From the NCBI GenBank assembly GCA_021081985.1, contig GCA_021081985.1_3639.1: 64,000 nucleotides of DNA; one strand, 5' to 3'. Made by a program: the position numbers and the translations under genes. This document shows, one piece after another, positions 1 through 64,000 of this stretch. The DNA comes from a phage. How positions within the stretch are numbered: the first letter of the stretch is position 1; every line of letters begins with the position of its first letter. The notes below the pieces were generated by a model. It made no database searches. It was not told the origin of the DNA and saw only the letters and a list, made by a program, of their open reading frames with translations.

Positions 1-146
1 ATAATCTTGCGAATATTTGGTTTTACCCAATCAATAAAATCATCTAATTTATCCCGTCTGAACCTATATGCCAGATACACACATACAGAGAACAGTACAG
101 TAGTCAGTAGAACGAACACCCAATACCAAATCATAATTATTAACCT

Positions 147-1472
147 TTAATATATAGGATCCCACGTCAAAGAATCTACCTCACGAACACATTTGCCAAC
201 AGGAAATTGCGGAACACCGTCATCGGTCCTTGCTTGGTATGTAAAAGTTATATACTTGCCGATAAGTTTTTTCATATTCTCTTGTGAGCGTTCTTCGTGT
301 GTGCCTCTCATCTTACAGTTAAATTGTGTACCATCCTTCTCAGCACACAACAGGACACCTTCTCCATTCTTATCCTCAAAGGAATCAAGAACTCTGGCCT
401 CACCATCCTGAAACAATTTCCACTTTTGAAGATCAGACGATCTTTGTCCAAACTCATACTTTCCGTGAAAGTTCCTTATTACAACACCCTCATAACCTGC
501 TTCCATAAACTCCTTGATGAGCATTTTAACACGATCCTCATCAGACACTATTGCTCCGTGCACTACTTTAATCAGGTTATAAGGCCATGTATACTCAGAG
601 ACTTTCTGTAAATTATTAAACCTACACTTGTCTGTGTCAGAAGACATCCATGGTGTGTCATCTTCCGAAGGTATATCGAAAATATGATATTCTAAGTCTA
701 AACTTGAATAACCACAATACTTATTAATATTTTTCTCTGGTTTCTTTGTGATAGGATGTTCTAACCCTTCGGAGTCTTTCCAAAACTCATCACCATTGTT
801 AATTGCTTTTTCAAATCGCTTTATGTCTGATTGATAGTCTTTTTCTATCTCACATTCTATCTCTTCTGGTGTTCTCCATTTCTTAGCCAAAGAGACTATT
901 TTCTGGAGACTTAACCCATGAATATACAACTCTCCATCAAACATTTTCAATCCTGTCTTTTTGGCTAGTTTAGACATCTGATCAAGCAATTGGCCTTGTA
1001 CAGGATATGTTTTATTGCCACGACTATTAAACACAGGCACGCCATCATCACCAACCAGAACAAGTGCTCTAACACCATCAAGTTTTGGTTGAACATGCAA
1101 AGGATACACTAAAGAACTTTTCCTTTTGATGGCATCATGTGCCAGCATTGGTGAGAAATCTTGGGTTTTTGTAAGATCATCCTTAGATACGCGATACCCA
1201 AGGCGTACTTGTTTTTCCCACTTAGATTTTGCCTCCAAAACAGCTTGTTCTGTATCAGTTGTCTCATTTTTCTTACCGATGTTTTTGGCAAAGCATTTTG
1301 TGCGTTTATACTGCATTTTACCGTTTTCTTTACCAAACTCAACAACAGTTTCTGATCCATCTGCCCACACATTCCACACTTGATATGTACCATCCCTGTT
1401 TAGGGCGTATAGTGTTGGAAGGTTATTTTCAAGCATTAAATACCTCGCTTGTGACAACAGGTTTTCCTTCAA
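147..1472 (-). CDS. ATP-dependent ligase (nucleotidyltransferase superfamily)
   Basis: 441 aa; motif I KLDGVR (active-site Lys), motif IV EGVVIRN, motif V KWKLF. Confidence 0.75.
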   Translation of the reverse strand: MKENLLSQARYLMLENNLPTLYALNRDGTYQVWNVWADGSETVVEFGKENGKMQYKRTKCFAKNIGKKNETTDTEQAVLEAKSKWEKQVRLGYRVSKDDLTKTQDFSPMLAHDAIKRKSSLVYPLHVQPKLDGVRALVLVGDDGVPVFNSRGNKTYPVQGQLLDQMSKLAKKTGLKMFDGELYIHGLSLQKIVSLAKKWRTPEEIECEIEKDYQSDIKRFEKAINNGDEFWKDSEGLEHPITKKPEKNINKYCGYSSLDLEYHIFDIPSEDDTPWMSSDTDKCRFNNLQKVSEYTWPYNLIKVVHGAIVSDEDRVKMLIKEFMEAGYEGVVIRNFHGKYEFGQRSSDLQKWKLFQDGEARVLDSFEDKNGEGVLLCAEKDGTQFNCKMRGTHEERSQENMKKLIGKYITFTYQARTDDGVPQFPVGKCVREVDSLTWDPIY

Positions 1473-2214
1473 GGTGATTTTCTACCAACTCAATAAGTTT
1501 TTGGTTGCTGAATGCTTCAACTGCTCCACAGCGCATTTGGTACACACCATATTTATCATACTGCTCTTGTTCAAAGTAATTGATCGCTGGGTTTATTACA
1601 ACCAGTTTAATACCTCGTTTTGCGATTGCATGCAGCAATTCCCAGTTAAAGTCGATAACCTGATTAGAGCAGCCAACCAGAAGTACAAGATCTTGAGTAT
1701 TCAAGTCATCAAGCATGGTAAACATGTCCTGATAAAGTGGTGCATTCTCACCGAAAAATACCACATTTGGCTTGCACCACCAGTAATCATCAGGGTCAAC
1801 AACCGCATATCCGACATCAATCACACGTTTAGGAAACTCTTCACCATTCTGTACAACAAGCTCTTTGAGAAAACCATGTACATGGAGAATATCCTTCTTT
1901 TCAATGCCAGCACGTTCAAGCAGATCGTCAACGTTTGTTGTAAGATTACGTACTTGTCCAGGATAACGGTTATACCATTCTGCTACACGAAGATGTGCCA
2001 TGTTGGGGTGCACAGTCTTCAATTCTTCACGGCGTTTGTTATAAAATTCGTGTGTTTTGTGGTAAAAATTACCACGAAATGCATGAATATTACATACTTC
2101 TTCAAGATCATATTCATCCCAAAGAGCTTTACCTGACGAAGTATCTGTACGGAATGTGCGAATACCGCTTTCTGTTGACATACCTGCACCACTAATCACA
2201 AGTAATCGACGCAT
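1429..2214 (-). CDS. Sir2/sirtuin-family NAD-dependent protein
   Basis: 261 aa; N-terminal GAGMSTESGIRTFR matches the sirtuin NAD-binding signature. Confidence 0.75.
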   Translation of the reverse strand: MRRLLVISGAGMSTESGIRTFRTDTSSGKALWDEYDLEEVCNIHAFRGNFYHKTHEFYNKRREELKTVHPNMAHLRVAEWYNRYPGQVRNLTTNVDDLLERAGIEKKDILHVHGFLKELVVQNGEEFPKRVIDVGYAVVDPDDYWWCKPNVVFFGENAPLYQDMFTMLDDLNTQDLVLLVGCSNQVIDFNWELLHAIAKRGIKLVVINPAINYFEQEQYDKYGVYQMRCGAVEAFSNQKLIELVENHLEGKPVVTSEVFNA

Positions 2215-2222
2215 ATAACCAC

Positions 2223-2630
2223 CTATTGTAATTTTAAAGAGTTACGTAAACGTGCTTCTTGACGGTCACGAATAAACTGCGGGACATCATGAATGCTTTC
2301 GTTACCATGATAATTTTCCACAACTACAGATGTTACATCATAGCAGTAGTTTTCTGCTAAGTCAAGATAAGGTTTCAACTCTTTCGCAGAAGTTGTTGTG
2401 TTTGAAACAATAATCTTTTCAACTTCATTCTGCATGTGGAGTTCTACTTTGTCACGACACCATTGATGAGCTTTGTGGATATTTTCTTCTTTCCACTCAT
2501 ACACACCGTCTTCGGTGTAATGAAATTGGTCAGCTTCACACACAGGCCAACGACCATCATCAGACAACTCTTTAGCAAGAGTTGATTTTCCTGACCCAGA
2601 GACACCACGTAAAATAAATAACTTTTTCAT
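2223..2630 (-). CDS. small P-loop kinase, possibly polynucleotide 5'-kinase-like
   Basis: 135 aa; Walker A GVSGSGKST near N-terminus; sits between Sir2 and ligase-like genes. Confidence 0.55.
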   Translation of the reverse strand: MKKLFILRGVSGSGKSTLAKELSDDGRWPVCEADQFHYTEDGVYEWKEENIHKAHQWCRDKVELHMQNEVEKIIVSNTTTSAKELKPYLDLAENYCYDVTSVVVENYHGNESIHDVPQFIRDRQEARLRNSLKLQ

Positions 2631-2640
2631 TAGTTTTCCT

Positions 2641-2973
2641 TTAGTATTGGTGACGATAAAACTTTATACCTAAAGTGTTTTCGAAATATTCTCTCGCCAA
2701 CATAAACTTGTTCACGGCAGATGGGTTAGAGCTATGTACGTGAATCTCTTTAAGATTCGTAAACTTACCATCATGAAGCTCACGTTCAATATAGATGAAA
2801 GCATCGTAACCTTCCTCATCACCACCCAAATCATTATCAAAATGGATGGAATCAATGTCGCTATCACTCATAAATTTTAGTAATGAGTAGAAGCTAGAGA
2901 GATTCTTACACCATAAGGCATTAGGGTATCCATAATCTACTGGATTTCGCAGATCATCCAACCACAGTTTCAA
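2641..2973 (-). CDS. hypothetical protein in repair cluster
   Basis: 110 aa ORF tightly packed between kinase and ligase-like genes; no motif recognised. Confidence 0.45.
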   Translation of the reverse strand: MKLWLDDLRNPVDYGYPNALWCKNLSSFYSLLKFMSDSDIDSIHFDNDLGGDEEGYDAFIYIERELHDGKFTNLKEIHVHSSNPSAVNKFMLAREYFENTLGIKFYRHQY

Positions 2974-3902
2974 ATTGTACCTCCGAAAAAATCCTCAATA
3001 ATTTCACGACGGAATTGTTCATGCAAACATTCCCAATGTTCTTTAGAATAGTTATCACGCAAATAGTTTAAAAGGTTATAATACTCTTCGTCAACTTTCT
3101 TCTTAGCTTCTTCTGGGTTTCCCCAAATCATATCCCACTTGTTCTTACCGCCACGCATCAAAAATTTCTTCGCCAAATAGTGTGGTGATTTTATCTTCAA
3201 GAGAAGATCTTGCTGTCCTGTAGCAGCACGTACAACAAACCCTTCATGTTTGCATTCTTTAGACATTTTCAGGATGTCTGAAAAGTGCATATTTATGTAA
3301 GTCTCTGGTCGTTTAAAACCGAACTCTTTTGCGATAAGATCCAGAGCTTTTTCACTAAGCATAGAAGTTAATTTGTCTTTATGAAATCGAACACCAATCA
3401 AATACACACCTGCCTTTTCTGGTACAATGTGTGGGTCTGAAGGAGCGCAAATCTCAAAGATAAATGTTGTCTTTGGTTCTTCCACACATGATAACAACAT
3501 TGGCAAATTAGTACATTCTTCCATGATCATACCTTTTGCAAGTTTTGCAAAATCGGAATCTAGAGTTCCTGTTGTTGAAACAATTAGCTCACCATTGTAT
3601 GAGCTTACTGCTGCCATGAAGCCATTAACTTTACGTGCTGCATTCACAACCATATCTTTTGGAAGATCAGTACCGTTCTCTAAATGATTGAAAATCTTGG
3701 TAAAAGGCCACACAACGATGTTGTCATCACTGTCCACAACCATACCACGGCAATCAAGTAAGCGACTGTCTTGATCCCACAAGTTTTCCCAAAAAACTTT
3801 GTTACTGTATTTCAAAACAGACAAACCTTTAAACTCACCACTGGTATAAGTCTTCTTTTTGACAAGGCCTTTTGATACTAAATCTTCAACATTGAATTTC
3901 AT
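2970..3902 (-). CDS. ligase-family nucleotidyltransferase, likely RNA ligase
   Basis: 310 aa; motif I RKVNGF (KxNG), motif IV EGFVVR, motif V LLKIKSP. Confidence 0.6.
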   Translation of the reverse strand: MKFNVEDLVSKGLVKKKTYTSGEFKGLSVLKYSNKVFWENLWDQDSRLLDCRGMVVDSDDNIVVWPFTKIFNHLENGTDLPKDMVVNAARKVNGFMAAVSSYNGELIVSTTGTLDSDFAKLAKGMIMEECTNLPMLLSCVEEPKTTFIFEICAPSDPHIVPEKAGVYLIGVRFHKDKLTSMLSEKALDLIAKEFGFKRPETYINMHFSDILKMSKECKHEGFVVRAATGQQDLLLKIKSPHYLAKKFLMRGGKNKWDMIWGNPEEAKKKVDEEYYNLLNYLRDNYSKEHWECLHEQFRREIIEDFFGGTI

Positions 3903-4099
3903 TTGTCTTCACCGTCACTATTGTATGATTGTTTATTAAATGACTCAATTATACATGTTGATCGTCTTGCGTCAACAGATTGGCTTGTTAAATCTTTAGC
4001 AACAACTAGTTTTTCCACATCATCTTTTTTGATGGATCCGTAAGCACCAGAATCCATCATGAAGAATATTTTATCTTCTGTTATCTTGTGTATTTTCAT
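3899..4099 (-). CDS. hypothetical small protein
   Basis: 66 aa ORF, 4-nt overlap with upstream gene. Confidence 0.3.
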   Translation of the reverse strand: MKIHKITEDKIFFMMDSGAYGSIKKDDVEKLVVAKDLTSQSVDARRSTCIIESFNKQSYNSDGEDK

Positions 4100-4120
4100 T
4101 CATAAAATCTCAATAATTAT

Positions 4121-4699
4121 TCAATGGCCATCAGCAGTGAAAACGTCTTTTTCCATACACATTTGGTATGCTTCTGGCAGACCCAAAATTCTCCCATGTA
4201 CATCCCAACCAACATCAAGAATCCGTCCTTTCGCACTGTAAGATCCGTGACTGTGCCCATGCAAGAACACAGACCCATAGTGAGATTTATTCCACGCGGC
4301 AAACGGGTAATGACTCATACAAATTTTTTGTTCATAATCGTTAAATTCGTAATAATCGCACACATCATGACCACGTTTTTTGAATGTTTTAATCGCATCA
4401 AAATTGTCATGATTACCTTTGACAAGGACGATATGCCCAACAAGTTCATCAAGAATTTCTTCAAGTCTTTTAATAACTTGCTTGCCACGACCAAAACAAA
4501 AATCACCAAGCACAAAAGTCACAGTATCGGCATCTGCGCCGTGGTTAAATTTCACTGTGAGGTCTTGGTTCATTTGTTCAACGGTTTTGTACAAATCACC
4601 ACGAAAACGTTTTGAACTCTCAAAGTTCAGGATGTTTTTATGCCAGTAATGTAAATCAGATGTTACACGGTATTTGGTTCCCATTTCTCTCTCCCTCAC
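4121..4699 (-). CDS. calcineurin-like metallophosphoesterase
   Basis: 192 aa; GDxxxGR, GNHD and GHSH metal-binding motifs. Confidence 0.75.
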   Translation of the reverse strand: MREREMGTKYRVTSDLHYWHKNILNFESSKRFRGDLYKTVEQMNQDLTVKFNHGADADTVTFVLGDFCFGRGKQVIKRLEEILDELVGHIVLVKGNHDNFDAIKTFKKRGHDVCDYYEFNDYEQKICMSHYPFAAWNKSHYGSVFLHGHSHGSYSAKGRILDVGWDVHGRILGLPEAYQMCMEKDVFTADGH

Positions 4700-4709
4700 A
4701 CAACAAAAA

Positions 4710-5147
4710 TCACTGTCGCTCTAACAAATCTTCTGCTGGATAAGCATACAGCATGTATTCCCAACCACGATGGTAATGTCTGTGTTGCCAGTTGATTAAT
4801 TTTAGACACACAATGTTCACCACGTTCCTGTCCCCATGGATAAAAACACAAGTCTCAAGGATTGACTTTCCAAACTCAACATGACTGTCAAGATACAGTT
4901 TTGTGTTGTATCTTTTTTCAGCATCCAGCATGATCTGTTTCAAGGCCAGAAATGCCTCGCAACACACAGATTTTTCATCAGAAATCATTTTGATATTCAA
5001 GCATTCACCCCCACACAGGCAACCACGCAAATCGTGTCTGATCACCACAACACAATCGGTTTGAAACAAACCTGTTTGACACACAACAGGCATCGTCGTA
5101 GTGTCATGCCTAAACACAGACAGATATGATACGACGAAGATCCCCAC
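4710..5147 (-). CDS. hypothetical Cys-rich protein
   Basis: 145 aa ORF, several Cys pairs; first gene downstream of the AT-rich control region on the minus strand. Confidence 0.4.
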   Translation of the reverse strand: MGIFVVSYLSVFRHDTTTMPVVCQTGLFQTDCVVVIRHDLRGCLCGGECLNIKMISDEKSVCCEAFLALKQIMLDAEKRYNTKLYLDSHVEFGKSILETCVFIHGDRNVVNIVCLKLINWQHRHYHRGWEYMLYAYPAEDLLERQ

Positions 5148-5362
5148 ACAGAGTCACATAGTGACTTGTGACAACCCGAATCCATGATTGAGATAAACAC
5201 ACAGAGACAAACCTGTAGGGTTTGTTGATGTGGGTTTATCTCAGAATGGCTCATGAGGGTTAGATGATCACAAGCTATCAGCGCAGTGAGCATCTTACAC
5301 ACTCACGTATTGCCTGAAGAGTCTCATCGACTCATGCTTTCAGGCAAAACACTATGAACTCT

Positions 5363-5406
5363 ATGATTCGAAATCATCGAACCATACGATTCGACTCAAT
5401 CGAATC
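5363..5406. repeat. palindromes ATGATTcgaAATCAT and GATTCGA-n5-TCGAATC
   Basis: Perfect inverted repeats read directly in the divergent intergenic region. Confidence 0.6.
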
Positions 5407-5493
5407 ATATCAACAAAAATATTTAAAATCAAGTCTTGACATTCTTCAAGACTTAATGTATTTTAAATAAATTTTATATAATATATTATTATA

Positions 5494-5596
5494 TATAATA
5501 CGTAGTATTATATTATATTAAATTATATTATATAATTTATATTATATTAGATCATATTAAATAGATCATAGTATTATAATACGTAGTATTATATTT
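5494..5596. repeat. AT-rich direct repeats (aatacgtagtattatat x2, tagatcat x2)
   Basis: Two copies of a 17-19 nt unit about 80 bp apart in an almost pure AT stretch. Confidence 0.6.
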
Positions 5597-5644
5597 AATA
5601 GATCTTATAAGTTAGTTTAATTTGATCAGTTAGTATTGTGTCCC

Positions 5645-5689
5645 CAAAACGGGGACATACCCATGTCCCTGAAATGGGGACATATGGGA
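5645..5689. promoter_or_regulatory. paired hairpin/operator-like sites GTCCCC-n-GGGGAC
   Basis: gtccccaaaacggggaca and gtccctgaaatggggaca in tandem just upstream of a TTGACA box. Confidence 0.4.
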
Positions 5690-5693
5690 GGGG

Positions 5694-5722
5694 TTGACAT
5701 TGTGTGGGGTTATGGGTAGCAT
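5694..5722 (+). promoter_or_regulatory. sigma70-like promoter candidate
   Basis: TTGACA, 17-nt spacer, TAGCAT. Confidence 0.35.
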
Positions 5723-6129
5723 TCTCGGTGTTGGATTACACACCGGAGTTTGCCTTGAAATCTAATGTTGGGGGTTTCCATGTAAATCCGAAAGCTGGGT
5801 CATACATCGCTGTCCCGACAGAGTGGGTTTTTGATGAACGGTTATCACCAAGCGATCTGCAAAGATTGATACGCTTGTTGTGGAGATACGAGTATTTCAA
5901 GAATCTGAACCCTCTGGGTGGGGAACTGGTATTCTTTCCGTCACAACAATCCTTGTGTGGCCTGTTGGGGTGGAATGAAAACTCACGAACCAAAGTGTCT
6001 GAATTTCTGTCTCGGATGGAGAGCTTTGGTTATATCAGGCGTGTTAGATCAGGATTTCAGGATTCTGATGGTAACGTGAAACCAAGAAATTATATTATCG
6101 TCAATCGTATCAGAGGGGATAAATCATGA
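5704..6129 (+). CDS. hypothetical protein
   Basis: 141 aa ORF, 4-nt overlap with the downstream Prs-like gene; start uncertain because it overlaps the promoter-like site. Confidence 0.4.
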   Translation: MGLWVAFSVLDYTPEFALKSNVGGFHVNPKAGSYIAVPTEWVFDERLSPSDLQRLIRLLWRYEYFKNLNPLGGELVFFPSQQSLCGLLGWNENSRTKVSEFLSRMESFGYIRRVRSGFQDSDGNVKPRNYIIVNRIRGDKS

Positions 6130-6935
6130 ATATTCGTTTGAGTTTGAACAAGCTACATGTGCCAGTTGACCATTTCACATTTAGTGGTGGTGAGGAGCAG
6201 ATTAAGATCGATATGCGTCATGTTCCGCATGGTTCGATAGGTTTTGTTGATATCTTCGCTAGACTCAAGAACTCACAGGATGTGATGTGTTTGGCACTGC
6301 TTGTTGATGCAGTTAATCGTCTTGGCAATTTGGATGTTGGTGTGGAAAAGGTTTTACACCTGCCGTACATTCCGTATGCTCGACAAGACCGAGTTATGAA
6401 CCCTGGAGAATCTCTGTCGGTGAAAGTCTTTGCCACAATGATTAACTCGCTTGGTTTCCACAAAGTCATCGTCGATGATCCACACAGTGACGTATCCGCA
6501 GCACTGATTGATAACGTGAAAATTCGTTCTCAGACTGATTTGTTCTTGAACATGAATTTTGATTTTGATCTGCTTACGGACGAATCGCTTGTGTTGGTTG
6601 CTCCAGATGCAGGTGCACGCAAGAAGACCCAGAAGGTTGCTGATACCTTGGAACTATCTGTGGTTGAAGCAGGTAAAATCCGTGATGTGGGAACAGGGGC
6701 AATCACAGGCACAACAGTGTTTGGTGATGTTGGTGGGAAGACATGCCTGATTGTCGATGATATCTGCGATGGTGGGTTTACGTTTACAAACTTAGCTCAA
6801 GCCTTGAAAGCTGCTGGTGCAAAACGTGTTATTTTGTATGTTACGCATGGAATTTTCTCTCGTGGGAAAGAATTTATTCTCGACGGTGGTGTTGACGAAA
6901 TTTATGCATACTACGACTGGACAGAAAATTTTTAA
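6126..6935 (+). CDS. PRPP-synthetase-like phosphoribosyl pyrophosphokinase
   Basis: 269 aa; PRPP-binding signature LVAPDAGA and IVDDICDGG. Confidence 0.7.
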   Translation: MNIRLSLNKLHVPVDHFTFSGGEEQIKIDMRHVPHGSIGFVDIFARLKNSQDVMCLALLVDAVNRLGNLDVGVEKVLHLPYIPYARQDRVMNPGESLSVKVFATMINSLGFHKVIVDDPHSDVSAALIDNVKIRSQTDLFLNMNFDFDLLTDESLVLVAPDAGARKKTQKVADTLELSVVEAGKIRDVGTGAITGTTVFGDVGGKTCLIVDDICDGGFTFTNLAQALKAAGAKRVILYVTHGIFSRGKEFILDGGVDEIYAYYDWTENF

Positions 6936-6999
6936 GTTGGTATTGACAAAGATACGTTTTAGTGAAAAAATACGTTTTTAGGATTGGAGGGTTGAGATC

Positions 7000-8715
7000 A
7001 TGCTTCACAAAGAAAGTCCATTGCTGTTTGCAGATTTTTATAAACCAAGTCACATCTCGATGTACGACAAACGTTCACAGTTTGTTCAAGACAACATGAC
7101 ACCACGCAATGCGAAACACTTTGTACACTTTGCAGATGATGACCATCGTGTAATGTTTGCTGGTCTTCAGGGATTTATCAAGTGGTTCCTGATTGACATG
7201 TTTAATAATAATTTCTTTGCTTTACCGAAAGAAAAGGCGATTCAGGATTACAAAGAGATTTGTGATTTGAGCATTGGGAAGGATGCTGTTGAAACTTGGG
7301 GTTTTGAGAGATTGCATGATCTTGGATATCTCCCAATTGAAATTAGAGCTTTGCCTGAAGGAACTCTTGTTCCTGTTCAGGTTCCTATGTTCACGATTCA
7401 GAACACGCACCCTGATTTTTACTGGCTGCCAAACTTCCTTGAGAGCGTGATCTCCTCGGAGACTTGGAAGACAATTACCACGGCAACGACTTTCTGGCAA
7501 TATCGTAAACTATCAGAACTGTGGGCAAAGAAAACATGTGATAACAACGATCACGTTCCTTTCCAGAACCATTGTTTTGCATACCGTGGTGAAGCTGGAA
7601 CACATGACGCAGCACAGAGCGAATTTGGGCAACTGATTAGCTCAATGGGCACAGATACAATTCCAGCGATTGTTTACGCAAATCGCTATTACAACATGAA
7701 AGGTCGCTTTGTTGCTGGGTCTATTCCCGCATCTGAGCATAGCGTAGCGACAACGAACATTGGTTTTATTGTTGAGCGTATCCAGCAGGAAAATCCTGAC
7801 ATGTCGCTTGCTGAAGCACGTTTTCGTGCTGAAGTTGAGTTCTTAAAGCGTTATGCAACAGAGATTTTTCCGTCAGGCTATGCTTCATACGTCGCAGACA
7901 GCTATGATTTTTGGGCAATCATTACACAAGCAGCCAAAATCCTGAAAGATGAGATTATGTCTCGTGATGGCAAGCTGGTCTTCCGACCGGACAGTGGGAT
8001 CCCAGAGCACATCATTGCTGGCTATCGTGTGTGCTCTCAGGAAGAATGGGCAACGGGACAGTGCTGTGATATGGATGCTGTGCTGTTTAAAAATGGCAAA
8101 TATGTCACTCTGTACGAGATGTCCAGAGACACTTCTTGGATGCGAGATTCGGAAGGCAACCTCGTAGATTGGAAATCTTTGACAGGTGATGAATTTACAA
8201 ATTATCTTACCAAAGAGGAGGTTAAGGGTGCTGTACAATGCTTGTGGGAAATCTTTGGTGGTAGTGTAAACTCTTTGGGTTACAAAGTTCTTGATAGCCA
8301 TGTTGGTTTAATCTACGGAGACTCTATCACAATCTCTCGTGCTAAAGAGATCTTTGAGCGCCTTGAAGAACGAGGCTTTGCTTCCAGCAACATTGTGTTT
8401 GGTGTAGGATCTTATACAACGCAATATACAACCCGTGATTCTCTTGGGATGGCTGTAAAAGCTACTGGTGCTGTGATTGATGGCAGACAAGTAATGGTTG
8501 TAAAAGAGCCTAAGACTGATCTTGGGAAGAAATCTGCGAAAGGTTTTGTTAAAGTTATTCGTGGTGATGATGGTGAGTTGAAGCTGGTAGATAATCTTGG
8601 TATTAATCAGGTATCTGACCCTGACAACGAGCTTAGAACAGTTTTTGTTAATGGTAAGCTGCTTGTGGATGAGGATCTTGAAGAAATTCGTCAAAGAGCT
8701 TTGTCACAGCTTTAG
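7000..8715 (+). CDS. nicotinamide phosphoribosyltransferase family protein
   Basis: 571 aa; N-terminus LFADFYKPSH and overall length typical of NAMPT/NadV. Confidence 0.75.
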   Translation: MLHKESPLLFADFYKPSHISMYDKRSQFVQDNMTPRNAKHFVHFADDDHRVMFAGLQGFIKWFLIDMFNNNFFALPKEKAIQDYKEICDLSIGKDAVETWGFERLHDLGYLPIEIRALPEGTLVPVQVPMFTIQNTHPDFYWLPNFLESVISSETWKTITTATTFWQYRKLSELWAKKTCDNNDHVPFQNHCFAYRGEAGTHDAAQSEFGQLISSMGTDTIPAIVYANRYYNMKGRFVAGSIPASEHSVATTNIGFIVERIQQENPDMSLAEARFRAEVEFLKRYATEIFPSGYASYVADSYDFWAIITQAAKILKDEIMSRDGKLVFRPDSGIPEHIIAGYRVCSQEEWATGQCCDMDAVLFKNGKYVTLYEMSRDTSWMRDSEGNLVDWKSLTGDEFTNYLTKEEVKGAVQCLWEIFGGSVNSLGYKVLDSHVGLIYGDSITISRAKEIFERLEERGFASSNIVFGVGSYTTQYTTRDSLGMAVKATGAVIDGRQVMVVKEPKTDLGKKSAKGFVKVIRGDDGELKLVDNLGINQVSDPDNELRTVFVNGKLLVDEDLEEIRQRALSQL

Positions 8716-8728
8716 CAGCATAATCATT

Positions 8729-8751
8729 CCCCTCCGCACGGAGGGGTTTTT
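8729..8751 (+). terminator. rho-independent terminator
   Basis: CCCCTCCG-cac-GGAGGGG followed by TTTTT. Confidence 0.7.
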
Positions 8752-8769
8752 CATTCCTAGGAGAGCGTT

Positions 8770-8976
8770 TTGAGAAATTTCGTAGTCAAGCACGACAGAA
8801 ACCGTGCATCAGTCCACACAGACATGAAAAAAGCGTGGGAGCCAGATATCCTTGACGGACTAGAAGAACATTACATCGAAGTCGGTCTTTGCAAGGATGC
8901 CTCATGTGACCTTTCCCCTCATGAGATTGCAGTAGCAGAATACGAACGTGGTGTCAAGGCTTCTGGAATAGTTTAA
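8770..8976 (+). CDS. hypothetical small protein
   Basis: 68 aa ORF. Confidence 0.3.
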   Translation: MRNFVVKHDRNRASVHTDMKKAWEPDILDGLEEHYIEVGLCKDASCDLSPHEIAVAEYERGVKASGIV

Positions 8977-9044
8977 TTGACAAAAATAAACACCACTGAT
9001 AAGATCTAATAACAAGATAAAAATAAAGTTAGTGGTGATTTGTT

Positions 9045-9293
9045 ATGTTTAAATTAAAAATGGTTCTTAAGTCTGATAACGGGGAGTACGTAGAACATGA
9101 GTCTTTTCATAAAACACATGATGATGCGCTTGAAGAAGCGGATGATGTCGCTTTTTCTACAACTGGTTTTGGAATTGAATCCTGGAAATATATTGCATCG
9201 TTCGGTGAAGAAGGCGGGTTATATTATTTCTACCCCATCGAAGGGATTAGTACAACAAAGTACGTTATCAGGATCCTTAGAACAACCGTATAA
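9045..9293 (+). CDS. hypothetical small acidic protein
   Basis: 82 aa ORF. Confidence 0.3.
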   Translation: MFKLKMVLKSDNGEYVEHESFHKTHDDALEEADDVAFSTTGFGIESWKYIASFGEEGGLYYFYPIEGISTTKYVIRILRTTV

Positions 9294-9575
9294 AAATCGT
9301 AAACAAAGACGTGCAGAAGCTGCAATGAAAAGATCACGGAGAAAAGTAAGATGACCAAAACGTATACTGAAGAGACGCATAAACAAGTTGAGTTGTTGCT
9401 TTGTAGGTTACAACAGTGTATTGACAGAGTTCGTATTTTACGTTTTGAGTTTGAAAATAATATCTCTTAATGTGAGGAATGTATGAGAAAAGGTATTGAT
9501 TTTGAAAAAGAAGTTGGTTTCGGGGAAGGGTGTCATCAAGAAGAAAATTGGGATGTTTAAAATTTTAAAATATCT

Positions 9576-9604
9576 CTTGACAATGTAGATCATACAGGAT
9601 AACA
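9576..9604 (+). promoter_or_regulatory. sigma70-like promoter upstream of tRNA-Met
   Basis: TTGACA, 17 nt, TAACAT, about 22 nt before the tRNA 5' end. Confidence 0.5.
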
Positions 9605-9626
9605 TCATCTCATACCAAAGAGATAC

Positions 9627-9702
9627 GGCCCCTTAGCTCAGTGGTTAGAGCAGGTGACTCATAATCGCTTGGTCGCTGGTTAAAGTCCAGCAGGGGCCAC
9701 CA
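9627..9702 (+). tRNA. tRNA-Met (CAU)
   Basis: Acceptor GGCCCCT/AGGGGCC, anticodon loop CTCATAA, T-arm GGTTAAAGTCC, encoded CCA. Confidence 0.8.
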
Positions 9703-9754
9703 AATGTGGCACACGAAATAAACTAGGTTTATTGTTTTCGGAGGAGAAAACTTA

Positions 9755-10078
9755 ATGGCTAAGAAACAGTCTGCTAAAAAGGTATCAGCTATCGAGGCGA
9801 TCAAGCAACCTTTTCAGTTTGAATCAAAATCCACGCAGACACATTCTGCACCGCACGATGTGCGTCTTGGTGGCAAAACGCAAACTGTAGCAGTTCTGAA
9901 AAAACGCAAAGATGAAGACGGTAATACTGAAATGTATTATGAATCTGTGTCTCGTGTCATTGGTGGTGAAGTGATTTCTGCTTCCTATCGTATCCGTACT
10001 GGGAAAACAAAGCGTGAACGAGAAGTGAAACAGAAAACAAGCACTCCTGTAGGAAACGTTAAGAAAACTAAAAAATAA
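9755..10078 (+). CDS. hypothetical Lys-rich basic protein
   Basis: 107 aa ORF directly after tRNA-Met. Confidence 0.4.
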   Translation: MAKKQSAKKVSAIEAIKQPFQFESKSTQTHSAPHDVRLGGKTQTVAVLKKRKDEDGNTEMYYESVSRVIGGEVISASYRIRTGKTKREREVKQKTSTPVGNVKKTKK

Positions 10079-10154
10079 TTTACTGACGAGAGTGCCACCG
10101 TGAGCCAGCGTCATTAAACAAAGGGAATCACGGACATTCAGGAGGGTTGAGATT

Positions 10155-10346
10155 ATGATAGGATCTTTGCTTAAGATTGCAAGCGATGTAACAACAACGG
10201 CTGTTGAAGTGACTGCTGCGGTAACAACTCCGTTTGTTGATTTAGCATCAGATGCTATAGCAGCAGCAGACGAGATGATTTTGTCACCGACATCTGATCT
10301 TGTCCAAGATCTTTGTGATTCTATAAAAGATGCTGTAAAAGATTAA
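10155..10346 (+). CDS. hypothetical small acidic protein
   Basis: 63 aa, rich in Asp/Glu/Ala/Thr. Confidence 0.35.
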   Translation: MIGSLLKIASDVTTTAVEVTAAVTTPFVDLASDAIAAADEMILSPTSDLVQDLCDSIKDAVKD

Positions 10347-10354
10347 AATTTTTC

Positions 10355-10383
10355 TTGACATAGTTTTTGTTTTTCTGTATAGT
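10355..10383 (+). promoter_or_regulatory. sigma70-like promoter
   Basis: TTGACA, 17 nt, TATAGT. Confidence 0.55.
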
Positions 10384-10419
10384 TACTTTATCAAAGCTAA
10401 TTTACATAGGAGAGATTGA

Positions 10420-11067
10420 ATGTCTACTAAGATTTCCGTAACTCGTGCACTTGCTTCTATCTCTAAGATTGAAGATAAGATCAATAAGCGCATTTATAAC
10501 CTTGAATGTATTAAGATTGCAAAAGGAACTGAGAATAATTGTAAGATTCCTGGTTATATCGGCTCTGTTGATGATTTTAAGAAATCTGCGATCAACGACT
10601 ATCAAAGTCTGCAAGACCTCTTGGCAGTTCGCGATGAACTGAAGGCAAAAATTGTCAAGTCTAATGCTGAGACAATTGTCAAAATTGGTAAGGTGTCTAT
10701 GACAGTTGCTGAGGCAATCGAACGCAAACGGACGATTTGCTTTAAACAAGAGTTGTTAAACAAACTTTGTGCACAGCGTGCTTCTGCACAGCTTCTTCTG
10801 GCAAAAGAAGAAAAATCTCTGGAAGATAAACTTGAAAATGCCAGAGCGCCATATATCCAACGTGATAAAGCGCCAGATGCAGAGCAGATTAAGACTGTGG
10901 AAGCTCCCATTCGAATGATGAACACACCATCGGTTGTGGATCCTCTTGAACTGGCTTCTAAGATTCGTTCTCTTGAAGAAGAGATTGAAGATTTCTTGTC
11001 TAACGTTGATTTTGCGTTGTCTGAGTCAAACGCTAAGACAGAAATTGAGATTGAGCACTCTCTCTAA
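10420..11067 (+). CDS. hypothetical coiled-coil protein
   Basis: 215 aa, charged and helix-rich. Confidence 0.5.
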   Translation: MSTKISVTRALASISKIEDKINKRIYNLECIKIAKGTENNCKIPGYIGSVDDFKKSAINDYQSLQDLLAVRDELKAKIVKSNAETIVKIGKVSMTVAEAIERKRTICFKQELLNKLCAQRASAQLLLAKEEKSLEDKLENARAPYIQRDKAPDAEQIKTVEAPIRMMNTPSVVDPLELASKIRSLEEEIEDFLSNVDFALSESNAKTEIEIEHSL

Positions 11068-11432
11068 AAGGCTCTGATAATATCATTATCGTTCCTTTGT
11101 TTTGAAATTTAAAACATTGCTTTTGATTAACGAAGTTTACATCATCTTGCCTCCTGGGGATTGGAGGTTAAATATTCCCCACCATGTATCGTATATGTAT
11201 GAGGATAATACAGAACATAGATGCAGCGAGGCACACGAAGATGCTTTGTTGTTTCCACTAAGTAAAAGTTCATACAATAAAGGTCAATGGTTAAATGTGA
11301 AAGATGAAACTTGAAAGTTGACTCTTGAAAGATAAAATTTCGTTTATCATCTGAAATCCTTGACACAGGTTATGGCTCACAAGATATGGTCTGTAAAGCC
11401 TCAAGGCTGTTAATCGGAAGCAATGTCTTATT

Positions 11433-11507
11433 GCTCGTATAGCTCAACGGTAGAGCACCTGCCTTGTAAGCAGGGGGTTGCAGGTTCGAAACCTGCTGCG
11501 AGCACCA
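11433..11507 (+). tRNA. tRNA-Thr (UGU)
   Basis: Acceptor GCTCGTA/TGCGAGC, D-arm GCTC..GAGC, anticodon loop CTTGTAA, T-arm GCAGGTTCGAAACCTGC, CCA. Confidence 0.8.
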
Positions 11508-11509
11508 AT

Positions 11510-11606
11510 GCTGGGTAAGCCCTTTGGCAAGGGCGAGGATTTATAATCCTGAAAATAGACGGGCTAGCCGTTGAATACATAGGTGGTTCGATTCCATCAC
11601 CCAGCC
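11510..11606 (+). ncRNA. non-canonical tRNA-like RNA
   Basis: tRNA-type acceptor (GCTGGGT/ACCCAGC), D-arm and T-arm (GGTGGTTCGATTCCATC), but the anticodon position is a closed hairpin AGGATT-tat-AATCCT followed by a second tight hairpin; about 97 nt, no CCA. Confidence 0.4.
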
Positions 11607-11807
11607 ACAAGTTTGTTTTATAGTGTATTAGCTTATATTATTCGATATAAATGCCTGATCAGCATTTGTTGTGAATGAGGCATACAATGCGTGAGAAAGC
11701 TATCGGTGCGCAACGTTGATTTCAAACGTAGTCATGCTCGTAGAGCACCAACTGTGGAAGTTGGAGGGTGGTTGAGTAACCATACACTATAAAGCATTCT
11801 TTAAAAT

Positions 11808-11892
11808 GGGCGGTGTCCCCACACAAGTCTTCTAAACTTGTACTTAAAAAGTGGGAAGGAAGTGAGAGGTTCGATTCCTCCACCGTCTACCA
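11808..11892 (+). ncRNA. non-canonical tRNA-like RNA
   Basis: 3' end TTCGATTCC...ACCGTCTACCA with a pairing 5' segment GGGCGGT, no D-arm, internal hairpin ACAAGT-cttctaa-ACTTGT. Confidence 0.3.
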
Positions 11893-11968
11893 GATTAACC
11901 CCAACTTGAGAATCGTCAGCGCGGCTCGTAAGACCCACTCTATAGGTTCTCTACCTGGGGTGCTTATT

Positions 11969-12045
11969 GCACGGTTGCCGGAATTTGGTTACGGGTCTGT
12001 CTGCAAAACGGATATATGTCGGTTCAAGTCCGACACCGTGCTCCA
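11969..12045 (+). tRNA. tRNA-Cys (GCA)
   Basis: Acceptor GCACGGT/ACCGTGC, anticodon arm TCTGT-CTGCAAA-ACGGA, T-arm GTCGGTTCAAGTCCGAC, CCA; D-stem imperfect. Confidence 0.65.
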
Positions 12046-12082
12046 AACTTTCAATTTCTTGGCAAATATGTTAAAATACCAC

Positions 12083-12111
12083 TTGACAGATATGTTTTTA
12101 TTTGATAATAT
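12083..12111 (+). promoter_or_regulatory. sigma70-like promoter
   Basis: TTGACA, 17 nt, TAATAT, followed by RBS and ATG at 12132. Confidence 0.6.
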
Positions 12112-12131
12112 CATTAAGTGGGGTTTTTAAA

Positions 12132-12479
12132 ATGGCTACTAAGCAGCTTACAAAACGTAGAAGAGGAAAAGGTCGTCCTCTGAAAGAGGAATCTAATGCA
12201 ATTCAGTTAGAGAAAAATATCCTAGATTTGAAAACGAATCTGATTGCAATGATTCCTGAAGCTCATCAGGTTCTTAGGGATTTGATGAAGAATGTGAATA
12301 CAAAAGACAATATCAGAGAAAATATCGCTCGTTATGTTATTGAGAAAGGTGAGCAGATGCTTTCTGATTACTTTGATGAGGAAAACGAAGAGTTACTCGA
12401 AAAAGATAACTCAGAAAAAGCGCCTATTAAGGCAGCCAAACCATTCTCGACGGATATTGTTCAATTCAAACAAGGTTAA
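12132..12479 (+). CDS. hypothetical protein with basic N-terminus
   Basis: ORF track 12102..12479; start moved to the ATG after the promoter and RBS (MATKQLTKRRRGKGRP...). Confidence 0.45.
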   Translation: MATKQLTKRRRGKGRPLKEESNAIQLEKNILDLKTNLIAMIPEAHQVLRDLMKNVNTKDNIRENIARYVIEKGEQMLSDYFDEENEELLEKDNSEKAPIKAAKPFSTDIVQFKQG

Positions 12480-12480
12480 T

Positions 12481-12570
12481 GTGTCGTTAGACCGTAGGGG
12501 TAGCGGGGGAGACTGTAAATCTCCTGTCTCGAAAGGGACTCGGGTAGTTCGACTCTATCACGGCACACCA
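12481..12570 (+). tRNA. tRNA-Tyr (GUA), type II
   Basis: Acceptor GTGTCGT/ACGGCAC, anticodon arm GGAGA-CTGTAAA-TCTCC, long variable arm, T-arm GGTAGTTCGACTCTATC, CCA. Confidence 0.75.
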
Positions 12571-12638
12571 ACTAAATCTGTACTGGCTTTGATGTGTGAC
12601 GATACCCTCCAATCGTGGTTGTTGGGTCAGTACAGTTT

Positions 12639-12714
12639 GGGAGTGTAGATCAGTTAGTAGATCGCTCGACCGATAATCGAGAGGACGTAGGGGCAGAGCC
12701 TACCACTCCCACCA
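12639..12714 (+). tRNA. tRNA-Ile (GAU)
   Basis: Acceptor GGGAGTG/CACTCCC, D-arm GATC..GATC, anticodon arm CTCGA-CCGATAA-TCGAG, CCA; position 33 is C and the T-loop is atypical. Confidence 0.6.
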
Positions 12715-12719
12715 AATAT

Positions 12720-12794
12720 GCATCCATAGTTTAATTGGGAAAACTACAGCCTTCCAAGCTGAAGTCGAGGGTTCGATGCCCTCTGGATGCTCCA
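12720..12794 (+). tRNA. tRNA-Gly (UCC)
   Basis: Acceptor GCATCCA/TGGATGC, anticodon loop CTTCCAA, T-arm GAGGGTTCGATGCCCTC, CCA. Confidence 0.75.
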
Positions 12795-12919
12795 GTTAAA
12801 AGATGTCAATGAAATCCGCTTGGGTCAACTGAAGACCGTAACAAATTCCATGGGGTTGTGTTTGCGGTCCAACCCTAGACATCTTCTATCTTTAGTAGAA
12901 GGCTTTAATACGGACGAGT

Positions 12920-13150
12920 ATGATGGTTTCTAAATTAATCATAACAAGGCATCATAATGCTAAAGAAATAGAGATTGTGAATGCTGCTGGCACTCTTGTG
13001 CTAAAAGTTGGTAAAGACTGTCCTTTTGAATTGTGCCAGAAGGAACTTTTAAGTTTGTGCGGTTTCAGGTTTAAACAGATTATCTTTGAAAATGCTTTTC
13101 AATATTCAGACTTAAACCAGTACATTATATCTAGGCTTGATCCTGCATGA
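12920..13150 (+). CDS. hypothetical small protein
   Basis: 76 aa ORF, 4-nt overlap with the next gene. Confidence 0.35.
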   Translation: MMVSKLIITRHHNAKEIEIVNAAGTLVLKVGKDCPFELCQKELLSLCGFRFKQIIFENAFQYSDLNQYIISRLDPA

Positions 13151-13704
13151 GATACTTGAAATATTTATCTTGGATCCTGTTAGCACCTCTTGATCCAATT
13201 ATGTCGGCTCTCTGTGTTATTCTGGCTCCTTTTGTTGTTCCGTTCTATAATGAGAAGACAGGGCATCTACCCTATATTTTCAGGTGGATGGAAACATATG
13301 ATAATCCTATAGACGGTGACAGAGGACACATAGAGAGATGGGAAGAAGTCCGTAAAATAGGAAGTTTTGGTGTTTACCTACAACGAGTTGCTTGGTTGTG
13401 GAGAAATAAAGCCTACAATTTTTCCTATCACGTACTTGGACGTGAAATCGCATCTGTGACAAAGTGGAAAGGAAACATCCATGTAAGCTCTGATGTGGAG
13501 GATAATCAACAAGGCTATTTGTTGATGTGGAATGACAATGCGTGGGGTGTATTCGCGTTTGTCCCGTCTTTTAGATTGTTTGGAAAACAATTTTACTGGC
13601 GAATTTATGTCGGTTGGAAACTGAAGAGTGTGGTTCCTGAAGACAGAGCTTTTTCAAGAGAGAGGGTGATGTTGGCATTTTTCATAAGTCCTTTCCGAAA
13701 ATAG
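13147..13704 (+). CDS. hypothetical membrane protein
   Basis: 185 aa, hydrophobic N-terminal segment LSWILLAPLDPIMSALCVILAPFVVPF. Confidence 0.45.
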   Translation: MRYLKYLSWILLAPLDPIMSALCVILAPFVVPFYNEKTGHLPYIFRWMETYDNPIDGDRGHIERWEEVRKIGSFGVYLQRVAWLWRNKAYNFSYHVLGREIASVTKWKGNIHVSSDVEDNQQGYLLMWNDNAWGVFAFVPSFRLFGKQFYWRIYVGWKLKSVVPEDRAFSRERVMLAFFISPFRK

Positions 13705-13710
13705 TTTTTA

Positions 13711-13792
13711 ATGAGAGTAGCGTAACTTCACTGGGTGAAGGCTGGCCTCCAAAACCAGTGACTAAGAGGTTCGATTCCTCACTCTCGTGCCA
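13711..13792 (+). tRNA. tRNA-like, possibly tRNA-Trp (CCA)
   Basis: Acceptor ATGAGAG/CTCTCGT, loop CTCCAAA, T-arm GAGGTTCGATTCCTC, CCA; D-region is over-long and non-canonical. Confidence 0.4.
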
Positions 13793-13793
13793 A

Positions 13794-13869
13794 AGGGGAT
13801 TAGCATAGTGGCCTAATGCAACGGGCTTTGACCCCGTGATCGGTTGTTCGAATCAACCATCCCCTGCCA
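13794..13869 (+). tRNA. tRNA-Gln (UUG)
   Basis: Acceptor AGGGGAT/ATCCCCT, D-arm GCAT..ATGC, anticodon arm ACGGG-CTTTGAC-CCCGT, T-arm GGTTGTTCGAATCAACC, CCA. Confidence 0.8.
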
Positions 13870-13878
13870 AGTTAAAAC

Positions 13879-13968
13879 GGAGAAGCAAATCGATTGGCGA
13901 CGAAACCACATTGGAAATGTGCTGACTGGTAAAACGGCTTGAGAGTTCGATTCTCTCCTTCTCCACCA
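13879..13968 (+). tRNA. tRNA-Ser (GGA), type II
   Basis: Acceptor GGAGAAG/CTTCTCC, anticodon loop TTGGAAA, long variable arm, T-arm GAGAGTTCGATTCTCTC, CCA. Confidence 0.7.
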
Positions 13969-13982
13969 GTTTTTAAGGATTT

Positions 13983-14726
13983 ATGTATGCACTCTCCCCA
14001 AGAAAAAAAAATGGAAAACAGATATTTAATTTGTTGAAAAGCGGAAAAGGCTTCTCAAACCCGCTTCAATCAGGTCTTTCTCTGGTTGGTGGTAAAGTAA
14101 GTAGTCTATCTTCTTTATCTTCCTCTATTTCTTCGGTAACTAACCCAGCTATAAAGGCTCAATTAGCTGCCGCAGGTTTGACAACTGGCGTTTTATCAAA
14201 TTTTACTTCGTCTCTTGGTTCTGTTACAAGCACGACAAAAACGCTTGTTGATTATGGTCAGAAATCTGTTGAAGAGTTCTCCCAAAGAATGCACGCAGCG
14301 AGTAATTATATGAGTACTCTGAGCAGAATGGGAGAAAAGACAAGTTGTTCAATATTTAGTGACGTTATGTCTGTAGCCACTGATTTAGGTAAGAAAGCTA
14401 TGGATGCCGTTAATTCCGCGATGGATGCGGTGAACGATGTTATGTCTCAATTGCAAGATGCAATAAATAAGGGTTTGAATACAATATCTAGTTTGGCGAG
14501 TAAAGCTGTCTCAGCGATAAACAAAGGGATCCAGAAAATGTCTGAGTATGCTAGCCAAGTGACAAAGATGATTGAAGATGAAGCAAAGAAGTTGGCAGAC
14601 TACTTAAAGACAAGTGCTGAAGGATTTCTCGCAGATATCCTACCTGATTGGTTTAACGATTCTTGTAAATCTGGTATAGTTGACCAGATTGCTACACCAG
14701 AGATGAAAGAAGTTCTTAAAAAGTAA
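13983..14726 (+). CDS. hypothetical protein with Ser/Thr-rich N-terminus and amphipathic helical repeats
   Basis: 247 aa; repeated AMDAVN/SAINKG-type helices. Confidence 0.5.
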   Translation: MYALSPRKKNGKQIFNLLKSGKGFSNPLQSGLSLVGGKVSSLSSLSSSISSVTNPAIKAQLAAAGLTTGVLSNFTSSLGSVTSTTKTLVDYGQKSVEEFSQRMHAASNYMSTLSRMGEKTSCSIFSDVMSVATDLGKKAMDAVNSAMDAVNDVMSQLQDAINKGLNTISSLASKAVSAINKGIQKMSEYASQVTKMIEDEAKKLADYLKTSAEGFLADILPDWFNDSCKSGIVDQIATPEMKEVLKK

Positions 14727-14728
14727 TT

Positions 14729-14822
14729 GGAAGATTAACCCTAATTTGGTAAGGGGTCTCCCTGCTAAGGAGATAGTAACCCAGAAATGGGTGTGCCAGT
14801 TCAAGTCTGGCATCTTCCTCCA
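14729..14822 (+). tRNA. tRNA-Ser (GCU), type II
   Basis: Acceptor GGAAGAT/ATCTTCC, anticodon arm TCTCC-CTGCTAA-GGAGA, long variable arm, T-arm GCCAGTTCAAGTCTGGC, CCA. Confidence 0.75.
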
Positions 14823-14901
14823 CTGTATGTCAAGGCTCAGATTTCTTCGGACCTGGGCGTTCGCCTTTGTTGGGTGTATATTCTCGGCAGAGGCTATCTT
14901 T

Positions 14902-14990
14902 GGAGGCTGGGGTGCATGGTGCACAAGCTGGTTTGAACCCAGTCCCGCTGTAGAGATATGGTGACAGTTCGATTCTGTCAGCCTCCTCCA
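14902..14990 (+). tRNA. tRNA-Ser (UGA), type II
   Basis: Acceptor GGAGGCT/AGCCTCC, anticodon arm GCTGG-TTTGAAC-CCAGT, long variable arm, T-arm GACAGTTCGATTCTGTC, CCA. Confidence 0.7.
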
Positions 14991-15213
14991 AGTTATCTTT
15001 AATGTAGCTTGTTTAGTTGCTTGGTGTGATTTTTCGGTGGATGGCTGCAACCATCTTATCGATACCCCAGAGCAGTCCGCTCTTTACTGGCGTAAGCCAA
15101 ACACTTATGATGGTCATGTAATCGTAATCTATCATTAGTGTGCTCTCCCTGGAGAGCTGTTGCGTATAGCTAATTATTGTGTGAGTAATTAGCTATTTTA
15201 AAGATAATTTGAC

Positions 15214-15290
15214 GGATCTGTAGCCAAATGGTTTAAGGCACTCGACTTTTAATCGAGAGATTGTTGGTTCGAATCCAACCAGATCCACCA
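15214..15290 (+). tRNA. tRNA-Lys (UUU)
   Basis: Acceptor GGATCTG/CAGATCC, anticodon arm CTCGA-CTTTTAA-TCGAG, T-arm GTTGGTTCGAATCCAAC, CCA. Confidence 0.85.
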
Positions 15291-15299
15291 AAATATTCA

Positions 15300-15390
15300 G
15301 GTTCTTTGACCGAGTGGTCGATGGTGACGGCCTGTTAAGCCGTTGGGAGGAATCTCCCCACCGAAGGTTCGAATCCTTCAGGAACCGCCA
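15300..15390 (+). tRNA. type II tRNA with GUU anticodon (nominally Asn)
   Basis: Acceptor GGTTCTT/AGGAACC, anticodon arm ACGGC-CTGTTAA-GCCGT, 19-nt variable arm with hairpin GGGAG/CTCCC, T-arm GAAGGTTCGAATCCTTC, CCA. Confidence 0.55.
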
Positions 15391-15474
15391 ATTCTTGACT
15401 TAATCAAGTCACAGATATCACCTAGCCAGCGATACCAGTTAGTAGATTCTGGGACAATTAAAATCTACATTTCT

Positions 15475-15552
15475 CTGTCCGTAGCGCAGCTTGGGTAGCG
15501 CGGGTCACTTGGGATGATCAGGTCGTTGGTTCAAATCCAACCGGACAGACCA
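15475..15552 (+). tRNA. tRNA-Pro (UGG)
   Basis: Acceptor CTGTCCG/CGGACAG, D-arm GCGC..GCGC, anticodon arm GGTCA-CTTGGGA-TGATC, T-arm GTTGGTTCAAATCCAAC, CCA. Confidence 0.8.
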
Positions 15553-15594
15553 ATAAACATATACATATCAAAGCAGAAATGTACAGAGGATACC

Positions 15595-15786
15595 ATGTTA
15601 ACAGTTAAAGTCGTATCTCCAAATGATGAACAAATTTTTTGTGGGAAAATTGTTGGGTATTGTGCTCATCAAAAGTCTATAGCTATTTCAGGTATTGACC
15701 AAAAAGTGTTTTTGTCTGAGGATCAGACCGCTTATGTGATCAATGCCAATGGAAAAACTATTTCTGTGTATCGTGGAAAACCGTAA
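15595..15786 (+). CDS. hypothetical small protein
   Basis: ORF track 15514..15786 begins inside tRNA-Pro; internal Met (MLTVKVV...) taken as start. Confidence 0.3.
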   Translation: MLTVKVVSPNDEQIFCGKIVGYCAHQKSIAISGIDQKVFLSEDQTAYVINANGKTISVYRGKP

Positions 15787-15800
15787 CTCTTAATATAAAT

Positions 15801-15877
15801 GGGCGATTGATGGAATTGGTATACATGTCAGGCTTAGAACCTGAATTTTGGGGGTTCGAGTCCCTCATCGCCTACCA
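15801..15877 (+). tRNA. type I tRNA with UAG anticodon (nominally Leu)
   Basis: Acceptor GGGCGAT/ATCGCCT, anticodon arm TCAGG-CTTAGAA-CCTGA, 5-nt variable loop, T-arm GGGGGTTCGAGTCCCTC, CCA. Confidence 0.55.
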
Positions 15878-15882
15878 ATTAT

Positions 15883-15958
15883 GTGACGGTAACTCAGTTG
15901 GTAGAGTGCCTTGCTGAAGACTAGGTGGTCACAGGTTCGAATCCTGTCCGTCACACCA
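15883..15958 (+). tRNA. tRNA-Phe (GAA)
   Basis: Acceptor GTGACGG/CCGTCAC, D-arm ACTC..GAGT, anticodon loop CTGAAGA, T-arm ACAGGTTCGAATCCTGT, CCA. Confidence 0.75.
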
Positions 15959-15973
15959 AACAGGAAATAGATT

Positions 15974-16204
15974 ATGCGAAGAAAATTGAAGAGTGCATAT
16001 ATCCAAAAAATAGAGACAGTTAGAAAATTTTGTGCTGGGTGGCCTCTTATTCTACTTATTGCCGATTCTAGGTATACTACTCAAGATGTGAAGAACTACA
16101 AGAAAGTAGATAAGTATTGTCGGACAAAGAAAGGAAGACTTGATGGTACTTATGAGATCCATTTTGGTCATCCACCTAGAAGGATTTCTCTTGGTAATAA
16201 ATGA
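15974..16204 (+). CDS. hypothetical small protein
   Basis: 76 aa ORF between tRNAs. Confidence 0.3.
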   Translation: MRRKLKSAYIQKIETVRKFCAGWPLILLIADSRYTTQDVKNYKKVDKYCRTKKGRLDGTYEIHFGHPPRRISLGNK

Positions 16205-16208
16205 ACAT

Positions 16209-16284
16209 TGCGAGTTTGAAGTCTGGTGACTTCGCTGGTCTCATAAGCCAGTCCAGATTGGTTCGATCCCAATACTCGCAACCA
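16209..16284 (+). tRNA. tRNA-Met (CAU), second copy
   Basis: Acceptor TGCGAGT/ACTCGCA, D-arm GAAG..CTTC, anticodon arm CTGGT-CTCATAA-GCCAG, T-arm ATTGGTTCGATCCCAAT, CCA. Confidence 0.75.
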
Positions 16285-16416
16285 GAATTAAAGTGGACAC
16301 TAAGGAAGGTCGTGGCTGAGTAAACGGTAAGACACTCTCGACATGTAAAGGTTCCTTCGCCACTTTTCTCAAATAACTATAATAATAATCCAATCAATCT
16401 CCTCTCCTATGCCTAA

Positions 16417-16440
16417 CCCCGCCTCTTGCGGGGTTTTTCT
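16417..16440 (+). terminator. rho-independent terminator at end of tRNA island
   Basis: CCCCGC-ctctt-GCGGGG followed by TTTTTCTTT. Confidence 0.7.
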
Positions 16441-16486
16441 TTATGTGCTAGTCTTTACGCATCTTGTTTTGTACTTAAGGATAGCT

Positions 16487-17848
16487 AAGATGTTGCATGT
16501 TTTCAAAAAAGAAGATTTTCAAAGAGAGTATGACATTTTGTGCTCTTTTATACCAAAAGGTGTTTATGATTTATTGTCAAAGCTGGATGTTAAGATAGCT
16601 GGCGGTGCAATAACCTCTTTGTTCTCTAATAGTAAAGTCAACGATCTTGATTTGTATTTCCCATCTTGGGAAAGCCTTGAGATATTCATTGCGTACATGA
16701 TGGATAAAAGACTCTTGTCAGGGAAATATGATTTGTCTAAGAAAACAAATGGCTGGGCGTCAGATCAAAAAATAGCATTTAGGCATTTCTATAAACTTGA
16801 TCACGGTGATCCAGCATTTTCAAATTTTACAGATCCTCTTTCTATAGGTAGAGAATATGACAATGAATACGATTATTTATGTGATGAAGATGATAATTTG
16901 CCAACCATGAAAAAGGTTGGTGTGACAGATAAGAGTGTGATGTTTTACTTTGGACAAGAGCCTGTCTTTCAATGTGTGGCTGTGGATGTGTTCAAAACAA
17001 CAGAAGACATCTTTAGCAAATTTGATTTTACAATAAATATGGGTGCTTTTAACTTCAAAGATGGTGTGTGGGAATTTAATAGCAATTTCTTAAAACATAT
17101 TGCTCAAAGAGTTTTGGTTGTAAATCATAAAACTGAATACCCGATTATGTCACTTTTGAGATCTGAAAAATACAAATCTCGTGGCTATACAATTTCGAAA
17201 AAAGAGACAATGAAACTGGCTATGACCATTGCTAACCTTCAGATAGAAGGTTGGGAATCGGCAAAGTCACATCTTAGCGGGATGTACGGAATGAAACTGT
17301 CAGATATTTTTGATGAGACAAAACAGTTTTCACTTGATTCTTTGGTTGAGTGCCTAGACAGATTAGAATCTTGTTGCCAGCAGGTAGACAAAAATGTTAC
17401 CCCTGTGCAACCGTTGCCGTTTAATGATGTATCTAAAGTTAATATGTTTAATATTTTTCAAAGATTAAGAAAAGCAACAGGCAGGAAATACTTTACAAAA
17501 CTATATGGGGTTTGTCCTGCTGAAGTTTTCTATCTTATGATGCCAACAAAAGATACACATTATGTTGGGCTTTACAAAGAAGATATAGCAAATAATTTTC
17601 CCACTCTCAGACTTTATGTTGATGAGAAGAAGGCAAGAGAATATTACGAATACCTGTGTGAGTGTGGTAAGACAGATGGTTATGGATGCCTAATGTATAA
17701 ACCTGGGGCAGTTCTCTTAGATGTCTCAATAAGTGATCCATCTAAGATGCAATACGATATCATAACTGATGAGATTAATATTTATGAAAACAGAAAAACA
17801 ACATTGAAAATTGAAAACATTATTGTGTGTGATGGGGATATATCATGA
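16487..17848 (+). CDS. hypothetical protein, possible Pol-beta-type nucleotidyltransferase fold
   Basis: ORF track 16409..17848 starts inside the terminator; likely start is ATG at 16487 with RBS AAGGAT. N-terminal GGAITSLFSNSKVNDLDLYF fits the G[GS]-x9-13-DxD signature. Confidence 0.45.
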   Translation, partial: KMLHVFKKEDFQREYDILCSFIPKGVYDLLSKLDVKIAGGAITSLFSNSKVNDLDLYFPSWESLEIFIAYMMDKRLLSGKYDLSKKTNGWASDQKIAFRHFYKLDHGDPAFSNFTDPLSIGREYDNEYDYLCDEDDNLPTMKKVGVTDKSVMFYFGQEPVFQCVAVDVFKTTEDIFSKFDFTINMGAFNFKDGVWEFNSNFLKHIAQRVLVVNHKTEYPIMSLLRSEKYKSRGYTISKKETMKLAMTIANLQIEGWESAKSHLSGMYGMKLSDIFDETKQFSLDSLVECLDRLESCCQQVDKNVTPVQPLPFNDVSKVNMFNIFQRLRKATGRKYFTKLYGVCPAEVFYLMMPTKDTHYVGLYKEDIANNFPTLRLYVDEKKAREYYEYLCECGKTDGYGCLMYKPGAVLLDVSISDPSKMQYDIITDEINIYENRKTTLKIENIIVCDGDIS

Positions 17849-18246
17849 TATGGTTTAAAACGCTGTTAACTTTCTTTTCTAGGAACATAAAACAGATAGG
17901 TGTTGTTTTGTGTTGTGTGGTTCTCGTCTGTGGTATCTTGGGGATAAAACATTGGTATAATGACCAGTTAACATCGTCCTACAACGCAGGTGTCAGCGAC
18001 ACGGATCTTAAATGGGAGAGGATTAACCAGCAAGTTAGAGATCACAACAACGCTTTTAAAAAACAACAGCAGGATAAGATCGATGAGTTGTCAACCATGT
18101 TGGTGAAAGAGAGAGAAATTAATAACCAACTGAAAGAAGACCTTGATAAAAAGGTTAAAAGTTATAGCAAAACACAAGCAGGAAAACAGGTTTGCCTCGA
18201 TAACCAGTTTGTTGATATCTATAACGACAGTTTGGGGTCTAAATGA
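17845..18246 (+). CDS. i-spanin-like protein
   Basis: 133 aa; N-terminal transmembrane helix then charged coiled-coil; 4-nt overlap with a lipoprotein gene. Confidence 0.5.
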   Translation: MIWFKTLLTFFSRNIKQIGVVLCCVVLVCGILGIKHWYNDQLTSSYNAGVSDTDLKWERINQQVRDHNNAFKKQQQDKIDELSTMLVKEREINNQLKEDLDKKVKSYSKTQAGKQVCLDNQFVDIYNDSLGSK

Positions 18247-18536
18247 AAAAGTATGTTATCATGGTTCCTTTTCTATTGTTTATGTTAACAGGGTGCACTT
18301 CACCACCTGAGAGAGTTGTTCCTGTTGCAAAAGAGATCATAATAAGCGATATCCTAGCAAGACCACCCGCTGAAGCTATGATACCACCGAAAGAACCTGA
18401 AAAATTGCCAGGTGGTCTTAGTAATGCAGATGCTATCGAGGTGATTAAGAAAAACAACATTAAGGCTGCTGAAGATCGTATGAAATTAAGAACGTTACAG
18501 CAGTATGTAAAGACAATATTTTCTTCAGACAAATAG
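18243..18536 (+). CDS. o-spanin-like outer-membrane lipoprotein
   Basis: 97 aa; signal peptide with lipobox LTGC, Pro-rich mature region. Confidence 0.55.
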   Translation: MKKYVIMVPFLLFMLTGCTSPPERVVPVAKEIIISDILARPPAEAMIPPKEPEKLPGGLSNADAIEVIKKNNIKAAEDRMKLRTLQQYVKTIFSSDK

Positions 18537-18544
18537 TTGACAAT

Positions 18545-18577
18545 GCCCTTATTTAATGATAAGGGCTTTATTTTTAT
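18545..18577 (+). terminator. rho-independent terminator
   Basis: GCCCTTAT-ttaatg-ATAAGGGC followed by TTTATTTTTAT. Confidence 0.6.
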
Positions 18578-18631
18578 CGTGATTCGTGGTAAACTACCTC
18601 CTATGGTAGGAATAGAAAATATGGAGGTCTT

Positions 18632-19978
18632 TTGAGTAAAGTATTTGGACCTGCCAGTCCTAAACAAAAAATGATTTTGGAGAGTAAAGCCCAAATTCTA
18701 ATAATTGGCGGGGCCGCCGGGTGTTTGTCTAAAGACCACGAGGTGTTGACACCATCTGGCTGGATTAAGATATCAGAATGGTCAGGACAGGACATTCTGC
18801 AATATGATAAAGCCACTGGGGAGGCTAAATTTATCCCTCCTTTAGAGTTTGTTAAACTCCCTTGTGAAAAACTTACAAGAATAGAAGGTAATGGTATTTG
18901 TCAAGAGCTATCTGACGAACATACTGTGATTTATAAACCAGACTATAAATCACAGCCAAGAACACTTTCTTTTTCTGAAGTGGCAGAAAGACATAACAAC
19001 TCTGTTAAAAAAGGTTGGACAGGTAAGTTCATAACTACATTTAACTATGATGGGCCTGGGATAGACATGACAGAAGGGGAATTAAGGCTTCAGGTTGCTG
19101 TCATGGCTGATGGGAGAGTTGTTAAAGAAGGGAAAGATAATTATACACAGATGCGCTTTGCTAAAAAGCGTAAATATGACCGCTTAATCGAACTTTGTAA
19201 AAAGTTTGGATTAAGATATGAAGATAGAGGATCAAAACCCAGTGAAAGATATACCACTGGGGAACAGTACGAGGTCATTGTATGGCCTAAATATCCTGAT
19301 AAAAAATTTACAGAGAAATACTATCAGTGTTCAAATGAACAACTGGAGATAATACTTGATGAGATTTTTCATTGGGATGGTTCTTTTTGTAAGCCATATG
19401 GCGGTAAAACACATAATAGCTTTACAGGTAGATATTTTACTGCTCATAAGACGAACGCTGATTTTGTTCAGTTTATAGGATCTTCTCTTGGTTATAATAC
19501 CACCATAAGCCATGATACAAGAAGTGGAAAGGACAGTTATACTGTTAATATTATGGCTAGAGGAAAAGGATTAAGGTCACTGGCTAATAAAGACAGAAAA
19601 GCTGAGTTTAAAGAGTTTATACCTACGGATGGGTTTAAATACTGCTTTGTAACACAAACAGGTTTCTTTGTTACCAGACTAGAAGATTGTGTGGTTGTCA
19701 CTGGGAATAGTGGAAAATCATATCTCCTACAATTGATGCCGCTTGCTTATGTCGATGACCCGCAGACAGCATGTATAATGTTTCGTAGGACAACACCTCA
19801 ATTGACAGGTGCAGGTGGACTTTTTGATACAGCGAAAAGTATTTATTTGCAACTCGATAAGGAATGGAAGCCGAAGTTCAGGGAGAAAGCTCTGGAAGCA
19901 ATTTTCCCATCTGGGGCAAAGGTGTTGTGGAGACACATGGAGTATGAGAATAACAAATTAGATCATCAGGGTGAATAG
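18632..19978 (+). CDS. terL: terminase large subunit, 5' part (N-extein, intein, C-extein segment)
   Basis: TTG start with RBS GGAGG; Walker A split as IIGGAAG | intein | SGKSYLL; translation stops at 19978 where the putative intron begins. Confidence 0.75.
   Translation: MSKVFGPASPKQKMILESKAQILIIGGAAGCLSKDHEVLTPSGWIKISEWSGQDILQYDKATGEAKFIPPLEFVKLPCEKLTRIEGNGICQELSDEHTVIYKPDYKSQPRTLSFSEVAERHNNSVKKGWTGKFITTFNYDGPGIDMTEGELRLQVAVMADGRVVKEGKDNYTQMRFAKKRKYDRLIELCKKFGLRYEDRGSKPSERYTTGEQYEVIVWPKYPDKKFTEKYYQCSNEQLEIILDEIFHWDGSFCKPYGGKTHNSFTGRYFTAHKTNADFVQFIGSSLGYNTTISHDTRSGKDSYTVNIMARGKGLRSLANKDRKAEFKEFIPTDGFKYCFVTQTGFFVTRLEDCVVVTGNSGKSYLLQLMPLAYVDDPQTACIMFRRTTPQLTGAGGLFDTAKSIYLQLDKEWKPKFREKALEAIFPSGAKVLWRHMEYENNKLDHQGE
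18722..19708 (+). mobile_element. intein in terminase P-loop (329 aa), with LAGLIDADG-like endonuclease motifs
   Basis: Begins CLSKDHEVLT (block A-like Cys1), ends VVVTGN followed by Ser+1; internal LQVAVMADGRV and LDEIFHWDGS; flanking residues reconstitute GGAAGSGKS. Confidence 0.7.
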
Positions 19979-21162
19979 CTTGCCCTTCGTGCCTATAACG
20001 GTGGAACTCCCTATGGGAAAATACCGTGCCACAGAATATGGAAATATAAAATCTGGGTGTAACGACTATCTCCGATGAGTGTAGGAGAGTAGAATCACAA
20101 GCGATTGGTGATCCAAACGGCACGCCAAGGATGGAAGATATAGTCTGTTCCACATGGAAACATGTGGCGGGTGTTTTAGCACACCGCCTCAGTGTAGCGA
20201 ACTGAGGGGACAATAAGTTGCAGTATACCTTTATAGGTTTTGATGAGGGTTGGTATTAGCTCTCTTTAAACCTCCCTAATTGTCGGGGAAACCTTTATTG
20301 TTTACATAACCAAGCAAATGTGGTAACATGTTTGTGGCCTACACTAACTATGTAGGGTATGGTAATATCATGTAAAATTAGGTAATCCGCAGCGAAGCAT
20401 CCCTATGGGATGAACGTTCAACGACTATCGCTTACGGGCGTTAGGGCCAAGCGGTGAGGGAAACCTCCAGTCTTTCAGACTGCCGAAATGGGAGGATATT
20501 TGCGTAATAATATTAAAAAATGTGTTGACTGCCATAGAGAACTTCCTCTTGATAAATTTTTTCTTTCATCAAAAAGTAGTGATGGATATTCTGGAGCTTG
20601 TAAAGAATGCTACATGTATTATAGACTTAACAACTCCAGAAAGAATAAGGATATGATTAAGAAAGAGGATGCTGCCATGTTTATACAAGATTTGGTATCA
20701 TCTGGTGAACTTTTCGAATGCAAAACTTGCCGTAAGAAGTTTTTAGCTGATAATTTTTATACTAAGAGAGATTATGGTAAAGTGTATCTTGCAACAAATA
20801 GATGTAAAAGATGTGAAAAGTTTTACCAAATAGAGAGAAAGTTTGGCATCTCTGAGGAATATTACTTTTCAATGTTGGAAAGGCAGGGGTTTAAGTGCGA
20901 GATATGTAAAATACCTTTGGAAGATTATAAAAATCAAGGGTATAGAGATTTTTTCTCCGTAGATCATGACCATAAGACAGGGAAGATTAGAGGTTTGTTA
21001 TGCGATAAGTGTAACAGGGCTTTGGGATTTTTCGGAGAAAATGAGGAAACACTTTTAAATGCCGCAGAATATATACGCAAATATAAGATATAGTCTGGTC
21101 TGCATGGTGACATGCAGCAGCACGTAGTGGTGCGGGATAAGAGTAGCGATCTTATCTGAACA
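19979..21162 (+). mobile_element. putative group I intron carrying an HNH homing endonuclease ORF
   Basis: Non-coding structured flanks around the HNH ORF; 38-nt core (20383-20420) and 3' segment (21114-21162) nearly identical to sequences in the DNA polymerase interruption; terminase frame reopens right after an in-frame TGA at about 21160. Boundaries approximate. Confidence 0.5.
20488..21093 (+). CDS. HNH homing endonuclease
   Basis: 201 aa; Cys-rich N-terminus and HNH motif SVDHDHKTGKIRGLLCDKCN. Confidence 0.8.
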   Translation: MGGYLRNNIKKCVDCHRELPLDKFFLSSKSSDGYSGACKECYMYYRLNNSRKNKDMIKKEDAAMFIQDLVSSGELFECKTCRKKFLADNFYTKRDYGKVYLATNRCKRCEKFYQIERKFGISEEYYFSMLERQGFKCEICKIPLEDYKNQGYRDFFSVDHDHKTGKIRGLLCDKCNRALGFFGENEETLLNAAEYIRKYKI

Positions 21163-21240
21163 AAAACGACACAATTCACATGGTCACAGATAGATTATCT
21201 GATATCTCGTCTACGTTCAAACTCTAAATATCCGAGCAGG

Positions 21241-22281
21241 ATGGTTATCTCTTGTAACCCTGATCCAGATCATAAGATTAAAGAGTTGATTTCTTGGTAT
21301 TTAGACGATGAGGGGTATCCTATACCTGAACGTGACGGGGTGATTAGATGGTTTATAAGACGTGACGGGGAGTTTATCTGGGGTGAATCAGAGCAAGAAT
21401 TAATTGAAAAGTATTGGGATGGCAAGGATGAGAAAAGAAAGCCTAAACCACTTTCATTTTCCTTCATTTCCGCAACAATATTCGATAATCCTCCCATGCT
21501 GGAGAATAACCCAGATTATCTAGCATTCCTTGAAGGTCTTCCAGAGGTAGAAAAAGCCCAGTTATTGCATGGAAACTGGAACGCAAGACCTGAAGGGGCA
21601 AACTATTTCCAGAGATCTTATTTAAAAGAGGTTCCCTGCTTACCTCTCGGTGTTGTATCTGTTCGTCCGTATGATAAAGCAGGTACAGAAAGAACATCTG
21701 GAAACAGATATCCTGACTTTACAGCATCTGTTAAGGTAAGTAAAGACAATGATGGTTTTTACTACTTGTCTGGTGATTATTGTCCTGAATTTTTTGATGA
21801 TGGTAGATATTCGACTCAAACGCAGGGAAGATTCTGTAAAAAAGCTGGGGAACGTGATGTTATCATTAAGAAACAGGCTTATTTTGATGGTGATGATGTC
21901 ACCATAATTTTCAGTGTTGACCCAGGACAAGCAGGAATAAGTGAATTTTTAACAAGCTCCCGTGAACTAATAGCGGAAGGGTTTACAGTAGAAAAAGATC
22001 CTACACCAAGCAATAAATCAAAATTAACACGATTCACACCGTTTGCAAAACTTGCTCAAGCAGGTATGGTGAGAATAGTTCGTGATAGTTTTGATCCTAA
22101 AACTTATGAAGCCCTTATGACAGAGCTTGAAAAGTTCAATGGGGAAAGGAGTACTACGACAAGAAAAGACGATTGGGTCGACGCCATTTCTTCTGGGATA
22201 AATTATCTTGAAAAAGAAGAAATAGTCAAACCTGTTGTTATTCCAAAAATTGTAGCTCCTACCTTGTATAAAAGAATATAA
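21241..22281 (+). CDS. terL: terminase large subunit, 3' part
   Basis: 346 aa from first ATG; reading frame is open upstream to about 21163, so the true exon probably starts there without its own start codon. Confidence 0.7.
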   Translation: MVISCNPDPDHKIKELISWYLDDEGYPIPERDGVIRWFIRRDGEFIWGESEQELIEKYWDGKDEKRKPKPLSFSFISATIFDNPPMLENNPDYLAFLEGLPEVEKAQLLHGNWNARPEGANYFQRSYLKEVPCLPLGVVSVRPYDKAGTERTSGNRYPDFTASVKVSKDNDGFYYLSGDYCPEFFDDGRYSTQTQGRFCKKAGERDVIIKKQAYFDGDDVTIIFSVDPGQAGISEFLTSSRELIAEGFTVEKDPTPSNKSKLTRFTPFAKLAQAGMVRIVRDSFDPKTYEALMTELEKFNGERSTTTRKDDWVDAISSGINYLEKEEIVKPVVIPKIVAPTLYKRI

Positions 22282-22296
22282 CAGAGGGGATAATTC

Positions 22297-23838
22297 GTGT
22301 CAACAAGATTTGCACAACAAGAAGAGATTTCTAAAGCAGGTAATGAGAGACTTGCTGTTAGTCGTCTTCGCACCGGAGAGTTAGGCTCTGGTGCTCTTTC
22401 TCAACTTAGGGCTGAATCAGAAATTATGAAAGTTAAGGAGTTGAGATGGCCTAATTTCATCGCCACTGTTGAAGCCATGAAGCAAGACCATACAGTTTCC
22501 ACAGCCCTTGATACAAAGTATGTCTTTGTAACCAAAGCATTCAATGACTTTAAAATCTTGTACAACAGAGATAGCAGAAAATCTAAGAAAGCTGCTGAGT
22601 TTGTGGAGTATGCACTGAAGAATCTTGCTAATCAACAAACTCTGCGTGATATAGCCCGAAGCGCAGCAACGTTCAATGAGTATGGGTTTTCGATATTTGA
22701 AAAAGTTTATCGTACTGAGCCAGAGACTTCAAGGTATGCTGGGTATATTACGATTGATAAAATTGCATTCAGGCCACAGTGCAGTCTTTCTAGATCAAAG
22801 CCTTGGGTATTTGATGCCGATGGCAAGACGCTGAAGGGCATTAACCAAAGCAGTTTGGCTTTCTCTAATTTACAAAACGGAATGCTAGGTGACACTTTAA
22901 GCATTATACGTAAATTAACTAATGGTGATGATGTTTTTATTCCAGTTAATAAGTTGATGATAATGAGTTTGGGAGGTACAGAATCAAACCCGGCTGGGGT
23001 ATCACCATTAGTGGGTTGTTATAGGGCATTCCGAGAGAAGATCCTTATAGAAAATTTGGAGACTATTGGGGCATCTAAAGACCTTGGTGGTATCATAGAA
23101 CTTAAAATACCTTCCCAGATCCTTAATAAAGCAGCAATAGACCCAACATCACCAGAAGCTGCTATGGTGCAAGGATTAATGGCAGATGCTGCTAACGCAC
23201 ATGCTGGAGAACAAGCCTACTTTATTTTACCATCTGATCTCAATAACCAAGGTGGTAAACAATATGAAATGTCTCTCAAAGGGATAGATGGGGCAGGTAA
23301 ACAATACAGCACTCAAGAGCTTGTTAATTCTCGCAAGAAGGCCATTCTTGATCGCTTTGGTGCTGGGTTTATTAACTTAGGTAACGACGGGCAGGGATCT
23401 TATAATCTTTCAGAATCAAAACAGACTATTCATGGTCATTTTGTCCAGAGAGATATTGATATTATTACCGAGGCGTTCAATAAGAACTTAATACCCCAAC
23501 TTCTTGCTTTGAATGATATAAGATTATCTGACGAAGATATGCCTAGATTAAAACCTGGACTTATTCAAGAAGTTGATATGGAAGGGTTCTCTAAATTTGT
23601 TCAGCGTATTGGTGCTGTTGGGTACTTGCCTAAGACACCTACAGTTATTAATAAAATTCTTGAGGTTGGTGGTTTTGACGAAGAAATCCCAGAAGATATG
23701 GACCTTGAAGAGTTGTTGCAAATTCTTGGTCAGGATGTAAGTCGTTCTGGTGATGGGATGACTCCAGGGTCAACAGGTAACGGAACATCAAAAATATCAA
23801 CAGTGAGGGATAATTCTGTTTCTAATTTAGAGAATTAA
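22297..23838 (+). CDS. portal protein
   Basis: 513 aa, immediately downstream of terminase. Confidence 0.65.
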   Translation: MSTRFAQQEEISKAGNERLAVSRLRTGELGSGALSQLRAESEIMKVKELRWPNFIATVEAMKQDHTVSTALDTKYVFVTKAFNDFKILYNRDSRKSKKAAEFVEYALKNLANQQTLRDIARSAATFNEYGFSIFEKVYRTEPETSRYAGYITIDKIAFRPQCSLSRSKPWVFDADGKTLKGINQSSLAFSNLQNGMLGDTLSIIRKLTNGDDVFIPVNKLMIMSLGGTESNPAGVSPLVGCYRAFREKILIENLETIGASKDLGGIIELKIPSQILNKAAIDPTSPEAAMVQGLMADAANAHAGEQAYFILPSDLNNQGGKQYEMSLKGIDGAGKQYSTQELVNSRKKAILDRFGAGFINLGNDGQGSYNLSESKQTIHGHFVQRDIDIITEAFNKNLIPQLLALNDIRLSDEDMPRLKPGLIQEVDMEGFSKFVQRIGAVGYLPKTPTVINKILEVGGFDEEIPEDMDLEELLQILGQDVSRSGDGMTPGSTGNGTSKISTVRDNSVSNLEN

Positions 23839-23859
23839 CACCCAACCTTCTGAAATAAC

Positions 23860-24549
23860 TTGCAAAAGAAAAAGAACGATGTTAAAATAACTGTTAATGG
23901 GGAAATAATGAAATTTAAAAGCATTAAAGACCTTCCTTCATCAGTATCTGATCTGTCTCTTGTTCAAAAGAGCAAGATACTGAATATCGCTAATGGCCTG
24001 ATTGCTTCAGGCCATTCTCCAGAAATTTCTGTAGAAAAGGCTTCCGAGAGAGTTTTATCTCTAAATCTTAAAAAGAGTCTTAATAAAGAAACATCTGTAG
24101 TTAATATTCAAAAAGATGCGGAACAAATGATCTCTTATGAGGTTATTTATGAGCCAAACACTAAGGATGCCCATGGAGAGTGGATGTCTCCTGAAACGAT
24201 AGTAAAGGCAAAAGAATCCTACGATAAGGCACTCGCTGCTGGTTTGGTGAAAGAAAATTTATTCCATCTTAGTGAGACTGATGCATTCACTATTGAAAAA
24301 ACTTGGATTCAAGAAGAACTGGATGTTGTGGTCATTGGGACGGAACAGATAATTAAAGCAGGAACATGGGTAGCCAAGGTTAAGTATAATGATCCTGATT
24401 TGTGGAATTTGAAAAAAGCAAATGTTGTTGGTGGTTTAAGCATCCAGTGCTCTGGGCGTGTGGACACAGCAACAGGAGAAATAACAGATGTTGATTTCGG
24501 TATCGAATGTCTGGGTTATCTAGATGAAACAGAGGAAGAGGACGAATGA
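23860..24549 (+). CDS. head morphogenesis protein, possible prohead protease
   Basis: 229 aa between portal and scaffold; acidic C-terminus; assigned by position only. Confidence 0.3.
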   Translation: MQKKKNDVKITVNGEIMKFKSIKDLPSSVSDLSLVQKSKILNIANGLIASGHSPEISVEKASERVLSLNLKKSLNKETSVVNIQKDAEQMISYEVIYEPNTKDAHGEWMSPETIVKAKESYDKALAAGLVKENLFHLSETDAFTIEKTWIQEELDVVVIGTEQIIKAGTWVAKVKYNDPDLWNLKKANVVGGLSIQCSGRVDTATGEITDVDFGIECLGYLDETEEEDE

Positions 24550-25547
24550 CAATTGTAAAGGCCAAAGCCATTAAGGAGAAGGGTATTGCACTGTGTCATG
24601 AGCTTCAAGGGTATTCTGCTAATTTAAGACCAGTATCACTTCTTATGAAGTCTGATCTTAAACCCGAGCAGCTTACTAAAGACGTTATCAAAGCCCTCCA
24701 GCAAGTAACTGTTACAATGAGCTTTGAAGAATTTCTGCGTAGATTCTTCTACATGTGGCATGATGATGCAGAACTGCTGGCAAAACTTCTTGGTTTTGAA
24801 ACTGAACTTGAATACGATGCGGCGCAAAACCCTGATGATGAATTTATTGTGGCGTGGAATGCACAACATCAAGAATTTCTTGAAGAACGCGTGCAAGCAA
24901 TAACAATTGCTAAAGCTGCTCACGAAGGTAAAGAATTAGATCTCACTAAACAATATGAGTTGTTAAAATTACAACAATTGTTTGAAAAAGGTGTTGCAGA
25001 ATTAGGAGTCACTTTCGTAGAGGGTGATGATAAAGATCTCCAGGTGACTGGGGTCGTCAAAGAAGCAGGTTCAAATCCTGTAGTTGATAAATCCAAGAAA
25101 AAAGAGGAGACCTCAGTGTCTAATAATGTTGATGTTACCAAATCTCAGGAATATCTGGATCTGGTTAAAAAATTAGAAGAAGCTGAAGCCAAAGCTGCTA
25201 AAGCTGATGAAATTATCAAAGCTGCTGTTGAAGTGGAAAAGAAAGAAGCTCTGAATAAAGCAAAAACTTTCACTTTCGCTGCTGACTCTGATCATGAAGC
25301 ACTGGCTAACTTTATTATCGAGAAAGCTAATGCTCCTGTGGTGGCTATTCTGGAAAAAGCACAGGCTCGTATTCAGGAGCTTGAAGAAGAAGTTAAGACT
25401 GTGAAAAAAGAATTTGCTACCGCTGAACATGGCTCCGGTGCTGAAGCTACTACAGACGACATTAATAAGTCTGCTGAAGATATTCTGAAAGCCAACGTAG
25501 AAAAAGCTCGCGCCCGTGCACGCGAAGCGGCTGCAATGAACGCGTAA
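24546..25547 (+). CDS. scaffolding protein
   Basis: 333 aa, Ala/Glu/Lys-rich coiled-coil (EEAEAKAAKADEIIKAAVEVEKK), directly upstream of capsid genes. Confidence 0.55.
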   Translation: MTIVKAKAIKEKGIALCHELQGYSANLRPVSLLMKSDLKPEQLTKDVIKALQQVTVTMSFEEFLRRFFYMWHDDAELLAKLLGFETELEYDAAQNPDDEFIVAWNAQHQEFLEERVQAITIAKAAHEGKELDLTKQYELLKLQQLFEKGVAELGVTFVEGDDKDLQVTGVVKEAGSNPVVDKSKKKEETSVSNNVDVTKSQEYLDLVKKLEEAEAKAAKADEIIKAAVEVEKKEALNKAKTFTFAADSDHEALANFIIEKANAPVVAILEKAQARIQELEEEVKTVKKEFATAEHGSGAEATTDDINKSAEDILKANVEKARARAREAAAMNA

Positions 25548-25565
25548 TTCGAGGAGATTAAATAA

Positions 25566-25988
25566 ATGGCTAATCCAATTCAAGGTTTCTACTCTGACAT
25601 TGTACTGGGTAAAGTTGATTCTTCTGACCAAGGCTATAGCTTCAAGGAAATGGAGATTCAGTACGCAGCAGGTATGAAAGCAGGTATGATCGTTAAAGAA
25701 GACGGTACTCTGGTCGCTTCTGGAAGTGGTACAGATGCTTATGGTGTTCTTGTTGACCATGATCTTGTGCCTGCTTACGAGCCAGTTACCCCGTACAAAG
25801 TAGGAACCAAATATAATTTTGTTGTTGCTGTTCGTGGCGTTACTCTGAATAAGTCCAAGATTGTGTTCTCCGACGGTTCCACTGGAATTGACGAGACTGC
25901 TATTAAAGCTCTTGAGGCAAGAGGTCTGAAAATCACCGATAAATATTACGATGGTTCTGAAGATATTAAAGTAACGGCTATCAGCTAA
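25566..25988 (+). CDS. head decoration-like protein
   Basis: 140 aa between scaffold and major capsid gene, lambda D-like position. Confidence 0.4.
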   Translation: MANPIQGFYSDIVLGKVDSSDQGYSFKEMEIQYAAGMKAGMIVKEDGTLVASGSGTDAYGVLVDHDLVPAYEPVTPYKVGTKYNFVVAVRGVTLNKSKIVFSDGSTGIDETAIKALEARGLKITDKYYDGSEDIKVTAIS

Positions 25989-26011
25989 TTTGCATCAAGG
26001 AGAATTTATAA

Positions 26012-27025
26012 ATGGCAGCAGTACAGACTAACGACTTTCAAATCGTAAACCTTGGCGCAGCACTGGAACTTGTTCCACGTCAGTATCGCCTGATTACCAA
26101 CATGGATCTGTTCACCGCTTACCATGGTGAAACCACAATTGCTCGTGTTGAGCGTGTTGACGAAATTGTTGCGGATATTCCTGCACGTCGTCGTGGTGGA
26201 GAACGTAACTATGTGGGTAGTGAAAAAGCTCAAATCAAGAACTTCAACATTCCGTTCTTCCCTCTGGATCGTCAGATCACTGCGGCAGATGTTCAGAACT
26301 TCCGTAAATATTTCACTACGGACGCTCCGAGAACTGTTGAAGACGTAGTTGCTCGCGTAGTTAAGCGTATTCGCGTTTCTCATGAACAACTGAAAGAAAA
26401 AGCAATGGTTCAGGCAATCATGGGTAAATCATGGTCTCCACAAGATCCGACCGCACAGTACAACTACTTTACCGAGTGGGGAGTTACCCAGCATACTGCC
26501 AATATCGACTTCACAGATGTCGCTGTTGACCCGTCTGATCTGATTGAAAAAGACGCTCGTGCATACATCATCGACAATGCAGGTGATAACGGCAATAACT
26601 ACAATATCATTGTTCTGGCTTCTCGTAAATGGTTCTCTGCTCTGATCGCCCATCCGCTGATCATGAATGCATACCAGTATTATTCTTCTACCCAAGAGCC
26701 GCTGCGTCGTCGTCTGGGTATGGGTTCTGAGAATGCCAACAACCGTATGTTTGTTCATAAGAACGTAACCTACATTGAAGACATCTCTGGATATATCCCA
26801 GATGGTGAAGCATACATCCTGCCGCAAGGTATTGATGATATGTTCCAGATCCACTATGCTCCGGCAGATGATGTTCGTGAAGCAAACACTGTAGCTGAAG
26901 AACTGTATCTGTGGTACAAATCTTCTGCATATCTGCGTGAAGAGAAAGTTGAATCTGAAACTTCCTTCTTGACGGTTAACACCCGTCCTGAACTGGTTGT
27001 GCGTTCTACTGGTACTTTCGCATAA
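26012..27025 (+). CDS. major capsid protein (lambda E-like)
   Basis: 337 aa, high codon-bias, strong RBS AAGGAGAA, followed by a strong terminator. Confidence 0.7.
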   Translation: MAAVQTNDFQIVNLGAALELVPRQYRLITNMDLFTAYHGETTIARVERVDEIVADIPARRRGGERNYVGSEKAQIKNFNIPFFPLDRQITAADVQNFRKYFTTDAPRTVEDVVARVVKRIRVSHEQLKEKAMVQAIMGKSWSPQDPTAQYNYFTEWGVTQHTANIDFTDVAVDPSDLIEKDARAYIIDNAGDNGNNYNIIVLASRKWFSALIAHPLIMNAYQYYSSTQEPLRRRLGMGSENANNRMFVHKNVTYIEDISGYIPDGEAYILPQGIDDMFQIHYAPADDVREANTVAEELYLWYKSSAYLREEKVESETSFLTVNTRPELVVRSTGTFA

Positions 27026-27051
27026 GATAGCTTAAATGCTACCTCTAATGA

Positions 27052-27082
27052 GGGGAGGTGAATTATCACCTCCCCTTTTTTC
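27052..27082 (+). terminator. rho-independent terminator after capsid gene
   Basis: GGGGAGGTG-aattat-CACCTCCCC followed by TTTTTTC. Confidence 0.8.
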
Positions 27083-27156
27083 ACATTCTGACCTTAATAA
27101 TAGCCACTTATCCTGTGTTGTCAAGTGGTTTTTACTAAGGAATAAAAGGAGATTTT

Positions 27157-27666
27157 ATGGCAAATCAAAATTATCGTATTTTCCCTAATAAAGTGGAACT
27201 GTTTAAGTTTTTCGGAGCATATGCACCACAATTGAATGCAGCGGTATCTGCAAGACTGCCTTTGAATGGTTTATGTGTGGGAACACAACACAAAGCATTC
27301 AGAAACACTGTTGAGTTTTTCACTGCTCTTGCTGAGATGTCTGGTCTTGATGTTGATGCACAGCACTCTACTATTCGTATGGGATCTTATATCGTGTTCT
27401 TCAACAAAGATATCCCTAGCCCAAATAGTATGGGTAAGGTAGTTGATGCCAAGATTGTAGAAGTGCAAGATAAAAAGGATGATAAAGAAAATCTATCTAT
27501 TGACCTGATTTTAGAGGAAGCAATGTCTCTGAATGATGAAGCTGATAAAAAAGGTAGTAAAGATAGATTAGTTGAGTTTGCACTTTCTAAAGGTGTTACA
27601 CTGACTAAGAACAAATCCTTTGAAAAGATGATTGCTGATCTTAAATCTGAATTAGAAGCATTTTAA
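27157..27666 (+). CDS. hypothetical structural protein
   Basis: 169 aa ORF with RBS AAAGGAG. Confidence 0.4.
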   Translation: MANQNYRIFPNKVELFKFFGAYAPQLNAAVSARLPLNGLCVGTQHKAFRNTVEFFTALAEMSGLDVDAQHSTIRMGSYIVFFNKDIPSPNSMGKVVDAKIVEVQDKKDDKENLSIDLILEEAMSLNDEADKKGSKDRLVEFALSKGVTLTKNKSFEKMIADLKSELEAF

Positions 27667-27693
27667 AATGTTTTTTTTTCAAGGAGTTAAGCA

Positions 27694-28947
27694 ATGACAG
27701 CAACAACAGGTGTTGGTGGTTTAATTTATGGTCGTGCATTGGTTGACCAGAAGACAGGAAAGAAAATAAATTTTGATGAACTGGGTGGCGGGAATATTCC
27801 AGAAGATATAACAGATCTTATTGCATCTAAAGCCCCAATAGAAAGCCCTTCATTTACAGGGAACCCTCAAGCACCAACACCGTTGGATGATGCTATTGGA
27901 AAGGAAATAGCTAATGTAGAATATGTGAGGGGTTTAATTGCAAAATTGGCTGACTCAGCGCCTGAAACATTGGATACTCTCAATGAATTAGCGAAGGCAT
28001 TAGGTGATGACCCTAACTTTGCGACAACCATAACTAACGCTCTTGCTGGTAAACAACCATTGAGTGAAATACTGACATCTTTGTCAGGATTGATTACTGC
28101 TGGAAATAAACTAGCTTATTTCAGTGATAAAAACGTAATGGCTTTGGCAAATCTCTCCGCTGTTGGTCGAGTTATCATAGGGCAAGACTCAAAAACTGGT
28201 GTTCTCGATTATCTGGGGATAAAAACCGCTGCCGCAAAAGATGTACAAAGGGATATCTACGATACCACAGAAGGGGTGGTATCTTTACCAGGGGCATTTG
28301 GTTTTGGTGCGTTTTTTCCTACGGAGAAAGAAGTTGTTTTTCAAGAGAAGAATGGGCCAGAGGAATGGGTTTCTTGGTTGAGAAGTGCACAACCTGGTCG
28401 CTACCTTGTTCGCCAAGATTTACCTTCAGGTGGCACACCTATTATTAAAGGGATTACTGCTTTCAAAGGTATGGTTGAGGTATTGTCACCATATCCAGCA
28501 GAGAATGCAGAGCAGGCAGCAAAAAATAGTAAACATGCCTATTTTTATGGCATAAATGGGGAGTTGTACCATTATCGCTTACTGACTATTTTTGCCAATG
28601 GTGACTGGGTGAATATAAAAGGGCAATTCTCTTCTTTGCAGTCTACGGTAGGCAATTCTTGGGGGAGTCCTGATGTTGGAGGAATAATGTTAGGAGTGTA
28701 TCTTGGCGCTTCAGACACTGATTCAAACAGAAAACTTGTTCGTGGTCAGACTATCCCAGGATCCCGCATAGGGTGTATAACTCTTTACAGCAAAGTTTCC
28801 GCAACAGGTGCATATCAAAGTACACCAGTTTCTGTTACACACAGTACTGAAACACAGAGAGGTACGTTTATAGCCTTATCCGGTTCACCAAGCAATAGTA
28901 ATGGTACTGATACAGGTTATATTGGCCTTTTTATGAGGATTGCATGA
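27694..28947 (+). CDS. tail fiber protein
   Basis: 417 aa; conserved fiber motif SPSFTGNPQAPTP...IANVEYV; N-terminus MTATTGVGGLIYGRALVD. Confidence 0.6.
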   Translation: MTATTGVGGLIYGRALVDQKTGKKINFDELGGGNIPEDITDLIASKAPIESPSFTGNPQAPTPLDDAIGKEIANVEYVRGLIAKLADSAPETLDTLNELAKALGDDPNFATTITNALAGKQPLSEILTSLSGLITAGNKLAYFSDKNVMALANLSAVGRVIIGQDSKTGVLDYLGIKTAAAKDVQRDIYDTTEGVVSLPGAFGFGAFFPTEKEVVFQEKNGPEEWVSWLRSAQPGRYLVRQDLPSGGTPIIKGITAFKGMVEVLSPYPAENAEQAAKNSKHAYFYGINGELYHYRLLTIFANGDWVNIKGQFSSLQSTVGNSWGSPDVGGIMLGVYLGASDTDSNRKLVRGQTIPGSRIGCITLYSKVSATGAYQSTPVSVTHSTETQRGTFIALSGSPSNSNGTDTGYIGLFMRIA

Positions 28948-29516
28948 TGCTAGATATTAAAGATATCAAGTCTCCACAGTATCTTCTTAATGGCGACGTT
29001 GATTGTCTGGTACTTTTTGATGGTTTTTCTGATTATCTTCCATACACCGCTTCCAGCAACGACTATAGTGAAACTGGGAAAGCAGTTTGGGATTCCTTAC
29101 AGTCTGGTAATTTTGGGGAGATTGCCCCGTATGTAGTAAACCCTCAATTTATCGAGGCATTAAAGCAACAGATGTTATCAGAAATAAAAGAGTGGAGAAA
29201 ACTGGAAGAAAGCTCTACAGCTATTGTTTCTTATAATGGTGCAAGGTATGATGTCAATAATGCAACCCTTGGTCGTATTTATCCAGTATTATTAGCACAA
29301 AAAGCATCCTCGGCTAGACAAGCTGTGGTTTGGAGAGATGTTGATAACAAACCTGTAGAGATGAGTAGCTCTGAATTTGAAAATCTTGTTGTAGCTATGT
29401 CTTCCGAGTTGGCAACTAAGAATGATTCAATATACATCAAGCAACGAGAAATGAAAGATCAAGTGCTTTCAGCCTCTACGGTTGAGGAATTACAAAGGAT
29501 AAAAATTGGGTGGTAG
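28944..29516 (+). CDS. hypothetical protein, fiber-associated
   Basis: 190 aa, overlapping start/stop with both neighbours. Confidence 0.4.
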   Translation: MMLDIKDIKSPQYLLNGDVDCLVLFDGFSDYLPYTASSNDYSETGKAVWDSLQSGNFGEIAPYVVNPQFIEALKQQMLSEIKEWRKLEESSTAIVSYNGARYDVNNATLGRIYPVLLAQKASSARQAVVWRDVDNKPVEMSSSEFENLVVAMSSELATKNDSIYIKQREMKDQVLSASTVEELQRIKIGW

Positions 29517-31297
29517 CTATGGATTATAAGGATAAAGTTGTCAATGCTGAAGTCATACTTCCAGATGGGCATAGTATTGGAGGATCAGGACTCCCAAGCC
29601 AATCTTTTAAATTATACACAGAAGACACCGCGACCATAAAACTTTCAGGTAATGGTGAAAAAGCAACACCACTTAAAGGTGTTGTTGTGGTGGCAGAAGA
29701 TGAAAATAATGCTCTCCAAGCTGGAGATAATGGGTTAGCTGTTAAGGTTAGCCCTGCTGCAAATAACCTGTTGGAGTTGAAACAAGGGGCATTATATGTA
29801 ACAGCGCCCGAAATAAATATCCCTATATCTCCTAAAGAAGGAAATGCTTTAACAAATCTGACTTCTGAAGGTGAAGAGGGGTTGTATGTTGCACCTACCA
29901 AAGTACAAGGATGGCTTTATGATCCTGCGCCTGGTGTTGCAGCTTTGCCTGGAGCTTTCGGCTACGGAATGACAAATCCTGGAGCAATTTCACTTATTGC
30001 TTACAGTCTTGGCGATGTTGCACGTTCTGCCCATAACCTACACCCAGGTAGGTATTATACTTTCACCACACGATCTGAGGAAATGACCGGAATAACAGAA
30101 ATTATCTGGCTGGATAATGGCTGGGGCGACAAAACCAGCCAGACAGCAACAAAGCTGGTTCTGTTTTTTGGAAAAGACGGTCGTATGAAGTATACAATCC
30201 GTGGCGACAATCCAAGGGAGCCAGCAGTGTGGTATGATTTGTTAACTGCCAAACAAGCGAATATTCATGATCGCACGGCTGGTGTTGCAGCCATACCGGG
30301 AAGTTTTGGGTACGGTATGGCAGCGAGCGATGGTGTCACCTTATCGTTGCTAAACATTGATGAGATCGCTTCTCTTGCTAATCAGACCATGCCGGGGAGG
30401 TATTATGCCCATATACAATTCCCAGCAAACTCTGGCGTATTTGAAATAATATGGCTAGATAATTGGCAAAATGATAAAACTTCAGCAACGGCAAGTAAAT
30501 TGATCTTGTTTTATGGCGCGGATGGTAGTGTTAAGTATACAATTAGAGGCTCAGACCCTAGTACCCCTGTTTCCTGGGTAGACCTTGGAGGAAGTTCTGC
30601 CACCTATTCACTATCTATCGGCACAGTTTCCTCTTTGGAAAGTGGGCAACAGGCAACCGCATCAATAACTGGTGATTCTCCTTCACAAGTTCTTAACTTA
30701 GGTATCCCTAAGGGTGCTGATGGACAAACAATAAAATCTGTTAATGCTGTTGTTAAAGAAATAGACAGTGCACAACAGGTAACACTGACTTTTACAATGA
30801 CAGATGATTTAAGTCAACAGGCGAGCTTTAATATCCCATTTTCTCCTCAGCCGACTATGAAGTTGTCAGCAACATCTGGGAATTTCTCTTTCAATTATAG
30901 CGATACACCTTCAGCGAAAAAAGCAGCGGGGAGATCTGGGTCTTCTATATATTTGAAAACAACAGTTGATCTGAACAGATCAACTGCTGGCAGTACAGAT
31001 GTTATGGTGGATGTTCGTTTGACAGAGATACCTTGTACGGAAGACGGTACGTATCTTGATTATGATATCTATGCAGAATACCCAAGTGTTGTCGGGTCAG
31101 GGCAACCCACAGTGGCTGTATGGCTTATTCTACCAACAGTTCCCACGCATACCATTGATCCCAAGACGAAGACAATAACTAAACTTCTTCGTGGTGATGG
31201 TTTATCAGGACTTAATGGAATCATTCCTATTGCAGGTGCAGACGAACAAGTCCACGAATTTAAATATTTCTTGCAATATTCTTATCTGAACAACTAA
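29510..31297 (+). CDS. tail fiber or structural protein with internal tandem domain duplication
   Basis: 595 aa; two ~100-aa repeats (ALPGAFGYGM...IIWLDNGWGDKTSQTATKL and AIPGSFGYGM...IIWLDNWQNDKTSATASKL). Confidence 0.5.
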   Translation: MVAMDYKDKVVNAEVILPDGHSIGGSGLPSQSFKLYTEDTATIKLSGNGEKATPLKGVVVVAEDENNALQAGDNGLAVKVSPAANNLLELKQGALYVTAPEINIPISPKEGNALTNLTSEGEEGLYVAPTKVQGWLYDPAPGVAALPGAFGYGMTNPGAISLIAYSLGDVARSAHNLHPGRYYTFTTRSEEMTGITEIIWLDNGWGDKTSQTATKLVLFFGKDGRMKYTIRGDNPREPAVWYDLLTAKQANIHDRTAGVAAIPGSFGYGMAASDGVTLSLLNIDEIASLANQTMPGRYYAHIQFPANSGVFEIIWLDNWQNDKTSATASKLILFYGADGSVKYTIRGSDPSTPVSWVDLGGSSATYSLSIGTVSSLESGQQATASITGDSPSQVLNLGIPKGADGQTIKSVNAVVKEIDSAQQVTLTFTMTDDLSQQASFNIPFSPQPTMKLSATSGNFSFNYSDTPSAKKAAGRSGSSIYLKTTVDLNRSTAGSTDVMVDVRLTEIPCTEDGTYLDYDIYAEYPSVVGSGQPTVAVWLILPTVPTHTIDPKTKTITKLLRGDGLSGLNGIIPIAGADEQVHEFKYFLQYSYLNN

Positions 31298-31307
31298 GGG
31301 GATAATT

Positions 31308-31565
31308 ATGGCAACAACAGGTGTGGCTGGTAAAGTATATGCATCAAGCCTTGTTGATATAAAAACTGGAAAATCTGTGAAAATCGAAGATATTATTGCT
31401 GGAGGCTCAGATAGCTATGTTCTTCCAGCGGCTACGGAATCAGTATTAGGAGGTGTTAAGAAAGCACAAACACAAGCAGATTCTGTGGCTTCAGATGTCT
31501 CTACGTTGGTCAACGATTTTAATGCTTTGCTTGCCAAGTTGAAAGCCGCTGGTATTATGTCGTGA
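31308..31565 (+). CDS. short fiber-like protein
   Basis: 85 aa; N-terminus MATTGVAGKVYASSLVDIKTGK parallels the N-terminus of the 27694 fiber. Confidence 0.4.
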   Translation: MATTGVAGKVYASSLVDIKTGKSVKIEDIIAGGSDSYVLPAATESVLGGVKKAQTQADSVASDVSTLVNDFNALLAKLKAAGIMS

Positions 31566-31570
31566 TAAAA

Positions 31571-31596
31571 AAGACCCTTCGGGGTCTTTTTATTTT
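31571..31596. terminator. bidirectional rho-independent terminator
   Basis: AAGACCC-ttcg-GGGTCTT with T-runs on both sides, between convergent genes. Confidence 0.75.
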
Positions 31597-31994
31597 AGGA
31601 GTTCCTGTACTCCTTTATTCAAATTTGCATTAATATACGGTTCACGCCCATTCTTATAGAAAGTACAGATGTATTTCCCAGTGTAAGATTTTTTTCCTGA
31701 GATAATTGCGACATCATCAAAATATTGATATGCTTCTGCTTGCTCTGCAATTCTGCCTTCAAAGCCTGATGACACAACAATCACGTCTGGTTTAAATGCT
31801 TCTCTGAATCTCTTATCGCAAGATAATTGTACAATACGGCTAATTGCCTCATCTTTTTCTTCTGGTGACAACCAACTTGCCTCGACAGATTTATAATCAT
31901 TAATGTCTGGGTTATTTTTCACATATTGGAGAGTCCCCGCTGCAATAACAGCACAGACGCACAGACCAATTGTAATTTTTAAAATATTTTTCAT
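31590..31994 (-). CDS. lipoprotein on opposite strand, candidate superinfection-exclusion protein
   Basis: 134 aa; signal peptide with Cys-containing lipobox region ITIGLCVCAVIAAG; only minus-strand gene inside the plus-strand tail module. Confidence 0.55.
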   Translation of the reverse strand: MKNILKITIGLCVCAVIAAGTLQYVKNNPDINDYKSVEASWLSPEEKDEAISRIVQLSCDKRFREAFKPDVIVVSSGFEGRIAEQAEAYQYFDDVAIISGKKSYTGKYICTFYKNGREPYINANLNKGVQELLK

Positions 31995-32121
31995 AAATCC
32001 TCCATAGCAGTTGTTGTGTTTATCTTACCTACGGAATTTTTCGTGTCAAGCGTTTTTAATGACAAAAATTGTATTTTGTGATAATATAGTTACTAACAAG
32101 TAACATAAAATGGAGAGTTAG

Positions 32122-32640
32122 ATGACAGACCAAGAAATTGTTGATTACATCAGGCTCCTGCTTGGGTCAATATCCCCAGAGGCACTACCTGATGAAGTTA
32201 TCATGGCATTCCTTGAGATGGAGAAAAAAAGAGCAAACTGGCCTAACCCATCATCCACGCCTTGCGACATGTGGAGAGTGGTCTATAACACAATGGTGGC
32301 TGTATTAAGATGGTTAATTCTTCAAGAGATAAATTCTGGCGAGGCATCCATCACAGAAAGATTGGAAAAGATAGGTGATGAGACAATACAGGTGAAAGGC
32401 GGATCGTCATACCAGAACTGGAAAGATTTTCTGGACTGGCTACTGCAAAACCCTGATTACGTCAATAGCTGCCTGAATGGTGTCTCTGGTTTGGTTATTG
32501 TGGGCGGTGTGCGACAGGATGAGTTTTGGCGTGTTAAGAGTAATCCTAACTCAAGAAGCCCGTTTGATGTTTCCGGTATAGTTCCTCAAACAGGAGTTCC
32601 CGGTATTCCTCGGAGATACCCAAAACACAGGTATTATTGA
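32122..32640 (+). CDS. hypothetical head-tail joining protein
   Basis: 172 aa, position between fiber genes and tail genes. Confidence 0.4.
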   Translation: MTDQEIVDYIRLLLGSISPEALPDEVIMAFLEMEKKRANWPNPSSTPCDMWRVVYNTMVAVLRWLILQEINSGEASITERLEKIGDETIQVKGGSSYQNWKDFLDWLLQNPDYVNSCLNGVSGLVIVGGVRQDEFWRVKSNPNSRSPFDVSGIVPQTGVPGIPRRYPKHRYY

Positions 32641-32705
32641 CAATCGTATTCCTAATTATTGATTTTGCTTGGATAATGTGGTAAAATACCTTAACGGGAG
32701 TTCTT

Positions 32706-33182
32706 ATGAGAACAAAATTTAAATCTCATCAAGATTTAAGTGCTTTGGAGAATTTTTATAACTCTGTACAGCAACTTGATAAAAAACAAGTCTCCTATGG
32801 TTATTATGATGACCCACACTATTCAGGACTAAATACTGCAACTCTGGCAGCTATCCATGAACAAGGCTGGAATAATCTTCCAGCCCGTACATTCATAACT
32901 AGCGCGGCTGTGTCCTTTCAAAAGGATTTGGAGAAATTACAGAAGGAGTTATTCGGCACGTTAGCATCTGGAAGTAATAATCCAACCCCAATGCTGAAAA
33001 AAATTGGTAAAGCAGGTGCTGAAAAAATTAAGTTTGTAATAGACTCTGGGCTTTTCCCTCATAATACTGTATCAGATGCATGGGCAGATGTCAAAGGTTT
33101 TAGTGCAGCTATGTATCATTATGGGGATTTAAGAGATTCCACAACTTATAAGATTTCGAACAGAAGAGGTTCAGGGGCGTAA
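32706..33182 (+). CDS. hypothetical head-tail joining protein
   Basis: 158 aa. Confidence 0.4.
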   Translation: MRTKFKSHQDLSALENFYNSVQQLDKKQVSYGYYDDPHYSGLNTATLAAIHEQGWNNLPARTFITSAAVSFQKDLEKLQKELFGTLASGSNNPTPMLKKIGKAGAEKIKFVIDSGLFPHNTVSDAWADVKGFSAAMYHYGDLRDSTTYKISNRRGSGA

Positions 33183-33185
33183 ATT

Positions 33186-33620
33186 ATGGCGGGATACAAA
33201 CTTATAGGCAAGAACAAATTGATACCCAGAGTTACCATGAAAGGTAGACACAGGCAGTTCAAAAAGACAGACTTAGATAATCCATTTGAAAATGGTGGGT
33301 TGGATATTGAGTATGTTGAATTTGATGTACCTGAATGTGTCGTTCAACCTATTAGTGGTAAAGCAGCTAGGGATTACACGTCCCAATTAGTTCCTGAAGG
33401 TGGTAGGCAGTATGATTCCTTTACTGTGTATTCATCTGTGATGTTAAAAGGCCCAGTTGAAGGATCTGATAACATGGCTGATCAGATTCTATTAATGAAC
33501 TCTCGTGGTGAGATGGAGTGGTTCACAGTTATTAAATCTGATTTGTATCAGACCACAGGTGTCTCTAGGTTCAGAGCTTATGTGGTGGCAATACCAGAAG
33601 GGACAAACGGAGGTATTTAA
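33186..33620 (+). CDS. hypothetical tail completion protein
   Basis: 144 aa. Confidence 0.4.
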   Translation: MAGYKLIGKNKLIPRVTMKGRHRQFKKTDLDNPFENGGLDIEYVEFDVPECVVQPISGKAARDYTSQLVPEGGRQYDSFTVYSSVMLKGPVEGSDNMADQILLMNSRGEMEWFTVIKSDLYQTTGVSRFRAYVVAIPEGTNGGI

Positions 33621-34150
33621 TGACTGATTTTATCAGTGCAGATGAAATCTTCGATGCTTTGACGAAAACAATAGGTTCTTTTTGTAAAGAAGTTACTGGT
33701 AGGAAAGTCGTGCTGGCAGGGGAAGATGAAATACCTAAAGTTGATGGTGAGTTTATTCTAGTGGATCTTACTGCTGTAGATCAGCTTGACTGGCAATCAG
33801 ACGATGGATTTACTGATGATGGTCGAGCGATGACAGTCCATAACTATGAAATTGTATATACATTGACTGCTTATCGTGGTAAAGCACCAAATGCCCTAAG
33901 TCGTATTTTACAAGCTATGAACTTACCTTTTATATACGATAAGTATTTCCCAACTAATTCACCTTTTGCATATTCCTCCTCTTCAACAATATCTCGGTTG
34001 AGAGTTCCTTTGAATGTCCAAAAATATGAAACTCGGGCTGTAGTGCTGATAACTTTTAATGTTTGCTTTGCAGAAACAGACACTGGAGTTTTCGAAGATT
34101 TGGAAACCCTCAATGCGCAACTTTCATATCATTTTCCGAAAGAGGATTAA
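33620..34150 (+). CDS. hypothetical tail completion protein
   Basis: 176 aa, start overlaps previous stop. Confidence 0.4.
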   Translation: MTDFISADEIFDALTKTIGSFCKEVTGRKVVLAGEDEIPKVDGEFILVDLTAVDQLDWQSDDGFTDDGRAMTVHNYEIVYTLTAYRGKAPNALSRILQAMNLPFIYDKYFPTNSPFAYSSSSTISRLRVPLNVQKYETRAVVLITFNVCFAETDTGVFEDLETLNAQLSYHFPKED

Positions 34151-34276
34151 AAGAAATATTTTGGTTATTGATAAGCACTGGCTTATTGGTGATCACGATG
34201 TGGAGAAATAACCCACAACACAGCACAAATAAGTGCTGGTCAATAACTGTACGTACAGAAATAAAAGAGGAAATCG

Positions 34277-35689
34277 ATGGCTTATAATGACAAGGTGGTT
34301 GATGTAACAGTCACACTTGGTACTCAACCAATCGACACAAAAGGGTTTGAAACCCCACTGTTCCTTGCGATCCATAATGTCTTCCCAGAAAGAGTTCGTG
34401 CTTATACCGAACTTAGTCAATTAGTTGATGATGGATTTGCTGTTGGAACACCTGCATATAATTATGCATCTAAGGCATTTTCTGGAACATTCCGTCCACA
34501 ATATCTGATGATTGGTCGCCAAGGCTTCACCAATACGGTTGTGGATTTTACAGACCAGACAAACACAGACCCAGAAACACCTGTAGCTCTAAACTTTGTG
34601 ACAGGGGCTTATCAAAAGAGCATACTTGTCAATGTAAATGCATCTTCAGAGCCTTCTACAATTGCTACATCTCTGGCTGACGCTATTAATGCGGATACAA
34701 CGCTGAAGACTGTACTTACGGCAACAGCAAGCGAGGCTAAAGTAACAATTGCCCCAAAAGATAGTGGCAAGTTTAGTGTTGGTAAAGACAGCGGAAATAT
34801 GGTCATCACCAATACCTCCGATGAGACAGTTTCTTCTGTTCTTCCGCAGGTTATGACCGCAAATGAGAACTGGTATTTTGTCAGCACTGAGTCACACACA
34901 AAAACATCTATCTTAAGTGCCGCCGCATTCGCCGCTGCAAATTACAAGATGCATGTCTACTCAACTGCGGATGAAAAATCTAAAACTGCTGATAGTGATT
35001 CCATCGCAGATGAACTGAAAGCTCTGCAATACGACACCTCTATTGGTATGTACGATCCGCTGGCAGACAGTGCCTATCCAGAAGGAGGAATTATCGGGGC
35101 GATGGCCTCAAATGATCCTTCCTATGGGGATTCTATCCACCTGAAGACTATGGACGGGGTTGTTGCTCCAACCTTGAGTGCAACGGAACGTATGACTATC
35201 TGGGGTAAGAATCTGAACTTCTACCGCATGATTAATGGTGTAGGATCCTTCTATGAAGGCAAATGCGCTTCCGGCAATTATGTAGATGTTGTGAGATTTG
35301 GTCACTGGCTTAAGTTCCGCACCGAAGAAAGTGTTTTCGGATATATGTCCCGCAGATCCAACATGGGCCTGTCTGTTAAAATGAGTGATGATGACCTCCC
35401 TAACCTGAAGTCTGTCATCATGAATAACCCTATCAACGTAGGTATTTCTAACGGAGCTATTTTAACAGGTTATGATGAGGTTAACAAGGTCTTCTTCGAC
35501 CCTGTAATCACAATCCCTCTGCGTGGAAGCATACCTACTAACGATCTGGCAGCACGTACACTTAACAACGTGAAAGTGGAACTGGTATACAACACACCAC
35601 TACATTTTGTCAAGATCCGTATGACTGTCATGCTGGACAAAACAGGTTCAAATTCTGGTAACGCACAGACAGTAACAGCAGGAGTGTAA
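34277..35689 (+). CDS. tail sheath protein
   Basis: 470 aa, followed by a ~150-aa tube-sized gene, chaperones and tape measure (PBSX/Mu-like order); by position and size. Confidence 0.5.
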   Translation: MAYNDKVVDVTVTLGTQPIDTKGFETPLFLAIHNVFPERVRAYTELSQLVDDGFAVGTPAYNYASKAFSGTFRPQYLMIGRQGFTNTVVDFTDQTNTDPETPVALNFVTGAYQKSILVNVNASSEPSTIATSLADAINADTTLKTVLTATASEAKVTIAPKDSGKFSVGKDSGNMVITNTSDETVSSVLPQVMTANENWYFVSTESHTKTSILSAAAFAAANYKMHVYSTADEKSKTADSDSIADELKALQYDTSIGMYDPLADSAYPEGGIIGAMASNDPSYGDSIHLKTMDGVVAPTLSATERMTIWGKNLNFYRMINGVGSFYEGKCASGNYVDVVRFGHWLKFRTEESVFGYMSRRSNMGLSVKMSDDDLPNLKSVIMNNPINVGISNGAILTGYDEVNKVFFDPVITIPLRGSIPTNDLAARTLNNVKVELVYNTPLHFVKIRMTVMLDKTGSNSGNAQTVTAGV

Positions 35690-35692
35690 TAA

Positions 35693-36166
35693 ATGAATAC
35701 AGCTATTCTAACGCCGTATGCATATGACCCTAAAAAAGTAAAACTGTATCTGATGACTCAAAGAGTAACAGGATTCGCAGCGGACACGAAAATTGTTGTG
35801 TCCCGTAATGAAGACAATATCATCCCCCACATGGGGGTTGATGGTGAGCTATCTGCTGCACTGTCCCGTAACCAATCTGGTGTTATGACGGTTTCTCTTC
35901 AGAATACAGCATCATGGAATGGTAATTTAGCAAACTGGCAAAAACAAGCATCCGTAACTGGCCTTATTTTCTTCCCTGTTCTTCTGGAAGGTTCTCAAGG
36001 TATGGGCTTGAGTACAATTGGATGGATTCAGAAACAGCCTGACCTTACTTACGGAACGGAAGTTGGTCAGATGGACTGGGAAATTGGTATTCTGGATGCT
36101 TGGTTGAGTCCTGATACTCTGTCCTCTGTTGGCTTCGGCCTCGCTGGACTTTCCGGTATTATTTAA
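35693..36166 (+). CDS. tail tube protein
   Basis: 157 aa immediately after the sheath candidate. Confidence 0.5.
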   Translation: MNTAILTPYAYDPKKVKLYLMTQRVTGFAADTKIVVSRNEDNIIPHMGVDGELSAALSRNQSGVMTVSLQNTASWNGNLANWQKQASVTGLIFFPVLLEGSQGMGLSTIGWIQKQPDLTYGTEVGQMDWEIGILDAWLSPDTLSSVGFGLAGLSGII

Positions 36167-36241
36167 TAATTTCGTGTGCCACATGGATGTGGCCTTTATA
36201 CACGTAAGGATAGTTCAACTTCTAAAGACGCAGGAGCGTGC

Positions 36242-36709
36242 ATGAAAATCAGACAAACAACTGAAATTGACCTAGCGGGTCACAACTTTGTTATTACACA
36301 TTGGTCCCCAACAAAAGCATTTAAAAATATTCCTAAGATAGGACGTTATATTGCTGTTCCAATGGCATCCATTTCTGGAGCACTTATGTCTGGTGGGCAG
36401 AATCTTTCTGATGCTATTCCAACAGCAGTATTATACCTATTTGACCAGATGGAGCAAGATAATATTGAAGAACTTTTTGCCTTAATTCTGGACGATGTAT
36501 CTGTTGATGGTATGGCAGGTAAGGTAGACATTGATGATATTTTCCAAGGGAAGATGATGGACCTTATCAAACTCGTGGCGAAAGTGCTGGAGGTTAACTA
36601 CGGCTGTTTTTTCACGAAAGACGGTTTCGCAAGCCTTCAGGATCTTCTGGGACGCCTGGGTCAGACCCATCAACTGAACACGATGGATCAGGCAGAGGAA
36701 GCGGAGTAA
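36242..36709 (+). CDS. tail assembly chaperone
   Basis: ORF track 36176..36709; start moved to ATG after RBS AGGAGC because the 5' end overlaps a hairpin. Confidence 0.4.
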   Translation: MKIRQTTEIDLAGHNFVITHWSPTKAFKNIPKIGRYIAVPMASISGALMSGGQNLSDAIPTAVLYLFDQMEQDNIEELFALILDDVSVDGMAGKVDIDDIFQGKMMDLIKLVAKVLEVNYGCFFTKDGFASLQDLLGRLGQTHQLNTMDQAEEAE

Positions 36710-36744
36710 CACCGTCTAATATTTCGAAAGTTGTCCTGAGAGCT

Positions 36745-36987
36745 ATGAACTATGCAAGAAAAAATAGCTCATTGACTTGGTTCGATTATTTGTGGTGTCG
36801 TGCTCTGAAGAGTTTTAAAGGTGAGTCTTATTCCTCACTTGAGTCTGCTGACATGGCCTACCTGCTTAAACTGAACGAATATCTTGATATCGAAGAGTTT
36901 ATCCAAGACGTACAGGAGAGAGAGGAACAAAGTGCAGCCAATGCTGCCGCCGCTGCAAATAGGTCGCGCCGAGGTAGAAGAGGTTAA
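36745..36987 (+). CDS. hypothetical protein, possible second tail chaperone
   Basis: 80 aa, Ala-rich basic C-terminus, just upstream of tape measure. Confidence 0.35.
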   Translation: MNYARKNSSLTWFDYLWCRALKSFKGESYSSLESADMAYLLKLNEYLDIEEFIQDVQEREEQSAANAAAAANRSRRGRRG

Positions 36988-37038
36988 TCTCAAGCCAGGT
37001 TCCTTCTCGGAACCTGGCTTTTTTATTGAGGAAAATCT

Positions 37039-39411
37039 ATGGCGAATATCATAGTAACTAAAACCGTAAATGCTGTCGAGTGGTCTGTAGATCGCACCAG
37101 TTACGGTCGTGCAATGAAAGCTATAAAATCCCTGAAGAAGGAATGGGAAAAGACTAACAGAGCTTTCACTTCTAATAAAAGTAATCCGGCAGCAATTTAT
37201 AAACGTTCTGCGCAAGAGGCTCGTCTTGTAGCTAAAAGATTACACCAAACTGAACGTGCAGAGCAAGCAAAATCTACGGCACATGCTATTGCAATGGCAA
37301 AAAAGGAAGCTCGTGCTCGTGAACAAATAGCCAAAGTTGAGAGCGCGAGAAGAAAGCAAGCAGTAGCCAGACTAACAAACAGAAGAACACCTGAAGAACA
37401 AAAAGAATATAATGCATTAAAATCAAAGTTGAAGCAGATGGAAAAAACAGGTTCTGGATATGTAACAAATCCAGAAATATCTGCTGCCCGTCAAGCAAGA
37501 TTGCAGCAAGAACTTGCAGCAAGAAAGTCTTCAGGGTCTGCCTCTGGTATTGTTGGGGATCCTAATAGTCGTCACGATCCAAGTCTTGTGGCTGCCCAGA
37601 ACTCTGCTATGGAACGCTATCATAAATCTATTCCGAAAGAAAAAACAGCGGATGAGATTAAGGCAGAAAAAGATGCTAATAAGAAGAAAGAAAGAGAAGC
37701 GTTAAGAGCAGAAAGGATAAAGGCTGCAAAACAATCAACAATTGCTAATGCTGCTGTAAGACTTCGTGCTAAGTATGGTGATGATTTCAGGTCTAAAATT
37801 AAAGGTTATGATGATCTGGAAAAGAGATTTATGCAAAGCCAGACTATGAGAGCTTCTAATTTCCGTGCTGAATTGGCAGCAATGGAAACAGGACTCCGCA
37901 AAGCTAAGGCAAATACACTATCTCTTGATCAAGGATTGAAAAACCTTCGTAGCACATTAATTAGTGTTTCTGCTGCATACGGAGCTTTTAATGCTGCCGC
38001 AAGTGTTGTGAAAACAGGACAATTCTTTCAAGGCATGGAAGCTACCATGTTAATGGTTTCTGATGACTCAGAAGAAGCAGCGAAAAGAATACAGTTTGTT
38101 CGGGAGCAATCTTACAGATTGGGTTTGAATTTAAAAACCGCCGCCCAAGGTTATACCCAAATGTCCATATCTGCCAAAGGTGTTTTGAGCAAGGCGCAAA
38201 ATGACGAACTGTTCAAAGGTTTCTCAGAATATGCTACTGCACTTCAGGTTGATCCTGTAAAATACCAGCGTGGTATTACCGCTATCCAACAAATGATGGG
38301 TAAAGGTCAGATCATGGCTGAAGAATTAAAACAGCAGTTAGCCGAGGGTATTCCTGGTTCTCTTGATGTATTCCTTAAAGCCACACAAGAAGCATTCAAT
38401 GATTCATCTATAGACATTGCAAAATTAATGGATATGATGAAGAATGGAGAGCTAAAGGCTTCAAAAATTCTTCCTTTGGTCGCTAAGTATTATGCCGAGG
38501 CTGCAAGAAAAGGTGGTGCACTTACCAAGGCACAACAAAGCAACCGTGTTGCTATGCAGCGTTTACAACAAACATGGATGAACTTTCAAAATAAGATATT
38601 TGAAAGTGGATTTGGGGATGAATTAACTAAAACGTTTAATGATTTGTCTCACATGTTGGATGCTAAAGGACCGTTAGCTGAGAAAGTTGGACAATTTACT
38701 TCTGGATTCATAAAGGGCTTTATGGATATCGCACATACGATATCTAATGTCTGCATTTTTATAAATGCAGAATTAAACATGTATATCCCACAATGGATAA
38801 AGAAAAGTGAGACATTCCAAAAAGCGACTAACTGGGTAGGTTGGGGTCTCGGTGCTCTATTCTTCGCGACTTCCTTGGTTAGAGTATTCAGAATCTTGGC
38901 TAAAATTGCTGGAATAACGGGAACATTGAAAGTATTGAAGGATATCTTTGGTGATGGTGACGATAAACCTAAAAATCCAAGAAAACCAAGAATACCAAAA
39001 TTCCTGAGACGCGGTAAAGGTTGGCTCGGTTTAATAGCAACAGCCGCTATAGCAGCAACAGGTTTGGATGTTGATGACTCCGAAGAACCAAGTTCTGACC
39101 AAATACCTACAAAATCAATGCAGGAAGATTTTGTTAAGAACAGGAGTATTTCAGGCGGCCTTTCTCAATGGTGGGATAGTTTATGGGCTGGGCATATGCA
39201 GGATAAAGCCAACTATCTTCAATCCCATAATCTAATGCCTGGCGGATCTGCTACAGGTCAAACTGTAGCTCCTATGGTTATTCCTACCGAGCCTGTCAGT
39301 GGTGAAATAACAATTAAAATAGATGCTGGAGAATTACGGAATATGATTGACCAGCAAATAGAGACAGCTAATATGGATAACATTAATCTTATTCTTGCTG
39401 TCCCTCAATAA
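37039..39411 (+). CDS. tail tape measure protein
   Basis: 790 aa; long Ala/Lys/Glu-rich helical N-terminus, internal hydrophobic segment, located between chaperones and baseplate genes. Confidence 0.8.
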   Translation: MANIIVTKTVNAVEWSVDRTSYGRAMKAIKSLKKEWEKTNRAFTSNKSNPAAIYKRSAQEARLVAKRLHQTERAEQAKSTAHAIAMAKKEARAREQIAKVESARRKQAVARLTNRRTPEEQKEYNALKSKLKQMEKTGSGYVTNPEISAARQARLQQELAARKSSGSASGIVGDPNSRHDPSLVAAQNSAMERYHKSIPKEKTADEIKAEKDANKKKEREALRAERIKAAKQSTIANAAVRLRAKYGDDFRSKIKGYDDLEKRFMQSQTMRASNFRAELAAMETGLRKAKANTLSLDQGLKNLRSTLISVSAAYGAFNAAASVVKTGQFFQGMEATMLMVSDDSEEAAKRIQFVREQSYRLGLNLKTAAQGYTQMSISAKGVLSKAQNDELFKGFSEYATALQVDPVKYQRGITAIQQMMGKGQIMAEELKQQLAEGIPGSLDVFLKATQEAFNDSSIDIAKLMDMMKNGELKASKILPLVAKYYAEAARKGGALTKAQQSNRVAMQRLQQTWMNFQNKIFESGFGDELTKTFNDLSHMLDAKGPLAEKVGQFTSGFIKGFMDIAHTISNVCIFINAELNMYIPQWIKKSETFQKATNWVGWGLGALFFATSLVRVFRILAKIAGITGTLKVLKDIFGDGDDKPKNPRKPRIPKFLRRGKGWLGLIATAAIAATGLDVDDSEEPSSDQIPTKSMQEDFVKNRSISGGLSQWWDSLWAGHMQDKANYLQSHNLMPGGSATGQTVAPMVIPTEPVSGEITIKIDAGELRNMIDQQIETANMDNINLILAVPQ

Positions 39412-39413
39412 TT

Positions 39414-39444
39414 TGAAGGGGCTTTTGCCCCTTTTTGTTGTTTT
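39414..39444 (+). terminator. rho-independent terminator
   Basis: GAAGGGGC-tttt-GCCCCTT followed by TTTGTTGTTTT. Confidence 0.7.
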
Positions 39445-39490
39445 AATAAAAGATTTATGATAAAATCATACAATAACAAGTGAGGTTCTT

Positions 39491-40357
39491 ATGGCTTCAG
39501 TTTCCAATAACCAGTCAAAACCGCAGCAAGGTAAAGCTACAGCAAATGTCGAAAGAAAGGTAAGTAATGCACAAGAAACAAGCTCTGGTGTTAAGTATAC
39601 ACTTTTTGCCAGCGGTTTGAATTATGGTGGTCGTAATATTGAACTGAAAGATAAAAATTATACAGACGATTTAGCTATAATTTTTGATGTTGTTGAAGAA
39701 CACTCCTATACGAGAACTGTGGATAAGACTTCTTATGCAGTTGAAGATAGGGTTAAGTTTAGTGATCACGGTGTAATAGAAGATGGGAAATTCTCTTTTA
39801 GTGCAAGGGTTAGCTCATCACCACTTTCAATTATTCAGTTTAATTACATAGATAAAGATACCGATAATCAGAACCCCGCTGCTTCAAAAAGACCAGAAAA
39901 AGCTCTGGAAGTGCTTGAGCGCCTCATAGACCAAAGACAAATTGTAACTCTTGTGACAGAGGATAGAATCTTAGATAATTATATCCTTACTTCAATGGAG
40001 GCATCTCGTAGCAATTCAGATGGTGCGGCATTAGTTTTTCAATTAGAGTTTACAGAGTTCCGTACATTCACATTAGGAAAGACTGTTTTAGCCACCATCT
40101 ACACAGATCCTAAGAAGTCAGGGAAAACAAAACAGAAAGGTTCTGTTCAATCATCCGCTACCCAACAAGAAGTTGATATTATGGCTAGAAAAACATTATA
40201 CTCTGGAGACCAAGCTGATTTCTGGAAAAACTGGTCAGAGAGCAGACACCATAATTTAGATGATGTTACTTCTCTACAGAAAGTTGGGTCATATACACTT
40301 ACTCCGTCTGGGGAATTTAAAGATCTGGATGGGAACCCTATGAAGTTTGGTAAGTAA
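39491..40357 (+). CDS. baseplate/tail protein
   Basis: 288 aa, first gene after tape measure. Confidence 0.45.
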   Translation: MASVSNNQSKPQQGKATANVERKVSNAQETSSGVKYTLFASGLNYGGRNIELKDKNYTDDLAIIFDVVEEHSYTRTVDKTSYAVEDRVKFSDHGVIEDGKFSFSARVSSSPLSIIQFNYIDKDTDNQNPAASKRPEKALEVLERLIDQRQIVTLVTEDRILDNYILTSMEASRSNSDGAALVFQLEFTEFRTFTLGKTVLATIYTDPKKSGKTKQKGSVQSSATQQEVDIMARKTLYSGDQADFWKNWSESRHHNLDDVTSLQKVGSYTLTPSGEFKDLDGNPMKFGK

Positions 40358-40367
40358 GGAACTATAG

Positions 40368-40718
40368 ATGTCTAAAATAACTTTTGTCTGGGATATAGAT
40401 GGGTTTGCTGATCAAACAATGAGAGTTGTCTTGGACAGTAAAACATACGAGATGAGATTTCAATGGAATGAAAGGGATGAATCTTGGCTTGTGTATTTTG
40501 GGGATGTTGGCTCCACACCCACGATATCTTTTAAATTAACAACAATATTTGATATCTTTGAGCCGTTCAAATACCTTGAGAATATACCATCTGGTCAATT
40601 GTCTGTTTTTTCTTTTAAACAGTCTACAAAACGTGTCGGAAGATACAATATCGGATTTCTTGCAGATCTCCAACTTCTTTATTCATCTCCTGACGAGGAG
40701 TTAACAGGTGAGGAGTAA
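40368..40718 (+). CDS. hypothetical baseplate protein
   Basis: 116 aa. Confidence 0.4.
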   Translation: MSKITFVWDIDGFADQTMRVVLDSKTYEMRFQWNERDESWLVYFGDVGSTPTISFKLTTIFDIFEPFKYLENIPSGQLSVFSFKQSTKRVGRYNIGFLADLQLLYSSPDEELTGEE

Positions 40719-40723
40719 TAATT

Positions 40724-41722
40724 ATGCCATCTTACAGAACAAGAACATATAAACTAACAATAGGTAAACCAGTATACATTGGAGAGAAGCCAACGAATAT
40801 TTCAGATTATACAAATCAGAATAATAAGGATGCTTATGTTGTAAGTAACGAGTACGGTTCTGCAAATATAGAATTTGAAGTTAAAAAAGACAACTCAAAA
40901 GACCCTAACAAAGGTTACGTAACAATTTACAATTTAAGTGATGAGACCGTTAGCTATCTAGATGCTAATCAGAGAGAATCTCTAGCCATAGTGTTGGAGG
41001 CTGGGTTTGATGGTGAAAACCAAATGTTATTCTCTGGGACAGTAGAGTTTGTTCAGGATAAATGGGATGGAAATACTCGCCAAACAAAAATGATCCTTGG
41101 TGATGCAACCACAAATATTATGACTGCTAAAACAGCAAGATCATATAAAAAAGGAACACCTTTAGATACTGTTCTTAATGATTTAATTTCTGATTTAAAA
41201 TTACCTATCGGAAAAGTTGTTAAATTCGGGAATAAGACTCTTCAACAATCAATGGCATTCACAGGGAATGCTGCTAATAATCTTGAGAGGTTAGCTAGAA
41301 ATACAGGTTCCACATTTAGTGTCCAAGACGGTGCTGTGTACTGGACAACCCAAGGTAAAAGATTTAAGAACGCTGTTTTTGAAATAAGCGCAGAATCTGG
41401 GATGCATGATTCTCCAACCCCACAGAATCCAGAACCTGCTAAAAGAAGACTTGAGAAAGAAAGCAAAAAGAAAAAAAGGAAACCTAAACCCGGTACGGAT
41501 ACAAGACCAAGTAGAGCAAGAATAAAAGAAGACGCTGGGTTGGTTGTAACCACAGAGCTTAATGGGGCAATTATTCCTGAGAGCACAATTTATTTGAAGA
41601 GTCATAAATATACAGGTTTTTATAAAGTAGTATATTTGACACACAAAGGGCAACTTGAAGGTGGAGATTGGATTTCCGAAATTGGCCTTGCTGAAGCCCG
41701 TGGTGGTGTTGTGGAGGAATAA
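40724..41722 (+). CDS. baseplate hub-like protein
   Basis: 332 aa with Lys-rich internal linker; upstream of V-like spike. Confidence 0.45.
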   Translation: MPSYRTRTYKLTIGKPVYIGEKPTNISDYTNQNNKDAYVVSNEYGSANIEFEVKKDNSKDPNKGYVTIYNLSDETVSYLDANQRESLAIVLEAGFDGENQMLFSGTVEFVQDKWDGNTRQTKMILGDATTNIMTAKTARSYKKGTPLDTVLNDLISDLKLPIGKVVKFGNKTLQQSMAFTGNAANNLERLARNTGSTFSVQDGAVYWTTQGKRFKNAVFEISAESGMHDSPTPQNPEPAKRRLEKESKKKKRKPKPGTDTRPSRARIKEDAGLVVTTELNGAIIPESTIYLKSHKYTGFYKVVYLTHKGQLEGGDWISEIGLAEARGGVVEE

Positions 41723-42423
41723 TGGCAGCAATTCAAAGAATGGACGCAGCATTGAATCAGTGGTTTGCGAGACAAGCCAGAGACATCCATACAGGATTAA
41801 GGGCGAAGGTTGTTGAGGTTGATTATAGCATACCCTCAGCAACTGTACAACCTTTGGCATCCACCAATTTCGACGACGGAACAGTAGATGCATATCCTGC
41901 TGTTTTCGACGTGCCACTTTCGATGCCAAGCGCAAACGGCGGTAAGGCAAGACTTACATTGCCTGTTAAACCAGGTGATATTGTCGGGTTATCTTTTTCA
42001 GAGAGAAATGAGTCAGATGCTAATGACTTAACGACACACGGTTTATTTCCTGGGTGGTCAATCATTGGTGTTCACAGTGATGGGAATGCAATGGTTATCG
42101 ACCCAAACAATGTGGAATTATGGAACGACCAAGTTCATTTCTCTCTTGCCCCTGAAGGAGATTTTGTATTAAAAGGCCCAGTGGGAACATTTACTGTTGA
42201 TAAAGATGGCAAAATGTCTTTTACCAACGGGTCTGCGACATTGACAGCGAAGCCTGATGGGAATATAGAGATGAATGGGGCGAAGGTGACACCAGATGGG
42301 AATATTGTGACAGCTAGAGGTGTAAGTCTAAATGATTTCTACGACTGGTTTACAAGACACACACATCACTATATTTGGACAGACCCATCTGGTGAAAGTG
42401 ACACAAATGTCCCTAACAAATAA
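41722..42423 (+). CDS. baseplate spike (gpV-like)
   Basis: 233 aa; C-terminal His cluster TRHTHHYIW resembling spike-apex metal-binding motifs. Confidence 0.5.
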   Translation: MAAIQRMDAALNQWFARQARDIHTGLRAKVVEVDYSIPSATVQPLASTNFDDGTVDAYPAVFDVPLSMPSANGGKARLTLPVKPGDIVGLSFSERNESDANDLTTHGLFPGWSIIGVHSDGNAMVIDPNNVELWNDQVHFSLAPEGDFVLKGPVGTFTVDKDGKMSFTNGSATLTAKPDGNIEMNGAKVTPDGNIVTARGVSLNDFYDWFTRHTHHYIWTDPSGESDTNVPNK

Positions 42424-42432
42424 GGAGTGTAA

Positions 42433-42960
42433 ATGGCAACTCTCTATTCTGATTTATTAATGGATCCTGTTACTGGGGATCTCGATGTCTCAGAAGGTCT
42501 TAAACTGATAGAATCAAACCAAGTTAGTCTTCGTCAACGTTTGTGGCTAAGGTTTAATGTCTGGCAAGGAGACTGGTATTTCGATGAGACATTCGGATTT
42601 CCATATCGAACATATATTAGCAAGAAGGTTATGAAGACTGTACTTGATAATAAGATAAAAGAGGTAACAAGGCAGGAACCGGACGTTTTGGAAATAACTT
42701 ATTTTCATTCCACAATGGATTCAGGGACAAGAAGCTATCAAGCATATTTTGAAGTGACAACCAAAGAACAAGAGGTTGTTAGGATTGCCTTTATAGGGCA
42801 GGATGAGTATTATTATCCAGAAGCTGATGCAGGGACAACAATCCTTTGCGATGATGATGGCTGGATACTTTGGGCTAACAAACTCTATTACCTCATCAAT
42901 TTCCGTTTACCTCGTACAGGTGACGCAACTTGGTGGAATAAGTGGGCAACTAATGAATAA
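42433..42960 (+). CDS. baseplate wedge protein
   Basis: 175 aa, position between spike and J-like gene. Confidence 0.45.
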   Translation: MATLYSDLLMDPVTGDLDVSEGLKLIESNQVSLRQRLWLRFNVWQGDWYFDETFGFPYRTYISKKVMKTVLDNKIKEVTRQEPDVLEITYFHSTMDSGTRSYQAYFEVTTKEQEVVRIAFIGQDEYYYPEADAGTTILCDDDGWILWANKLYYLINFRLPRTGDATWWNKWATNE

Positions 42961-42964
42961 TGGA

Positions 42965-42995
42965 AAGGGGCTTATGCCCCTTTATTTGTGTTTAC
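42965..42995 (+). terminator. rho-independent terminator
   Basis: AAAGGGGC-ttat-GCCCCTTT followed by a T-rich run. Confidence 0.65.
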
Positions 42996-43065
42996 TATTT
43001 ATAATTAAGACATATTGTGGTAAAATAACCACATCTTATAATAATTTACAAGAGGAGGCATAATC

Positions 43066-44559
43066 GTGGCTGCTCAATTTGGATTAAATGACTACGGTTT
43101 TTCAATTCCGTCCCTTGATGACTTGATAACAGACACTAAGCAATCCCTTATTAGAGCTTTTGGTGAAAACTTTAACACCCAAACTAACTCTGTTGTTGAT
43201 AAGATCACTACTATTTTCAACGAAAGGGAATATCAATTAATTCTTTTGGCTGCATCTATTTATGCAGCACAAACGCTAGCAGGGGCAGAAGGTATATATC
43301 TTGACGAGATTCTTGGTCGTCGTGGCATATTCCGTAGAGGAAAAACCAAAGGGTCCGGTACTGTTCAAATGGTAATTAATAACACAGTGCCGTATAACAT
43401 GATTTATGATGCCGCAACATACAGTATTGACGGTGGAAATTTTGTGTTAACAGAAGATACCGCCGTTGCTGGCAATATCATAGCGCAGCAAATAACCAAT
43501 CAAGATTGGGTTCTTGGTAACTACACCATCCAGATAGTTAACCAGAATGATGGGACAACAAAGACACTGAACCTATCTCTGAAAAACAAAACTCCAAACA
43601 GTACCGAATTAAACTCTTTTATGATGGCTATGAAAGAGTTTATAGTCGATAATACAACTTATCTGAATGAAGATAAGATCTTTATCGAATCTTCTTCAGG
43701 AAGTATGTTTATAGGTTATGATCAAAATAAGAAAATGATTGGTCTGAATGCCCCTGTGGACTTTAGAACATCACCCCTACTTGGTCAAAGAACAATAACC
43801 ATGGATGTTATTGCTGTTGAAGCAGGAGAAATATCTAGAGAAGCAGAGACAGTTACTAACATAAGCCCAACACCAAGTGGTTTTGTTAGCTTGACGAACA
43901 GGGAAGCATTCAGTGATGGTACAGATGTCGAGACAGATACAGAATATAAGCTGAGAGCCTCAAATACAACATCCGCAGGTGCAGCCGCAACACGACCTGC
44001 TATTGTTTCTGCTGTTTTAAATGTGCCTGGTGTAAGTAAGGTTAAAATTTTCTCCAACAATACTGGTGTGACAAACGAGTACGGTGTTCCAGCGTATAAG
44101 TTTGAGACAGTAGTCTATGGTGGGGCCACAGAAGATATCAGTAAGGCACTTTATAATACTATAGCACTCTCTAATGCTACTTATGGTGATGTATTCTATG
44201 ATGTGACTACAGAAGATGACCAAGTAGAAAGAATTTATCATAGCAAGGCAAAAGTAAGGCAACTTGAAATTCGTGTCAGATATAAAGGTAAATTACTATC
44301 CCTTACAGAACAGAACACGATCAGGGATTCCCTTAAAGCTGTTGTTGATCCTCTTAACATTGCAGATACGTTGTACAATATTCAACTTGTTTCTGCTGTG
44401 GGGTCATCCATCTCATCAGGCAGATTTACTCAACTTTTAGTAGATGTCAAAAACAAAGGTGAGCCAGACAGTACGTACACTAATGATGATATTGTTGCTA
44501 CTATGACAGAAGTTTTCGCTGTAGAGTTAAATGACATAACTTTCCAGCAAGTTCTTTAA
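43066..44559 (+). CDS. baseplate J-like protein
   Basis: 497 aa, size and order match J-like baseplate subunits. Confidence 0.5.
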   Translation: MAAQFGLNDYGFSIPSLDDLITDTKQSLIRAFGENFNTQTNSVVDKITTIFNEREYQLILLAASIYAAQTLAGAEGIYLDEILGRRGIFRRGKTKGSGTVQMVINNTVPYNMIYDAATYSIDGGNFVLTEDTAVAGNIIAQQITNQDWVLGNYTIQIVNQNDGTTKTLNLSLKNKTPNSTELNSFMMAMKEFIVDNTTYLNEDKIFIESSSGSMFIGYDQNKKMIGLNAPVDFRTSPLLGQRTITMDVIAVEAGEISREAETVTNISPTPSGFVSLTNREAFSDGTDVETDTEYKLRASNTTSAGAAATRPAIVSAVLNVPGVSKVKIFSNNTGVTNEYGVPAYKFETVVYGGATEDISKALYNTIALSNATYGDVFYDVTTEDDQVERIYHSKAKVRQLEIRVRYKGKLLSLTEQNTIRDSLKAVVDPLNIADTLYNIQLVSAVGSSISSGRFTQLLVDVKNKGEPDSTYTNDDIVATMTEVFAVELNDITFQQVL

Positions 44560-44569
44560 GGATGTTATT

Positions 44570-45247
44570 ATGGCAGACTATTTAAAAGATGTAAATCATA
44601 TACACACACTGCCAGATTTCGTTGAGGGAGGTATTGATTATCTCCCTGGTGATTTTCTGAAAGAGAAAAAGAATCTTGTAAAATTTCTGACAATATACCT
44701 TGAAAGATTGAAAGCTATTGATGAGATGCTTGTAAAGCTATCAGAAGGTAGATTATTAAGGAATGCCGCAGGGCTGAATCTTGATGAGATAGGTAATCAG
44801 GTTGGTATTGAGAGGAACGGGCTTGATGATGCCACCTATAGGGCAATAATAATGATCTTGGCTGCTGGATCTGCAAGACACGGTACAAGACCAGAGTTTA
44901 TTGAAACATTAGATCAACTGTTTGGTGTTGGAAATTTTACAACTTACAAAGGGGATAATTACCGTTTTGACGTAAACGTATCGAAAAGCTGTTTCGACTT
45001 AGCAGCAGCGATAGATGAGATACTTGACCTATTACCGTTACCAACTCACCTTAGACTAACAGAGTCTGTGGGTTTGGCGTTTGGCTTTAAGAATGACAAA
45101 CATGCACTTGGATTCGGATCTGTGGCAGAGAAATCAAGAACTGGGGATGGCGGTTTAGCCCATCTAGTTTACGTACCGGATCCACCAAGAACATCGGATG
45201 ACATCCTTATTTATGTTGACAATATCTCTGTAGATGCAACAGAGTAG
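44570..45247 (+). CDS. baseplate/tail protein (I-like)
   Basis: 225 aa following the J-like gene. Confidence 0.4.
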   Translation: MADYLKDVNHIHTLPDFVEGGIDYLPGDFLKEKKNLVKFLTIYLERLKAIDEMLVKLSEGRLLRNAAGLNLDEIGNQVGIERNGLDDATYRAIIMILAAGSARHGTRPEFIETLDQLFGVGNFTTYKGDNYRFDVNVSKSCFDLAAAIDEILDLLPLPTHLRLTESVGLAFGFKNDKHALGFGSVAEKSRTGDGGLAHLVYVPDPPRTSDDILIYVDNISVDATE

Positions 45248-45259
45248 AGGAGACCACAT

Positions 45260-47323
45260 ATGGCAGAGGCTATTTTCACAGCCAGAAGAGAAGATGACTC
45301 TGTAGCTGTCAGCTTTGACTATGAAACAATACCAAACACAGCTATTGCTGGAAGAGATTATACACCCAAGGTAGGTACGGCAACAATTCCTAAAGGGGAA
45401 AAGTCTGTACAGATACCTGTGGAGATAAAACAACATCCTAAAAACTCATTACCAAGAGAATTTACCTTAAAAATGAGTAATCCGTCTTTTGGTGCAAGGC
45501 TAGACAGGCTGGCTTCCAGATGTGTTATTAGCACCAAGGAGGATATGTCTGAGTTGGGGTGGGGAACAAAAGAAGAGAAAATGTTTCTACCTAAATATTG
45601 GACAATTGATTCTCAACCCACAGAAAGTTGCTCTATAATATCTAATGGTAATATACTTACAGCTTATATGACTAATAGAACTGTAAGCGGTTTAGCAGGG
45701 GTTATTTGGAGCACAAAAGATAAGTATGATCATAAAGGGATCTCTTTTCAAGATCACACAGATCTTCGAAACGCTAAGCTGTGGTTCGATATAGAGTTGG
45801 GCGACGGAATGCCTGATTTCAATAATGAGAAATTGACCCCGACATTAACCCTTAAACTTTTAGATGGGGCGACCCATTATATCCCTCTGTACGCTTATGC
45901 TGAAAATATCAGCGAGGATTATAAAAGAGCCACAATCAAACTTGATTTTTCAAATTTAAAATCTGGCCCTGATGTGAACGTGCCAGTGGATACCTCTCAA
46001 GTGGATCAGTTTTTCTTTTCTATGATATCTGAGAAGTATGCAGAAGGAGAAGATGTTGTCCCTAAAGAAAATCAGAACCTTATGTTGAAAATAACTCTTA
46101 AAGAGCCTGATACAGGCTATACAATGATGAGAGTTAATAATTTGACAATTCCTGCACATGATGTGCGTATGTGTACATCCTATGATGACATGTATAACCT
46201 GACACCTGAACGAGTGGTGGACAACTGCTTGAAACTTGGGTACAGGGATATGATAAACCACTATAATGGTATGTCGCATTATTACGAGTTCTCTTGGGAA
46301 AGCTCCGCATGGAAACTGAACAAAGATGTCCCTGTCAATAATGCAACCCTACAATGGATGAATAACTATTTCGCACTGACACGAGCAAATGGTTATAAGG
46401 TTATCAATTCTATTAGTTTTGAGTTGATGAGCACTGTATGTCCGGCAGAATGGGTGCAGCATGATTGGAATGATGCATTGGCTGAAACAGGCTATACACC
46501 TCCTAGTTGGGTATTATCACCTAATATTAATGAGGGTATGCAATATATCCAAAGTGTGATAAATAAAATAGCAGCTACGTGCGAACAAGTTAACCAAGTT
46601 GTTATCATTCAGATAGGAGAACCTTGGTGGTGGTATAATACAGCTACTAACTTACCTTGTGTCTATGATTATACTACAAAAGTTCGTTTTAATGAAGAGA
46701 CTGGATTGTATGCTCAAGACATGGGAACAATTTATGACTTTAAGACCGGAACACCCTATGATGAGTATGTAGATTTTCTAAGACAGTGCTTAGGGGAGCG
46801 AGTGGTAAAATTCGGTGCTGATCTTAAAAAATCTTATCCTAATGCAAAAATAACACTTTTACCGTTTTTACCATCCATTATTGGTAATGGTATTATGGAA
46901 AAGATAAATTTCCCTAGTGGTAGTTATACACCTGAGAATTTTGATTTCTATTGCTCCGAGTGCTATGACTGGTTACTTCAAGGAAAAATGGAAAAATCAT
47001 TTCAGGCTATCACCATTCCGCGAGATGTCTTAAAATTTGAAGAAGATAAGATACATTATCTGGCAGGATTTGTTCCAGATGAAGGGCTAGCACCATTATA
47101 CGGATTTGACCCTAATTCTAATTATAGAGAATATCTTTGGAAAATGATTATAGGGAACATCGTTCTTAATGAGTTTAAGTTTCCAGGTATTTATCAATAC
47201 ATATGGGCGTATCCACAAGTAATGCATGATTCTATAACAGTGCACAACTCTCAATCCGCAGTCTTTCATATGGGGCATACAGCATTGAAAGGGTATTTAA
47301 AAGATACCCCACCAGAAGTTTAA
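45260..47323 (+). CDS. large tail/receptor-binding protein, possibly with an enzymatic domain
   Basis: 687 aa, Trp/Tyr-rich central region (IGEPWWWYNT); function not recognised. Confidence 0.45.
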   Translation: MAEAIFTARREDDSVAVSFDYETIPNTAIAGRDYTPKVGTATIPKGEKSVQIPVEIKQHPKNSLPREFTLKMSNPSFGARLDRLASRCVISTKEDMSELGWGTKEEKMFLPKYWTIDSQPTESCSIISNGNILTAYMTNRTVSGLAGVIWSTKDKYDHKGISFQDHTDLRNAKLWFDIELGDGMPDFNNEKLTPTLTLKLLDGATHYIPLYAYAENISEDYKRATIKLDFSNLKSGPDVNVPVDTSQVDQFFFSMISEKYAEGEDVVPKENQNLMLKITLKEPDTGYTMMRVNNLTIPAHDVRMCTSYDDMYNLTPERVVDNCLKLGYRDMINHYNGMSHYYEFSWESSAWKLNKDVPVNNATLQWMNNYFALTRANGYKVINSISFELMSTVCPAEWVQHDWNDALAETGYTPPSWVLSPNINEGMQYIQSVINKIAATCEQVNQVVIIQIGEPWWWYNTATNLPCVYDYTTKVRFNEETGLYAQDMGTIYDFKTGTPYDEYVDFLRQCLGERVVKFGADLKKSYPNAKITLLPFLPSIIGNGIMEKINFPSGSYTPENFDFYCSECYDWLLQGKMEKSFQAITIPRDVLKFEEDKIHYLAGFVPDEGLAPLYGFDPNSNYREYLWKMIIGNIVLNEFKFPGIYQYIWAYPQVMHDSITVHNSQSAVFHMGHTALKGYLKDTPPEV

Positions 47324-47338
47324 GAAGGAGATACTTTT

Positions 47339-48409
47339 ATGGCTACACCAAGTATACCAATCGAGATTTGGGCAGCGGGGGATGTAATTCTCCCTAATAC
47401 TCACGGGGAGAATAAAATAAGACCTATTGACGACCTTTGGTTAAAAGGTTGGGATATGGGAGAAAAACCAGCTTGTGAAGAATTTAACTATGTTCTTCAT
47501 ATGATGACAAGTTGGATAAAATATGTTACAGGGGATCAAATTCCTGAATTAGATACAAGATTTTTAAGAAGAAGTGAAAATCTGTCTGATTTAGCTGACA
47601 AGGAAACATCCAGAGTCAACCTTGATGTGTGGAGCAGATCAGAGGCCGATAACCGTTACGTGAATGTAACGGGAGATACAATGACAGGAGCTTTGTCATT
47701 GCCGAGGTTGAATTTTCAACCTTCTGAAACAGATACTGCGTATATCACAACTACAAATCCGGCTTCTGACTGGACGTACTGGGATTTTGTTCTTGGAGAT
47801 AATCCAGGAACAGCAGGGACAAACGGTGTAGATTCTATACGTTTCCGATTCTCTCCTTCAGGTAACTCTGGGATGTTCACTATGATGGAGCTTAATGCTA
47901 TTAGCTCCTCAGCGGCTTTGTGTAAAGTAACAGGAAATGTTGTTGCCACAGGCACTGTACAAGGAACTAATGTTAATGGCACAAATGCAACATTCACCAC
48001 AACAAGAACATCCTCTTTGACGGCTACAGGACAAATTCAAGGCCAAACTATTGTAGCAACAAGCTCATTAACAACACCATCTGCAAGAGTTAATGGAACA
48101 GCAAACGTAAATGCACTAATTGTAAATAATAACTCTGCTACGGTTGCCGGGAGAAATATCGTAAGATCTGTTAATGGTGTAGGTGCGGATGGTAACGGAA
48201 ATGTTAACTTACCAACAGGAAGTGTTCAGCAAATAAGACTTGGTAATCGTTTCTCTGCTGGGGTTGTTGAGTCTACGTTTTATCCTGGACATGTAATGAC
48301 TGGCTGGGCATTTGGTAATAAAAAGGAATTGAGAGGTGGTTCGTATTACACTGCTCCTTTGCAATATCTTGTGAATGGTCAATGGGTAACAGTGACAAAT
48401 TTAAACTAA
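47339..48409 (+). CDS. tail fiber protein
   Basis: 356 aa, Thr/Asn/Gly-rich repetitive C-terminal half. Confidence 0.5.
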   Translation: MATPSIPIEIWAAGDVILPNTHGENKIRPIDDLWLKGWDMGEKPACEEFNYVLHMMTSWIKYVTGDQIPELDTRFLRRSENLSDLADKETSRVNLDVWSRSEADNRYVNVTGDTMTGALSLPRLNFQPSETDTAYITTTNPASDWTYWDFVLGDNPGTAGTNGVDSIRFRFSPSGNSGMFTMMELNAISSSAALCKVTGNVVATGTVQGTNVNGTNATFTTTRTSSLTATGQIQGQTIVATSSLTTPSARVNGTANVNALIVNNNSATVAGRNIVRSVNGVGADGNGNVNLPTGSVQQIRLGNRFSAGVVESTFYPGHVMTGWAFGNKKELRGGSYYTAPLQYLVNGQWVTVTNLN

Positions 48410-48412
48410 GGG

Positions 48413-48964
48413 GTGCATATGTACAAGATCTATGGTAATTTTCAGCCTTACACACCTGAAAGAACAGAGTATAATTCGGCCTTCATAGATACAGGGGCAG
48501 GTTTCCTTAAAGATAGTGATGGCAGAGATTGGTATGAATTATCAAAAGAACTAGCTGATAACAAAGCGGAAAATCAAAAATTTTTGCTTCTGACTTCGGA
48601 TGATATAGTCCTCTGTGTCTCACAAGACCCGACCGCTTATTTTCCTTATGGAATGAAAATAGTAGTTATTGAGAATCTTACTGTAAACTTAGACCCTAAA
48701 CTCGGGCATATAAAATTTACAGATGGAGAATTTGTTGATTATAACAAAGAAGCGGTAGAACAAGCTCAATCAATTATAGAAACAGAAATGATGTGGGCTT
48801 CTAATCAAATCTCTACCTTGGAGGATATGATCTCTATGGGATTGGGAACAGAGAGTAGAAAAAAATATCTGGAAAAATTAAAAGAGTATCGCATAAAACT
48901 GTTTTCGTTAGACCCTGAAGAAGATATGGATATTTCTTTACCAGACAGACCTTCTAAAAAATAA
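48413..48964 (+). CDS. tail fiber assembly-like protein
   Basis: 183 aa directly after a fiber gene. Confidence 0.4.
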   Translation: MHMYKIYGNFQPYTPERTEYNSAFIDTGAGFLKDSDGRDWYELSKELADNKAENQKFLLLTSDDIVLCVSQDPTAYFPYGMKIVVIENLTVNLDPKLGHIKFTDGEFVDYNKEAVEQAQSIIETEMMWASNQISTLEDMISMGLGTESRKKYLEKLKEYRIKLFSLDPEEDMDISLPDRPSKK

Positions 48965-48975
48965 GGAGACAAGGA

Positions 48976-49290
48976 ATGTCTATTGACCTATTTGCTATCT
49001 TAAAAGCCGTATGGGGCGTTTTGACGTTTTTCTTAGTTGGTGTTCTGAAGTTAACATACTCAGACTATAAAAAGACACAGCAACGTCTTGATGAACTTGA
49101 TAGGGACATCATAAGAATTAAGGCAGAGATGGTCACTAAAGAGAAACTTGATGAGATTCTTGATAAAAAACTGAAAGCTGTCCGCGATGATGTTTCAGAT
49201 TTTAGAAAAGACTTAAAAGAGGATGTGAGCAGTTTGAGAGTTGATCTTATAGACCAGCTTAAAATTCTTATAGAGAGTCAAATGAAATGA
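48976..49290 (+). CDS. small membrane protein with coiled-coil
   Basis: 104 aa; N-terminal TM helix LFAILKAVWGVLTFFLVGVL then charged helix. Confidence 0.4.
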   Translation: MSIDLFAILKAVWGVLTFFLVGVLKLTYSDYKKTQQRLDELDRDIIRIKAEMVTKEKLDEILDKKLKAVRDDVSDFRKDLKEDVSSLRVDLIDQLKILIESQMK

Positions 49291-49760
49291 TAAGTTCTGC
49301 ACTGTACTTTATATGCTTTGCAGTGCTACTTCTCGATAATGATAAAGGGATCCGAGCCATGTCAGTATTTGGCATGGTTCATATCGTGGCAGAGAATATA
49401 TTATACTGGTGGTTCTGTTCCCATATCTACGCATTTGACTTGTCACTCTACCTAACCTTTTGTTGGTTCTTGGATATATCTCTGATTTTCTTTACTGCAT
49501 GTGCTTTGACAGGATGGAGAAAAAAGCTAATGCTTGCATTATCTCTTCCTGTTCTGTTTTGCCAAATTTTAGTTATGCAGTTCCCATTTATTTTACCAAG
49601 CGCATTAGGCTTCACGATAAATTCATCATATCCGACATTTATGGAAGCTCTTTTATTATGCGCCGCATACAAAAGCGGTACAATAAAAGAATTGCTTGAG
49701 ACTTCTGTTGTTGTTGGTTTCATAATTATAGCCAGAATTGTTCCTGGAGTAAATTATTGA
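49287..49760 (+). CDS. polytopic membrane protein
   Basis: 157 aa with about four hydrophobic segments. Confidence 0.45.
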   Translation: MISSALYFICFAVLLLDNDKGIRAMSVFGMVHIVAENILYWWFCSHIYAFDLSLYLTFCWFLDISLIFFTACALTGWRKKLMLALSLPVLFCQILVMQFPFILPSALGFTINSSYPTFMEALLLCAAYKSGTIKELLETSVVVGFIIIARIVPGVNY

Positions 49761-49775
49761 GGATTCTAATGTATT

Positions 49776-50039
49776 ATGCTAAAATCAATATTGAAATTTT
49801 TAAAAGATCTTGTCAGATCCCCAGTAAATCCAGAGAAGGCATCTCACACAAAATTTTGGAGTAATATCGGATTAGCTGCAATGACAGCAGTTTTTTTAGA
49901 TTGGGGTTTCAAAGGCACATTAACGGAGTGGTATATGTGGGTGTATGCCCCCACAGTAGCTGCCCCGCAGTTAATAAGTAAGTTAATATCTCTACGTTGG
50001 GGTGTAGAAGCACAACGTAGGGAAGAGTCAGACCAATAA
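49776..50039 (+). CDS. small membrane protein
   Basis: 87 aa with one hydrophobic segment. Confidence 0.35.
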   Translation: MLKSILKFLKDLVRSPVNPEKASHTKFWSNIGLAAMTAVFLDWGFKGTLTEWYMWVYAPTVAAPQLISKLISLRWGVEAQRREESDQ

Positions 50040-50049
50040 GGAGATTCTT

Positions 50050-51804
50050 GTGGCAGACATGACTAAATTTGAACAGGCGGTCGATCAGGTTGTAGAAGAT
50101 TCTGAACGCCTTCATAAAGTTGTCAATGGAGCAGCTACTGAAACTGTAGTTACAGAGGATGGCAGTCTGATACCTACAGTCAGAAAAGCATTTCTTGACA
50201 ATTTATTCTTTAAAACACCTCCACTGCCGTGGGTTGCTGGACAACAGACGACGGTATTTAATCAGTTGTATGCCTATACAGGGGAAAGAGGTGTCCAATG
50301 GTGGTATGCACCCGGTGCGACAGAGAGTTCGCCTGTAACACTACCTCCTAATCCAGTCAATAATGTTAACTGGAGATTATACAACGATTTAGAATCTATG
50401 TCTCAGCTATTTGCGCCTATTGACAGCCCTATTTTTACAGGGAACCCTCAAGCACCAACACCATCAGCGGATAGTAACAGTACAACTCTGGCAACAACAC
50501 AATTCGTTACTAGAGCTATTGCTACTGCTTTGGCTGGAATTGCGGGTGGCAACGGTACATTCGCGGATCTTACTGTAACAGGTTTAGCGAGTCTTAATAC
50601 GCTTTCTGTTGGCGGTGTGTCAACATTTAATGGGCCTGTTAATGCTGAAAATCAAACAGGAAAATTCCAGAATCTTATCTTAACAAAAGATAATTCAAGT
50701 CTATCTTTTGCCTACAGTGATGATTCTAACCCGACGTTTATAAAAACAAGGCTTGAAGCATACTCAGCGCAGACACATCAGTTACATACAGACATCATCA
50801 TAAACGGTGTGCCAGTAGCAGACAATACAACAATGTCTTTCACAGGTCTTGGTAATAATACCTTCGACTATGTTTACATTACAGGTAACTCTAAAAAAGA
50901 CCCTTCTGAAGCTCGTCTTAAAGTCTTTGGGATGACAGAACTTGAAAACTTAAAGATCACAGGTACTGTAACAGGACTTTCTTTTTCTGTCAATGGGGAA
51001 GATATCTCGCCTAATTCTGTAACAACGGCACAAGGGGTTACTGTAGGTGGTGATTTACAAGTCAATGGTAACACCAATCTCAACAGTACAACATGTGAGA
51101 GCTTAGAAGTTACTAACAACCTTGTTGTTAATGGACAAGCCAGCCTCAAAGATTTCTCCTCTACAACTGGTAATGTCACAGGGCTATTAACTTTGGGGGA
51201 GGGATTTACTGCTACTGGCGACGGGTCTGTAGGCGGTGATCTAACTGTCAACGGAACTTCAACCCTTGGTAAGATAATATCTGATGGCGATGTGACTTTA
51301 AATAGATCTTCTGGCACAACAACAGTAAACAATTTGGTTGTTAAGGGGACTGTATCTGGTATTACGTTTGATTTGACAGGACAAAACGTAAACGTAGCAT
51401 CTCTTTCTGCTCAAAGCAGTGTAACAACAAATCAGTTATTTGTTAACGGCCAGGCACAACTTTCTTCCACCAATGTAAGTTTTCTAACTTTACAATCGGA
51501 AGAGGTTGACGATCCAACAGCAACATGGACACCAAGCGGCACATCCAACATTTATAATATCACAGTGAATAAAAATCTGACAATCGGAGCATGGCCTGAT
51601 CCACAGCAACCTTTCTCCGCTATGATTTATCTGACGCAGGATGCCACAGGTGGACACAGTGTGATTCTGGATCCTAATTATGTTGTCCTTAACAGCGAAA
51701 CTGTTAATACAGCAGCAAATTCAGTTACCATCCTTCAATTAACCTTTAACGGTGTTGAAGATGGGGTTGTTGACACCATTATTGTCCGTAGACCACAACC
51801 ATAA
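50050..51804 (+). CDS. tail fiber protein
   Basis: 584 aa; fiber motif SPIFTGNPQAPTP...LATTQFV; Thr/Gly/Asn-rich beta-repeat C-terminal half. Confidence 0.6.
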   Translation: MADMTKFEQAVDQVVEDSERLHKVVNGAATETVVTEDGSLIPTVRKAFLDNLFFKTPPLPWVAGQQTTVFNQLYAYTGERGVQWWYAPGATESSPVTLPPNPVNNVNWRLYNDLESMSQLFAPIDSPIFTGNPQAPTPSADSNSTTLATTQFVTRAIATALAGIAGGNGTFADLTVTGLASLNTLSVGGVSTFNGPVNAENQTGKFQNLILTKDNSSLSFAYSDDSNPTFIKTRLEAYSAQTHQLHTDIIINGVPVADNTTMSFTGLGNNTFDYVYITGNSKKDPSEARLKVFGMTELENLKITGTVTGLSFSVNGEDISPNSVTTAQGVTVGGDLQVNGNTNLNSTTCESLEVTNNLVVNGQASLKDFSSTTGNVTGLLTLGEGFTATGDGSVGGDLTVNGTSTLGKIISDGDVTLNRSSGTTTVNNLVVKGTVSGITFDLTGQNVNVASLSAQSSVTTNQLFVNGQAQLSSTNVSFLTLQSEEVDDPTATWTPSGTSNIYNITVNKNLTIGAWPDPQQPFSAMIYLTQDATGGHSVILDPNYVVLNSETVNTAANSVTILQLTFNGVEDGVVDTIIVRRPQP

Positions 51805-51808
51805 TATA

Positions 51809-51835
51809 AAAGGCCACAGCAGTGGCCTTTGTTTT
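51809..51835 (+). terminator. rho-independent terminator
   Basis: AGGCCAC-agca-GTGGCCT followed by TTGTTTT. Confidence 0.65.
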
Positions 51836-51845
51836 AGGAGGATTA

Positions 51846-53789
51846 ATGTATCCAATTCCTTGTTTTTATATCATAATTTCCAATAACCCTCTAGCCAACT
51901 CCATTTCCTTAACCTCCCTCGGTACGTGTCTTAAAGGAGGCAAAGCACAATTAATATGGTCTGTTGTGCCGGAAGGTGCAGACTTGCATGATATAACATT
52001 TACACCAGACAAACCGACGATTGTATCTGTTGATCCTACGGGGCTAGTATCTTTTCTTGAAGATGGTGATTTTATCATTACAATGTCTGCAAAGACTGGC
52101 AAAGGAGACGAAGAAAAGACCTTAACAGCGCAAATCAATGGTCATATCGATACACTACGCATTGATGTTGATCCTATAGGCAGCAGAAGCATTAATGATA
52201 GATTCTGGTTTGTCTACAAAGGCGACCCGTCTTTTGACCCAAGCAATCCGAATCCGAATATGATTGGCTTTAACATCTCTCCAGCAGAAGTTATGGAGGA
52301 GGATGACTTTTATGTCACCGCAGTTTCTGAAACACCTGATATATTAAGTCTGGCTCCTAGTGGTATCATCACATGTGTTAGTAAAGGTGTTGGGCATTGT
52401 GGTATGAAAGGAACCTATAAGGATGTGACAGTAACGACACTTACCGATGTATATGTAGATATAGCACCACAACTTATAAATCCGACTGCTGTAGCCAACA
52501 GTTATGGTGACGTTAAGATAGCGTGGGATGTTCAATTTCCCTCCTTGGATGATATTTATACCGTAGAGGTTTATGATTCTGAAGGGATGGAGGTTGTGTG
52601 GAGTAAGAAAACCAAAGACACATTCGTATTCTTTGATGTTACAGAATCAGTGCCTATCTTTGGATTTGCCCCTACATATCTTAAAGTGGTCATCAAAGGA
52701 TCAGATCCAGAAACACAACCTATATCTTTTAATAATAATGTAACTGTTGACGACTCTTTTGTTAAAGAGGTGCTTGTTTTTGCTGGCGGTGATAACGCAG
52801 CAGCACATTTTAACTCTTTTTCTGGTAGGGATAAAACAAGCCAAAGTGCAACCGTAGCACGTAATGAGTATGCTCTTAGCAAAGGGTTTTACCCAGCAGA
52901 AGTATTACCAATCAATGCCGCATTCATTACATCTTGTGCAGAAGCACAGGCAAACTCCTCTACAGGGTTAGCCACAAATTACTGGTATGACGTTAGTTCC
53001 TCCACAGCAGGTCCGTGTCTAACACAATTCCTTGCGAAGGTTAAACCTTATAAGGATAAAATTAAGGCTGTTTTCTGGTCGTTAGGGGAACAAGATGCCA
53101 TGGTAGCAGCAGCAAAACAGGAGGGGAAACATAGCGATGATGCTCGTTTTCAGACTGCTATGACCGCCATCTTTGAAAATATCCGATCTGTTATCACAAA
53201 TCCTGAAGCTAAGATTGTATTGCAGACACTTGGTAGATGCTTTGATGATAGTGTGGAAGTAGGTGGTGTTGAGTGGTATCGTTATAGAAGTATTCAACAA
53301 CAGTTAGTGGTAGATTCCGGGGGTGAGGTTATAATTGGCTCTTGGGTTGATGGTGCTGAACACTATGGCAATTATGTTGTTTCAGGGGCAGGTGATGGTT
53401 TAAGAATACAGTACCGACCAACAATTTATAAGAATGCCGCAGTATCCTTGGCTAACATGGAGGACTTGTCGAACACACCTCCTGTTTGGGTGGATATGAA
53501 AGTTCCCATGGGAGGAAAGGCAGTAAGGCAAGCAAACCAGGATATTCTTTTATCATGGGATACCAGAGGCTACAACAAGTTCTTTCTTGTTAACTTTGAT
53601 GTCCTGACAGGGGCTGTTATATCCCAACAAACATTGACCACCAATAGTTACACATTTACCTACGCAGATCAAGTAAAACAATACGGGTATGCTGCGGGTA
53701 CAGTTTTGTTTGGTGTTGCATATGTTCAAACAACCAGTAAAGGTGATATTACATCTCCGTTGGCGAAATTCAGTATCAATGTAGCGTGA
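51846..53789 (+). CDS. tail-associated protein, possible C-terminal esterase-like domain
   Basis: ORF track 51822..53789; start moved to ATG after RBS AGGAGG. C-terminal half has VFAGGDN...DGAEHY, loosely SGNH-esterase-like. Confidence 0.45.
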   Translation: MYPIPCFYIIISNNPLANSISLTSLGTCLKGGKAQLIWSVVPEGADLHDITFTPDKPTIVSVDPTGLVSFLEDGDFIITMSAKTGKGDEEKTLTAQINGHIDTLRIDVDPIGSRSINDRFWFVYKGDPSFDPSNPNPNMIGFNISPAEVMEEDDFYVTAVSETPDILSLAPSGIITCVSKGVGHCGMKGTYKDVTVTTLTDVYVDIAPQLINPTAVANSYGDVKIAWDVQFPSLDDIYTVEVYDSEGMEVVWSKKTKDTFVFFDVTESVPIFGFAPTYLKVVIKGSDPETQPISFNNNVTVDDSFVKEVLVFAGGDNAAAHFNSFSGRDKTSQSATVARNEYALSKGFYPAEVLPINAAFITSCAEAQANSSTGLATNYWYDVSSSTAGPCLTQFLAKVKPYKDKIKAVFWSLGEQDAMVAAAKQEGKHSDDARFQTAMTAIFENIRSVITNPEAKIVLQTLGRCFDDSVEVGGVEWYRYRSIQQQLVVDSGGEVIIGSWVDGAEHYGNYVVSGAGDGLRIQYRPTIYKNAAVSLANMEDLSNTPPVWVDMKVPMGGKAVRQANQDILLSWDTRGYNKFFLVNFDVLTGAVISQQTLTTNSYTFTYADQVKQYGYAAGTVLFGVAYVQTTSKGDITSPLAKFSINVA

Positions 53790-53796
53790 TAGCAAA

Positions 53797-53828
53797 ATAA
53801 AAGGGAGCTAAAAGCTCCCTTTTATTCT
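53797..53828. terminator. bidirectional terminator between convergent genes
   Basis: AAGGGAGC-taaa-GCTCCCTT with T/A runs on both sides. Confidence 0.7.
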
Positions 53829-54214
53829 AACTCACCTTTATAGGTGTATGGAATGTTATAATGGCTACATATTTGGTCAAGGATTTTTATAAGCAAATAC
53901 CTGTGGCAAAAGCCTCCTCCTTTACAATAACATGCAATTGCAAGAGGATCTTTAGTATTACAGAAATCAACAAACCACTGCTTATCTCTAATATATCTTT
54001 CCCTCATAATAGAGAGATACTCTTTTTCATATTGTTCTTTACCGATTGTCCCCTCTTTGTATGCCCACAAAAGATTTTTTGTTGGTGCTAACCATCTTTC
54101 ACCACAATGGTGTACTCCACTTTTTAATGTACAGTCAATAATCTGAATGTCTTGTTTCTTTGCAAGCCTCCATTTAGAGAGTTGCATTGTGTATATTTCC
54201 ATTAGAATACTCAC
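53822..54214 (-). CDS. DUF488 (YeaO)-like protein
   Basis: 130 aa; recalled resemblance to YeaO-family small proteins. Confidence 0.4.
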   Translation of the reverse strand: MSILMEIYTMQLSKWRLAKKQDIQIIDCTLKSGVHHCGERWLAPTKNLLWAYKEGTIGKEQYEKEYLSIMRERYIRDKQWFVDFCNTKDPLAIACYCKGGGFCHRYLLIKILDQICSHYNIPYTYKGELE

Positions 54215-54221
54215 TTTAACA

Positions 54222-54255
54222 GCAAATAAAAATGGAGGGTTCCACCCTCCATTTT
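54222..54255 (-). terminator. rho-independent terminator (minus strand)
   Basis: AATGGAGGGT-gga-ACCCTCCATT followed by TTTTATTT on the minus strand. Confidence 0.65.
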
Positions 54256-54264
54256 GTGTATTAA

Positions 54265-55482
54265 TTAAAGAATGTATACCCGATGTTTACCGTACTGTAG
54301 ACCTACAGGACTGAAAGGGATATCTTCATCATAGTCAAATTCAGGTGCTGGCGATTCCATATTCGGAATATCGCTATTGGAACTGTTCAAAGGTTCCTTA
54401 GCATGCTGTTTGTTCTTTTGTTGTGTCTTCCCATCACCTTTAGATAAGAACTCGTAAAACGGCTCTGATAGTGTTAGGTAAACATCTTTGGCGGCATTCA
54501 GAATACTATCTTCTGTTAGTTTATCGGTTTGATGATACAAAGCACAAGCCACTAAGATAGCATTACCCGCACTAGCGCCCACCGCATTAGATTCCACATC
54601 TTTTCCTGTTTTCTCTGCCACAAAAGCCTTCATAGCTACTGTAGCGTTGTGAACCATTTTCGCAGCAGAGAGACGATCCTCAATCTTAAAACCAGCTTTA
54701 ATGAGTTCCTTCACACCGTTGATGCCGTGCCCACAAGCAACACCTAAAGCATCATAACCACCAGATGACTTCTTAGTCTGCCCAGCAGGACCGTAGGCTT
54801 TAAACCCACCTAAGACCGTACCATCACTTAGGTTAACAATCGCAGTGACACGACCACCTACTACAACTTGCGACAATTGCTCATCTGTGAGGACAAGGTT
54901 TCCTTGACCATTCTTCTCATCATTAACTGTCACCACATTGCCAACGATTGCAGCAATCTCACCATAAATTTTAGTGCCTTTAACTTGGGCATTTGCAGGT
55001 GATTGGGTCGAAGATTGCTGGCGAGGAGCACTTTGACCAACTTTACTTTCATCGAGAATGCTGAAGGTCTTTCCGTTTAAAGTGCCGTTTGTATACGTTT
55101 TATCCCCACTCTTAGTAATTTTGAGAGGGAAAGAAACAACCATCCCCGCCACAATATCTTTGTATCCAGAATCAAATTTCACCTGAATTTTGTCTGCATG
55201 GCTTGGGTGAAGTTTTTTCTCACCCATAGAAATCCACTCACCTTGGCTCTGTGGGTCAATAACGTTGTTATTATCGTCAACCTCTTGCATCAGGAAACTG
55301 ATTGAGTGCGTAGCCTCAATAACTTTAGCTGGTTGCCCTTTGCGAGCAGGGATATGGGTACGCCGGATACCATCTGCGTCAGCGTTTTTCACTGGACGAA
55401 TATTAACATACTTGATAAAACCTTTCGCAAAATAATCAACTTTTCCGTTGATTGGATTCTTAAATTCATTGATTACGCTCAT
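54265..55482 (-). CDS. hypothetical protein
   Basis: 405 aa; Gly/Val-rich core; acidic EFDYDEDIPF motif close to, but not at, the C-terminus. Confidence 0.5.
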   Translation of the reverse strand: MSVINEFKNPINGKVDYFAKGFIKYVNIRPVKNADADGIRRTHIPARKGQPAKVIEATHSISFLMQEVDDNNNVIDPQSQGEWISMGEKKLHPSHADKIQVKFDSGYKDIVAGMVVSFPLKITKSGDKTYTNGTLNGKTFSILDESKVGQSAPRQQSSTQSPANAQVKGTKIYGEIAAIVGNVVTVNDEKNGQGNLVLTDEQLSQVVVGGRVTAIVNLSDGTVLGGFKAYGPAGQTKKSSGGYDALGVACGHGINGVKELIKAGFKIEDRLSAAKMVHNATVAMKAFVAEKTGKDVESNAVGASAGNAILVACALYHQTDKLTEDSILNAAKDVYLTLSEPFYEFLSKGDGKTQQKNKQHAKEPLNSSNSDIPNMESPAPEFDYDEDIPFSPVGLQYGKHRVYIL

Positions 55483-55496
55483 TCTCTCTCCTTTTA

Positions 55497-55838
55497 TTAC
55501 TTAACGCCTTCAGCAGTTTCGTTTCCAACGCTCAACATTTTATCTACCACTAAATCTTCAACTTGATTTAGCAGGTTCAATGCAAAAGTGGAAGCAGTAT
55601 TTAATTTCAACAAATTGTTGCGGTGTCCTCGGATCCATGAAATTGCATCCTCTACCGTTTTATAGTTACCACTTTGGATGAGCTTCAGCATCTCTTCTCG
55701 AATTTCTTTCGACCCGATTACTGTTCCCATCTGGTGACTGGCGCTGGACAAGTATACGATTGTTCCAAACTGCCCTTCATCAAGATCAAGAAAACGGATA
55801 TCCTCTTTATTTTCAGGTGTTTGTTTTTCTTTAGGCAT
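55497..55838 (-). CDS. hypothetical protein
   Basis: 113 aa. Confidence 0.4.
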   Translation of the reverse strand: MPKEKQTPENKEDIRFLDLDEGQFGTIVYLSSASHQMGTVIGSKEIREEMLKLIQSGNYKTVEDAISWIRGHRNNLLKLNTASTFALNLLNQVEDLVVDKMLSVGNETAEGVK

Positions 55839-55894
55839 GTCTATTCCTTACAAGGTTGTTGAGTATCACATCTTACACTATGCATGCATGTATG

Positions 55895-56086
55895 TCAAGA
55901 TGATTTTTTGTCTTTTTCTTGGAGAAAAGACAGGACAAATGCTGTAACCGCTATAATCAAAGGGGGCATGACAACAATTGCCCATGGTAGGTATAGAGGG
56001 GCAAGAACTAACCACCAAGACCAGTCTATAATCTCACACAACTTCAACGCTATGAAGAGAATGCTTAACGCAGATAAAAATCTCAT
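55895..56086 (-). CDS. hypothetical small membrane protein
   Basis: 63 aa with two hydrophobic segments. Confidence 0.3.
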   Translation of the reverse strand: MRFLSALSILFIALKLCEIIDWSWWLVLAPLYLPWAIVVMPPLIIAVTAFVLSFLQEKDKKSS

Positions 56087-56093
56087 AAAAACC

Positions 56094-56375
56094 TCAAGAG
56101 AAAAACTCTTCTATAACTTCCCAAATCCTTTCCGAATCCCCTCCTGAAAGGATACTCCAAATAACCATATCTTGATAGCCTTTCTTACACACATCCACTT
56201 GTCGAAATGCTTTGTGGAAACCCTCTGGACAACCATATTCCACAGGGAGCATATCCACATTATCTTCGAAATATTTAAGTAGCAATTCCTCTTCCAAAGA
56301 GGGATTGTTGCGAAGTTTCTCTTTGAGATTCTCAACAAGTTGTGCACCTGTTAACTTTTTGTTTGTCATGTCCAA
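56094..56375 (-). CDS. hypothetical protein
   Basis: 93 aa. Confidence 0.4.
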   Translation of the reverse strand: MDMTNKKLTGAQLVENLKEKLRNNPSLEEELLLKYFEDNVDMLPVEYGCPEGFHKAFRQVDVCKKGYQDMVIWSILSGGDSERIWEVIEEFFS

Positions 56376-56722
56376 TCTCCATTTTTAATTTCCAGTATAT
56401 CTACGCTCTCTGTTGGTACAAAACCAACAACAGGCTTCATACATTTCTCTTTTACATTGTCGAAAACATACATTTCATCCAATGCTTTTTGTGTTGTGCA
56501 CGATTCCCAGTTTTTTGTGTACTCTTTGTAACCATCCTCGTAAAGGAGAAAGTAGTTAATAGTTGTTGCCCCAAGAATAACGAATATAACAAAAGAGACA
56601 ACAACGTGTTTCCATGTTCCTTTATACGATAAAATGAAAGCCCAAATAGAACACAACACATAAAACGATAAAGCAGGGAACCAGTTATTATGCACTTGGA
56701 CCCACTCTAAAAAAGACATCAT
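56366..56722 (-). CDS. hypothetical membrane protein
   Basis: 118 aa with hydrophobic N-terminal half. Confidence 0.4.
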   Translation of the reverse strand: MMSFLEWVQVHNNWFPALSFYVLCSIWAFILSYKGTWKHVVVSFVIFVILGATTINYFLLYEDGYKEYTKNWESCTTQKALDEMYVFDNVKEKCMKPVVGFVPTESVDILEIKNGDWT

Positions 56723-56726
56723 GTCT

Positions 56727-57020
56727 CTATCCTTTATTCATATATCTCTTCCAGTCAGAAACAATGTTAGATGCAAGCTGATAAATTCCGTTGGCATGTC
56801 CATCAGTTTTTGCTGCCGCTTTTACATACGGTAGGGATTGTTCGAGAGCATCCACAATCAAGGGACACATTGCAATAGCCAAAGCTAGATTCCCGTTTTC
56901 AGCGGTACAGATTGGGGAGTAGCTCTCCATTCCGTTTCCGTATTTCTCAAGACTACCTTTAACAATAACTTGGTTTTCACCAAACAAATCCTCGTGATGT
57001 TCCCACATTTCTTTGGTCAT
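56727..57020 (-). CDS. hypothetical protein
   Basis: 97 aa. Confidence 0.4.
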   Translation of the reverse strand: MTKEMWEHHEDLFGENQVIVKGSLEKYGNGMESYSPICTAENGNLALAIAMCPLIVDALEQSLPYVKAAAKTDGHANGIYQLASNIVSDWKRYMNKG

Positions 57021-57242
57021 CTAGTTATTCCTCAATTTTGCCATTGCATTATTAAATATTTTTTCGAGTTTCCTGTATTTAATCTTTTGTTTTATGCTTA
57101 ACTTTTGTCGGACTCCACCAACCATTGCGCCATAATACTTAAATAAAACAACACGTCTATTGCTTACTTTTAATACTTGGGATTCCCTTTTCCTTGGCAG
57201 GAGAAGGATTTTAGCTTTGCGATTTTTCATCTTTATCTCCAA
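57021..57242 (-). CDS. hypothetical small basic protein
   Basis: 73 aa. Confidence 0.35.
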   Translation of the reverse strand: MEIKMKNRKAKILLLPRKRESQVLKVSNRRVVLFKYYGAMVGGVRQKLSIKQKIKYRKLEKIFNNAMAKLRNN

Positions 57243-57741
57243 TCATCTTATCCAGTTTTCGCCACATATCCCACACACCACCATTACCTATTGTGTTTTT
57301 CGATGGAGTCACACAGGCGATAAATTCCAGATCAGTACCTTTATTCATGAGATATTCAGAGAGCAGACCAGAAGCAACAAGTTTTATATTTCCAAGATCT
57401 TCTTCAAGCTCTTTAATACGAGCCTGTGCTTTTTCAATTTCTTCCTTATGTCTTTTGTATTCTTGAAAAGCGTGCCAAGATTGTCCTTTATGAACACTTT
57501 CACAAATGGCCTCTACTTGCTCTTTTGAGAGCACAGTGAGTGGTTGAGATGGGAAAATCATTATTTGTCCACTATCCCAATCGAATCCTGCATGTATAGA
57601 TTGAACATCAACCGAAGGTGTTGCTCCAACAGTACCTGGGGAATGAATAACAATTGTTACTTTAGTGTCTGGATCCTGATATTGTTTCCCACGTAAAGAG
57701 GCTATATGGTTAACCAAGTCTGCGAATTTAGAAAGTTCCAT
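57211..57741 (-). CDS. hypothetical protein
   Basis: 176 aa. Confidence 0.45.
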   Translation of the reverse strand: MELSKFADLVNHIASLRGKQYQDPDTKVTIVIHSPGTVGATPSVDVQSIHAGFDWDSGQIMIFPSQPLTVLSKEQVEAICESVHKGQSWHAFQEYKRHKEEIEKAQARIKELEEDLGNIKLVASGLLSEYLMNKGTDLEFIACVTPSKNTIGNGGVWDMWRKLDKMIGDKDEKSQS

Positions 57742-57995
57742 TATTCTACCTCCCCAACATAGATAAAGTCTTCTTTGAACTGTTTGTATGTTAAACAGTG
57801 CTCTAAATAACCCTCGTTAATTTTAATCAAAGGGTAGTCAGTAATCAAGACATGATTTAAACCAACGGCAGTAACAAGGTATTTCTGCTCTGGATCCCAA
57901 GACAATTTAGACTTGTACAAACAACCTTGTCTAATTTTAAAATCTTCCACACACCCACCCTTCACAGTTGTGATCACGACATCCTTCAAAATCAT
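57741..57995 (-). CDS. hypothetical protein
   Basis: 84 aa. Confidence 0.35.
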   Translation of the reverse strand: MILKDVVITTVKGGCVEDFKIRQGCLYKSKLSWDPEQKYLVTAVGLNHVLITDYPLIKINEGYLEHCLTYKQFKEDFIYVGEVE

Positions 57996-58623
57996 ATGGG
58001 CTGTACTGCCAGGTTATTTTTCCGCAGTGCGGACAATTCCAGCGCACCTTCCCGCTTCGTGACTTCTTCCTTCTGTTTTGCTTTTTCAACCAGTCTGGCA
58101 TGATCAAACCTGCGCCCTGAACCATTGTTCTGCGGTTAAAGTTATTGATATTGAACGTCCGGCGCTTTGCTGCATCAGCAATGGAAAATGGCAACCAAAC
58201 TATTCCTGGTTCGTTTTTGTTGGCGACGCTAAAGATGGTTGCTTTACTGAAGTCATCGGTTGGCAATCCACCGTGTTGAAGCCAGTAAACATCGTTGCCG
58301 TTCCAGCTACCTTTTTTGTAGGCCACATACGCAGTGCAATCTGGCTCAATCAGGCTTTCTGTAGGGATGTACTGGCAATCAACGTGCCACACAGCCATTG
58401 CATCCACGCTATCGGCGCAAACAGGCTGATCGATATCTCGACCACAATTCCAGGCTTTTTGGGCTTCTTCCAGCGTGTAAACATGAGCGCGATCGATATC
58501 AGAACTGTAACCATTGCCGTTATGGCAATGTAATGAGGCGTTATTACCCACAGTTTCACGCAAGCACATCATGTAAAAACGGTTGCTCACTGGTTGCCTC
58601 CGTTGCGAAGCTGTTCCGCACAA
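57937..58623 (-). CDS. hypothetical protein with C-terminal zinc ribbon
   Basis: 228 aa; CPHCG...CRDHNCEGWVC; noticeably higher GC than surrounding genes. Confidence 0.45.
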   Translation of the reverse strand: MCGTASQRRQPVSNRFYMMCLRETVGNNASLHCHNGNGYSSDIDRAHVYTLEEAQKAWNCGRDIDQPVCADSVDAMAVWHVDCQYIPTESLIEPDCTAYVAYKKGSWNGNDVYWLQHGGLPTDDFSKATIFSVANKNEPGIVWLPFSIADAAKRRTFNINNFNRRTMVQGAGLIMPDWLKKQNRRKKSRSGKVRWNCPHCGKITWQYSPYDFEGCRDHNCEGWVCGRF

Positions 58624-59036
58624 TGCCGCAGGGCATCCGTAGCATCTTTAAGCGTAACCATCTCGTCATCATCCAGTCCTGCTCCCCTCGCATTCATGAC
58701 AAACGCTGCGCAAAGGTCGTTAAACACTTCAGCCCGTATTTCAGCCAGAAAAGCATCGGTGGCTGGGGTTTTGATATCATAAATTTCAGGAAGAATCTCT
58801 TCCCATGCAGAGATATCGCCATTCAAATGCCAATCGGCAACCCCACTGGAGTTATCAGCAACATTGTGGACAGCTTTAATTGCCCTGTGCAGCACTATAT
58901 TTTCAGCGACTAGCTCTGCACAACGAGTCGCAAGTTCGGAGATTTTCTTTTTATCATGGTATTTCTCTTCTAAAAGAGTTGCACATTTAGCACCAAGACG
59001 TTTGATTTCATCAATGTGCACCGATTTCTTAGTCAT
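58587..59036 (-). CDS. hypothetical protein
   Basis: 149 aa, higher-GC segment. Confidence 0.45.
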   Translation of the reverse strand: MTKKSVHIDEIKRLGAKCATLLEEKYHDKKKISELATRCAELVAENIVLHRAIKAVHNVADNSSGVADWHLNGDISAWEEILPEIYDIKTPATDAFLAEIRAEVFNDLCAAFVMNARGAGLDDDEMVTLKDATDALRHCAEQLRNGGNQ

Positions 59037-59256
59037 GGCTAATTACCCCTTCCTTCAATAACTCGACATTAGTTTTGAGTTCTGCAATTTGACACATGGC
59101 GTCAATATTTGTGTCTTCTAACTTCTTAATTTCATCAAGAAGTGCCAGCACAAGCTGAGGCGTGACCATAGCACGGTAGTCAGTTATTTCTTGATGAGTA
59201 CCACCATCTCTTGCTATCTCTGCTAACTTACGTAATTCTTGGTAGTCAATTTTCAT
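59029..59256 (-). CDS. hypothetical small protein
   Basis: ORF track 59029..59376 overlaps the upstream gene; internal Met (MKIDYQEL...) taken as start. Confidence 0.3.
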   Translation of the reverse strand: MKIDYQELRKLAEIARDGGTHQEITDYRAMVTPQLVLALLDEIKKLEDTNIDAMCQIAELKTNVELLKEGVISHD

Positions 59257-59632
59257 AACTTGATAAGTCCTGTGTTGTTTTATTGACTGCATTATATGCC
59301 TCTTTGAGCACCCAGTCAACAGCATCTTTCCATGCTCCGGTTTCGACTGGTGGATTCTCACGCTTAACCTGTTCATAGAAGCGCACTGCTTTAATCAATC
59401 CTTCTAAGGTTACAGGTGTGGTGTATAACGCCTGAATTTCGTAGTTTGGTCTGTCGTTACAATCTTCTTTTGTTGGGACATATTTCCAGTCACCAGTCCA
59501 CAGATTTCCCTGTTTTACATAACGATAGCGCCAAGCAACTGGTTGTTGGGTTGCTGCTTTAAGGCTTGGTGACGAAGGTGGAAGCGCAACATTAGTCATT
59601 ACCGAGATGACAGGTTGATAACCATTGCTCAT
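59246..59632 (-). CDS. hypothetical protein
   Basis: 128 aa. Confidence 0.4.
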   Translation of the reverse strand: MSNGYQPVISVMTNVALPPSSPSLKAATQQPVAWRYRYVKQGNLWTGDWKYVPTKEDCNDRPNYEIQALYTTPVTLEGLIKAVRFYEQVKRENPPVETGAWKDAVDWVLKEAYNAVNKTTQDLSSYEN

Positions 59633-59807
59633 TTAAATCTCCTCCTGCCTCATATGCCACTTGTAACCAATACATAAATGTTTCAATAGAAACACAACCA
59701 CAATCCACATCAATCTGGTCATGTTGTTGTTCCAACCACTGCTGAAAACGTGATTTTTGAGTATCAGTCTCTGGTTGTTCTTTTATCATTATCACCCCCA
59801 TCGGCAA
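59592..59807 (-). CDS. hypothetical small protein
   Basis: 71 aa. Confidence 0.3.
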   Translation of the reverse strand: MPMGVIMIKEQPETDTQKSRFQQWLEQQHDQIDVDCGCVSIETFMYWLQVAYEAGGDLNEQWLSTCHLGND

Positions 59808-59871
59808 ACTGAGTACACTGCAAAGGCTACAGCCATTACAACCCCTACCGTTGTGAATGCTTCAGGCCAAG

Positions 59872-60534
59872 TCATTGATTCATCCCCTTCTTTTTGAGCA
59901 TAGCGGCACGACAGGCATTCCAGCCATCAACATAATCAAACGTATTGCTATCGTCTGGCTCGATTTCATCCGGTACTGCCAATGTCGCCTGGGCGGCAAC
60001 ATTGGCAAAGGCTGCACGCAACCCTGTCTTAATCTCCTCTACCTCATCAGCGCCTAGCGATGAATCTGATAGTGCATGATGGAATGCGTATGCCATGTCG
60101 TCGTTTACTGTTATCGGTTCCACTTTCTTTACTGTAAGTGTTGGCGGTACATGATACAACGGGATTACACGACGCGGGTCTGTACCTTTACTTGGTGGGT
60201 ACGGCATTATCCAGCCTAAACCAATCTGATCAACATCCCGCAACTCCTCTTCGTCCGTCCATCCCACCGGTTCTGCTCTCAACTCCACCTGCGCATTAGG
60301 GGAGGTGTAGAGTGGGATTCCTTTCCTCCCACCAGAAAATTCATTGCGAGCGTTATACTCACGACCATCTGCGTCCTCACACATCCATGCTACAGGCTCT
60401 GTTTCCAGCACTGCCAGAGCAATTCGAGCCAGTTCTTGCGCTTCTTCTGCTGGCAGTACAACGTTGCCACCAAGTCCGTATGTTTCACGCCACTGCTTGA
60501 TTGTCAGCAGACGTTCTTTGGTAATAGTGATCAT
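59872..60534 (-). CDS. hypothetical protein
   Basis: 220 aa, higher-GC segment. Confidence 0.45.
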   Translation of the reverse strand: MITITKERLLTIKQWRETYGLGGNVVLPAEEAQELARIALAVLETEPVAWMCEDADGREYNARNEFSGGRKGIPLYTSPNAQVELRAEPVGWTDEEELRDVDQIGLGWIMPYPPSKGTDPRRVIPLYHVPPTLTVKKVEPITVNDDMAYAFHHALSDSSLGADEVEEIKTGLRAAFANVAAQATLAVPDEIEPDDSNTFDYVDGWNACRAAMLKKKGMNQ

Positions 60535-60536
60535 AC

Positions 60537-60797
60537 CTATTTCACCTTAATCTCAACATTTCTCATATCTAGCTCTACGGGGAGTTCTGACTTTCCGGTC
60601 AGTGCTAATGCAAGATTTTCTGGGGTAACAAGGACAGTTATTGTTTTTCCTCTCTCCAGACGAATAGCCATTCTTATCTTGTCATCATCACCTGTGTTAG
60701 GTCGAGTAATTGATATTTGTCCGTTCATATATTTATCCTCTGTTATTAACATGCCAATCCTTAATAAATAGTTATGTGAATGAAAGAAAGCAACCAA
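60537..60797 (-). CDS. hypothetical protein
   Basis: 86 aa. Confidence 0.35.
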   Translation of the reverse strand: MVAFFHSHNYLLRIGMLITEDKYMNGQISITRPNTGDDDKIRMAIRLERGKTITVLVTPENLALALTGKSELPVELDMRNVEIKVK

Positions 60798-60904
60798 AGA
60801 ATTGACTCAATAGCTGCCCAACCAATAACTGCACAAACAACACCAAGAAACAAGAAAAAACCAGTACCGGGCAAATTATTGAACATCCTCACTCCCCCTT
60901 GTTA

Positions 60905-61210
60905 TTAACACACTGTAAAAGCAAGTGGTGAAGTGTACACTTCAATTTTTCCGTTATCAATAGGCCATTCTCCATCTTTGATATAGTCGCTTGTACCATC
61001 GACTCGCTGCTCTGCGATATGGAAAGCACCAATCGGTTTTGCTTCTAATGCATTTAATGCGATCTTGGCAATCTCCAAATCAAGAGATACCGTATCAAAA
61101 ATCTTCTTATACTCATCTCCAGCCTCACCAACACGCTGTTGGAGGTCTTTCAGATGGTCGACATTAGAACGAACATGCTTAAGTAGCTGCTCTTTTGTAA
61201 ATTTTTTCAT
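60905..61210 (-). CDS. hypothetical protein
   Basis: 101 aa. Confidence 0.4.
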   Translation of the reverse strand: MKKFTKEQLLKHVRSNVDHLKDLQQRVGEAGDEYKKIFDTVSLDLEIAKIALNALEAKPIGAFHIAEQRVDGTSDYIKDGEWPIDNGKIEVYTSPLAFTVC

Positions 61211-61218
61211 AAGTCACC

Positions 61219-61482
61219 TTATCCTGCTGTACTTGCCACTACCGAGGGAAATGTAATACTCTCTTCAAACAAAGCGTCAAGGTTTTCAACAGCCATGCAA
61301 AAATCAAATGCCGTCCCAGAGTCAAGCGCCTTAAAAATTTTATCTTCACGGCGTAAATCGTACAGATAAATATGCCTATCCCCTATGGTATAAAAACCTA
61401 TCTTTTTTGGGGATGGGCAACGATCAATGATGCTTTGAAGGTCTTTTAACCACTTCTTTTCTTCTTTTGTCAGTTTTGGCAT
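61219..61482 (-). CDS. hypothetical protein
   Basis: 87 aa. Confidence 0.35.
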   Translation of the reverse strand: MPKLTKEEKKWLKDLQSIIDRCPSPKKIGFYTIGDRHIYLYDLRREDKIFKALDSGTAFDFCMAVENLDALFEESITFPSVVASTAG

Positions 61483-61484
61483 AA

Positions 61485-61976
61485 TTACTCTTCCCTTTTG
61501 AATAATACATCCCGTAATACAGGAACGCTTTTATCCATACTTGCTTTAAATTGTCCACTGTCCGCACTTGCCCATGTATACACAACCATTTTAGCAGCGT
61601 CGCTCAAAGTTTCATACTTATTTCTTAAAGCTCCTTGCTCCTTCTTGAACAAATCTATATTGTCTTGTACCCATTGCAAGCGTTCTTTGTTCTCATGGCA
61701 AGTATTTTTAAACATTTCTCTACTATAAGGACTTGTCTGGTTGAAAGGCAATCTTTTATCTAGCCCCGCCTTTTCGAAATCATCATGCAGCATGTCTAGT
61801 AGGTCATCCATGTAGCCGGACAAATGATTCACATTACACCAATCATATAAATTAGCACACAAACCGCAGTTACGAGAGAAAATATCAGAGTCTGGTGCTC
61901 CTCTTTTTACCCAAGCATCGTAAGAAAGGTAAAAACTTTGTAGTAAGACATGTAGCTTTGTAATATCAAAATTCAT
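61485..61976 (-). CDS. hypothetical protein
   Basis: 163 aa. Confidence 0.45.
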   Translation of the reverse strand: MNFDITKLHVLLQSFYLSYDAWVKRGAPDSDIFSRNCGLCANLYDWCNVNHLSGYMDDLLDMLHDDFEKAGLDKRLPFNQTSPYSREMFKNTCHENKERLQWVQDNIDLFKKEQGALRNKYETLSDAAKMVVYTWASADSGQFKASMDKSVPVLRDVLFKREE

Positions 61977-62434
61977 CGTTCGAAATCTCCATTACGAAGT
62001 TGTTCTGCATAAAGAAGGGCTTGCTTTCCCGCATAGATGATGCTTTCTTCTTGCTCCTGCTCTCCGATACTGATTGTGAGCATACCGTACATATGAACAC
62101 CTTGAGCCATCATCTCTGTGGAGAACTTCTTTGTGGCTTCCAAACCAGGCATCAAAGGTGATTGATCTGCTGGGGTATATGCATCAGAGATATCAGATTG
62201 TTCCCCATCAAAAACATAACAACTCTCACGAATGAACTTCTTTAGGAGTGCATTTTCTGATGCTACGTCAATGAACATACCCTCCAGTTTCTTGTAGTCA
62301 TCGTAAGAAACCATGTCTGTACAGAAGGAACTCCCTTGTACAGGGGGTGATAAATAGTCACTTGGTATTGCATGTATCTTTACATTTCTCATAGAAATTC
62401 TCCACAAAGTGTCAGGTAGTGAAATGATACACAA
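61973..62434 (-). CDS. hypothetical protein
   Basis: 153 aa. Confidence 0.45.
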   Translation of the reverse strand: MCIISLPDTLWRISMRNVKIHAIPSDYLSPPVQGSSFCTDMVSYDDYKKLEGMFIDVASENALLKKFIRESCYVFDGEQSDISDAYTPADQSPLMPGLEATKKFSTEMMAQGVHMYGMLTISIGEQEQEESIIYAGKQALLYAEQLRNGDFER

Positions 62435-62458
62435 ACAGATTGCCTATAGCATGTGTTC

Positions 62459-62830
62459 TTAATTAGCCAATTCAGCATCCAACGACATTATATACTCAGG
62501 TAGCTTTCGGATGTTCTCATACAGCACAATCTCTCCGTGTGTCAATGGCCTGATTTCTTTATCCACACCAACATTATTATGGTAATCCCAATCTGCATCA
62601 ACATGGACGAAGACCTGTGTTCCTCTATTGCCAGCCTTAGCGTCCTTTCTTACGATAATCTCTCCGTCTATTGAAGGTAGGCATCTTTTAAAGAATTTGT
62701 TTAAAAGTTCTTGTTGAATTGCTTCTGCCAAGATCATTTTGTCTTGGCTATCTACGATTCTTTTGATTTCAGAGTCGTTTACTTCAACATCAATAAGTTG
62801 TGTTGTTGTCTGTGTTCCTTTTACTTTCAT
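62459..62830 (-). CDS. hypothetical protein
   Basis: 123 aa. Confidence 0.4.
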   Translation of the reverse strand: MKVKGTQTTTQLIDVEVNDSEIKRIVDSQDKMILAEAIQQELLNKFFKRCLPSIDGEIIVRKDAKAGNRGTQVFVHVDADWDYHNNVGVDKEIRPLTHGEIVLYENIRKLPEYIMSLDAELAN

Positions 62831-62875
62831 GCCACCTCTTCTTTTAAAAAGGTGCTTTTCAGCACCTTACCATTT

Positions 62876-63178
62876 TTAGTGGGAATCTGCCCATGTGTAT
62901 CCACAAAGATATTCTCCTGTAATTAAAACGGGAAGCCCCATTATCTTAGATGCTTTTTCTACACATTTTGTTGCAAGCTCTCCTACTGGGCAATGCAGTA
63001 TCCTGTATTTCCCATACACATCAGGTTCAACAATAACTTTACCTGCTTTCACATAATGCCCGTCGAAACGATGACCTTTTTCAAGCATCATGTCTACATA
63101 GCTTTGTGCAGCCTCTAAGTTAGAATGCTCCGTTATTGATTTAAATCTTTCCGGTACTTGTACCTGTATCTCATCCAT
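62876..63178 (-). CDS. family A DNA polymerase, C-terminal part (motif C to C-terminus)
   Basis: Begins MDEIQV (HDE-like motif C region) and ends GYTWADSH, matching the Pol I C-terminal WxxAH pattern; frame is open upstream of the first ATG. Confidence 0.7.
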   Translation of the reverse strand: MDEIQVQVPERFKSITEHSNLEAAQSYVDMMLEKGHRFDGHYVKAGKVIVEPDVYGKYRILHCPVGELATKCVEKASKIMGLPVLITGEYLCGYTWADSH

Positions 63179-63184
63179 CAGTTC

Positions 63185-63444
63185 AGAGAGTTCGTTACGC
63201 TCTCCCGCACCATTACGTGCATAGCCACAAGATTTCTCCTGTGGGTCGGACTATTTCATCCTCCTAATGTTAAGGAGGCCTCCCGTTTCGACCGCACTTG
63301 CTGGCCTACTCTACTCGCTTTCACATTACTAGTGTGCTTTCGATAGTCTCTGAACGTTCATCCCGTAGGGATGCTTCGCTGCGGATTAGCATATTGAACT
63401 TTTACCACTTTTACGTATAAAAGTCAACTTAGCCTTCCCGTCAA
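63185..63444 (-). mobile_element. putative ORF-less group I intron in DNA polymerase gene
   Basis: About 260 nt non-coding insert between the motif B and motif C exons; contains a 38-nt core (63351-63388) nearly identical to the terminase intron. Boundaries approximate. Confidence 0.5.
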
Positions 63445-63978
63445 TTAAAGAGGTTTTCGACATGCATTACTGCATGAAGCCACAATTTGTTTATGGTAGT
63501 AGATAACCCTCCTGACACCTTGGTCGTACCATCCCCGTTTTACCAATTCCCAATGGAACAGGACTCCCATGAGGTCAAACAATGAAGCACCACCGTTTTG
63601 TTGGTAAGCATTCAGCAGAGAATGTTTAGAACGAGTCCAAATTTTACGCCCGTCCATGCCTGGAATATAGCGTCTGCCATTTGCCTCCCAGAATTTTTCC
63701 AACCACTCTCTACGCATTTTCAACCCGAAGTTACTATCCCAGAATGCGTCTATTACAGCCTGTGCTCTATTAAGGGGGATACCCAGCATTGCGGCTATCT
63801 TAGGAGCTTGTGCTCCATACATAATTCCATACGTAACCCCCTTTCCTCCAGAGCGTGTTACCTCCTTTCCTGCTGCTATTGTGTATGCTCTTGCGTTTCG
63901 TTCATGGGCATCCTCTTCCATCATGATACGTAAATACTCACCACCGTCAAACTCAAAAGCCCCTGCCGCTGCAATCAT
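63445..63978 (-). CDS. family A DNA polymerase, upstream part containing motif B (ORF-track fragment; N-terminal region beyond first ATG and window edge not assessed)
   Basis: TRSGGKGVTYGIMYGAQAPK matches Pol A motif B (R..K..YG..YG). Confidence 0.7.
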   Translation of the reverse strand: MIAAAGAFEFDGGEYLRIMMEEDAHERNARAYTIAAGKEVTRSGGKGVTYGIMYGAQAPKIAAMLGIPLNRAQAVIDAFWDSNFGLKMRREWLEKFWEANGRRYIPGMDGRKIWTRSKHSLLNAYQQNGGASLFDLMGVLFHWELVKRGWYDQGVRRVIYYHKQIVASCSNACRKPL

Positions 63979-64000
63979 ACCTTCTAAGTTAGATCCATCA

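Follow-up and report, generated by a model that had tools for sequence, protein, structure and literature searches.

In the 64,000-nt stretch of phage DNA analysed here (the window), a 29-nt patch identical in two unrelated fibre genes was quite probably carried by short-tract gene conversion from the gene at 50050 to the gene at 27694, within a cassette that is rebuilt at joints and has an old shared anchor. The window belongs to an Avunavirus (Vequintavirinae), an rV5-like E. coli myovirus and relative of phage Av-05; the group comprises lytic phages of E. coli and Salmonella with use in biocontrol. Its fibres consist of interchangeable modules: the anchor, a short motif serving as joint, a shaft with a receptor-binding domain, and a chaperone. 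Fibre reshuffling by motif exchange is an already known mechanism, and the locus is new. The features concerned were as follows.

27694-28947, + strand: fibre-1 (417 aa), with N-anchor, Stf/gpH-type shaft and receptor-binding body (phrog_2636, tail fibre)
27694-27783, + strand: N-anchor of fibre-1 (residues 1-30), constant in every cassette allele
27832-27942, + strand: joint motif of fibre-1 (APIESPSFTGNPQAPTPLDDAIGKEIANVEYVRGLIA), the sole fibre-2-like region (20/37 identical), at which alleles diverge
27853-27881, + strand: fibre-1 copy of the 29-nt patch, read as the gene-conversion recipient, its NPQA foreign to the body homologues
28944-29516, + strand: DUF4376 protein (190 aa; PF14301, E 5.6e-11; phrog_1141), probably the assembly chaperone of fibre-1
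29510-31297, + strand: second fibre (595 aa), with a phiTE_215-like N-terminus, tandem PGAFGFG domains and a conserved C-terminal domain
31308-31565, + strand: 85-aa head-fibre-type protein, with the N-anchor (31308-31394) followed by a phi29 gp8.5-type tip module (approximately 31416-31562)
50050-51804, + strand: fibre-2 (584 aa), the baseplate long tail fibre (LTF) orthologous to phiTE_241, read as the patch donor
50434-50462, + strand: fibre-2 copy of the 29-nt patch, read as the resident donor, inside the joint motif at 50413-50523

The sequence TTTACAGGGAACCCTCAAGCACCAACACC (29 nt) was found at 27853-27881 and at 50434-50462, and it is translated to FTGNPQAPTP in both ORFs. A preliminary description of this DNA had reported an identical 28-nt segment in two fibre genes, and this was confirmed: the 28-mer occurs exactly twice in the window (27854-27881 and 50435-50462), both times on the + strand and in frame, and the exact run is 29 nt. 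No 28-mer match was obtained in any of 100 shuffled sequences. In the 60 nt on either side of the run the in-register identity between fibre-1 and fibre-2 was 43%, and self-blastn of the whole window gave a single fibre-to-fibre DNA match, 27832-27881 against 50413-50462 (86% over 50 nt). At the protein level, similarity between fibre-1 and fibre-2 was confined to a 37-aa motif (SPxFTGNPQAPTP...). Since this peptide is present in the fibres of many unrelated phages, the protein match alone is uninformative, and the transferred unit would be the 29-41-nt patch and not a domain. FTGNPQAPTP was found in 45 IMG/VR stretches of 33-69% GC, in which 3 to 9 of the 9 synonymous sites differ from the window; the DNA identity, unlike the peptide match, carries information. 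PF03406 (Phage tail fibre repeat) was rejected as the identity of the motif, as neither segment matched it at E <= 10; this profile covers residues 189-228 of P0134, a side tail fibre from a Salmonella prophage, and stops where the SPxFTG motif starts.

The polarity of the signatures was observed in both genes. Homologues of the fibre-1 body carry FTGTPTTPTP, LTGTPSTPTP and similar peptides, not NPQA, and the unconverted Avunavirus allele P0120 reads TTC ACG GGT ACT CCC ACA ACA..., with 2 of 13 codons equal to those of fibre-2. The LTF orthologues of sister genera carry [FL]TGNPQAPTP at the same position as fibre-2. The latter matched the phiTE tail fibre (9cuy_g) over its full length (E 3.3e-84, residues 8-575), and PF26208 and PF26209 are recorded on its cluster representatives. 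All Avunavirus copies of fibre-2 fall into one 90% cluster, with orthologues in other genera and an overall conservation of 94-97%, and the patch is nearly invariant in the fibre-2 genes of 19 relatives, the sole departures being GGA and ACG, both rare. The direction from 50050 to 27694 is the best reading of these comparative signatures, which are not a dated phylogeny.

Among fibre-1 genes the borders of the patch differ. The window has the shortest form, 29 nt; P0119 and P0121 extend it at the 3' end to 32 nt, L055 has 38 nt, and the longest form, 41 nt, is shared by 18-1-2 and ERZ27258095. In the longer patches the codon TCA is replaced by ATT or ATC, as in fibre-2. When the window was compared with 18-1-2 over 600 nt, the 27 nt on the 5' side of the patch accounted for 9 of the 38 mismatches (P about 4e-6); of these 9, 7 (CCT, GAC, AGT, ATC) make 18-1-2 identical to fibre-2. 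The comparison drew on no more than about 8 independent alleles of this fibre-1 type, some of shared ancestry. Searched with the 5' region of fibre-1, the complete RefSeq genomes of E. coli returned nothing and so supplied no paired loci. Within-genome co-variation of the two patch copies was present in 18-1-2 and ERZ27258095; it failed in L055/L079 and was therefore not used as a main argument. The fibre-1 patch of L055/L079 (ATT, GGG) mismatches its own fibre-2 (ATC, GGA) and matches the commoner population variant, so a relative infecting the same cell may have been the donor, or the genomes could have reassorted later.

These findings suggest that a joint stretch of 29-41 nt was copied non-reciprocally from the conserved baseplate LTF gene at 50050 into 27694, a fibre gene unrelated to it, where ...TPTT... 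would have become ...NPQA..., leaving the 29-nt identity. The copying would have been repeated, or would have had variable borders. It probably proceeded by short-tract gene conversion or by a switch of template during replication, and the patch itself would be functionally neutral. Conversion tracts of 29-41 nt are very short, and this was counted against the explanation.

Comparison with relatives, suggested in the preliminary description as a way to find alternative fibre cassettes, located such cassettes at 27694-31297. Judged by these comparisons, this region, which is flanked by capsid genes (among them Dec at 25566-25988 and MCP at 26012-27025) and neck genes, is a hypervariable cassette with a constant N-terminal anchor that is rebuilt at the joint motif, and fibre-1 is one of its alleles. 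Seven cassette architectures were found among 10 relatives with a 99%-identical 85-aa gene, and the first ORFs of the relatives all open with MTATTGVGGLIYGRALVDQ[KR]TGKKINF and diverge afterwards. The 464-aa gene of L051 corresponds to nt 1-629 plus nt 3032-3864 of the L054 locus, with a 25-nt overlap within the motif, which amounts to a 2.4-kb in-frame deletion between motif copies; a similar fusion was found in L059 (10-nt overlap) and a fusion at PGAFGFG in P0124. The relatives rebuild the cassette by recombination at two joints. The first, SPxFTGxPxxPTP followed by approximately 20 aa, lies directly behind the anchor of many fibres from different phages; the second is IYDxTxGVxxxPGAFGFG. 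In this way alleles are swapped, stretches are deleted in frame and genes are fused. The approximately 30-aa anchor is kept by every allele, and the alternative cassettes probably affect host binding.

The modules of the cassette could be followed individually. The shaft and receptor-binding body of fibre-1 are of the Stf/gpH type, with 53% identity over 389 aa between residues 39-417 and P0134, and approximately 50% identity of residues 34-177 to P1 S, lambda-like Stf and P2-like H. No Pfam match was obtained on 27694, including the N-terminal domains PF08400 (Stf) and PF12571 (tail-collar fibre); the fibre-1 homologues carry PF08400/PF12571, and their alignment begins only at fibre-1 residue 39. 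The putative chaperone varies together with the receptor-binding domain encoded upstream of it: different domains accompany the 198-aa and the 189/190-aa types, and L052 is a chimera of the two types. The true start of the second fibre is probably the ATG at 29519 (MDYKDK...). Its N-terminal module of approximately 130 aa matched phiTE_215 by BLASTP (E 3.7e-10) as well as the N-terminus of EspYZU12 ORF60, and its two tandem PGAFGFG domains (about 29891-30622; internal repeat spaced 348 nt) resemble fibre-1 residues 185-320. An invertible fibre switch of the Cin/Gin/Min kind was rejected, as no meaningful inverted repeats were found at 27000-32100 (best 30 nt at 73%), self-blastn of the window gave none, and all cassette genes are co-oriented. 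A diversity-generating retroelement was likewise rejected: self-blastn and a repeat search gave no template/variable direct repeats of about 100 nt or more, and what distinguishes the relatives is the replacement of modules and not point mutation of adenines.

The 85-aa ORF at 31308 had been described as repeating the N-terminus of 27694, and it does: the first 35 or so residues align with 46% identity and 16 invariant columns (BLASTP E 9e-8), the shared stretch being about 30 residues. In the window, the N-terminus profile matched only these two ORFs. At the DNA level the two anchors are 53% identical (76% over the first 38 nt), and the recency claimed for this sharing was not upheld; judged by the divergence, it is an old modular arrangement with no recent copy. 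The 85-aa protein belongs to PF11133 (Phage_head_fibr; 64.2 bits against a cut-off of 24.6, E 1.7e-17), of which only profile positions 210-277 are covered, with no match to the gp8.5 capsid-binding base and helix-turn-helix shaft (1-209); the N-terminal parts of PF11133 members are unrelated to one another. It also matched PDB entries 6qvk/3qc7 (phi29), 7qof (crAss001) and 9d82 (Dec gp45), with E values of 5e-10 to 9e-9. The gene is conserved in several genera, including Seunavirus and Mydovirus-type Klebsiella phages, and is present on more than 100 contigs. The idea that it is a fibre remnant was rejected, because it is a conserved small head-fibre-type gene with the same architecture across several genera.

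Four other explanations of the identity were weighed against gene conversion. A foreign fibre gene with this joint may have replaced part of 27694, the identity with 50050 then reflecting a common external source; imported modules have clearly gone into rebuilding the cassette and the L055 patch mismatches its own fibre-2, yet we regard this as unlikely. In IMG/VR the exact 28-mer was found once, on the Av-05 contig only, and hence no external donor with these codons is present there. The sequence on either side of the patch is also of fibre-1 type (the constant APIESPS at the 5' side and the 417-type body at the 3' side), and the patch specifically matches Avunavirus fibre-2 variants. Still less probable is that no DNA was transferred at all, a selected motif having been kept independently in both genes and codon bias having produced the 29-nt identity by chance. 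The motif peptide is widespread, ACA, CCT, CAA, GCA, CCA and TTT are the commonest codons of the phage, and chance identity, though improbable (about 1e-4), is not impossible given that most patch codons are the preferred ones. However, with the amino acids fixed and the phage's own codon usage, the probability that all 10 codons match was approximately 9e-5, GGG and AAC are minority codons, and the LTF of Seunavirus Csp-D17, a sister-genus control with LTGNPQAPTP, showed 5 synonymous differences in 9 codons. Moreover, NPQA is not native to the lineage of fibre-1, and the sequence of fibre-2 is recreated by clustered changes and by swaps of whole three-base codons.

The preliminary description had favoured recent recombination or domain shuffling among 27694, 31308 and 50050 within this genome. 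The part of this concerning recombination stood, in the form of a 29-nt footprint and modular N-termini; recent whole-domain exchange among the three loci did not, and is very improbable. A motif and an N-terminus are indeed shared, but the proteins of 27694 and 50050 have no similarity beyond the one 37-aa motif, the very limit that the preliminary description had named as refuting its view, the anchors are only distantly alike as DNA, and 31308 keeps its architecture across genera. Hardly credible is that the 29-mer is a nucleic-acid element conserved as DNA (a regulatory site, recombination hotspot signal or nuclease target). The near invariance of the 29-mer in fibre-2 would suit such an element, but fibre-2 as a whole is itself 94-97% conserved, the 29-mer is missing from many functional alleles of fibre-1 (L051, L054, L057, L058, P0120), and the window has no copy of it outside the two fibre genes. 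The patch is best accounted for by short-tract gene conversion from 50050 to 27694. At base-pair resolution, the locus presents a case in which very short conserved joints of 10-41 nt would serve gene conversion at ectopic sites as well as the productive exchange of modules. The cassette at 27694-31297 and its constant 30-aa anchor are natural engineering points, as any shaft and receptor-binding domain behind anchor and joint appears to be tolerated.

The N-anchor was aligned with pTE217-type N-termini of phiTE at an hhalign probability of 94.2% (E 1.2e-7, 30 columns in register), and it is N-terminal and at a syntenic locus in both 27694 and 31308. A single-profile hmmsearch of the phiTE ORFs placed it at rank 1 with an E value of only 0.2, and the homology was accepted only after profile-profile comparison including Certrevirus relatives. 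As pTE217 is the putative hexamer-centre Pagoda protein, the fibres of 27694 and 31308 may sit on the capsid, on the basis of synteny and this N-terminal homology. A search of the phiTE and phi92 structure papers for fibres of the head, neck or whisker kind gave only the Pagoda density. Mass-spectrometry counts from the W70 virion show that the syntenic genes encode virion proteins, and do not place these, since the counts do not scale with copy number. As a tentative proposal, the N-anchor could be a capsid docking peptide at hexamer centres, the place suggested for the Pagoda protein of phiTE, and the 417-aa protein and its alleles could be fibres of the head and not of the tail. In that case adhesins made of genuine tail-fibre shafts, receptor-binding domains and chaperones, and swappable as cassettes, would decorate the capsid, where they and the 85-aa short fibre would compete for ~120 shared sites. 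If true, this would be a hypervariable host-binding organ on a myovirus head. Host-range models of Vequintavirinae, now based on baseplate fibres only, would need a head-borne component, and the unmodelled Pagoda density of phiTE would gain a family and a testable function.

Mosaic tail-fibre genes have reportedly been described in P2 (H), P1/Mu (S), lambda (Stf) and T4, and there, as here, unrelated fibre genes share conserved blocks as exchange points. In contrast to those systems, the anchor here is a 30-aa peptide common to a head-fibre protein and not PF08400/PF12571, the gene is in the head module, and the event would be an intragenomic 29-nt patch instead of block exchange between phages. 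The distal fibre and adhesin genes of T-even phages are said to recombine through motifs, namely the His boxes and glycine-rich motifs of gp37/gp38. As in those genes, short conserved fibre motifs would be the joints at which specificity modules are swapped, and the deletions and fusions here map to motif overlaps of 10-25 nt, whereas the motifs are SPxFTGxPxxPTP and PGAFGFG, no gp38-type adhesin is present, and the phage family differs. With phi29 gp8.5, the crAss001 head fibre (7qof) and mycobacteriophage Dec gp45 (9d82), the 85-aa protein shares the C-terminal tip module of approximately 57 aa; unlike them it is without the N-terminal capsid-binding parts, and its N-terminus is lineage-specific. 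The Pagoda locus of phiTE is syntenic (MCP, Inh_N, fibre, 216-aa protein, then the gene at the pTE217 position), and the first 30 or so residues of pTE217 are homologous to the N-anchor, whereas the C-terminal parts are unrelated. The Pagoda assignment of pTE217, as a putative hexamer-centre decoration protein, was made from mass-spectrometry abundance and not from a model (PMC11972413). Certrevirus follows the same logic as the anchor here, with the first 32 aa alone conserved and the remainder swapped. In phiTE_241 (9cuy/9mjn), the orthologue of fibre-2, the joint motif is at the same place; fibre-2 is shorter (584 compared to 793 aa), and its joint reads FTGNPQAPTP compared to FVGNPRVPTP in phiTE.

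The preliminary description had reported a 28-nt segment common to two fibre genes, and this was borne out: the 28-mer was found exactly twice in the window (27854-27881 and 50435-50462; no matches in 100 shuffles). The full identical run is 29 nt (27853-27881 and 50434-50462), and both copies of this patch encode FTGNPQAPTP in frame, one in fibre-1 (417 aa, 27694-28947) and the other in fibre-2 (584 aa, 50050-51804). The 60 nt on each side of the patch were only 43% identical in register, and the sole fibre-to-fibre DNA match in a self-blastn of the window was 50 nt of 86% identity at the patch. Given the amino acids and the codon usage of this phage, the probability that all ten codons match was approximately 9e-5. 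Likeness between the two proteins was limited to 37 residues, 20 of them identical (APIxSPxFTGNPQAPTP...).

In a codon-degenerate search, FTGNPQAPTP was found in 45 stretches of unrelated viral contigs with GC contents of 33-69%, invariably in the context AP[LI]xSPxFTGNPQAPTPxxxDxxxSIATTxFV. The P1 S constant segment, lambda-like Stf and P2-like gpH were approximately 50% identical to fibre-1 residues 34-177, and a Salmonella prophage side tail fibre was 53% identical to residues 39-417. These Stf/gpH/S-type homologues have PF08400 or PF12571 as N-terminal anchors, unlike that of fibre-1. The Pfam repeat PF03406 was rejected as the identity of the joint motif. Because the peptide is widespread, its sharing at the protein level is uninformative on recent exchange.

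Four lines of evidence in the nucleotide and protein sequences point to the patch being a short, non-reciprocal transfer from fibre-2 to fibre-1. Fibre-2 orthologues of sister genera have [FL]TGNPQAPTP at the same position, and homologues of the fibre-1 body read FTGTPTTPTP, LTGTPSTPTP and similar; the Avunavirus allele P0120 still has TTC ACG GGT ACT CCC ACA ACA..., with only 2 of 13 codons matching fibre-2. The fibre-2 orthologue of Seunavirus Csp-D17 reads LTGNPQAPTP, yet has five synonymous differences in nine codons, and unrelated contigs with FTGNPQAPTP differ from the window at three to nine of nine synonymous sites. The patch borders vary: 29 nt are identical in the window and 32 nt in P0119 and P0121, where the extension is 3', whereas L055 has 38 nt and both 18-1-2 and ERZ27258095 have 41 nt. 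In the longer forms a TCA codon is replaced by ATT or ATC, exactly the state of fibre-2. Over the first 600 nt the window and 18-1-2 have 38 mismatches, nine of which lie in the 27 nt that directly precede the patch on its 5' side (P about 4e-6), and seven of these nine (CCT, GAC, AGT, ATC) reproduce fibre-2. A caveat comes from the L055/L079 genome, whose fibre-1 patch corresponds to the common fibre-2 variant and not to its own fibre-2; therefore, donors may include co-infecting relatives, or genomes may have reassorted later.

The window was 93-97% identical to the Escherichia phages Av-05 and 18-1-2 (Avunavirus, Vequintavirinae); the Av-05 genome announcement gives 97% identity to RB69, at odds with this classification. 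Fibre-1 lies directly downstream of head genes that encode a scaffold-like protein, Dec, MCP and lastly, at 27157, a Phage_Inh_N protein; genes for adaptor, neck, sheath and baseplate come after its locus, which comprises:

27694-28947, fibre-1
28944-29516, DUF4376 protein, the probable fibre-1 assembly chaperone
29510-31297 (likely start 29519), second fibre
31308-31565, 85-aa gene

Fibre-2 is located among baseplate genes, 22.6 kb downstream; its phiTE orthologue is the long tail fibre that has been modelled on the baseplate there (9cuy_g, E 3.3e-84). At its N-terminus the second fibre has a module that matches phiTE_215 (E 3.7e-10), presumed to be the "third putative fiber" of the phiTE structure paper (PMC11972413). 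In phage W70, the three syntenic genes encode virion proteins. In the Av-05 reference (L001, NC_025830 37740-50250), opposite-strand replication and DprA-like genes precede fibre-1, where the window and every other relative have capsid genes; this suggests a rearrangement or misassembly.

Elsewhere in the window, a 38-nt patch of 95% identity (25353-25390, +; 57398-57435, -) codes EKAQARI[QK]ELEE[ED] in two unrelated genes, the scaffold-like gene 24546-25547 and a minus-strand 176-aa ORF (57211-57741), and may be another micro-conversion like that of the fibres. A 48-nt element with the hairpin CATCCCTAtGGGATG has two intergenic copies, 94% identical (20383-20430, +; 63341-63388, -), one of them immediately upstream of an endonuclease VII-family gene. 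In 18632-22281 the terminase large subunit appears split: the match of ORF 21241-22281 to Terminase_6N starts only at profile position 130, and the ORF also matches Terminase_6C; an Endonuclease_7-family gene (20488-21093) lies immediately upstream, and no N-terminal terminase fragment was located. The arrangement in phiTE is the same, with an HNH gene. The tape-measure gene is intact in the window (790 aa, 37039-39411) and split in some close relatives into 436 aa, an HNH endonuclease gene and approximately 330 aa (L057 15731-18942; L060 8793-12007; L063 5794-9044). Fourteen tRNA genes cluster at 9627-15958, all on the + strand. Very AT-rich imperfect direct and palindromic repeats between divergent genes (5454-5628) may represent a promoter or an origin. 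A perfect GC-rich palindrome with a T-run after it (53796-53826, AAAAGGGAGCTAAAAGCTCCCTTTT) separates the convergent genes 51822-53789 (+) and 53822-54214 (-) and probably acts as a bidirectional terminator.

The 85-aa ORF had been described as repeating the N-terminus of fibre-1. The sharing is real (46% identity over the first approximately 35 residues, BLASTP E 9e-8), but it is that of an old modular anchor, only 53% identical at the DNA level. Conservation of the 85-aa gene extends to Seunavirus, Klebsiella and Proteus Mydovirus-type phages, Erwinia phages and others. Its approximately 57 C-terminal residues form the tip module also present in phi29 gp8.5, the crAss001 head fibre and a mycobacteriophage Dec protein, a module joined to unrelated N-termini in different lineages. 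Out of 1.84 billion representatives, the anchor profile matched just 19 clusters, with collagen-like segments, head-fibre tips, Stf-like bodies and deletion derivatives as fusion partners. The syntenic phiTE gene, phiTE_217, was assigned by mass-spectrometry abundance to the unmodelled hexamer-centre "Pagoda" capsid density (PMC11972413). Its Certrevirus relatives are conserved only in the first 32 residues, and CR3, SSBI34 and POP15 have anchor-plus-collagen proteins. A single-profile search gave no significant anchor link to phiTE; a profile-profile alignment between both sets of anchors gave 94% probability (E 1.2e-7, 30 columns in register). The inference from the putative Pagoda assignment is that the capsid is the probable docking site of the anchor.

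Ten contigs with a 99%-identical 85-aa gene had seven architectures in the interval bounded by this gene and the Inh_N gene:

single 464/465-aa gene
single 316-aa gene
292 aa + DUF4376 + 202 aa
384 aa + DUF4376 + 552 aa
417 aa + DUF4376 + 651 aa
502 aa + 474 aa
241 aa (collagen-like) + DUF4376 + 534 aa

Every first ORF opens with MTATTGVGGLIYGRALVDQ[KR]TGKKINF and diverges after residue 25-53. In contrast, fibre-2 forms one 90% cluster across the genus. Cassette junctions fall at joints. The 464-aa gene of L051 consists of nt 1-629 and 3032-3864 of the L054 locus with a 25-nt overlap within the motif, a 2.4-kb in-frame deletion with loss of a receptor-binding domain, of the chaperone and of the greater part of the second fibre. 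An analogous fusion in L059 has a 10-nt overlap immediately 5' of the motif, and P0124 is fused at the PGAFGFG motif, common to fibre-1 and both tandem domains of the second fibre. Neither inverted repeats nor template/variable repeat pairs were found in the locus. The DUF4376 chaperone-like gene is itself mosaic (L052 8664-9260, compared with L054 7281-7877 and L055 7463-8032). No description of the Avunavirus head-module cassette and anchor was found in the searchable literature.

The interpretation first proposed is thus partly right: recombination is present, and so are alternative cassettes. In this genome, however, the evidence argues for conversion of a 29-nt patch, located at a joint that is widespread, and not for domain exchange among three loci. 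The mechanism is that of the classical picture of mosaic fibre genes in P2, P1, Mu, lambda and T-even phages.

Follow-up and report, generated by a model that had tools for sequence, protein, structure and literature searches.

Two adjacent predicted knob-like units in a fibre protein of a Vequintavirinae-type phage

The 64,000-nucleotide stretch of phage DNA that we analysed (hereafter, the window) encodes a fibre protein, p595, composed of a conserved N-terminal anchor, two adjacent knob units of the related types A1 and A2, and a C-terminal module that is beta-rich and likewise conserved. The repeated unit represents a new and narrow sequence family, without curated model, within an already known structural kind. 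We consider it likely that each unit is a modular knob of a trimeric fibre, that the pair was brought together by cassette exchange, and that the knobs serve as nodes of trimerisation and folding, as spacers and as lateral contacts. The p595 knob pair is real but ordinary, of the kind expected from the modular evolution of phage fibres.

The window belongs, on its sequence, to a Vequintavirinae-type, rV5-like myophage of E. coli. Its DNA is ~93% identical to that of the Escherichia phages vB_EcoM_TH18, 18-1-2, 19-1-2, and 24-2-1, and the DNA identity between the region and Av-05 (Vequintavirinae, Avunavirus) is 92.5%, with synteny from the fibre genes through the neck and sheath genes. The fibre region starts with the major capsid protein gene (26012-27025), followed by a gene for a 169-aa protein, the neighbouring fibre gene f417 (27694-28947, forward strand, 417 aa; PHROG 2636, E 1e-84), a gene for a 190-aa DUF4376 protein (28944-29516, forward strand; Pfam PF14301, E 6e-11; PHROG 1141) and p595 itself (29510-31297, forward strand, as given in the list of open reading frames). 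The latter had been described in the initial annotation as a tail protein, in agreement with its match to PHROG 2636 ('tail fiber', E 3e-20), which identifies it as a virion protein of the fibre type. Downstream lie genes for an 85-aa protein resembling the C-terminus of the phi29 head fibre (31308-31565; PF11133, E 2e-17) and for a small membrane/lipoprotein-like protein (31590-31994, reverse strand; phrog_11434, category 'moron/host takeover'), then those for the neck proteins, sheath (34277-35689), tube, tape measure, and baseplate; further fibre genes occupy 47339-53789. The reverse-strand gene interrupts a structural module whose other genes all run in one direction. The N-terminal ~80 residues of the 85-aa protein are shared with f417 (27694-27950; 28.6% identity, E 9e-8), which suggests a common attachment segment. 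Since the fibre cluster is located between the capsid and neck genes, its products may be attached to the neck or head and not to the baseplate; in the case of p595, both its position beside the capsid gene and its head-fibre-like neighbour hint at a possible location on the neck or capsid. Abundant virion proteins are encoded in the corresponding syntenic slot of phage W70 (PMC11370258).

Translation of p595 from the GTG at 29510 gives 595 aa and from the ATG at 29519, located two bases past the stop codon of the upstream DUF4376 gene (TAG 29514-29516), 592 aa; the ATG is probably the start codon, since MDYKD opens all orthologues. Four parts can be distinguished, all of them on the forward strand. 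The N-terminal module (aa 1-129, 29510-29896), near-invariant in 20 orthologues and with a weak match to phrog_3904, is presumed to be the virion-attachment part. It is followed by knob unit 1 (type A1, aa 133-245, 29906-30244), delimited by self-alignment and HMM, by knob unit 2 (type A2, aa 249-360, 30254-30589), and by the beta-rich C-terminal module (aa 361-595, 30590-31294), which is almost invariant among orthologues and for which PDB and Pfam searches gave no match. Residues 5-129 are 50-54% identical to the 'tail fiber' N-termini of PVP-SE1-like Salmonella, Cronobacter, and Enterobacter phages (tblastn). This shared N-terminus and the synteny place p595 in the capsid-adjacent fibre group of the Vequintavirinae (PVP-SE1 gp69/Av-05 gp78); the window has its major capsid gene upstream in the syntenic fibre region, and the position in the Av-05 group is between the major capsid and neck genes. 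The p595 orthologue in TH18/18-1-2 is 93% identical, with values of 86.5%, 90.3%, 99.1%, and 96.6% for the four parts from N- to C-terminus. The first of these values is due to two discrete allelic forms that aa 18-50 of the N-terminal module (29560-29660) take among the orthologues, DGHSIGGSGLPSQSFKLYTEDTATIKLSGNGEKA and NGYSIDTSGGTLGDKFKLHTEDTLTLKLLGDGGEA. Identity to Av-05 is 73% over 98% of the length (tblastn), across the split gp78/gp79: that orthologue is annotated as two CDS of 545 and 115 aa (Av05_0078/0079; L001, 4010-5978) and shows what looks like a frameshift close to the C-terminal module. The window gene is intact.

The initial annotation proposed that a domain of ~100 aa is tandemly repeated in this protein, and our alignments bear this out with units of ~113 aa. 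Residues 133-245 and 249-360, between which lies a linker of 3 residues, gave an alignment of 112 positions with one gap, 47% identity, and 64% positives (BLASTP E 1e-36). Their Smith-Waterman score is 274, whereas shuffling one partner 1000 times gave 28.9 +/- 5.1 (z = 48). The similarity runs along the whole unit instead of being limited to short low-complexity stretches, and all the motifs originally quoted for it were found (LPGxFGYGM, PGRYY, IIWLDN, DKTSxTAxKL, KYTIRG). At the DNA level, the two repeats are alike only in short patches of 67-75% identity. A diverged third copy, also anticipated in the neighbouring fibre, was recovered in f417 (aa 185-309, 28246-28620, forward strand) directly before the fibre tip, both by BLASTP (E 2e-8) and by an HMM built from the two p595 repeats alone (E 8e-7), and could be aligned along the full unit. 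An HMM scan covering all six frames of the window detected these three copies and no others.

The alignments reveal two unit types: a compact type A of ~113 aa and a longer and more variable type B of ~117-125 aa, to which the f417 copy belongs. Common to both are the leader Q-x-x-I-Y-D-R-T-x-G-x-x-A-x-P-G-x-F-G-x-G, the motif P-G-R-Y, a glycine before strand 3, K-x-x-x-F-Y-G, and a late tryptophan. In a tree of 106 units, type A comprises two sister clades, A1, in which repeat 1 is joined by the first unit found in prophage fibres of the Rac type, and A2, containing repeat 2 and units of the proteins P0005, P0011, and P0166. Type A also possesses a near-invariant loop, E-I-I-W-L-D-N-x-W-x-D-K-T-S-x-T-A-T-K-L, between predicted strands 3 and 4 (~30120-30185, p595 aa ~197-218, in unit 1; ~30470-30530, aa ~312-332, in unit 2). 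This loop, a candidate functional site, is absent from type B and is kept in type A even at an overall identity of only 43-48%.

Among Pfam, NCBIfam, and PHROG, the only model covering the repeat unit was PHROG 2636 ('tail fiber protein'), with no matching model in the other two libraries. Sequence searches of the PDB with p595 (phmmer) and with the search profiles A2 and A4 left both the repeat and p595 without a significant match; weak matches of profile A4 to Internalin K and LHCI were dismissed because they involved short motifs only (PGxYxV, GRLAxxGxFGF). A phmmer search of the PDB with f417 gave no match inside its knob unit. Outside it, 9D93 ('Tail collar fibers, gp4') was matched by the collar segment (aa 55-148, E 2.5e-12); a further match, between the distal residues 319-386 and 7ona, a designed repeat protein (E 1.8e-5), is probably spurious. 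Literature searches returned only unrelated papers for PDB 9D93 and nothing relevant on the structure of StfR/Rac fibres.

When 1.84 billion cluster representatives were scanned in full by HMMER, a profile of 13 units yielded 119 matches at E <= 1e-3, 79 of which at E <= 1e-10; ~85 cover most of the unit. Weak multi-stretch matches (E 1e-9 to 1e-3) that involved only ~35 profile positions around PGRY were not counted. Each protein contains one to three copies, and the named carriers are fibres of Escherichia and Salmonella phages and prophages. Searches with the whole protein retrieved ~20 orthologues in related phage contigs and hundreds of ~1035-aa Escherichia/Salmonella proteins described as 'prophage tail fiber N-terminal domain-containing' (PF08400, PF13620, PF03406). 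A word-indexed search added short partial E. coli proteins from contigs of a few hundred bases, of which those bearing the unit are fragments of prophage fibres. Many NCBI records of prophage tail fibres (P0001, P0003, P0006, P0067, P0077, and others) carry the name 'shikimate transporter', which looks like a propagated annotation error. Eight columns are invariant in the 13-unit alignment (Q, D, four G, P, Y) and six in the 57-unit alignment A4, to which the columns conserved at 90% add A, R, W, and K. The unit defines a compact domain family outside the curated libraries that marks exchangeable cassettes in the fibres of rV5-like phages and lambdoid prophages.

The AlphaFold model of full-length p595 (46-row alignment, mean pLDDT 43) was usable only in the knob cores, both of which reached pLDDT 68-81 with an identical order of secondary-structure elements; the C-terminal module was predicted with low confidence. 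Modelled separately, repeat 2 (aa 246-363, 57-row alignment) gave a pLDDT of 77.5 and a pTM of 0.67, with a core at 84-91. This model contains seven strands, four of them main ones (6-9 residues) and three shorter, as well as a single helix of seven residues. The unit starts with a strongly conserved linker, followed by a predicted beta-alpha-beta4 core. The first 30 residues are poorly defined in this monomer prediction (pLDDT 46-59), which would be compatible with their engagement in inter-chain contacts. Structural matches to the repeat 2 model (entry and score in brackets) were the Mu fibre (8ju3, 6.0), AS12 gp42 (6eu4, 6.0), two phi812 receptor-binding proteins (9euf, 5.8), phi11 gp45 (5efv, 5.7), R2 pyocin PA0620 (6cl6, 5.6), an Acinetobacter tailspike (24qi, 5.1), an R2-type pyocin fibre (6cu2, 5.0), T4 gp34 (5nxh, 4.5), Pa193 gp47 (9b45, 4.4), and phage K gp144 (5m9f, 4.1). 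Foldseek found no significant match in the PDB, where the same fibre proteins ranked best; among predicted viral structures it retrieved the Av-05 orthologue (E 7e-9), a 'tail fiber repeat protein' of Goslar (E 3e-5), and, at lower ranks, mostly fibre proteins.

The knob domain, defined on R1/R2 pyocin fibres and with relatives in phi11 gp45, K gp144, and T4 gp34, consists of five or six antiparallel strands in a sheet and of loops that include a six-residue helix (PMC6116203). The predicted fold of our unit, a 5-6-stranded antiparallel beta-sheet with surface loops and an optional short helix, is of this class, and so is its embedding, as one to three copies in phage and prophage fibres, two of them adjacent in p595. 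Searches of Pfam and NCBIfam, and of the PDB with single sequences and profiles, detected no homologue among solved or curated knob domains. On the basis of the models, we therefore assign the unit to the knob-like structural class with moderate confidence, as a member by predicted structure and not at the sequence level.

Our orthologue set contained 20 proteins sharing the p595 N-terminal anchor, plus P0064 and P0065, in which an f417-type N-terminus is joined to a p595-type C-terminal module. The N-terminal 129 and C-terminal ~235 residues are almost invariant, and the centre varies. The majority of orthologues carry one B unit and, behind it, a collar (KAPLxxPxFTGTPxxPTPSDSAxGTQIANVEFVKKQ). 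A1, B, and collar occur in Av-05 and in three relatives from metagenomes (P0046-48), whose unit 1 is the same as in the window; only the window and TH18 have A1 and A2 without collar. Elsewhere, in the A-containing fibres that we examined in detail (Rac-SA53 tail3, Av-05, P0001, P0005, P0011, P0165, P0166, and P0169), A is followed by B, so that the succession of two A units occurs in the window/TH18 lineage only. Comparison with Av-05 by blastn delimited the exchanged segment: DNA identity is 94% over 27671-30317, disappears over 30318-30664 (forward strand), where Av-05 has the B-type unit and collar, and returns at 89% over 30665-31996. The 5' breakpoint falls inside the conserved leader of repeat 2. 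Knob cassettes were probably exchanged between fibre genes, a process in which the conserved unit ends, the leader among them, would have supplied the homology.

We favour, as a likely explanation, that the knobs would act as trimeric beads that nucleate folding and also as spacers, and that their variable loops would offer lateral, exchangeable contact surfaces. The central cassette might then tune host specificity between constant termini, as proposed for Knob2 of the R-type pyocins. In the R-pyocin fibres, the sheets of the knobs lie buried at the trimer axis, with the loops making up the surface. Knob2, the most diverse part, has been proposed to influence the killing spectrum more strongly than the lectin foot at the C-terminus, which is near-invariant (PMC6116203, PMC11871291). 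Should the p595 cassette indeed tune host range with fixed termini, it would provide a handle to engineer fibre specificity in the broad-host-range Vequintavirinae.

Carbohydrate binding, already envisaged in the initial annotation, is plausible for these knobs by analogy. Knobs are present in fibres that bind saccharides, and a contribution of the R-pyocin Knob2 to LPS binding has been suspected (PMC6116203), which makes the idea reasonable, and Vequintavirinae have been reported to use ECA and the LPS core as receptors (PMC8594841), which makes glycan binding a fair analogy. It is possible, though in our opinion doubtful, that the unit is a true carbohydrate-binding module whose copies would bind LPS, O-antigen, or ECA, with two of them conferring avidity or dual specificity. 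This would agree with the reported glycan receptors, with knob-like domains being characteristic of fibres and spikes that bind saccharides and Knob2 being implicated in LPS recognition (PMC6116203, PMC11871291), and with the knob cassette being the variable part of the orthologue set; the type-A loop could then be a conserved ligand site. Nevertheless, profile searches for binding folds matched no carbohydrate-binding module or lectin family to the repeat by sequence, and structure prediction returned a fibre knob-like fold without a match to a known fold of either kind.

An explanation at the other extreme, which also seems rather unlikely to us, is that the unit is a purely structural bead and recombination linker that sets fibre length and stiffness and nucleates trimer folding, its ends providing the homology for shuffling. 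The invariant residues, which are glycines, proline, and aromatics, would fit this role, as would the proposal that knob domains aid trimer folding (PMC6116203), the Av-05 breakpoint inside a conserved motif, and the hybrid architecture of P0064 and P0065. However, it leaves unexplained the strong cassette variation between otherwise near-identical genes as well as the invariant 20-residue loop of type-A sequences that have otherwise diverged widely. We regard as improbable a more far-reaching possibility, that the type-A knob is an undescribed glycan module for a conserved enterobacterial sugar, with side-on specificity and perhaps in a neck or capsid fibre. If true, specificity would be set by the exchangeable central knobs and not by the conserved C-terminal tip.

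Modular knobs joined by cassette exchange also account for the origin of the pair. The initial annotation spoke of an internal tandem duplication; the adjacency of two related units stands, whereas their origin in place is contradicted by the tree, the orthologues, and the break in DNA homology with Av-05. Repeat 1 is 71% identical (aa) to an A1 unit of prophage fibres and repeat 2 62% to the unit of P0005, well above the 48% between them. Outside the TH18 group, repeat 1 is most closely related to units in the side tail fibres of Rac-type prophages, and it has 78-81% nucleotide identity to prophage fibre genes in 41 of the 5426 complete E. coli genomes searched, among which repeat 2 had no DNA-level relative. 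We therefore rejected, on the tree and orthologue evidence, the very improbable alternative that unit 2 was recently copied from unit 1 in place and then diverged: despite the short linker between the units, their common A clade, and the tandem knobs of R-pyocins, which are thought to derive from duplication (PMC6116203), the DNA of the two units is alike in patches only, and Av-05 and P0046-48 combine unit 1 with a B-type unit, and most orthologues have a B-type unit only. The best reading is that the pair consists of two old paralogous cassettes joined by recombination.

Compared with known systems, the Rac-type side tail fibres (~1035 aa) are true homologues of the unit. Rac-SA53 tail3 contains three, A1, B, and B' (aa 414-525, 538-638, and 811-884). 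Unlike these fibres, p595 has no PF08400 N-terminus, coiled coil, or PF03406 collar repeats, and it ends in another C-terminal module; in Pfam searches, PF08400 and PF03406 were both found in the prophage homologues sharing the unit and not in p595, which is therefore not a lambdoid Stf/StfR fibre. As to the neighbouring genes, f417 (residues 6-417) is 36% identical to Rac-SA53 tail3 (aa 630-1061), and the DUF4376 protein is 40.5% identical over its full length to tail4, encoded by the gene after tail3, the counterpart of the pair lying at L002, 2858-6606. The DUF4376 protein is probably the fibre-assembly partner of f417, and this homology implies that a fibre tip and an assembly-type partner are common to a virulent myophage and lambdoid prophages. 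Another related system is the tail fibre gpS of phage Mu (distal region, PDB 8JU3) with its assembly protein; no sequence homology was found here, and p595 itself is not followed by a chaperone gene of that kind.

A close structural system is the Knob1/Knob2 pair of the R-type pyocins (PA0620; PDB 6CL6, 6CL5, 6CU2), together with phi11 gp45, K gp144, and T4 gp34. The 'Pyocin knob' has been recognised by RBPseg as a mobile pseudo-domain across fibre classes (PMC12143355). In R-pyocin fibres, Knob1 and Knob2 stand in tandem and, like these fibres, p595 combines constant ends with a variable mid-fibre knob cassette. If that cassette does tune specificity, p595 would be the second example, after the R-pyocins, of specificity conferred by knobs in the middle of a fibre.

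What the first reader, a model, noticed from the sequence alone, without database searches (positions are those of the whole stretch)
31590..31994. Opposite-strand lipoprotein gene embedded in the tail module
It is the only minus-strand gene within about 35 kb of plus-strand late genes. It encodes a 134-aa protein with a lipoprotein-type signal peptide, converges on a bidirectional terminator with the upstream fiber-like gene, and has an AT-rich promoter-like region of its own. This mirrors phage lipoproteins that block the phage's own receptor (T5 Llp, Cor-type), which are expressed independently of late genes.
Basis: partly seen in the sequence, partly recalled or inferred. Interest (0 to 1): 0.6.

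Follow-up and report, generated by a model that had tools for sequence, protein, structure and literature searches.

The report
Lone opposite-strand phage membrane-protein gene
A real, self-contained gene sits backwards among the structural genes of an rV5-like E. coli phage and encodes a small exported protein of unknown family that is not a lipoprotein; it may shield the infected cell's envelope (for example against a second infection), but nobody has tested what it does.

Summary
The 134-aa ORF at 31590..31994 (-) is a real gene. It is the only opposite-strand protein gene in a ~48-kb co-directional block of an Avunavirus (Vequintavirinae) genome. It has its own Shine-Dalgarno site and a sigma70-type promoter conserved across three phage genera. 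A conserved bidirectional terminator hairpin is shared with the upstream 'head-fibre' gene. dN/dS is 0.16.

The lipoprotein claim fails. There is no lipobox, and the two N-terminal cysteines exist only in Avunavirus copies. The family (phrog_11434; PVP-SE1 gp66, Av05_0081; about 20 protein clusters, Avuna-/Seuna-/Mydovirus only) has a short positively charged N-terminus and a 19-21-residue hydrophobic segment. This is followed by a ~105-aa domain with exactly two invariant cysteines. AlphaFold2 (pLDDT 88) gives a cystatin/NTF2-like alpha+beta roll.

There is no detectable homology to T5 Llp, T4 Sp or Imm, any Pfam or NCBIfam model, or any solved structure. The spanins of these phages lie elsewhere.

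Best reading: a moron-like, probably early-expressed, inner-membrane-tethered periplasmic protein. It most plausibly acts in envelope-level exclusion or protection at the inner membrane, not by masking an outer-membrane receptor. The function is inferred, not shown. Interest is moderate.

The parts
31590..31994 (-). CDS, 134 aa; orthologue of Av05_0081, PVP-SE1 gp66, GAP31_206 and KB57_068; member of phrog_11434
   Evidence: ORF list; PHROG match E 2.5e-64; tblastn hits in 66 phage records; dN/dS 0.16
31920..31985 (-). Codons 4-25: N-terminal hydrophobic segment. It is a signal anchor or possibly a cleavable Sec signal peptide, and it is rich in G/A/S/T. It contains the non-conserved Cys12 and Cys14.
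   Evidence: Uncharged stretch of 19-21 residues and an N-flank net charge of +2/+3 in 20 family members. AlphaFold2 helix 2-27. The PVP-SE1 record notes one TM by Octopus/TMHMM. 15 of the 20 aa differences from Av-05 fall in residues 1-32.
31593..31919 (-). Codons 26-134: predicted periplasmic alpha+beta domain (cystatin/NTF2-like roll) with invariant W41, C59, D60, F63, R64, Y108-I109-C110, K114 and C-terminal LLK
31998..32003 (-). Shine-Dalgarno GGAGGA, 3 nt upstream of the ATG
   Evidence: Sequence read directly; a purine-rich SD is conserved in 9 loci
32022..32059 (-). Sigma70-type promoter of the gene: UP-like TAAAAA, -35 TTGACA (32049..32044), 16-nt spacer, -10 TAAGAT (32027..32022)
   Evidence: Promoter scan 10/12. 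The -35 is invariant and the extended -10 is conserved across 3 genera. Same class as the early-region promoters of this genome and of Certrevirus. Predicted only; no transcript data.
32059..32087 (+). Divergent promoter-like site ATGACA-17-(TG)ATAATAT for the adaptor/neck/tail operon, back-to-back with the promoter above
   Evidence: Scan; the TGTCAT and TATCTTATCA blocks are invariant in alignment A3
31567..31591 (.). Bidirectional intrinsic terminator hairpin, shared with the convergent 85-aa head-fibre-type gene (31308..31565 +)
   Evidence: Folding on both strands; conserved with a compensatory change in 11 loci; annotated as two rho-independent terminators in the PVP-SE1 record

Best explanation
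The gene is a moron-like, self-contained transcription unit (own sigma70/early-type promoter, strong SD, own bidirectional terminator). It is inserted antisense at the head/neck junction of the structural genes of an Avunavirus.

Its product is exported by the Sec pathway and is not lipidated. A short positively charged N-terminus stays in the cytoplasm. A 19-21-residue G/A/T-rich helix anchors it in the inner membrane, or less likely is cleaved off. A ~105-residue cystatin/NTF2-like alpha+beta domain, probably stabilised by one disulfide (C59-C110), faces the periplasm close to the membrane surface.

[quoted passage not shown] The best candidate role is exclusion of superinfecting related phages at the genome-entry step. 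That would work like T4 Imm/Sp or HK97 gp15, not like the receptor-masking lipoproteins Llp and Cor.

Shown here: gene reality, transcription signals and their conservation, absence of a lipobox, family distribution, fast evolution, predicted fold. Inferred: topology, disulfide, timing of expression, partner binding and the exclusion function.
For: Gene reality and autonomy.

Promoter class: shared with the early-region promoters of the same genome and with the Certrevirus putative early/middle promoter.

Moron criteria:
- The gene is absent from the same junction in rV5, Hena1, CR3 and Aeromonas phage 4L372XY.
- Its GC is 35.8% against 41-43% in the flanks.
- Its position and orientation are strictly conserved in Avuna-, Seuna- and Mydovirus.

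Export and topology: the N-flank carries +2/+3, the uncharged stretch is 19-21 residues, and the ectodomain has exactly two cysteines in 20 of 20 members. The AlphaFold2 model has pLDDT 88.

Host- or competitor-facing evolution: 85% identity to Av-05 against 97-100% for neck and tail neighbours; 49-54% against 72-96% to Seunavirus; 38% against 60-89% to Mydovirus. The divergence is similar to that of the fibre genes.

Other points: conserved charged residues on the long helix (E45, E46, K47, R53, D60, R64) fit a binding surface. Cystatin/latexin-type folds are typical binder and inhibitor scaffolds. The layout parallels T5 llp/oad.
Against: - There are no experimental data for any member of the family (literature search empty).
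- There is no homology to any known exclusion protein.
- The tools here cannot decide between a signal anchor and a cleavable signal peptide. If the segment is cleaved, the inner-membrane restriction falls.
- A sigma70-like site also precedes the adjacent structural operon, so promoter type alone does not prove early timing.
- Strong conservation of the ectodomain core between Avunavirus strains (residues 33-101 identical to Av-05) also fits a housekeeping role for the phage.
Confidence: 0.4

Rival explanations
1. One reading: an Llp/Cor-type outer-membrane lipoprotein that masks the phage's own receptor from the periplasmic side.
For: The protein is small and exported, with two conserved cysteines. 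It has an independent promoter and is oriented opposite to the structural genes, as T5 llp is relative to oad. It lies next to fibre-like genes. One metagenomic homologue (P0015) does carry a VSSC lipobox-like motif.
Against: The window protein has no lipobox, and the N-terminal Cys is missing in 14 of 18 family members. hhalign probability against Llp is 0.6%. The only PHROG match is its own family. Characterised Vequintavirinae use ECA and LPS core, not a TonB-dependent protein receptor (PMC8594841). The mature domain is about twice the size of Llp.
Confidence: 0.05
2. A lysis-timing protein: either a class III-like holin (one TM, N-in/C-out, periplasmic domain, as in T4 T) or an RI-like antiholin whose G/A/T-rich helix acts as a signal-anchor-release domain.
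For: The topology and size fit, and the hydrophobic segment is 37-53% G/A/S/T. Lysis genes are scattered in these phages, and holins were reported as unidentified or uncertain (KPP-1, PMC9862379; CB7, PMC7344957). rIIA/rIIB homologues exist in rV5 and PVP-SE1.
Against: The gene is absent from rV5, Certrevirus and Henunavirus, although rV5 shares the o-spanin family of Av-05, 4MG, PVP-SE1 and GAP31. It is not near the spanins (Av-05 1492-2184). The cytoplasmic N-terminus is only 2-6 residues. No PHROG holin or antiholin family matches. An early-type promoter would be odd for a holin.
Confidence: 0.15
3. A periplasmic enzyme inhibitor (of a protease or peptidoglycan hydrolase) that uses the cystatin/latexin-like scaffold. 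It would protect phage or host envelope components during infection. One version is Spackle-like inhibition of a tail lysozyme.
Against: The cystatin QxVxG motif is absent (sequence). Foldseek gives no significant PDB hit. NTF2-like non-inhibitors such as VirB8, TraE and DotI score nearly as well. No lysozyme domain was found in the ten tail and baseplate proteins scanned. hhalign against T4 Sp gives 2.7%.
Confidence: 0.15
4. A virion or assembly component, suggested by its position among the structural genes.
For: Position between the head and neck modules.
Against: An export signal and membrane anchor do not fit cytoplasmic assembly. The gene is on the opposite strand with its own early-type promoter. 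It is absent from sister genera that have the same neck and tail proteins.
Confidence: 0.03

Closest known systems
T5 Llp and the Cor lipoproteins of T1/phi80/N15 (superinfection exclusion by jamming FhuA)
   Same: Small phage-encoded exported protein with a conserved cysteine pair. The gene lies on the strand opposite to the structural genes and is transcribed from a divergent promoter next to host-recognition genes (T5 record; PMC9586334).
   Different: No lipobox or lipidation signal and no sequence relationship. The mature part is about 105 aa against about 61 aa, and the predicted anchor is in the inner rather than the outer membrane. No protein receptor is known for this phage group.
T4 Imm and Sp (Spackle); P22 SieA; HK97 gp15 (exclusion at the inner membrane or periplasm)
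   Same: Small membrane or periplasmic proteins of phages that act after adsorption (review PMC11436027). From my own knowledge, HK97 gp15 is likewise a single-TM product of a moron inside the late structural region (Cumby et al. 2012; paper not held).
   Different: No homology to Sp or Imm. The fold is predicted alpha+beta, whereas Spackle is helical as far as I recall (not tested here). No exclusion phenotype has been measured for this family.
Morons of lambdoid phages (promoter + ORF + terminator inserted between late genes)
   Same: All the structural hallmarks are present: own promoter, own terminator, lower GC, and absence from the same junction in related genomes. PHROGs files the family under 'moron, auxiliary metabolic gene and host takeover'.
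   Different: The host genome is a virulent 130-150-kb myovirus, not a prophage, so the gene must act during lytic growth. It is fixed in three genera rather than sporadic.
VirB8/TraE/DotI-type bitopic proteins and cystatin/latexin-fold inhibitors
   Different: Sequence identity is 4-13%, there is no shared motif, and the domain is smaller. Foldseek is not significant. This is a fold resemblance only.

Membership tests
Llp/Cor superinfection-exclusion lipoproteins | Lipoprotein signal peptide with a lipobox ([LVI][ASTVI][GAS]C) and an invariant +1 Cys | tested here: not met
   No PROSITE-type or L-A/S-G/A-C match in the window protein. Cys12 and Cys14 are preceded by IGL and LCV and are absent from 14 of 18 members.
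Llp/Cor superinfection-exclusion lipoproteins | Sequence relationship to Llp or Cor | tested here: not met
   hhalign of A2 against T5 Llp gives probability 0.6%. The PHROG scan returns only phrog_11434. No Pfam hit.
Llp/Cor superinfection-exclusion lipoproteins | Independent, early expression from a gene placed beside and opposite to host-recognition or structural genes | tested here: met
   Conserved early-class sigma70 promoter and divergent layout, compared with T5 llp/oad. This is prediction only; there are no transcript data.
Llp/Cor superinfection-exclusion lipoproteins | Blocks the phage's own outer-membrane protein receptor | not testable with these tools
   The receptor of this phage is unknown. 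Related Vequintavirinae use ECA and LPS core glucose (PMC8594841).
T4 Spackle (Sp) | Sequence relationship to Sp, and a tail-lysozyme target | tested here: not met
   hhalign probability 2.7%, with only an 11-residue chance-level match. No lysozyme domain in the 10 tail and baseplate proteins scanned.
T4 Imm | Sequence relationship to Imm | tested here: not met
   hhalign probability 0.3%
Moron (autonomous promoter-ORF-terminator insert in a late region) | Own promoter upstream and own factor-independent terminator downstream | tested here: met
Moron (autonomous promoter-ORF-terminator insert in a late region) | Absent from the same junction in related genomes, with deviating base composition | tested here: met
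   No such gene upstream of the adaptor gene in rV5, Hena1, CR3 or 4L372XY. GC is 35.8% against 41-43% in the flanks.
Two-component spanin (i-spanin) | N-terminal TM plus a coiled-coil periplasmic domain, paired with an adjacent or embedded o-spanin lipoprotein gene | tested here: not met
   The spanins of Av-05, PVP-SE1, 4MG and GAP31 were assigned to other genes by Kongari et al. 2018 (Av-05 at 1492-2184; PMC6139136). The ectodomain is an alpha+beta roll, not a coiled coil. There is no adjacent lipoprotein ORF.
Cystatin-superfamily protease inhibitors | Cystatin fold plus the QxVxG hairpin motif | tested here: inconclusive
Holin (class III) / RI-type antiholin | Sequence membership in a known holin or antiholin family, and linkage to lysis genes | tested here: not met
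   No PHROG, Pfam or NCBIfam holin or antiholin match. The gene is not next to the spanins. Function itself cannot be tested here.

The most novel reading that the evidence does not exclude
The family is a new type of phage exclusion or envelope-remodelling factor. It would be an early-expressed, inner-membrane-tethered (possibly releasable) periplasmic cystatin-fold protein. It would either block genome entry of related myoviruses or neutralise a conserved periplasmic host enzyme, in phages that recognise glycans and so cannot use receptor masking. Its conserved helix face (SSWLSxEEK...CDxxFR) would be the binding surface for a partner shared by E. coli, Salmonella, Klebsiella, Cronobacter and Proteus.
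Probability: 0.3. Interest if true: 0.6.

Novelty: new variant of a known kind. Interest (0 to 1): 0.38.

Why it matters
PVP-SE1-like, Mydovirus and Avunavirus phages are widely proposed for biocontrol and therapy against Salmonella, Klebsiella, Cronobacter and E. coli. If this conserved accessory gene alters the envelope of infected cells and excludes related phages, that would bear on cocktail design, since members could exclude each other. It would also point to the still-unknown inner-membrane step of genome entry for rV5-like myoviruses. The family has no detectable relatives and a confident predicted structure, so a simple plasmid-expression and plating-efficiency experiment could assign a function to a whole orphan family. 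If no phenotype is found, it remains an ordinary hypothetical membrane protein that GenBank records already annotate as such.

Tried and rejected
- Sequence annotation: Pfam, NCBIfam, PADLOC and PDB-sequence searches gave nothing, with the single protein or the family profile.
- Deposited annotations: 'adenosine deaminase' (18-1-2, 19-1-2, 24-2-1, TH18) and 'putative portal protein' (Salmonella phage 19, GEC_vB_MG) have no support and were rejected.
- Remote homologues: a profile search of 1.84 billion representatives found only family members plus long repetitive proteins whose scores are summed repeat artefacts. The word-indexed search of 5.8 billion proteins found 17 clusters, all phage.
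- Spanin hypothesis: rejected from the Kongari et al. supplement.
- Viral structure library: the only real hit is a family member. The afdb50 library was unavailable.
- Literature: no paper mentions the family by locus tag or PHROG id. The PVP-SE1 and HK97 gp15 papers are not held. No transcriptome of a Vequintavirinae phage was found.
- KP12 virion band: the '12 kDa putative membrane protein' band in PMC9902359 rests on gel size only and was not taken as evidence.
- Signal anchor versus cleavable signal peptide: could not be settled. No SignalP or DeepTMHMM was available, and inspecting the -3/-1 positions by eye was inconclusive.

Full report
**What the window is.** Region 31000-32700 is 95% identical to Escherichia phages 18-1-2, 19-1-2, 24-2-1 and vB_EcoM_TH18, and 91% identical to Av-05, the type species of Avunavirus in Vequintavirinae (the rV5-like myoviruses). 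The flagged ORF is the orthologue of Av05_0081, annotated 'membrane protein'. The four Chinese isolates label it 'adenosine deaminase', which nothing supports.

**Checking the observation.**
- The ORF exists as described: 31590..31994, minus strand, ATG start, 134 aa. No plus-strand ORF covers the interval.
- In TH18 every annotated CDS from peg54 to peg109 (~47 kb) is on one strand except this gene. In the window the co-directional block runs from about 5.7 to 53.8 kb.
- That block is not purely late genes. It also contains 14 tRNA genes and an NAD-salvage gene pair.
- The gene converges on the 85-aa gene at 31308..31565, whose product matches the C-terminus of Pfam 'Head fiber protein'.
- The two stop codons are 24 nt apart. 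Almost all of that gap is the hairpin AAAAAGACCC-TTCG-GGGTCTTTTT, which folds on both strands (-15.9 and -12.7 kcal/mol; z -2.8 and -3.2) and has a U-run on each side.
- The hairpin is present directly after the stop codon in all 11 related loci examined, with a compensatory GACCC/GGGTC to GGCCC/GGGCC exchange. The PVP-SE1 record annotates rho-independent terminators on both strands there.
- Upstream, the 127-bp intergenic region is 29.9% GC against 40.1% for the window. It contains GGAGGA 3 nt before the ATG and TTGACA-16-TAAGAT.

**The promoter.**
- In an alignment of nine phages from three genera, the -35 hexamer is invariant and a TGnTAnnnT-type extended -10 is kept, while the spacer sequence drifts.
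- A second, divergent promoter-like site (ATGACA-17-TGATAATAT) points into the adaptor/neck/tail operon and is equally conserved.
- The minus-strand promoter carries the upstream TAAAA-N4-5-c-TTGACA signature. Promoter-like sites clustered at 5.4-12.1 kb, in the region of small genes and tRNAs, share this signature.
- The same signature was described as the putative early/middle sigma70-like promoter of the sister genus Certrevirus, whose members encode no RNA polymerase (PMC7344957).

**Is the gene real?** Comparison with Av-05 gives dN 0.083, dS 0.505 and dN/dS 0.16. This is a real gene under purifying selection.

**The protein is not a lipoprotein.**
- The N-terminus is MKNILKITIGLCVCAVIAAGTLQYVKNNPD.
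- Neither cysteine is preceded by a lipobox. Position -1 is L or V, and the Cys lies at residue 12 or 14, which is too close to the N-terminus. The PROSITE-type rule is not met.
- Only the Avunavirus copies have these cysteines. Seunavirus and Mydovirus copies have none in this segment. A single metagenomic member (P0015) has a VSSC motif.

**What the family does conserve.**
- An N-flank of net charge +2/+3.
- An uncharged stretch of 19-21 residues that is 37-53% Gly/Ala/Ser/Thr, ending in an aromatic-Lys boundary.
- Exactly two cysteines (C59 and C110) in the remainder, in 20 of 20 members.

This pattern predicts an N-in/C-out protein whose C-terminal ~105 residues are periplasmic and probably disulfide-bonded. 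I cannot decide between a stable signal anchor (favoured; the PVP-SE1 annotators found one TM with Octopus/TMHMM) and a cleavable Sec signal peptide.

**Structure.**
- AlphaFold2 on an 18-sequence alignment gives pLDDT 88 and pTM 0.73. The model has helix 2-27, short helix 34-38, a long helix 44-64 packed on a five-stranded antiparallel sheet (72-125), and a C-terminal helix.
- An independently predicted BFVD model of a 38%-identical Mydovirus homologue superposes at TM 0.82.
- Foldseek finds no significant PDB match, and sequence identity is 4-13%. This is a fold class, not a homology statement. The cystatin QxVxG motif is absent.

**Family and distribution.**
- The only library match is phrog_11434 ('membrane protein', category moron/host takeover; E 2.5e-64).
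- tblastn finds the gene in 66 phage records. All are Avunavirus, Seunavirus or Mydovirus, infecting E. coli, Salmonella, Cronobacter, Enterobacter, Klebsiella, Raoultella and Proteus.
- The 5.8-billion-protein search finds 17 clusters. An exhaustive profile search of 1.84 billion representatives adds two divergent members and nothing else credible.
- In every locus inspected the gene has the same position and orientation, between the head-fibre-type gene and the adaptor gene.
- It is absent from that junction in rV5, Erwinia phage Hena1, Cronobacter phage CR3 and Aeromonas phage 4L372XY. In those phages the space between the capsid and adaptor genes holds other, variable cargo.
- Its GC content (35.8%) is below that of its flanks (41-43%).
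- Together with the promoter and terminator, this meets the structural definition of a moron, here fixed in a clade of virulent phages.

**Rate of evolution.**
- It evolves much faster than its structural neighbours. Identity to Av-05 is 85% against 97-100% for the neck and tail neighbours. To Seunavirus it is 49-54% against 72-96%, and to Mydovirus 38% against 60-89%.
- Between the window and Av-05, most changes fall in the hydrophobic segment and the C-terminal tail, while residues 33-101 are identical.
- Across genera the invariant residues cluster on the long helix (SSWLSxEEK...R...CDxxFR) and the Y-I-C strand. This fits a conserved binding surface.

**What it is not.**
- It is not a spanin. 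Kongari et al. assigned the separated i- and o-spanin pair of Av-05, PVP-SE1, 4MG and GAP31 to other genes (Av-05 1492-2184; PMC6139136).
- It is not related to T5 Llp, T4 Sp or T4 Imm. hhalign probabilities are 0.6%, 2.7% and 0.3%.
- It is not in PADLOC.
- A virion role is unlikely given the export signal, the separate promoter and the absence from sister genera that share the same neck and tail proteins.

**Most likely mechanism.**
- The unit is probably transcribed by host RNA polymerase from early in infection.
- The product inserts into the inner membrane with its small, disulfide-stabilised binder-type domain held within a few nanometres of the membrane surface.
- The fast, fibre-like evolutionary rate and the gene layout fit an envelope-level exclusion or protection function. 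The layout matches that of T5 llp, which is divergent from oad with back-to-back promoters (PMC9586334).
- Receptor masking of the Llp/Cor kind is unlikely. The protein is not lipidated, and characterised Vequintavirinae use ECA and the LPS outer core, not a protein receptor (PMC8594841).
- I therefore favour action at the genome-entry step, in the manner of T4 Imm/Sp or HK97 gp15, with about 0.35-0.4 confidence.

**Rivals.**
- A lysis-timing role, as a class III-like holin or an RI-like antiholin with a releasable anchor (~0.15). Holins are poorly identified in this group.
- A periplasmic enzyme inhibitor, suggested by the fold (~0.15).
- The original lipoprotein reading (~0.05).

None of these functions has been tested for any member of the family.

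**Verdict.** It is wrong on the lipoprotein detail and imprecise on the module. The gene is already annotated in GenBank as a hypothetical membrane protein. What is new here is the anatomy: the conserved early-class promoter, the bidirectional terminator, the non-lipoprotein topology, the cystatin-like ectodomain with a conserved cysteine pair, and the clade-restricted moron status. Interest is moderate.

Noticed in passing
window 27097-27124 (minus strand), with the hairpin at about 27035-27065: There is a second conserved minus-strand early-class promoter (gTAAAAAccacTTGACA-16-TATTAT) in the 131-bp gap between the major capsid gene and the next gene. It points antisense into the 3' end of the capsid gene, across the capsid terminator hairpin. 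The TTGACA is invariant and the -10 is conserved in PVP-SE1, GAP31, Mydo, Ro1 and two metagenomic contigs. No credible minus-strand ORF follows. It could drive a conserved antisense RNA against capsid mRNA.
   Followed up: partly
window 18632-22281: The large terminase gene appears interrupted. It is split into a 448-aa N-terminal piece (18632-19978) and a 346-aa piece carrying the end of Terminase_6N plus Terminase_6C (21241-22281). An Endonuclease VII/HNH-type ORF (20488-21093) lies between them. TH18 annotates three 'terminase large subunit' pieces plus an HNH homing endonuclease. Rfam found no group I intron here at gathering threshold.
   Followed up: partly
window 63228-63502 (minus strand): Group I catalytic intron (RF00028, 78.7 bits, E 2.5e-18) in the replication-gene region near the right end of the window.
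   Followed up: no
window 9627-15958 (plus strand): A cluster of 14 tRNA genes (Met, Thr, Cys, Tyr, Gly, Gln, 3x Ser, Lys, Asn, Pro, Leu, Phe) lies inside the co-directional block. Rfam adds two further weak tRNA-like hits at 11510-11606 and 12639-12711.
   Followed up: no
window 6126-8715: An NAD-salvage pair: a ribose-phosphate pyrophosphokinase-like gene (6126-6935) and a nicotinamide/nicotinate phosphoribosyltransferase-like gene (7000-8715).
   Followed up: no
window 5436-12111 (plus strand): Nine TTGACA-N17-TAnnnT promoter-like sites cluster here, several with the upstream TAAAA-N4-5-c element. In the ~38-kb structural region perfect TTGACA promoter-like sites are sparse, and only the two minus-strand ones described in this report are conserved.
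   Followed up: partly
window 27157-31565, compared with loci L011-L014: The stretch between the capsid gene and the adaptor gene is a variable cargo zone. The window has fibre-like genes of 417, 190 (DUF4376), 595 and 85 aa. Hena1 has an EPS depolymerase there, CR3 has tail-fibre genes, and rV5 has two small ORFs. Whether these 'tail fibre' or 'head fibre' proteins decorate the head or the tail is unresolved.
   Followed up: no
orthologues in OK136180, OK181858, OK181861, ON075799, KR296684, MW006477: The public annotations of this gene as 'adenosine deaminase' or 'putative portal protein' are unsupported by any profile search and look like annotation-transfer errors.
   Followed up: yes

Follow-up and report, generated by a model that had tools for sequence, protein, structure and literature searches.

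In coliphages T4 and T7 the holin gene is kept apart from the endolysin gene. The T4 holin gene t follows the fibre genes 37 and 38, away from the endolysin gene e, and the T7 endolysin (gp3.5) is encoded far from the holin (gp17.5). Small genes of another kind, llp and cor, also sit beside fibre or receptor-binding genes. LysA of phage P2, from the Y/LysA system, spans the membrane several times and has an antiholin-like phenotype.

In the transposable phages, and reportedly there only, lysis genes include those for DUF2730 proteins, which have been described as N-out/C-in (PMC9239132). For phages Mu, lambda and 21, expression and energy-poison (DNP) triggering experiments have been carried out (PMC9239132). 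For the rV5-like phages the genome papers offer two guesses at a holin, rV5 gp129 and CB7_82, while the authors of the LL12, KPP-1 and phiSalP219 papers found none.

The window analysed here, a stretch of 64,000 nucleotides, comes from an Av-05-like Avunavirus of the Vequintavirinae, an rV5-like coliphage. Three consecutive small genes in its fibre region, here called A, B and C, make good candidates for the missing holin module, which the annotators of this group did not find. With a probability of roughly 0.55 they constitute a lysis module situated away from the endolysins, within the late fibre operon, in which C would be the holin, A a regulator and B an accessory protein.

Organization of the locus

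The features of the window discussed here are as follows.

17845-18246, + strand: i-spanin, first gene of a spanin pair that immediately precedes the gene for the large terminase
18243-18536, + strand: o-spanin, with lipobox LTGC
48413-48964, + strand: tail-fibre assembly chaperone (Caudo_TAP), directly upstream of A
48976-49290, + strand: gene A, 104 aa, with ribosome-binding site AAGGAG; homologs PVP-SE1 gp44, rV5 gp31 and CB7_33
49287-49760, + strand: gene B, 157 aa; homologs PVP-SE1 gp43 and CB7_34
49776-50039, + strand: gene C, 87 aa; homologs PVP-SE1 gp42, rV5 gp29 and CB7_35
50050-51804, + strand: tail-fibre gene (PHROG 4549), directly downstream of C

The first-pass annotation had placed three ORFs of 104, 157 and 87 aa between a fibre-assembly-like gene and a fibre gene, and both the ORFs, all on the + strand, and their position were borne out. 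It had counted one, about four and one hydrophobic segments in their products; the count holds for A and for B (four to five were seen), whereas C has two moderate helices in place of the single segment proposed. The spanin pair that it reported is a genuine i-spanin/o-spanin pair, annotated as "Rz-like spanin" in Av-05, and apart from it no lysis genes can be recognised in the window outside the three discussed here. No endolysin had been recognised near the spanins, and none is in fact encoded anywhere in the window.

The intergenic gaps around the three genes measure 10-15 nt, and B begins within the end of A, the two sharing 4 nt (ATGA), so that B is translationally coupled to A. No convincing promoter or terminator was found between the genes of this region. 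Since the tail-fibre gene lies directly downstream, the three genes are embedded in the presumed late structural operon, and C, set there among narrow gaps, may be expressed late.

Endolysins and other holin candidates

The endolysins of Av-05 are encoded elsewhere in its genome, and no holin has been called beside them. This phage specifies a T4-e-like lysozyme, a SleB-like hydrolase (Av05_00150) with an N-terminal hydrophobic segment, and rIIA/rIIB. A holin beside the SleB-like hydrolase was sought, and the two ORFs upstream of it lack a TMD. The existence of endolysins elsewhere does not refute a displaced holin, because none is called next to those of Av-05; T4 and T7, too, separate the two genes.

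Besides rV5 gp129 and CB7_82, a further holin candidate outside the window is Av05_0066, a protein of 72 aa that has a basic tail and two strong TMDs, and the existence of these rivals counts against C. Among the other products of Av-05 is an RI-like "lysis inhibition" protein; this counts against C as the holin, since RI of T4 binds a periplasmic holin domain and C possesses no such domain. The published account of the Aeromonas holin Hol 46 (phage PZL-Ah152), a 67-aa protein with a single TMD, offers no link to C.

Gene C

The product of gene C contains two moderately hydrophobic helices (Kyte-Doolittle maxima ~1.0-1.5). Its AlphaFold2 model (mean pLDDT 87) consists of an amphipathic N-terminal helix followed by a helical hairpin (24-46 and 51-86), and the C-terminal tail is hydrophilic and charged (RWGVEAQRREESDQ). 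From the distribution of charges an N-in/C-in topology is predicted. As modelled, C has the make-up of a small inner-membrane holin, with one or more TMDs and a C-terminus that is hydrophilic and charged, although its hydrophobicity is only moderate. Octopus and Phobius indicated one TMD only in the homolog PVP-SE1 gp42, and this call counts, with the weakly hydrophobic helices of C, against its being a holin.

C belongs to PHROG 1322, annotated "membrane protein" and filed under "moron, auxiliary metabolic gene and host takeover", which was matched by 83/83 members of the family scanned. When 1.84 billion representatives were searched exhaustively with a profile, 87 small relatives (cluster representatives) emerged, and some members of the family have 3 helices, the additional one being a transmembrane helix at the N-terminus. 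Using TBLASTN, a member of the Mu-like type could be linked to the type found in phage TH18 and the window (44.6% identity, E-value=6e-10). No Pfam or NCBIfam family was assigned to C, and neither C nor 83 distant relatives matched a Pfam holin family. DUF2644 (PF10841) was weakly matched by four of these 83 (best E-value=2e-4), and is further connected to the family by one precomputed match and one source name; the window protein itself did not match, and the relation of C to DUF2644 is at most a distant one. The literature on DUF2644/PF10841 yielded nothing useful. A fold search with C against BFVD was uninformative, and Mu gp24 showed no relation to the C family. Comparison of the family with the T7 holin gp17.5 using hhalign gave P=0.0016-0.0029 at a probability of 11-16%, the second helix and tail of C being paired with the TMD and tail of the T7 protein, a likeness that is no more than suggestive.

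Relatives of C in the lysis cassettes of Mu-like phages

Loci of Mu-like phages and prophages containing relatives of C were fetched (134 in total), and a 22-sequence subset of the alignment was used for the locus scan. After dereplication, the nearest upstream neighbour on the same strand was a peptidoglycan hydrolase in 33 of 43 cases, drawn from about nine unrelated Pfam families: GH108 (8), CHAP (6), Amidase_2 (5), VanY/M15_4 (5), GH19 (3), Phage_lysozyme (2), M15_3 (2), Amidase_3 (1) and M15_2 (1). The gap between the endolysin and C-family genes is no more than 60 nt, and often a 4-nt overlap, in 25 of 56 loci, with no small membrane ORF between the two. Downstream, the neighbours are i-spanin-like proteins, and an ORF with a lipobox lies within 1.3 kb in 72 of 96 loci. 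The order in Ralstonia phage RS138 is GemA, late activator, endolysin (gp26), C-family protein (gp27) and Rz-like spanin (gp28); in Pseudomonas phage Bise it is Mor, M15 hydrolase, C-family protein, i-spanin-like protein and A-like protein, with the small terminase two genes further on, and the C-family gene there occupies record positions 6321-6563. Since the endolysins beside the C relatives carry no N-terminal hydrophobic signals, these cassettes need a holin that forms a hole.

Linkage to endolysin and spanin genes, and to unrelated types of endolysin, is thus a property of the C family and not of the C gene in the window, which has fibre genes around it. As the genes of the Vequintavirinae are not beside an endolysin, the lysis association of the three genes is transferred from distant relatives (~25-45% identity).

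The same loci bear on the strongest competing explanation, according to which the three genes are lysis-related and C is an antiholin, a timing regulator or a second holin component, the true holin being encoded elsewhere, either as a protein of the rV5 gp129/Av05_0066 type or as a T-like protein that would go with the RI-like gene. In 24 of the 56 Mu-like loci another small ORF, in some cases with two strong TMDs, lies between the endolysin and C-family genes, so that C could there be an antiholin or accessory protein and not the holin; the weak hydrophobicity of the C helices, the classic holin features of the rival candidates and the RI-like protein of Av-05 point in the same direction. Against this, C is the only small membrane-protein gene from the late activator to the spanins in the 25 closely spaced loci and in the cultured phages RS138 and Bise, and the endolysin to which it is coupled there is soluble and requires a holin. 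The rival candidates are found among early or middle small ORFs and not in late operons, and for the comparable candidates Mu gp19 and gp20 a holin role has been excluded (PMC9239132). We therefore regard this explanation as unlikely, if deserving of serious attention, and retain C as the candidate holin.

Gene A

The protein specified by gene A has a strong N-terminal hydrophobic segment (residues ~5-27; Kyte-Doolittle 19-residue maximum 2.2), after which come ~75 residues of highly charged coiled coil. The segment is flanked by acidic or neutral residues on its N-terminal side (MSID) and by basic residues on its C-terminal side (K25, K32, K33 and R37), a pattern that is consistent across the homologs in rV5, Plateaulakevirus and Phapecoctavirus. 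The predicted topology is N-out/C-in, that of a cytoplasmic protein tethered to the membrane. A belongs to PHROG 5345, annotated "unknown function"; searches of Pfam and NCBIfam gave no family, coiled-coil noise alone being returned.

Using hhalign, A was matched at 96% probability (E-value=4.6e-9) to the anchor-plus-coiled-coil proteins encoded after the spanins in Mu-like cassettes (the A7 set). The corresponding negative controls gave 0.4% (24 i-spanin sequences), <1% (column shuffles) and 4.8% (reversed), and the reciprocal HMM match had an E-value of 4.5e-4. The genes for these cassette proteins come 2-4 genes after the C-family gene, whose own immediate upstream neighbour is the endolysin gene. 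By these profile comparisons A is a distant relative of proteins that occupy the position of the Mu gp25 releasin. An i-spanin identity for A was considered and rejected, its predicted topology being opposite to that of i-spanins (N-in/C-out) and its hhalign probability with the 24 i-spanins being the 0.4% given above.

Compared with the single sequence of Mu gp25, neither A (A3 profile; 2.9% probability) nor the cassette proteins gave a significant match; a search for diverse relatives of gp25 returned near-identical ones only. The DUF2730 family (PF10805) was matched by one of 16 cassette proteins and is absent from the Pfam matches of A, and the link between A and DUF2730 proper is weak and runs indirectly, by way of the cassette proteins. 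A is proposed to be a releasin-like or antiholin-like regulator of lysis. The Mu-like context supports a lysis reading for both C and A, as judged from the sequences. The displaced holin/antiholin set suggested in the first-pass annotation accordingly gains ground for these two proteins, whose relatives reside in Mu-like lysis cassettes, and not for B, which has no such support.

Gene B

With its four to five hydrophobic segments, B is by sequence a polytopic inner-membrane protein, and its AlphaFold2 model (pLDDT 81) is all-helical with 6-7 helices. It belongs to PHROG 7451, annotated "unknown function", and its homologs carry a precomputed match to Pfam PF26221, on which the literature yielded nothing useful. 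Pfam, NCBIfam and fold searches revealed no similarity of B to characterised proteins, the fold search against BFVD giving no informative match, and no relatives of B were found in the Mu-like lysis loci. Proteins of 160 aa with four TMDs encoded upstream of Neisseria endolysins were also considered; they are unrelated to B and are paired with a 322-aa protein. B is lineage-restricted, and possibly has an accessory or antiholin-like role.

Conservation and synteny

TBLASTN matched A, B and C in 222, 107 and 375 phage records, respectively, nearly all at full length, so these are not chance ORFs; they are existing, conserved genes, whose products are membrane proteins by sequence and model. The three are syntenic in PVP-SE1 (gp44, 43 and 42) and CB7 (CB7_33 to 35). 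Phages rV5 and FV3 retain only A (gp31) and C (gp29), the place of B being filled by a second short-fibre paralogue. Between genera, no gene of the block is better conserved than C, with 85% identity to its PVP-SE1 homolog and 64% to that of CB7, as against 33-67% for the fibres. In phage TH18 the chaperone and the fibre tip have been swapped and A, B and C are still 96-100% identical, a comparison in which the chaperone gene (48413-48964) marks the recombination boundary.

The location of the genes within the tail/fibre module is constant in Vequintavirinae, Phapecoctavirus and Plateaulakevirus, and A always lies after the Tfa chaperone in the genomes compared. Such constancy would suit membrane-anchored morphogenetic factors with which the fibre or baseplate is assembled, or virion proteins of low copy number that aid the passage of DNA across the inner membrane. 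We consider this improbable. Tandem mass spectrometry of CB7 virions confirmed the flanking proteins and neither the chaperone nor any of the three products, and no mass spectrometric evidence is marked for gp29 or gp31 in the gene table of rV5. In addition, A remained unchanged when the adjacent chaperone was exchanged in TH18, and the C-family and A-like genes of Mu-like phages lie far from the tail genes, inside the lysis cluster.

An exclusion or injection module, the other suggestion of the first-pass annotation, found no support. A membrane module for superinfection exclusion or host takeover, in the manner of T5 Llp, Cor or T4 Imm/Sp, blocking the receptors or DNA entry of competing phages, would fit genes that adjoin fibre genes as llp and cor do, the category under which PHROG 1322 is filed and the variability of B between lineages, yet it is the least probable of the explanations given that the genes do not co-vary with the receptor-binding tip (TH18), that they are conserved in genera with different hosts, that PADLOC returned for A only LeoA/LeoBC coiled-coil noise (E-value 0.008-0.02) and no match for B or C, that they have no convincing promoter of their own and are tightly packed in a late operon where a virulent phage would need early expression, that their Mu-like relatives sit in lysis cassettes and not beside fibres, and that none was confirmed in the CB7 virion.

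Proposed lysis pathway

From gene context, we read C most readily as a class-II-type holin, A as a releasin-like or antiholin-like protein and B as an accessory; we infer that C forms holes, that A regulates and that B takes any part, and likewise which of the three is holin and which regulator. The three genes would be expressed late, together with the fibre genes, as are t of T4 and 17.5 of T7. C would accumulate in the inner membrane in a two-helix, N-in/C-in topology, and at a set time would trigger and permeabilise that membrane. Through the resulting lesion the soluble T4-e-like lysozyme, encoded elsewhere in the Av-05 genome, would reach the cell wall, after which the spanins (17845-18536) would disrupt the outer membrane. 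A may act on C, as an antiholin or timing factor, or may serve the secreted SleB-like hydrolase in the manner of a releasin, and B may be a dispensable, lineage-specific accessory membrane protein.

A broader and tentative proposal, on which we would not wager, is that C is the founding member, in a major subfamily of therapeutic phages, of a widespread holin family that Pfam and PHROGs do not recognise and that spans the Mu-like transposable phages, Vequintavirinae, Phapecoctavirus and Plateaulakevirus. On the same proposal A would extend the releasin/DUF2730-like class beyond transposable phages, the two genes being a conserved lysis-timing unit that moved into the fibre operon, beside the hotspot at which fibre tips are exchanged.

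The rV5-like phages and their relatives are among those most often isolated for biocontrol and therapy against E. coli, Salmonella and Klebsiella, and a concrete, testable holin candidate is now at hand for the group (rV5 gp29, PVP-SE1 gp42 and nucleotides 49776-50039 of the window). If the reading is true, PHROG 1322, with at least 375 phage records, gains a function; one more holin family is recognised, whose members go with at least nine types of endolysin; the first hint is given of releasin-like proteins acting outside transposable phages; and a lysis-timing gene becomes available for engineering rV5-like phages.

Comparison with known lysis systems

Class II holins such as S68 of phage 21 have two TMDs and an N-in/C-in topology, and C appears similar to them in size, in its two predicted helices and in its charged cytoplasmic C-terminal tail. 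The division between class I and class II holins is paralleled by the 3-helix and 2-helix variants of the C family. The TMDs of typical holins are more hydrophobic than the helices of C, which has no significant match to the Pfam holin families.

Like the Mu gp25 releasin and DUF2730 proteins, A combines an N-terminal TMD with a predicted N-out/C-in topology and measures ~100 aa in all, a cytoplasmic helical domain included. Those proteins are reported only from transposable phages, whereas A is found in large virulent myoviruses, away from the endolysin; in gene context it follows the fibre chaperone in the window and not an endolysin. P2 LysA is a possible analogue of B.

T5 Llp, Cor of phi80 and N15, and T4 Imm and Sp are small envelope proteins encoded, as are A, B and C, beside receptor-binding genes. 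The three proteins of the window differ from them in having no lipobox, no convincing promoter of their own, no co-variation with receptor binding, and relatives in lysis cassettes.

With its single TMD and large periplasmic domain, the T4 holin T, whose antiholins are encoded by rI and rIII, is unlike A, B and C, the soluble domain of A being predicted to be cytoplasmic; the rIIA/rIIB, e-like lysozyme and RI-like genes of that phage have counterparts in Av-05. In T7 the fibre gene (gp17) is directly followed by the holin gene (gp17.5) and the spanin genes are next to TerL, and the window presents the same layout, together with the same adjacency of spanins and TerL.

Organization of the three-gene block

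Between the gene for a Caudo_TAP/Tfa tail-fibre assembly chaperone (48413-48964) and a tail-fibre gene (50050-51804) lie three small genes, here named A, B and C, all of which were found at the coordinates claimed for them in the first-pass annotation:

48976-49290, + strand, A, 104 amino acids, preceded by an AAGGAG ribosome-binding site
49287-49760, + strand, B, 157 amino acids, its ATG overlapping the stop codon of A
49776-50039, + strand, C, 87 amino acids

They belong to a plus-strand operon specifying baseplate, non-contractile-sheath-like, fibre and fibre-chaperone proteins; the spacing between the trio and the adjoining genes is 10-15 nt, and no convincing promoter or terminator was found between the trio and the fibre genes. 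Over 47300-51900 the DNA shares 97.6% identity with Escherichia phage Av-05 (Avunavirus, Vequintavirinae) and approximately 95% with TH18 and related phages.

A possesses a single strong N-terminal hydrophobic segment, as originally described, and beyond it a helical stretch rich in charged residues (20 K+R, 20 D+E); the 4-5 hydrophobic segments of B agree with the earlier count of about four. C, to which one segment had been assigned, has two helices of moderate hydrophobicity. Its AlphaFold2 model (83-sequence alignment; pLDDT 87) is a hairpin of helices 24-46 and 51-86 following an amphipathic helix (2-13). The model of B is all-helical (pLDDT 81) and gave no informative fold match.

Several neighbouring features were recorded. 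A 687 amino acid protein (45260-47323) matches NCTSP_N and TIM-barrel_NCTSP, the non-contractile tail sheath protein domains, as well as Calx-beta. Just past the stop codon of the fibre gene (51804) lies a perfect GC-rich palindrome with a 9-bp stem (AAAGGCCAC...GTGGCCTTT; 51809-51830). It extends over the beginning of the following ORF in the list (51822) and may attenuate or terminate transcription inside the late operon. The product of this ORF (51822-53789) is a tail protein of 655 amino acids that shows Big_2 together with a faint SASA/esterase signal; it may be the ECA-targeting deacetylase fibre of the BASEL paper.

Matches to C, A and B were found by tblastn in 375, 222 and 107 phage records, respectively. 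The order fibre-chaperone-A-B-C-fibre is common to PVP-SE1 (gp46-gp41) and CB7 (CB7_31-36). In rV5 and FV3 (gp33, gp32, gp31 [A], gp30, gp29 [C], gp28) the slot of B is taken by a second short-fibre paralogue. In Phapecoctavirus an A-like gene still comes after the chaperone, the C-like gene being placed ahead of the baseplate wedge gene. In an Aeromonas Plateaulakevirus the chaperone position is occupied by a 136-aa gene that carries no annotation, behind which come an A-like gene, an ORF for a polytopic protein of 146 amino acids and a C-like gene. Because of these orders, A and C are the conserved core of the block and B is variable.

The C family and its lysis-cassette context

C belongs to PHROG 1322 ("membrane protein"), has no match in Pfam or NCBIfam, and is placed in a functional family by none of these three libraries. 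An exhaustive profile search recovered 87 cluster representatives of 68-158 amino acids sharing the motif SHTK(F/L)WSN(I/V)(G/A)...T..F...EW..YL..V.G...SK(F/L)LS(L/M)(K/R)YG and hydrophilic tails, some with an extra N-terminal TMD. All 83 members scanned matched PHROG 1322, and four of them weakly matched DUF2644; C may be equivalent to one of the putative holin families of TCDB.

A 22-sequence subset was used as query against genomes and IMG/VR, revealing 54 prophage loci, mostly in Betaproteobacteria (e.g. Neisseria, Kingella, Eikenella, Nitrosospira), and 80 viral contigs. ORF calling in these loci showed that the nearest upstream same-strand neighbour, after dereplication, was a peptidoglycan hydrolase in 33 of 43 cases, representing about nine Pfam families, and a Mor activator in two. 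The gap between endolysin and C-family gene was 60 nt or less in 25 of 56 loci, a 4-nt overlap being common. Downstream lies a gene whose coiled-coil product has an N-terminal anchor and Rz-type motifs, and a Pro-rich lipobox ORF occurs within 1.3 kb in 72 of 96 loci. The annotated records of two cultured phages independently confirm the endolysin-C-spanin arrangement: Ralstonia phage RS138 (GemA, late activator, endolysin, C-family "membrane protein", Rz-like spanin) and Pseudomonas phage Bise (Mor, M15 hydrolase, C-family gene, i-spanin-like gene, TMD-plus-coiled-coil gene, one more gene, terminase). A member of the Mu-like type is 44.6% identical to the type found in TH18 and the window (direct tblastn; E-value=6e-10). 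Holins are classically recognized by such a pattern, in which one small membrane-protein family stands ahead of spanins and is combined with many unrelated, signal-less endolysins.

In five Mu-like prophages of Neisseriaceae (L035, L037, L040, L049 and L050) the endolysin gene is immediately preceded by an inserted, conserved gene pair, specifying a protein of ~322 amino acids and a four-TMD protein of ~160, at positions -3/-4 (in some, -2/-3) from the C-family gene; the pair is moron-like, possibly serving defence or abortive infection. The C-family version carried by the IMG/VR loci L063-L097 is longer (~125-167 amino acids), having one additional N-terminal TMD, and its neighbours are genes on the opposite strand, not an endolysin gene. 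About half of these contigs are 120-155 kb, the rest being shorter fragments, and many derive from large uncultivated phages.

Relatives of A and B

The matches of A in Pfam, NCBIfam and PHROG are coiled-coil noise. In 35 of the 134 C-family loci a gene 2-4 positions downstream encodes a protein of 85-120 amino acids that is anchored at its N-terminus and contains a coiled coil. Alignment of the A family with these cassette proteins using hhalign gave 96% probability (E-value=4.6e-9) across the TMD and first helix; the controls gave 0.4% (24 i-spanins), <1% (ten column shuffles) and 4.8% (reversed alignment). An HMM of the cassette proteins matches the Av-05 copy of A (E-value=4.5e-4). The cassette proteins hold the gene position of the Mu releasin gp25 (DUF2730) and share its predicted N-out/C-in topology. 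Since just one of 16 matches PF10805, and comparisons of Mu gp25 with A and with the cassette proteins were not significant, A is "releasin-like" by architecture and context, and not a DUF2730 member. Homologues of B carry PF26221.

Known and candidate lysis genes elsewhere in the genome

In these phages the spanin genes adjoin the terminase gene and the endolysins are encoded elsewhere. The search for an endolysin away from the spanin pair (17845-18536) was borne out in Av-05, which has two hydrolases, both outside the region corresponding to the window: a SleB-like enzyme with an N-terminal hydrophobic segment, adjoining rIIA, and, encoded further away, a soluble T4-e-like lysozyme. The ORFs beside the SleB-like gene contain no TMD. 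No holin could be identified in LL12 by its authors (PMC6658697), nor in KPP-1 or phiSalP219 according to their papers; for rV5 and CB7, the respective papers offered gp129 and CB7_82 as guesses.

In the Av-05 record, small membrane-protein genes (Av05_0064, 0066 and 0067) surround a non-muralytic "hydrolase" at 35644-37079; Av05_0066, with 72 amino acids, two TMDs and a basic tail, looks like a classic holin and is a candidate outside the window. Av05_00199 (113290-113592) resembles RI and is weakly hydrophobic at its N-terminus. This record (NC_025830; 120.9 kb, versus 133.9 kb for TH18) is similar to the window only block by block, the blocks differing in order and orientation, and may be rearranged or incompletely assembled.

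In the window, the last 4 nt of a 479-aa ORF (16409-17848; hypothetical in the Av-05 annotation) are shared with the i-spanin gene, which starts at 17845; translation of this ORF is coupled to that of the spanin pair. Seven clustered tRNA genes (14729-15958; Ser-gct, Ser-tga, Lys, Asn, Pro, Leu, Phe) precede the spanin/terminase region; the long ORFs listed over them on both strands are probably spurious. The large terminase gene (18632-21093) appears interrupted: a 448-aa ORF contains the N-terminal terminase part, then unrelated sequence, and 20488-21093 holds a 201-aa HNH/zinc-finger-like ORF, in agreement with the TerL gene split by an intron and homing endonuclease described for rV5.

Alternative roles

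The true holin could be a rival candidate elsewhere in the genome, a reading favoured by the candidates and RI-like gene encoded there, by the weak hydrophobicity of the C helices and by an additional small two-TMD ORF in some Mu-like cassettes; the endolysin-C-spanin arrangement points to C.

Roles tied to the fibre fare worse. In the comparison with TH18, both the chaperone gene and the distal portion of the fibre gene turn out to be replaced (48229-48961 has no DNA similarity; the chaperones are 30% identical), and immediately downstream A, B and C are 100%, 96% and 99% identical. This constancy argues against both fibre-specific assembly and receptor-specific exclusion. The recombination boundary across the fibre gene (47339-48409) and chaperone is sharp, with flanks ~95-96% identical to TH18 and the downstream breakpoint at the Tfa/A junction. 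Virion MS/MS of CB7 confirmed the flanking proteins and not the chaperone or trio, and the rV5 gene table lists neither gp29 nor gp31 with MS evidence. The exclusion module first suggested is not supported, the trio having no PADLOC match beyond coiled-coil noise.

Proposed lysis model

For C and A, comparative genomics supports the holin/antiholin set first proposed; no such support was obtained for B, which has no relative in Mu-like loci. Judged from sequence and from gene context in distant relatives, A and C are probably lysis genes (probability about 0.75); that C is the holin and A its regulator is slightly favoured. C would accumulate late in the inner membrane with an N-in/C-in topology and, upon triggering, release the soluble lysozyme, the spanins completing lysis. 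The cytoplasmic coiled coil of A would lie beside the cytoplasmic N-helix and tail of C, and might tune triggering or aid release of the secreted SleB-like hydrolase; B would be an accessory protein. The acknowledged gap in holin annotation in this phage group thereby becomes directly testable. The layout of the window mirrors that of T7, with its fibre gp17, holin gp17.5 and spanins next to TerL, and that of T4, in which gene t is located after genes 37/38.
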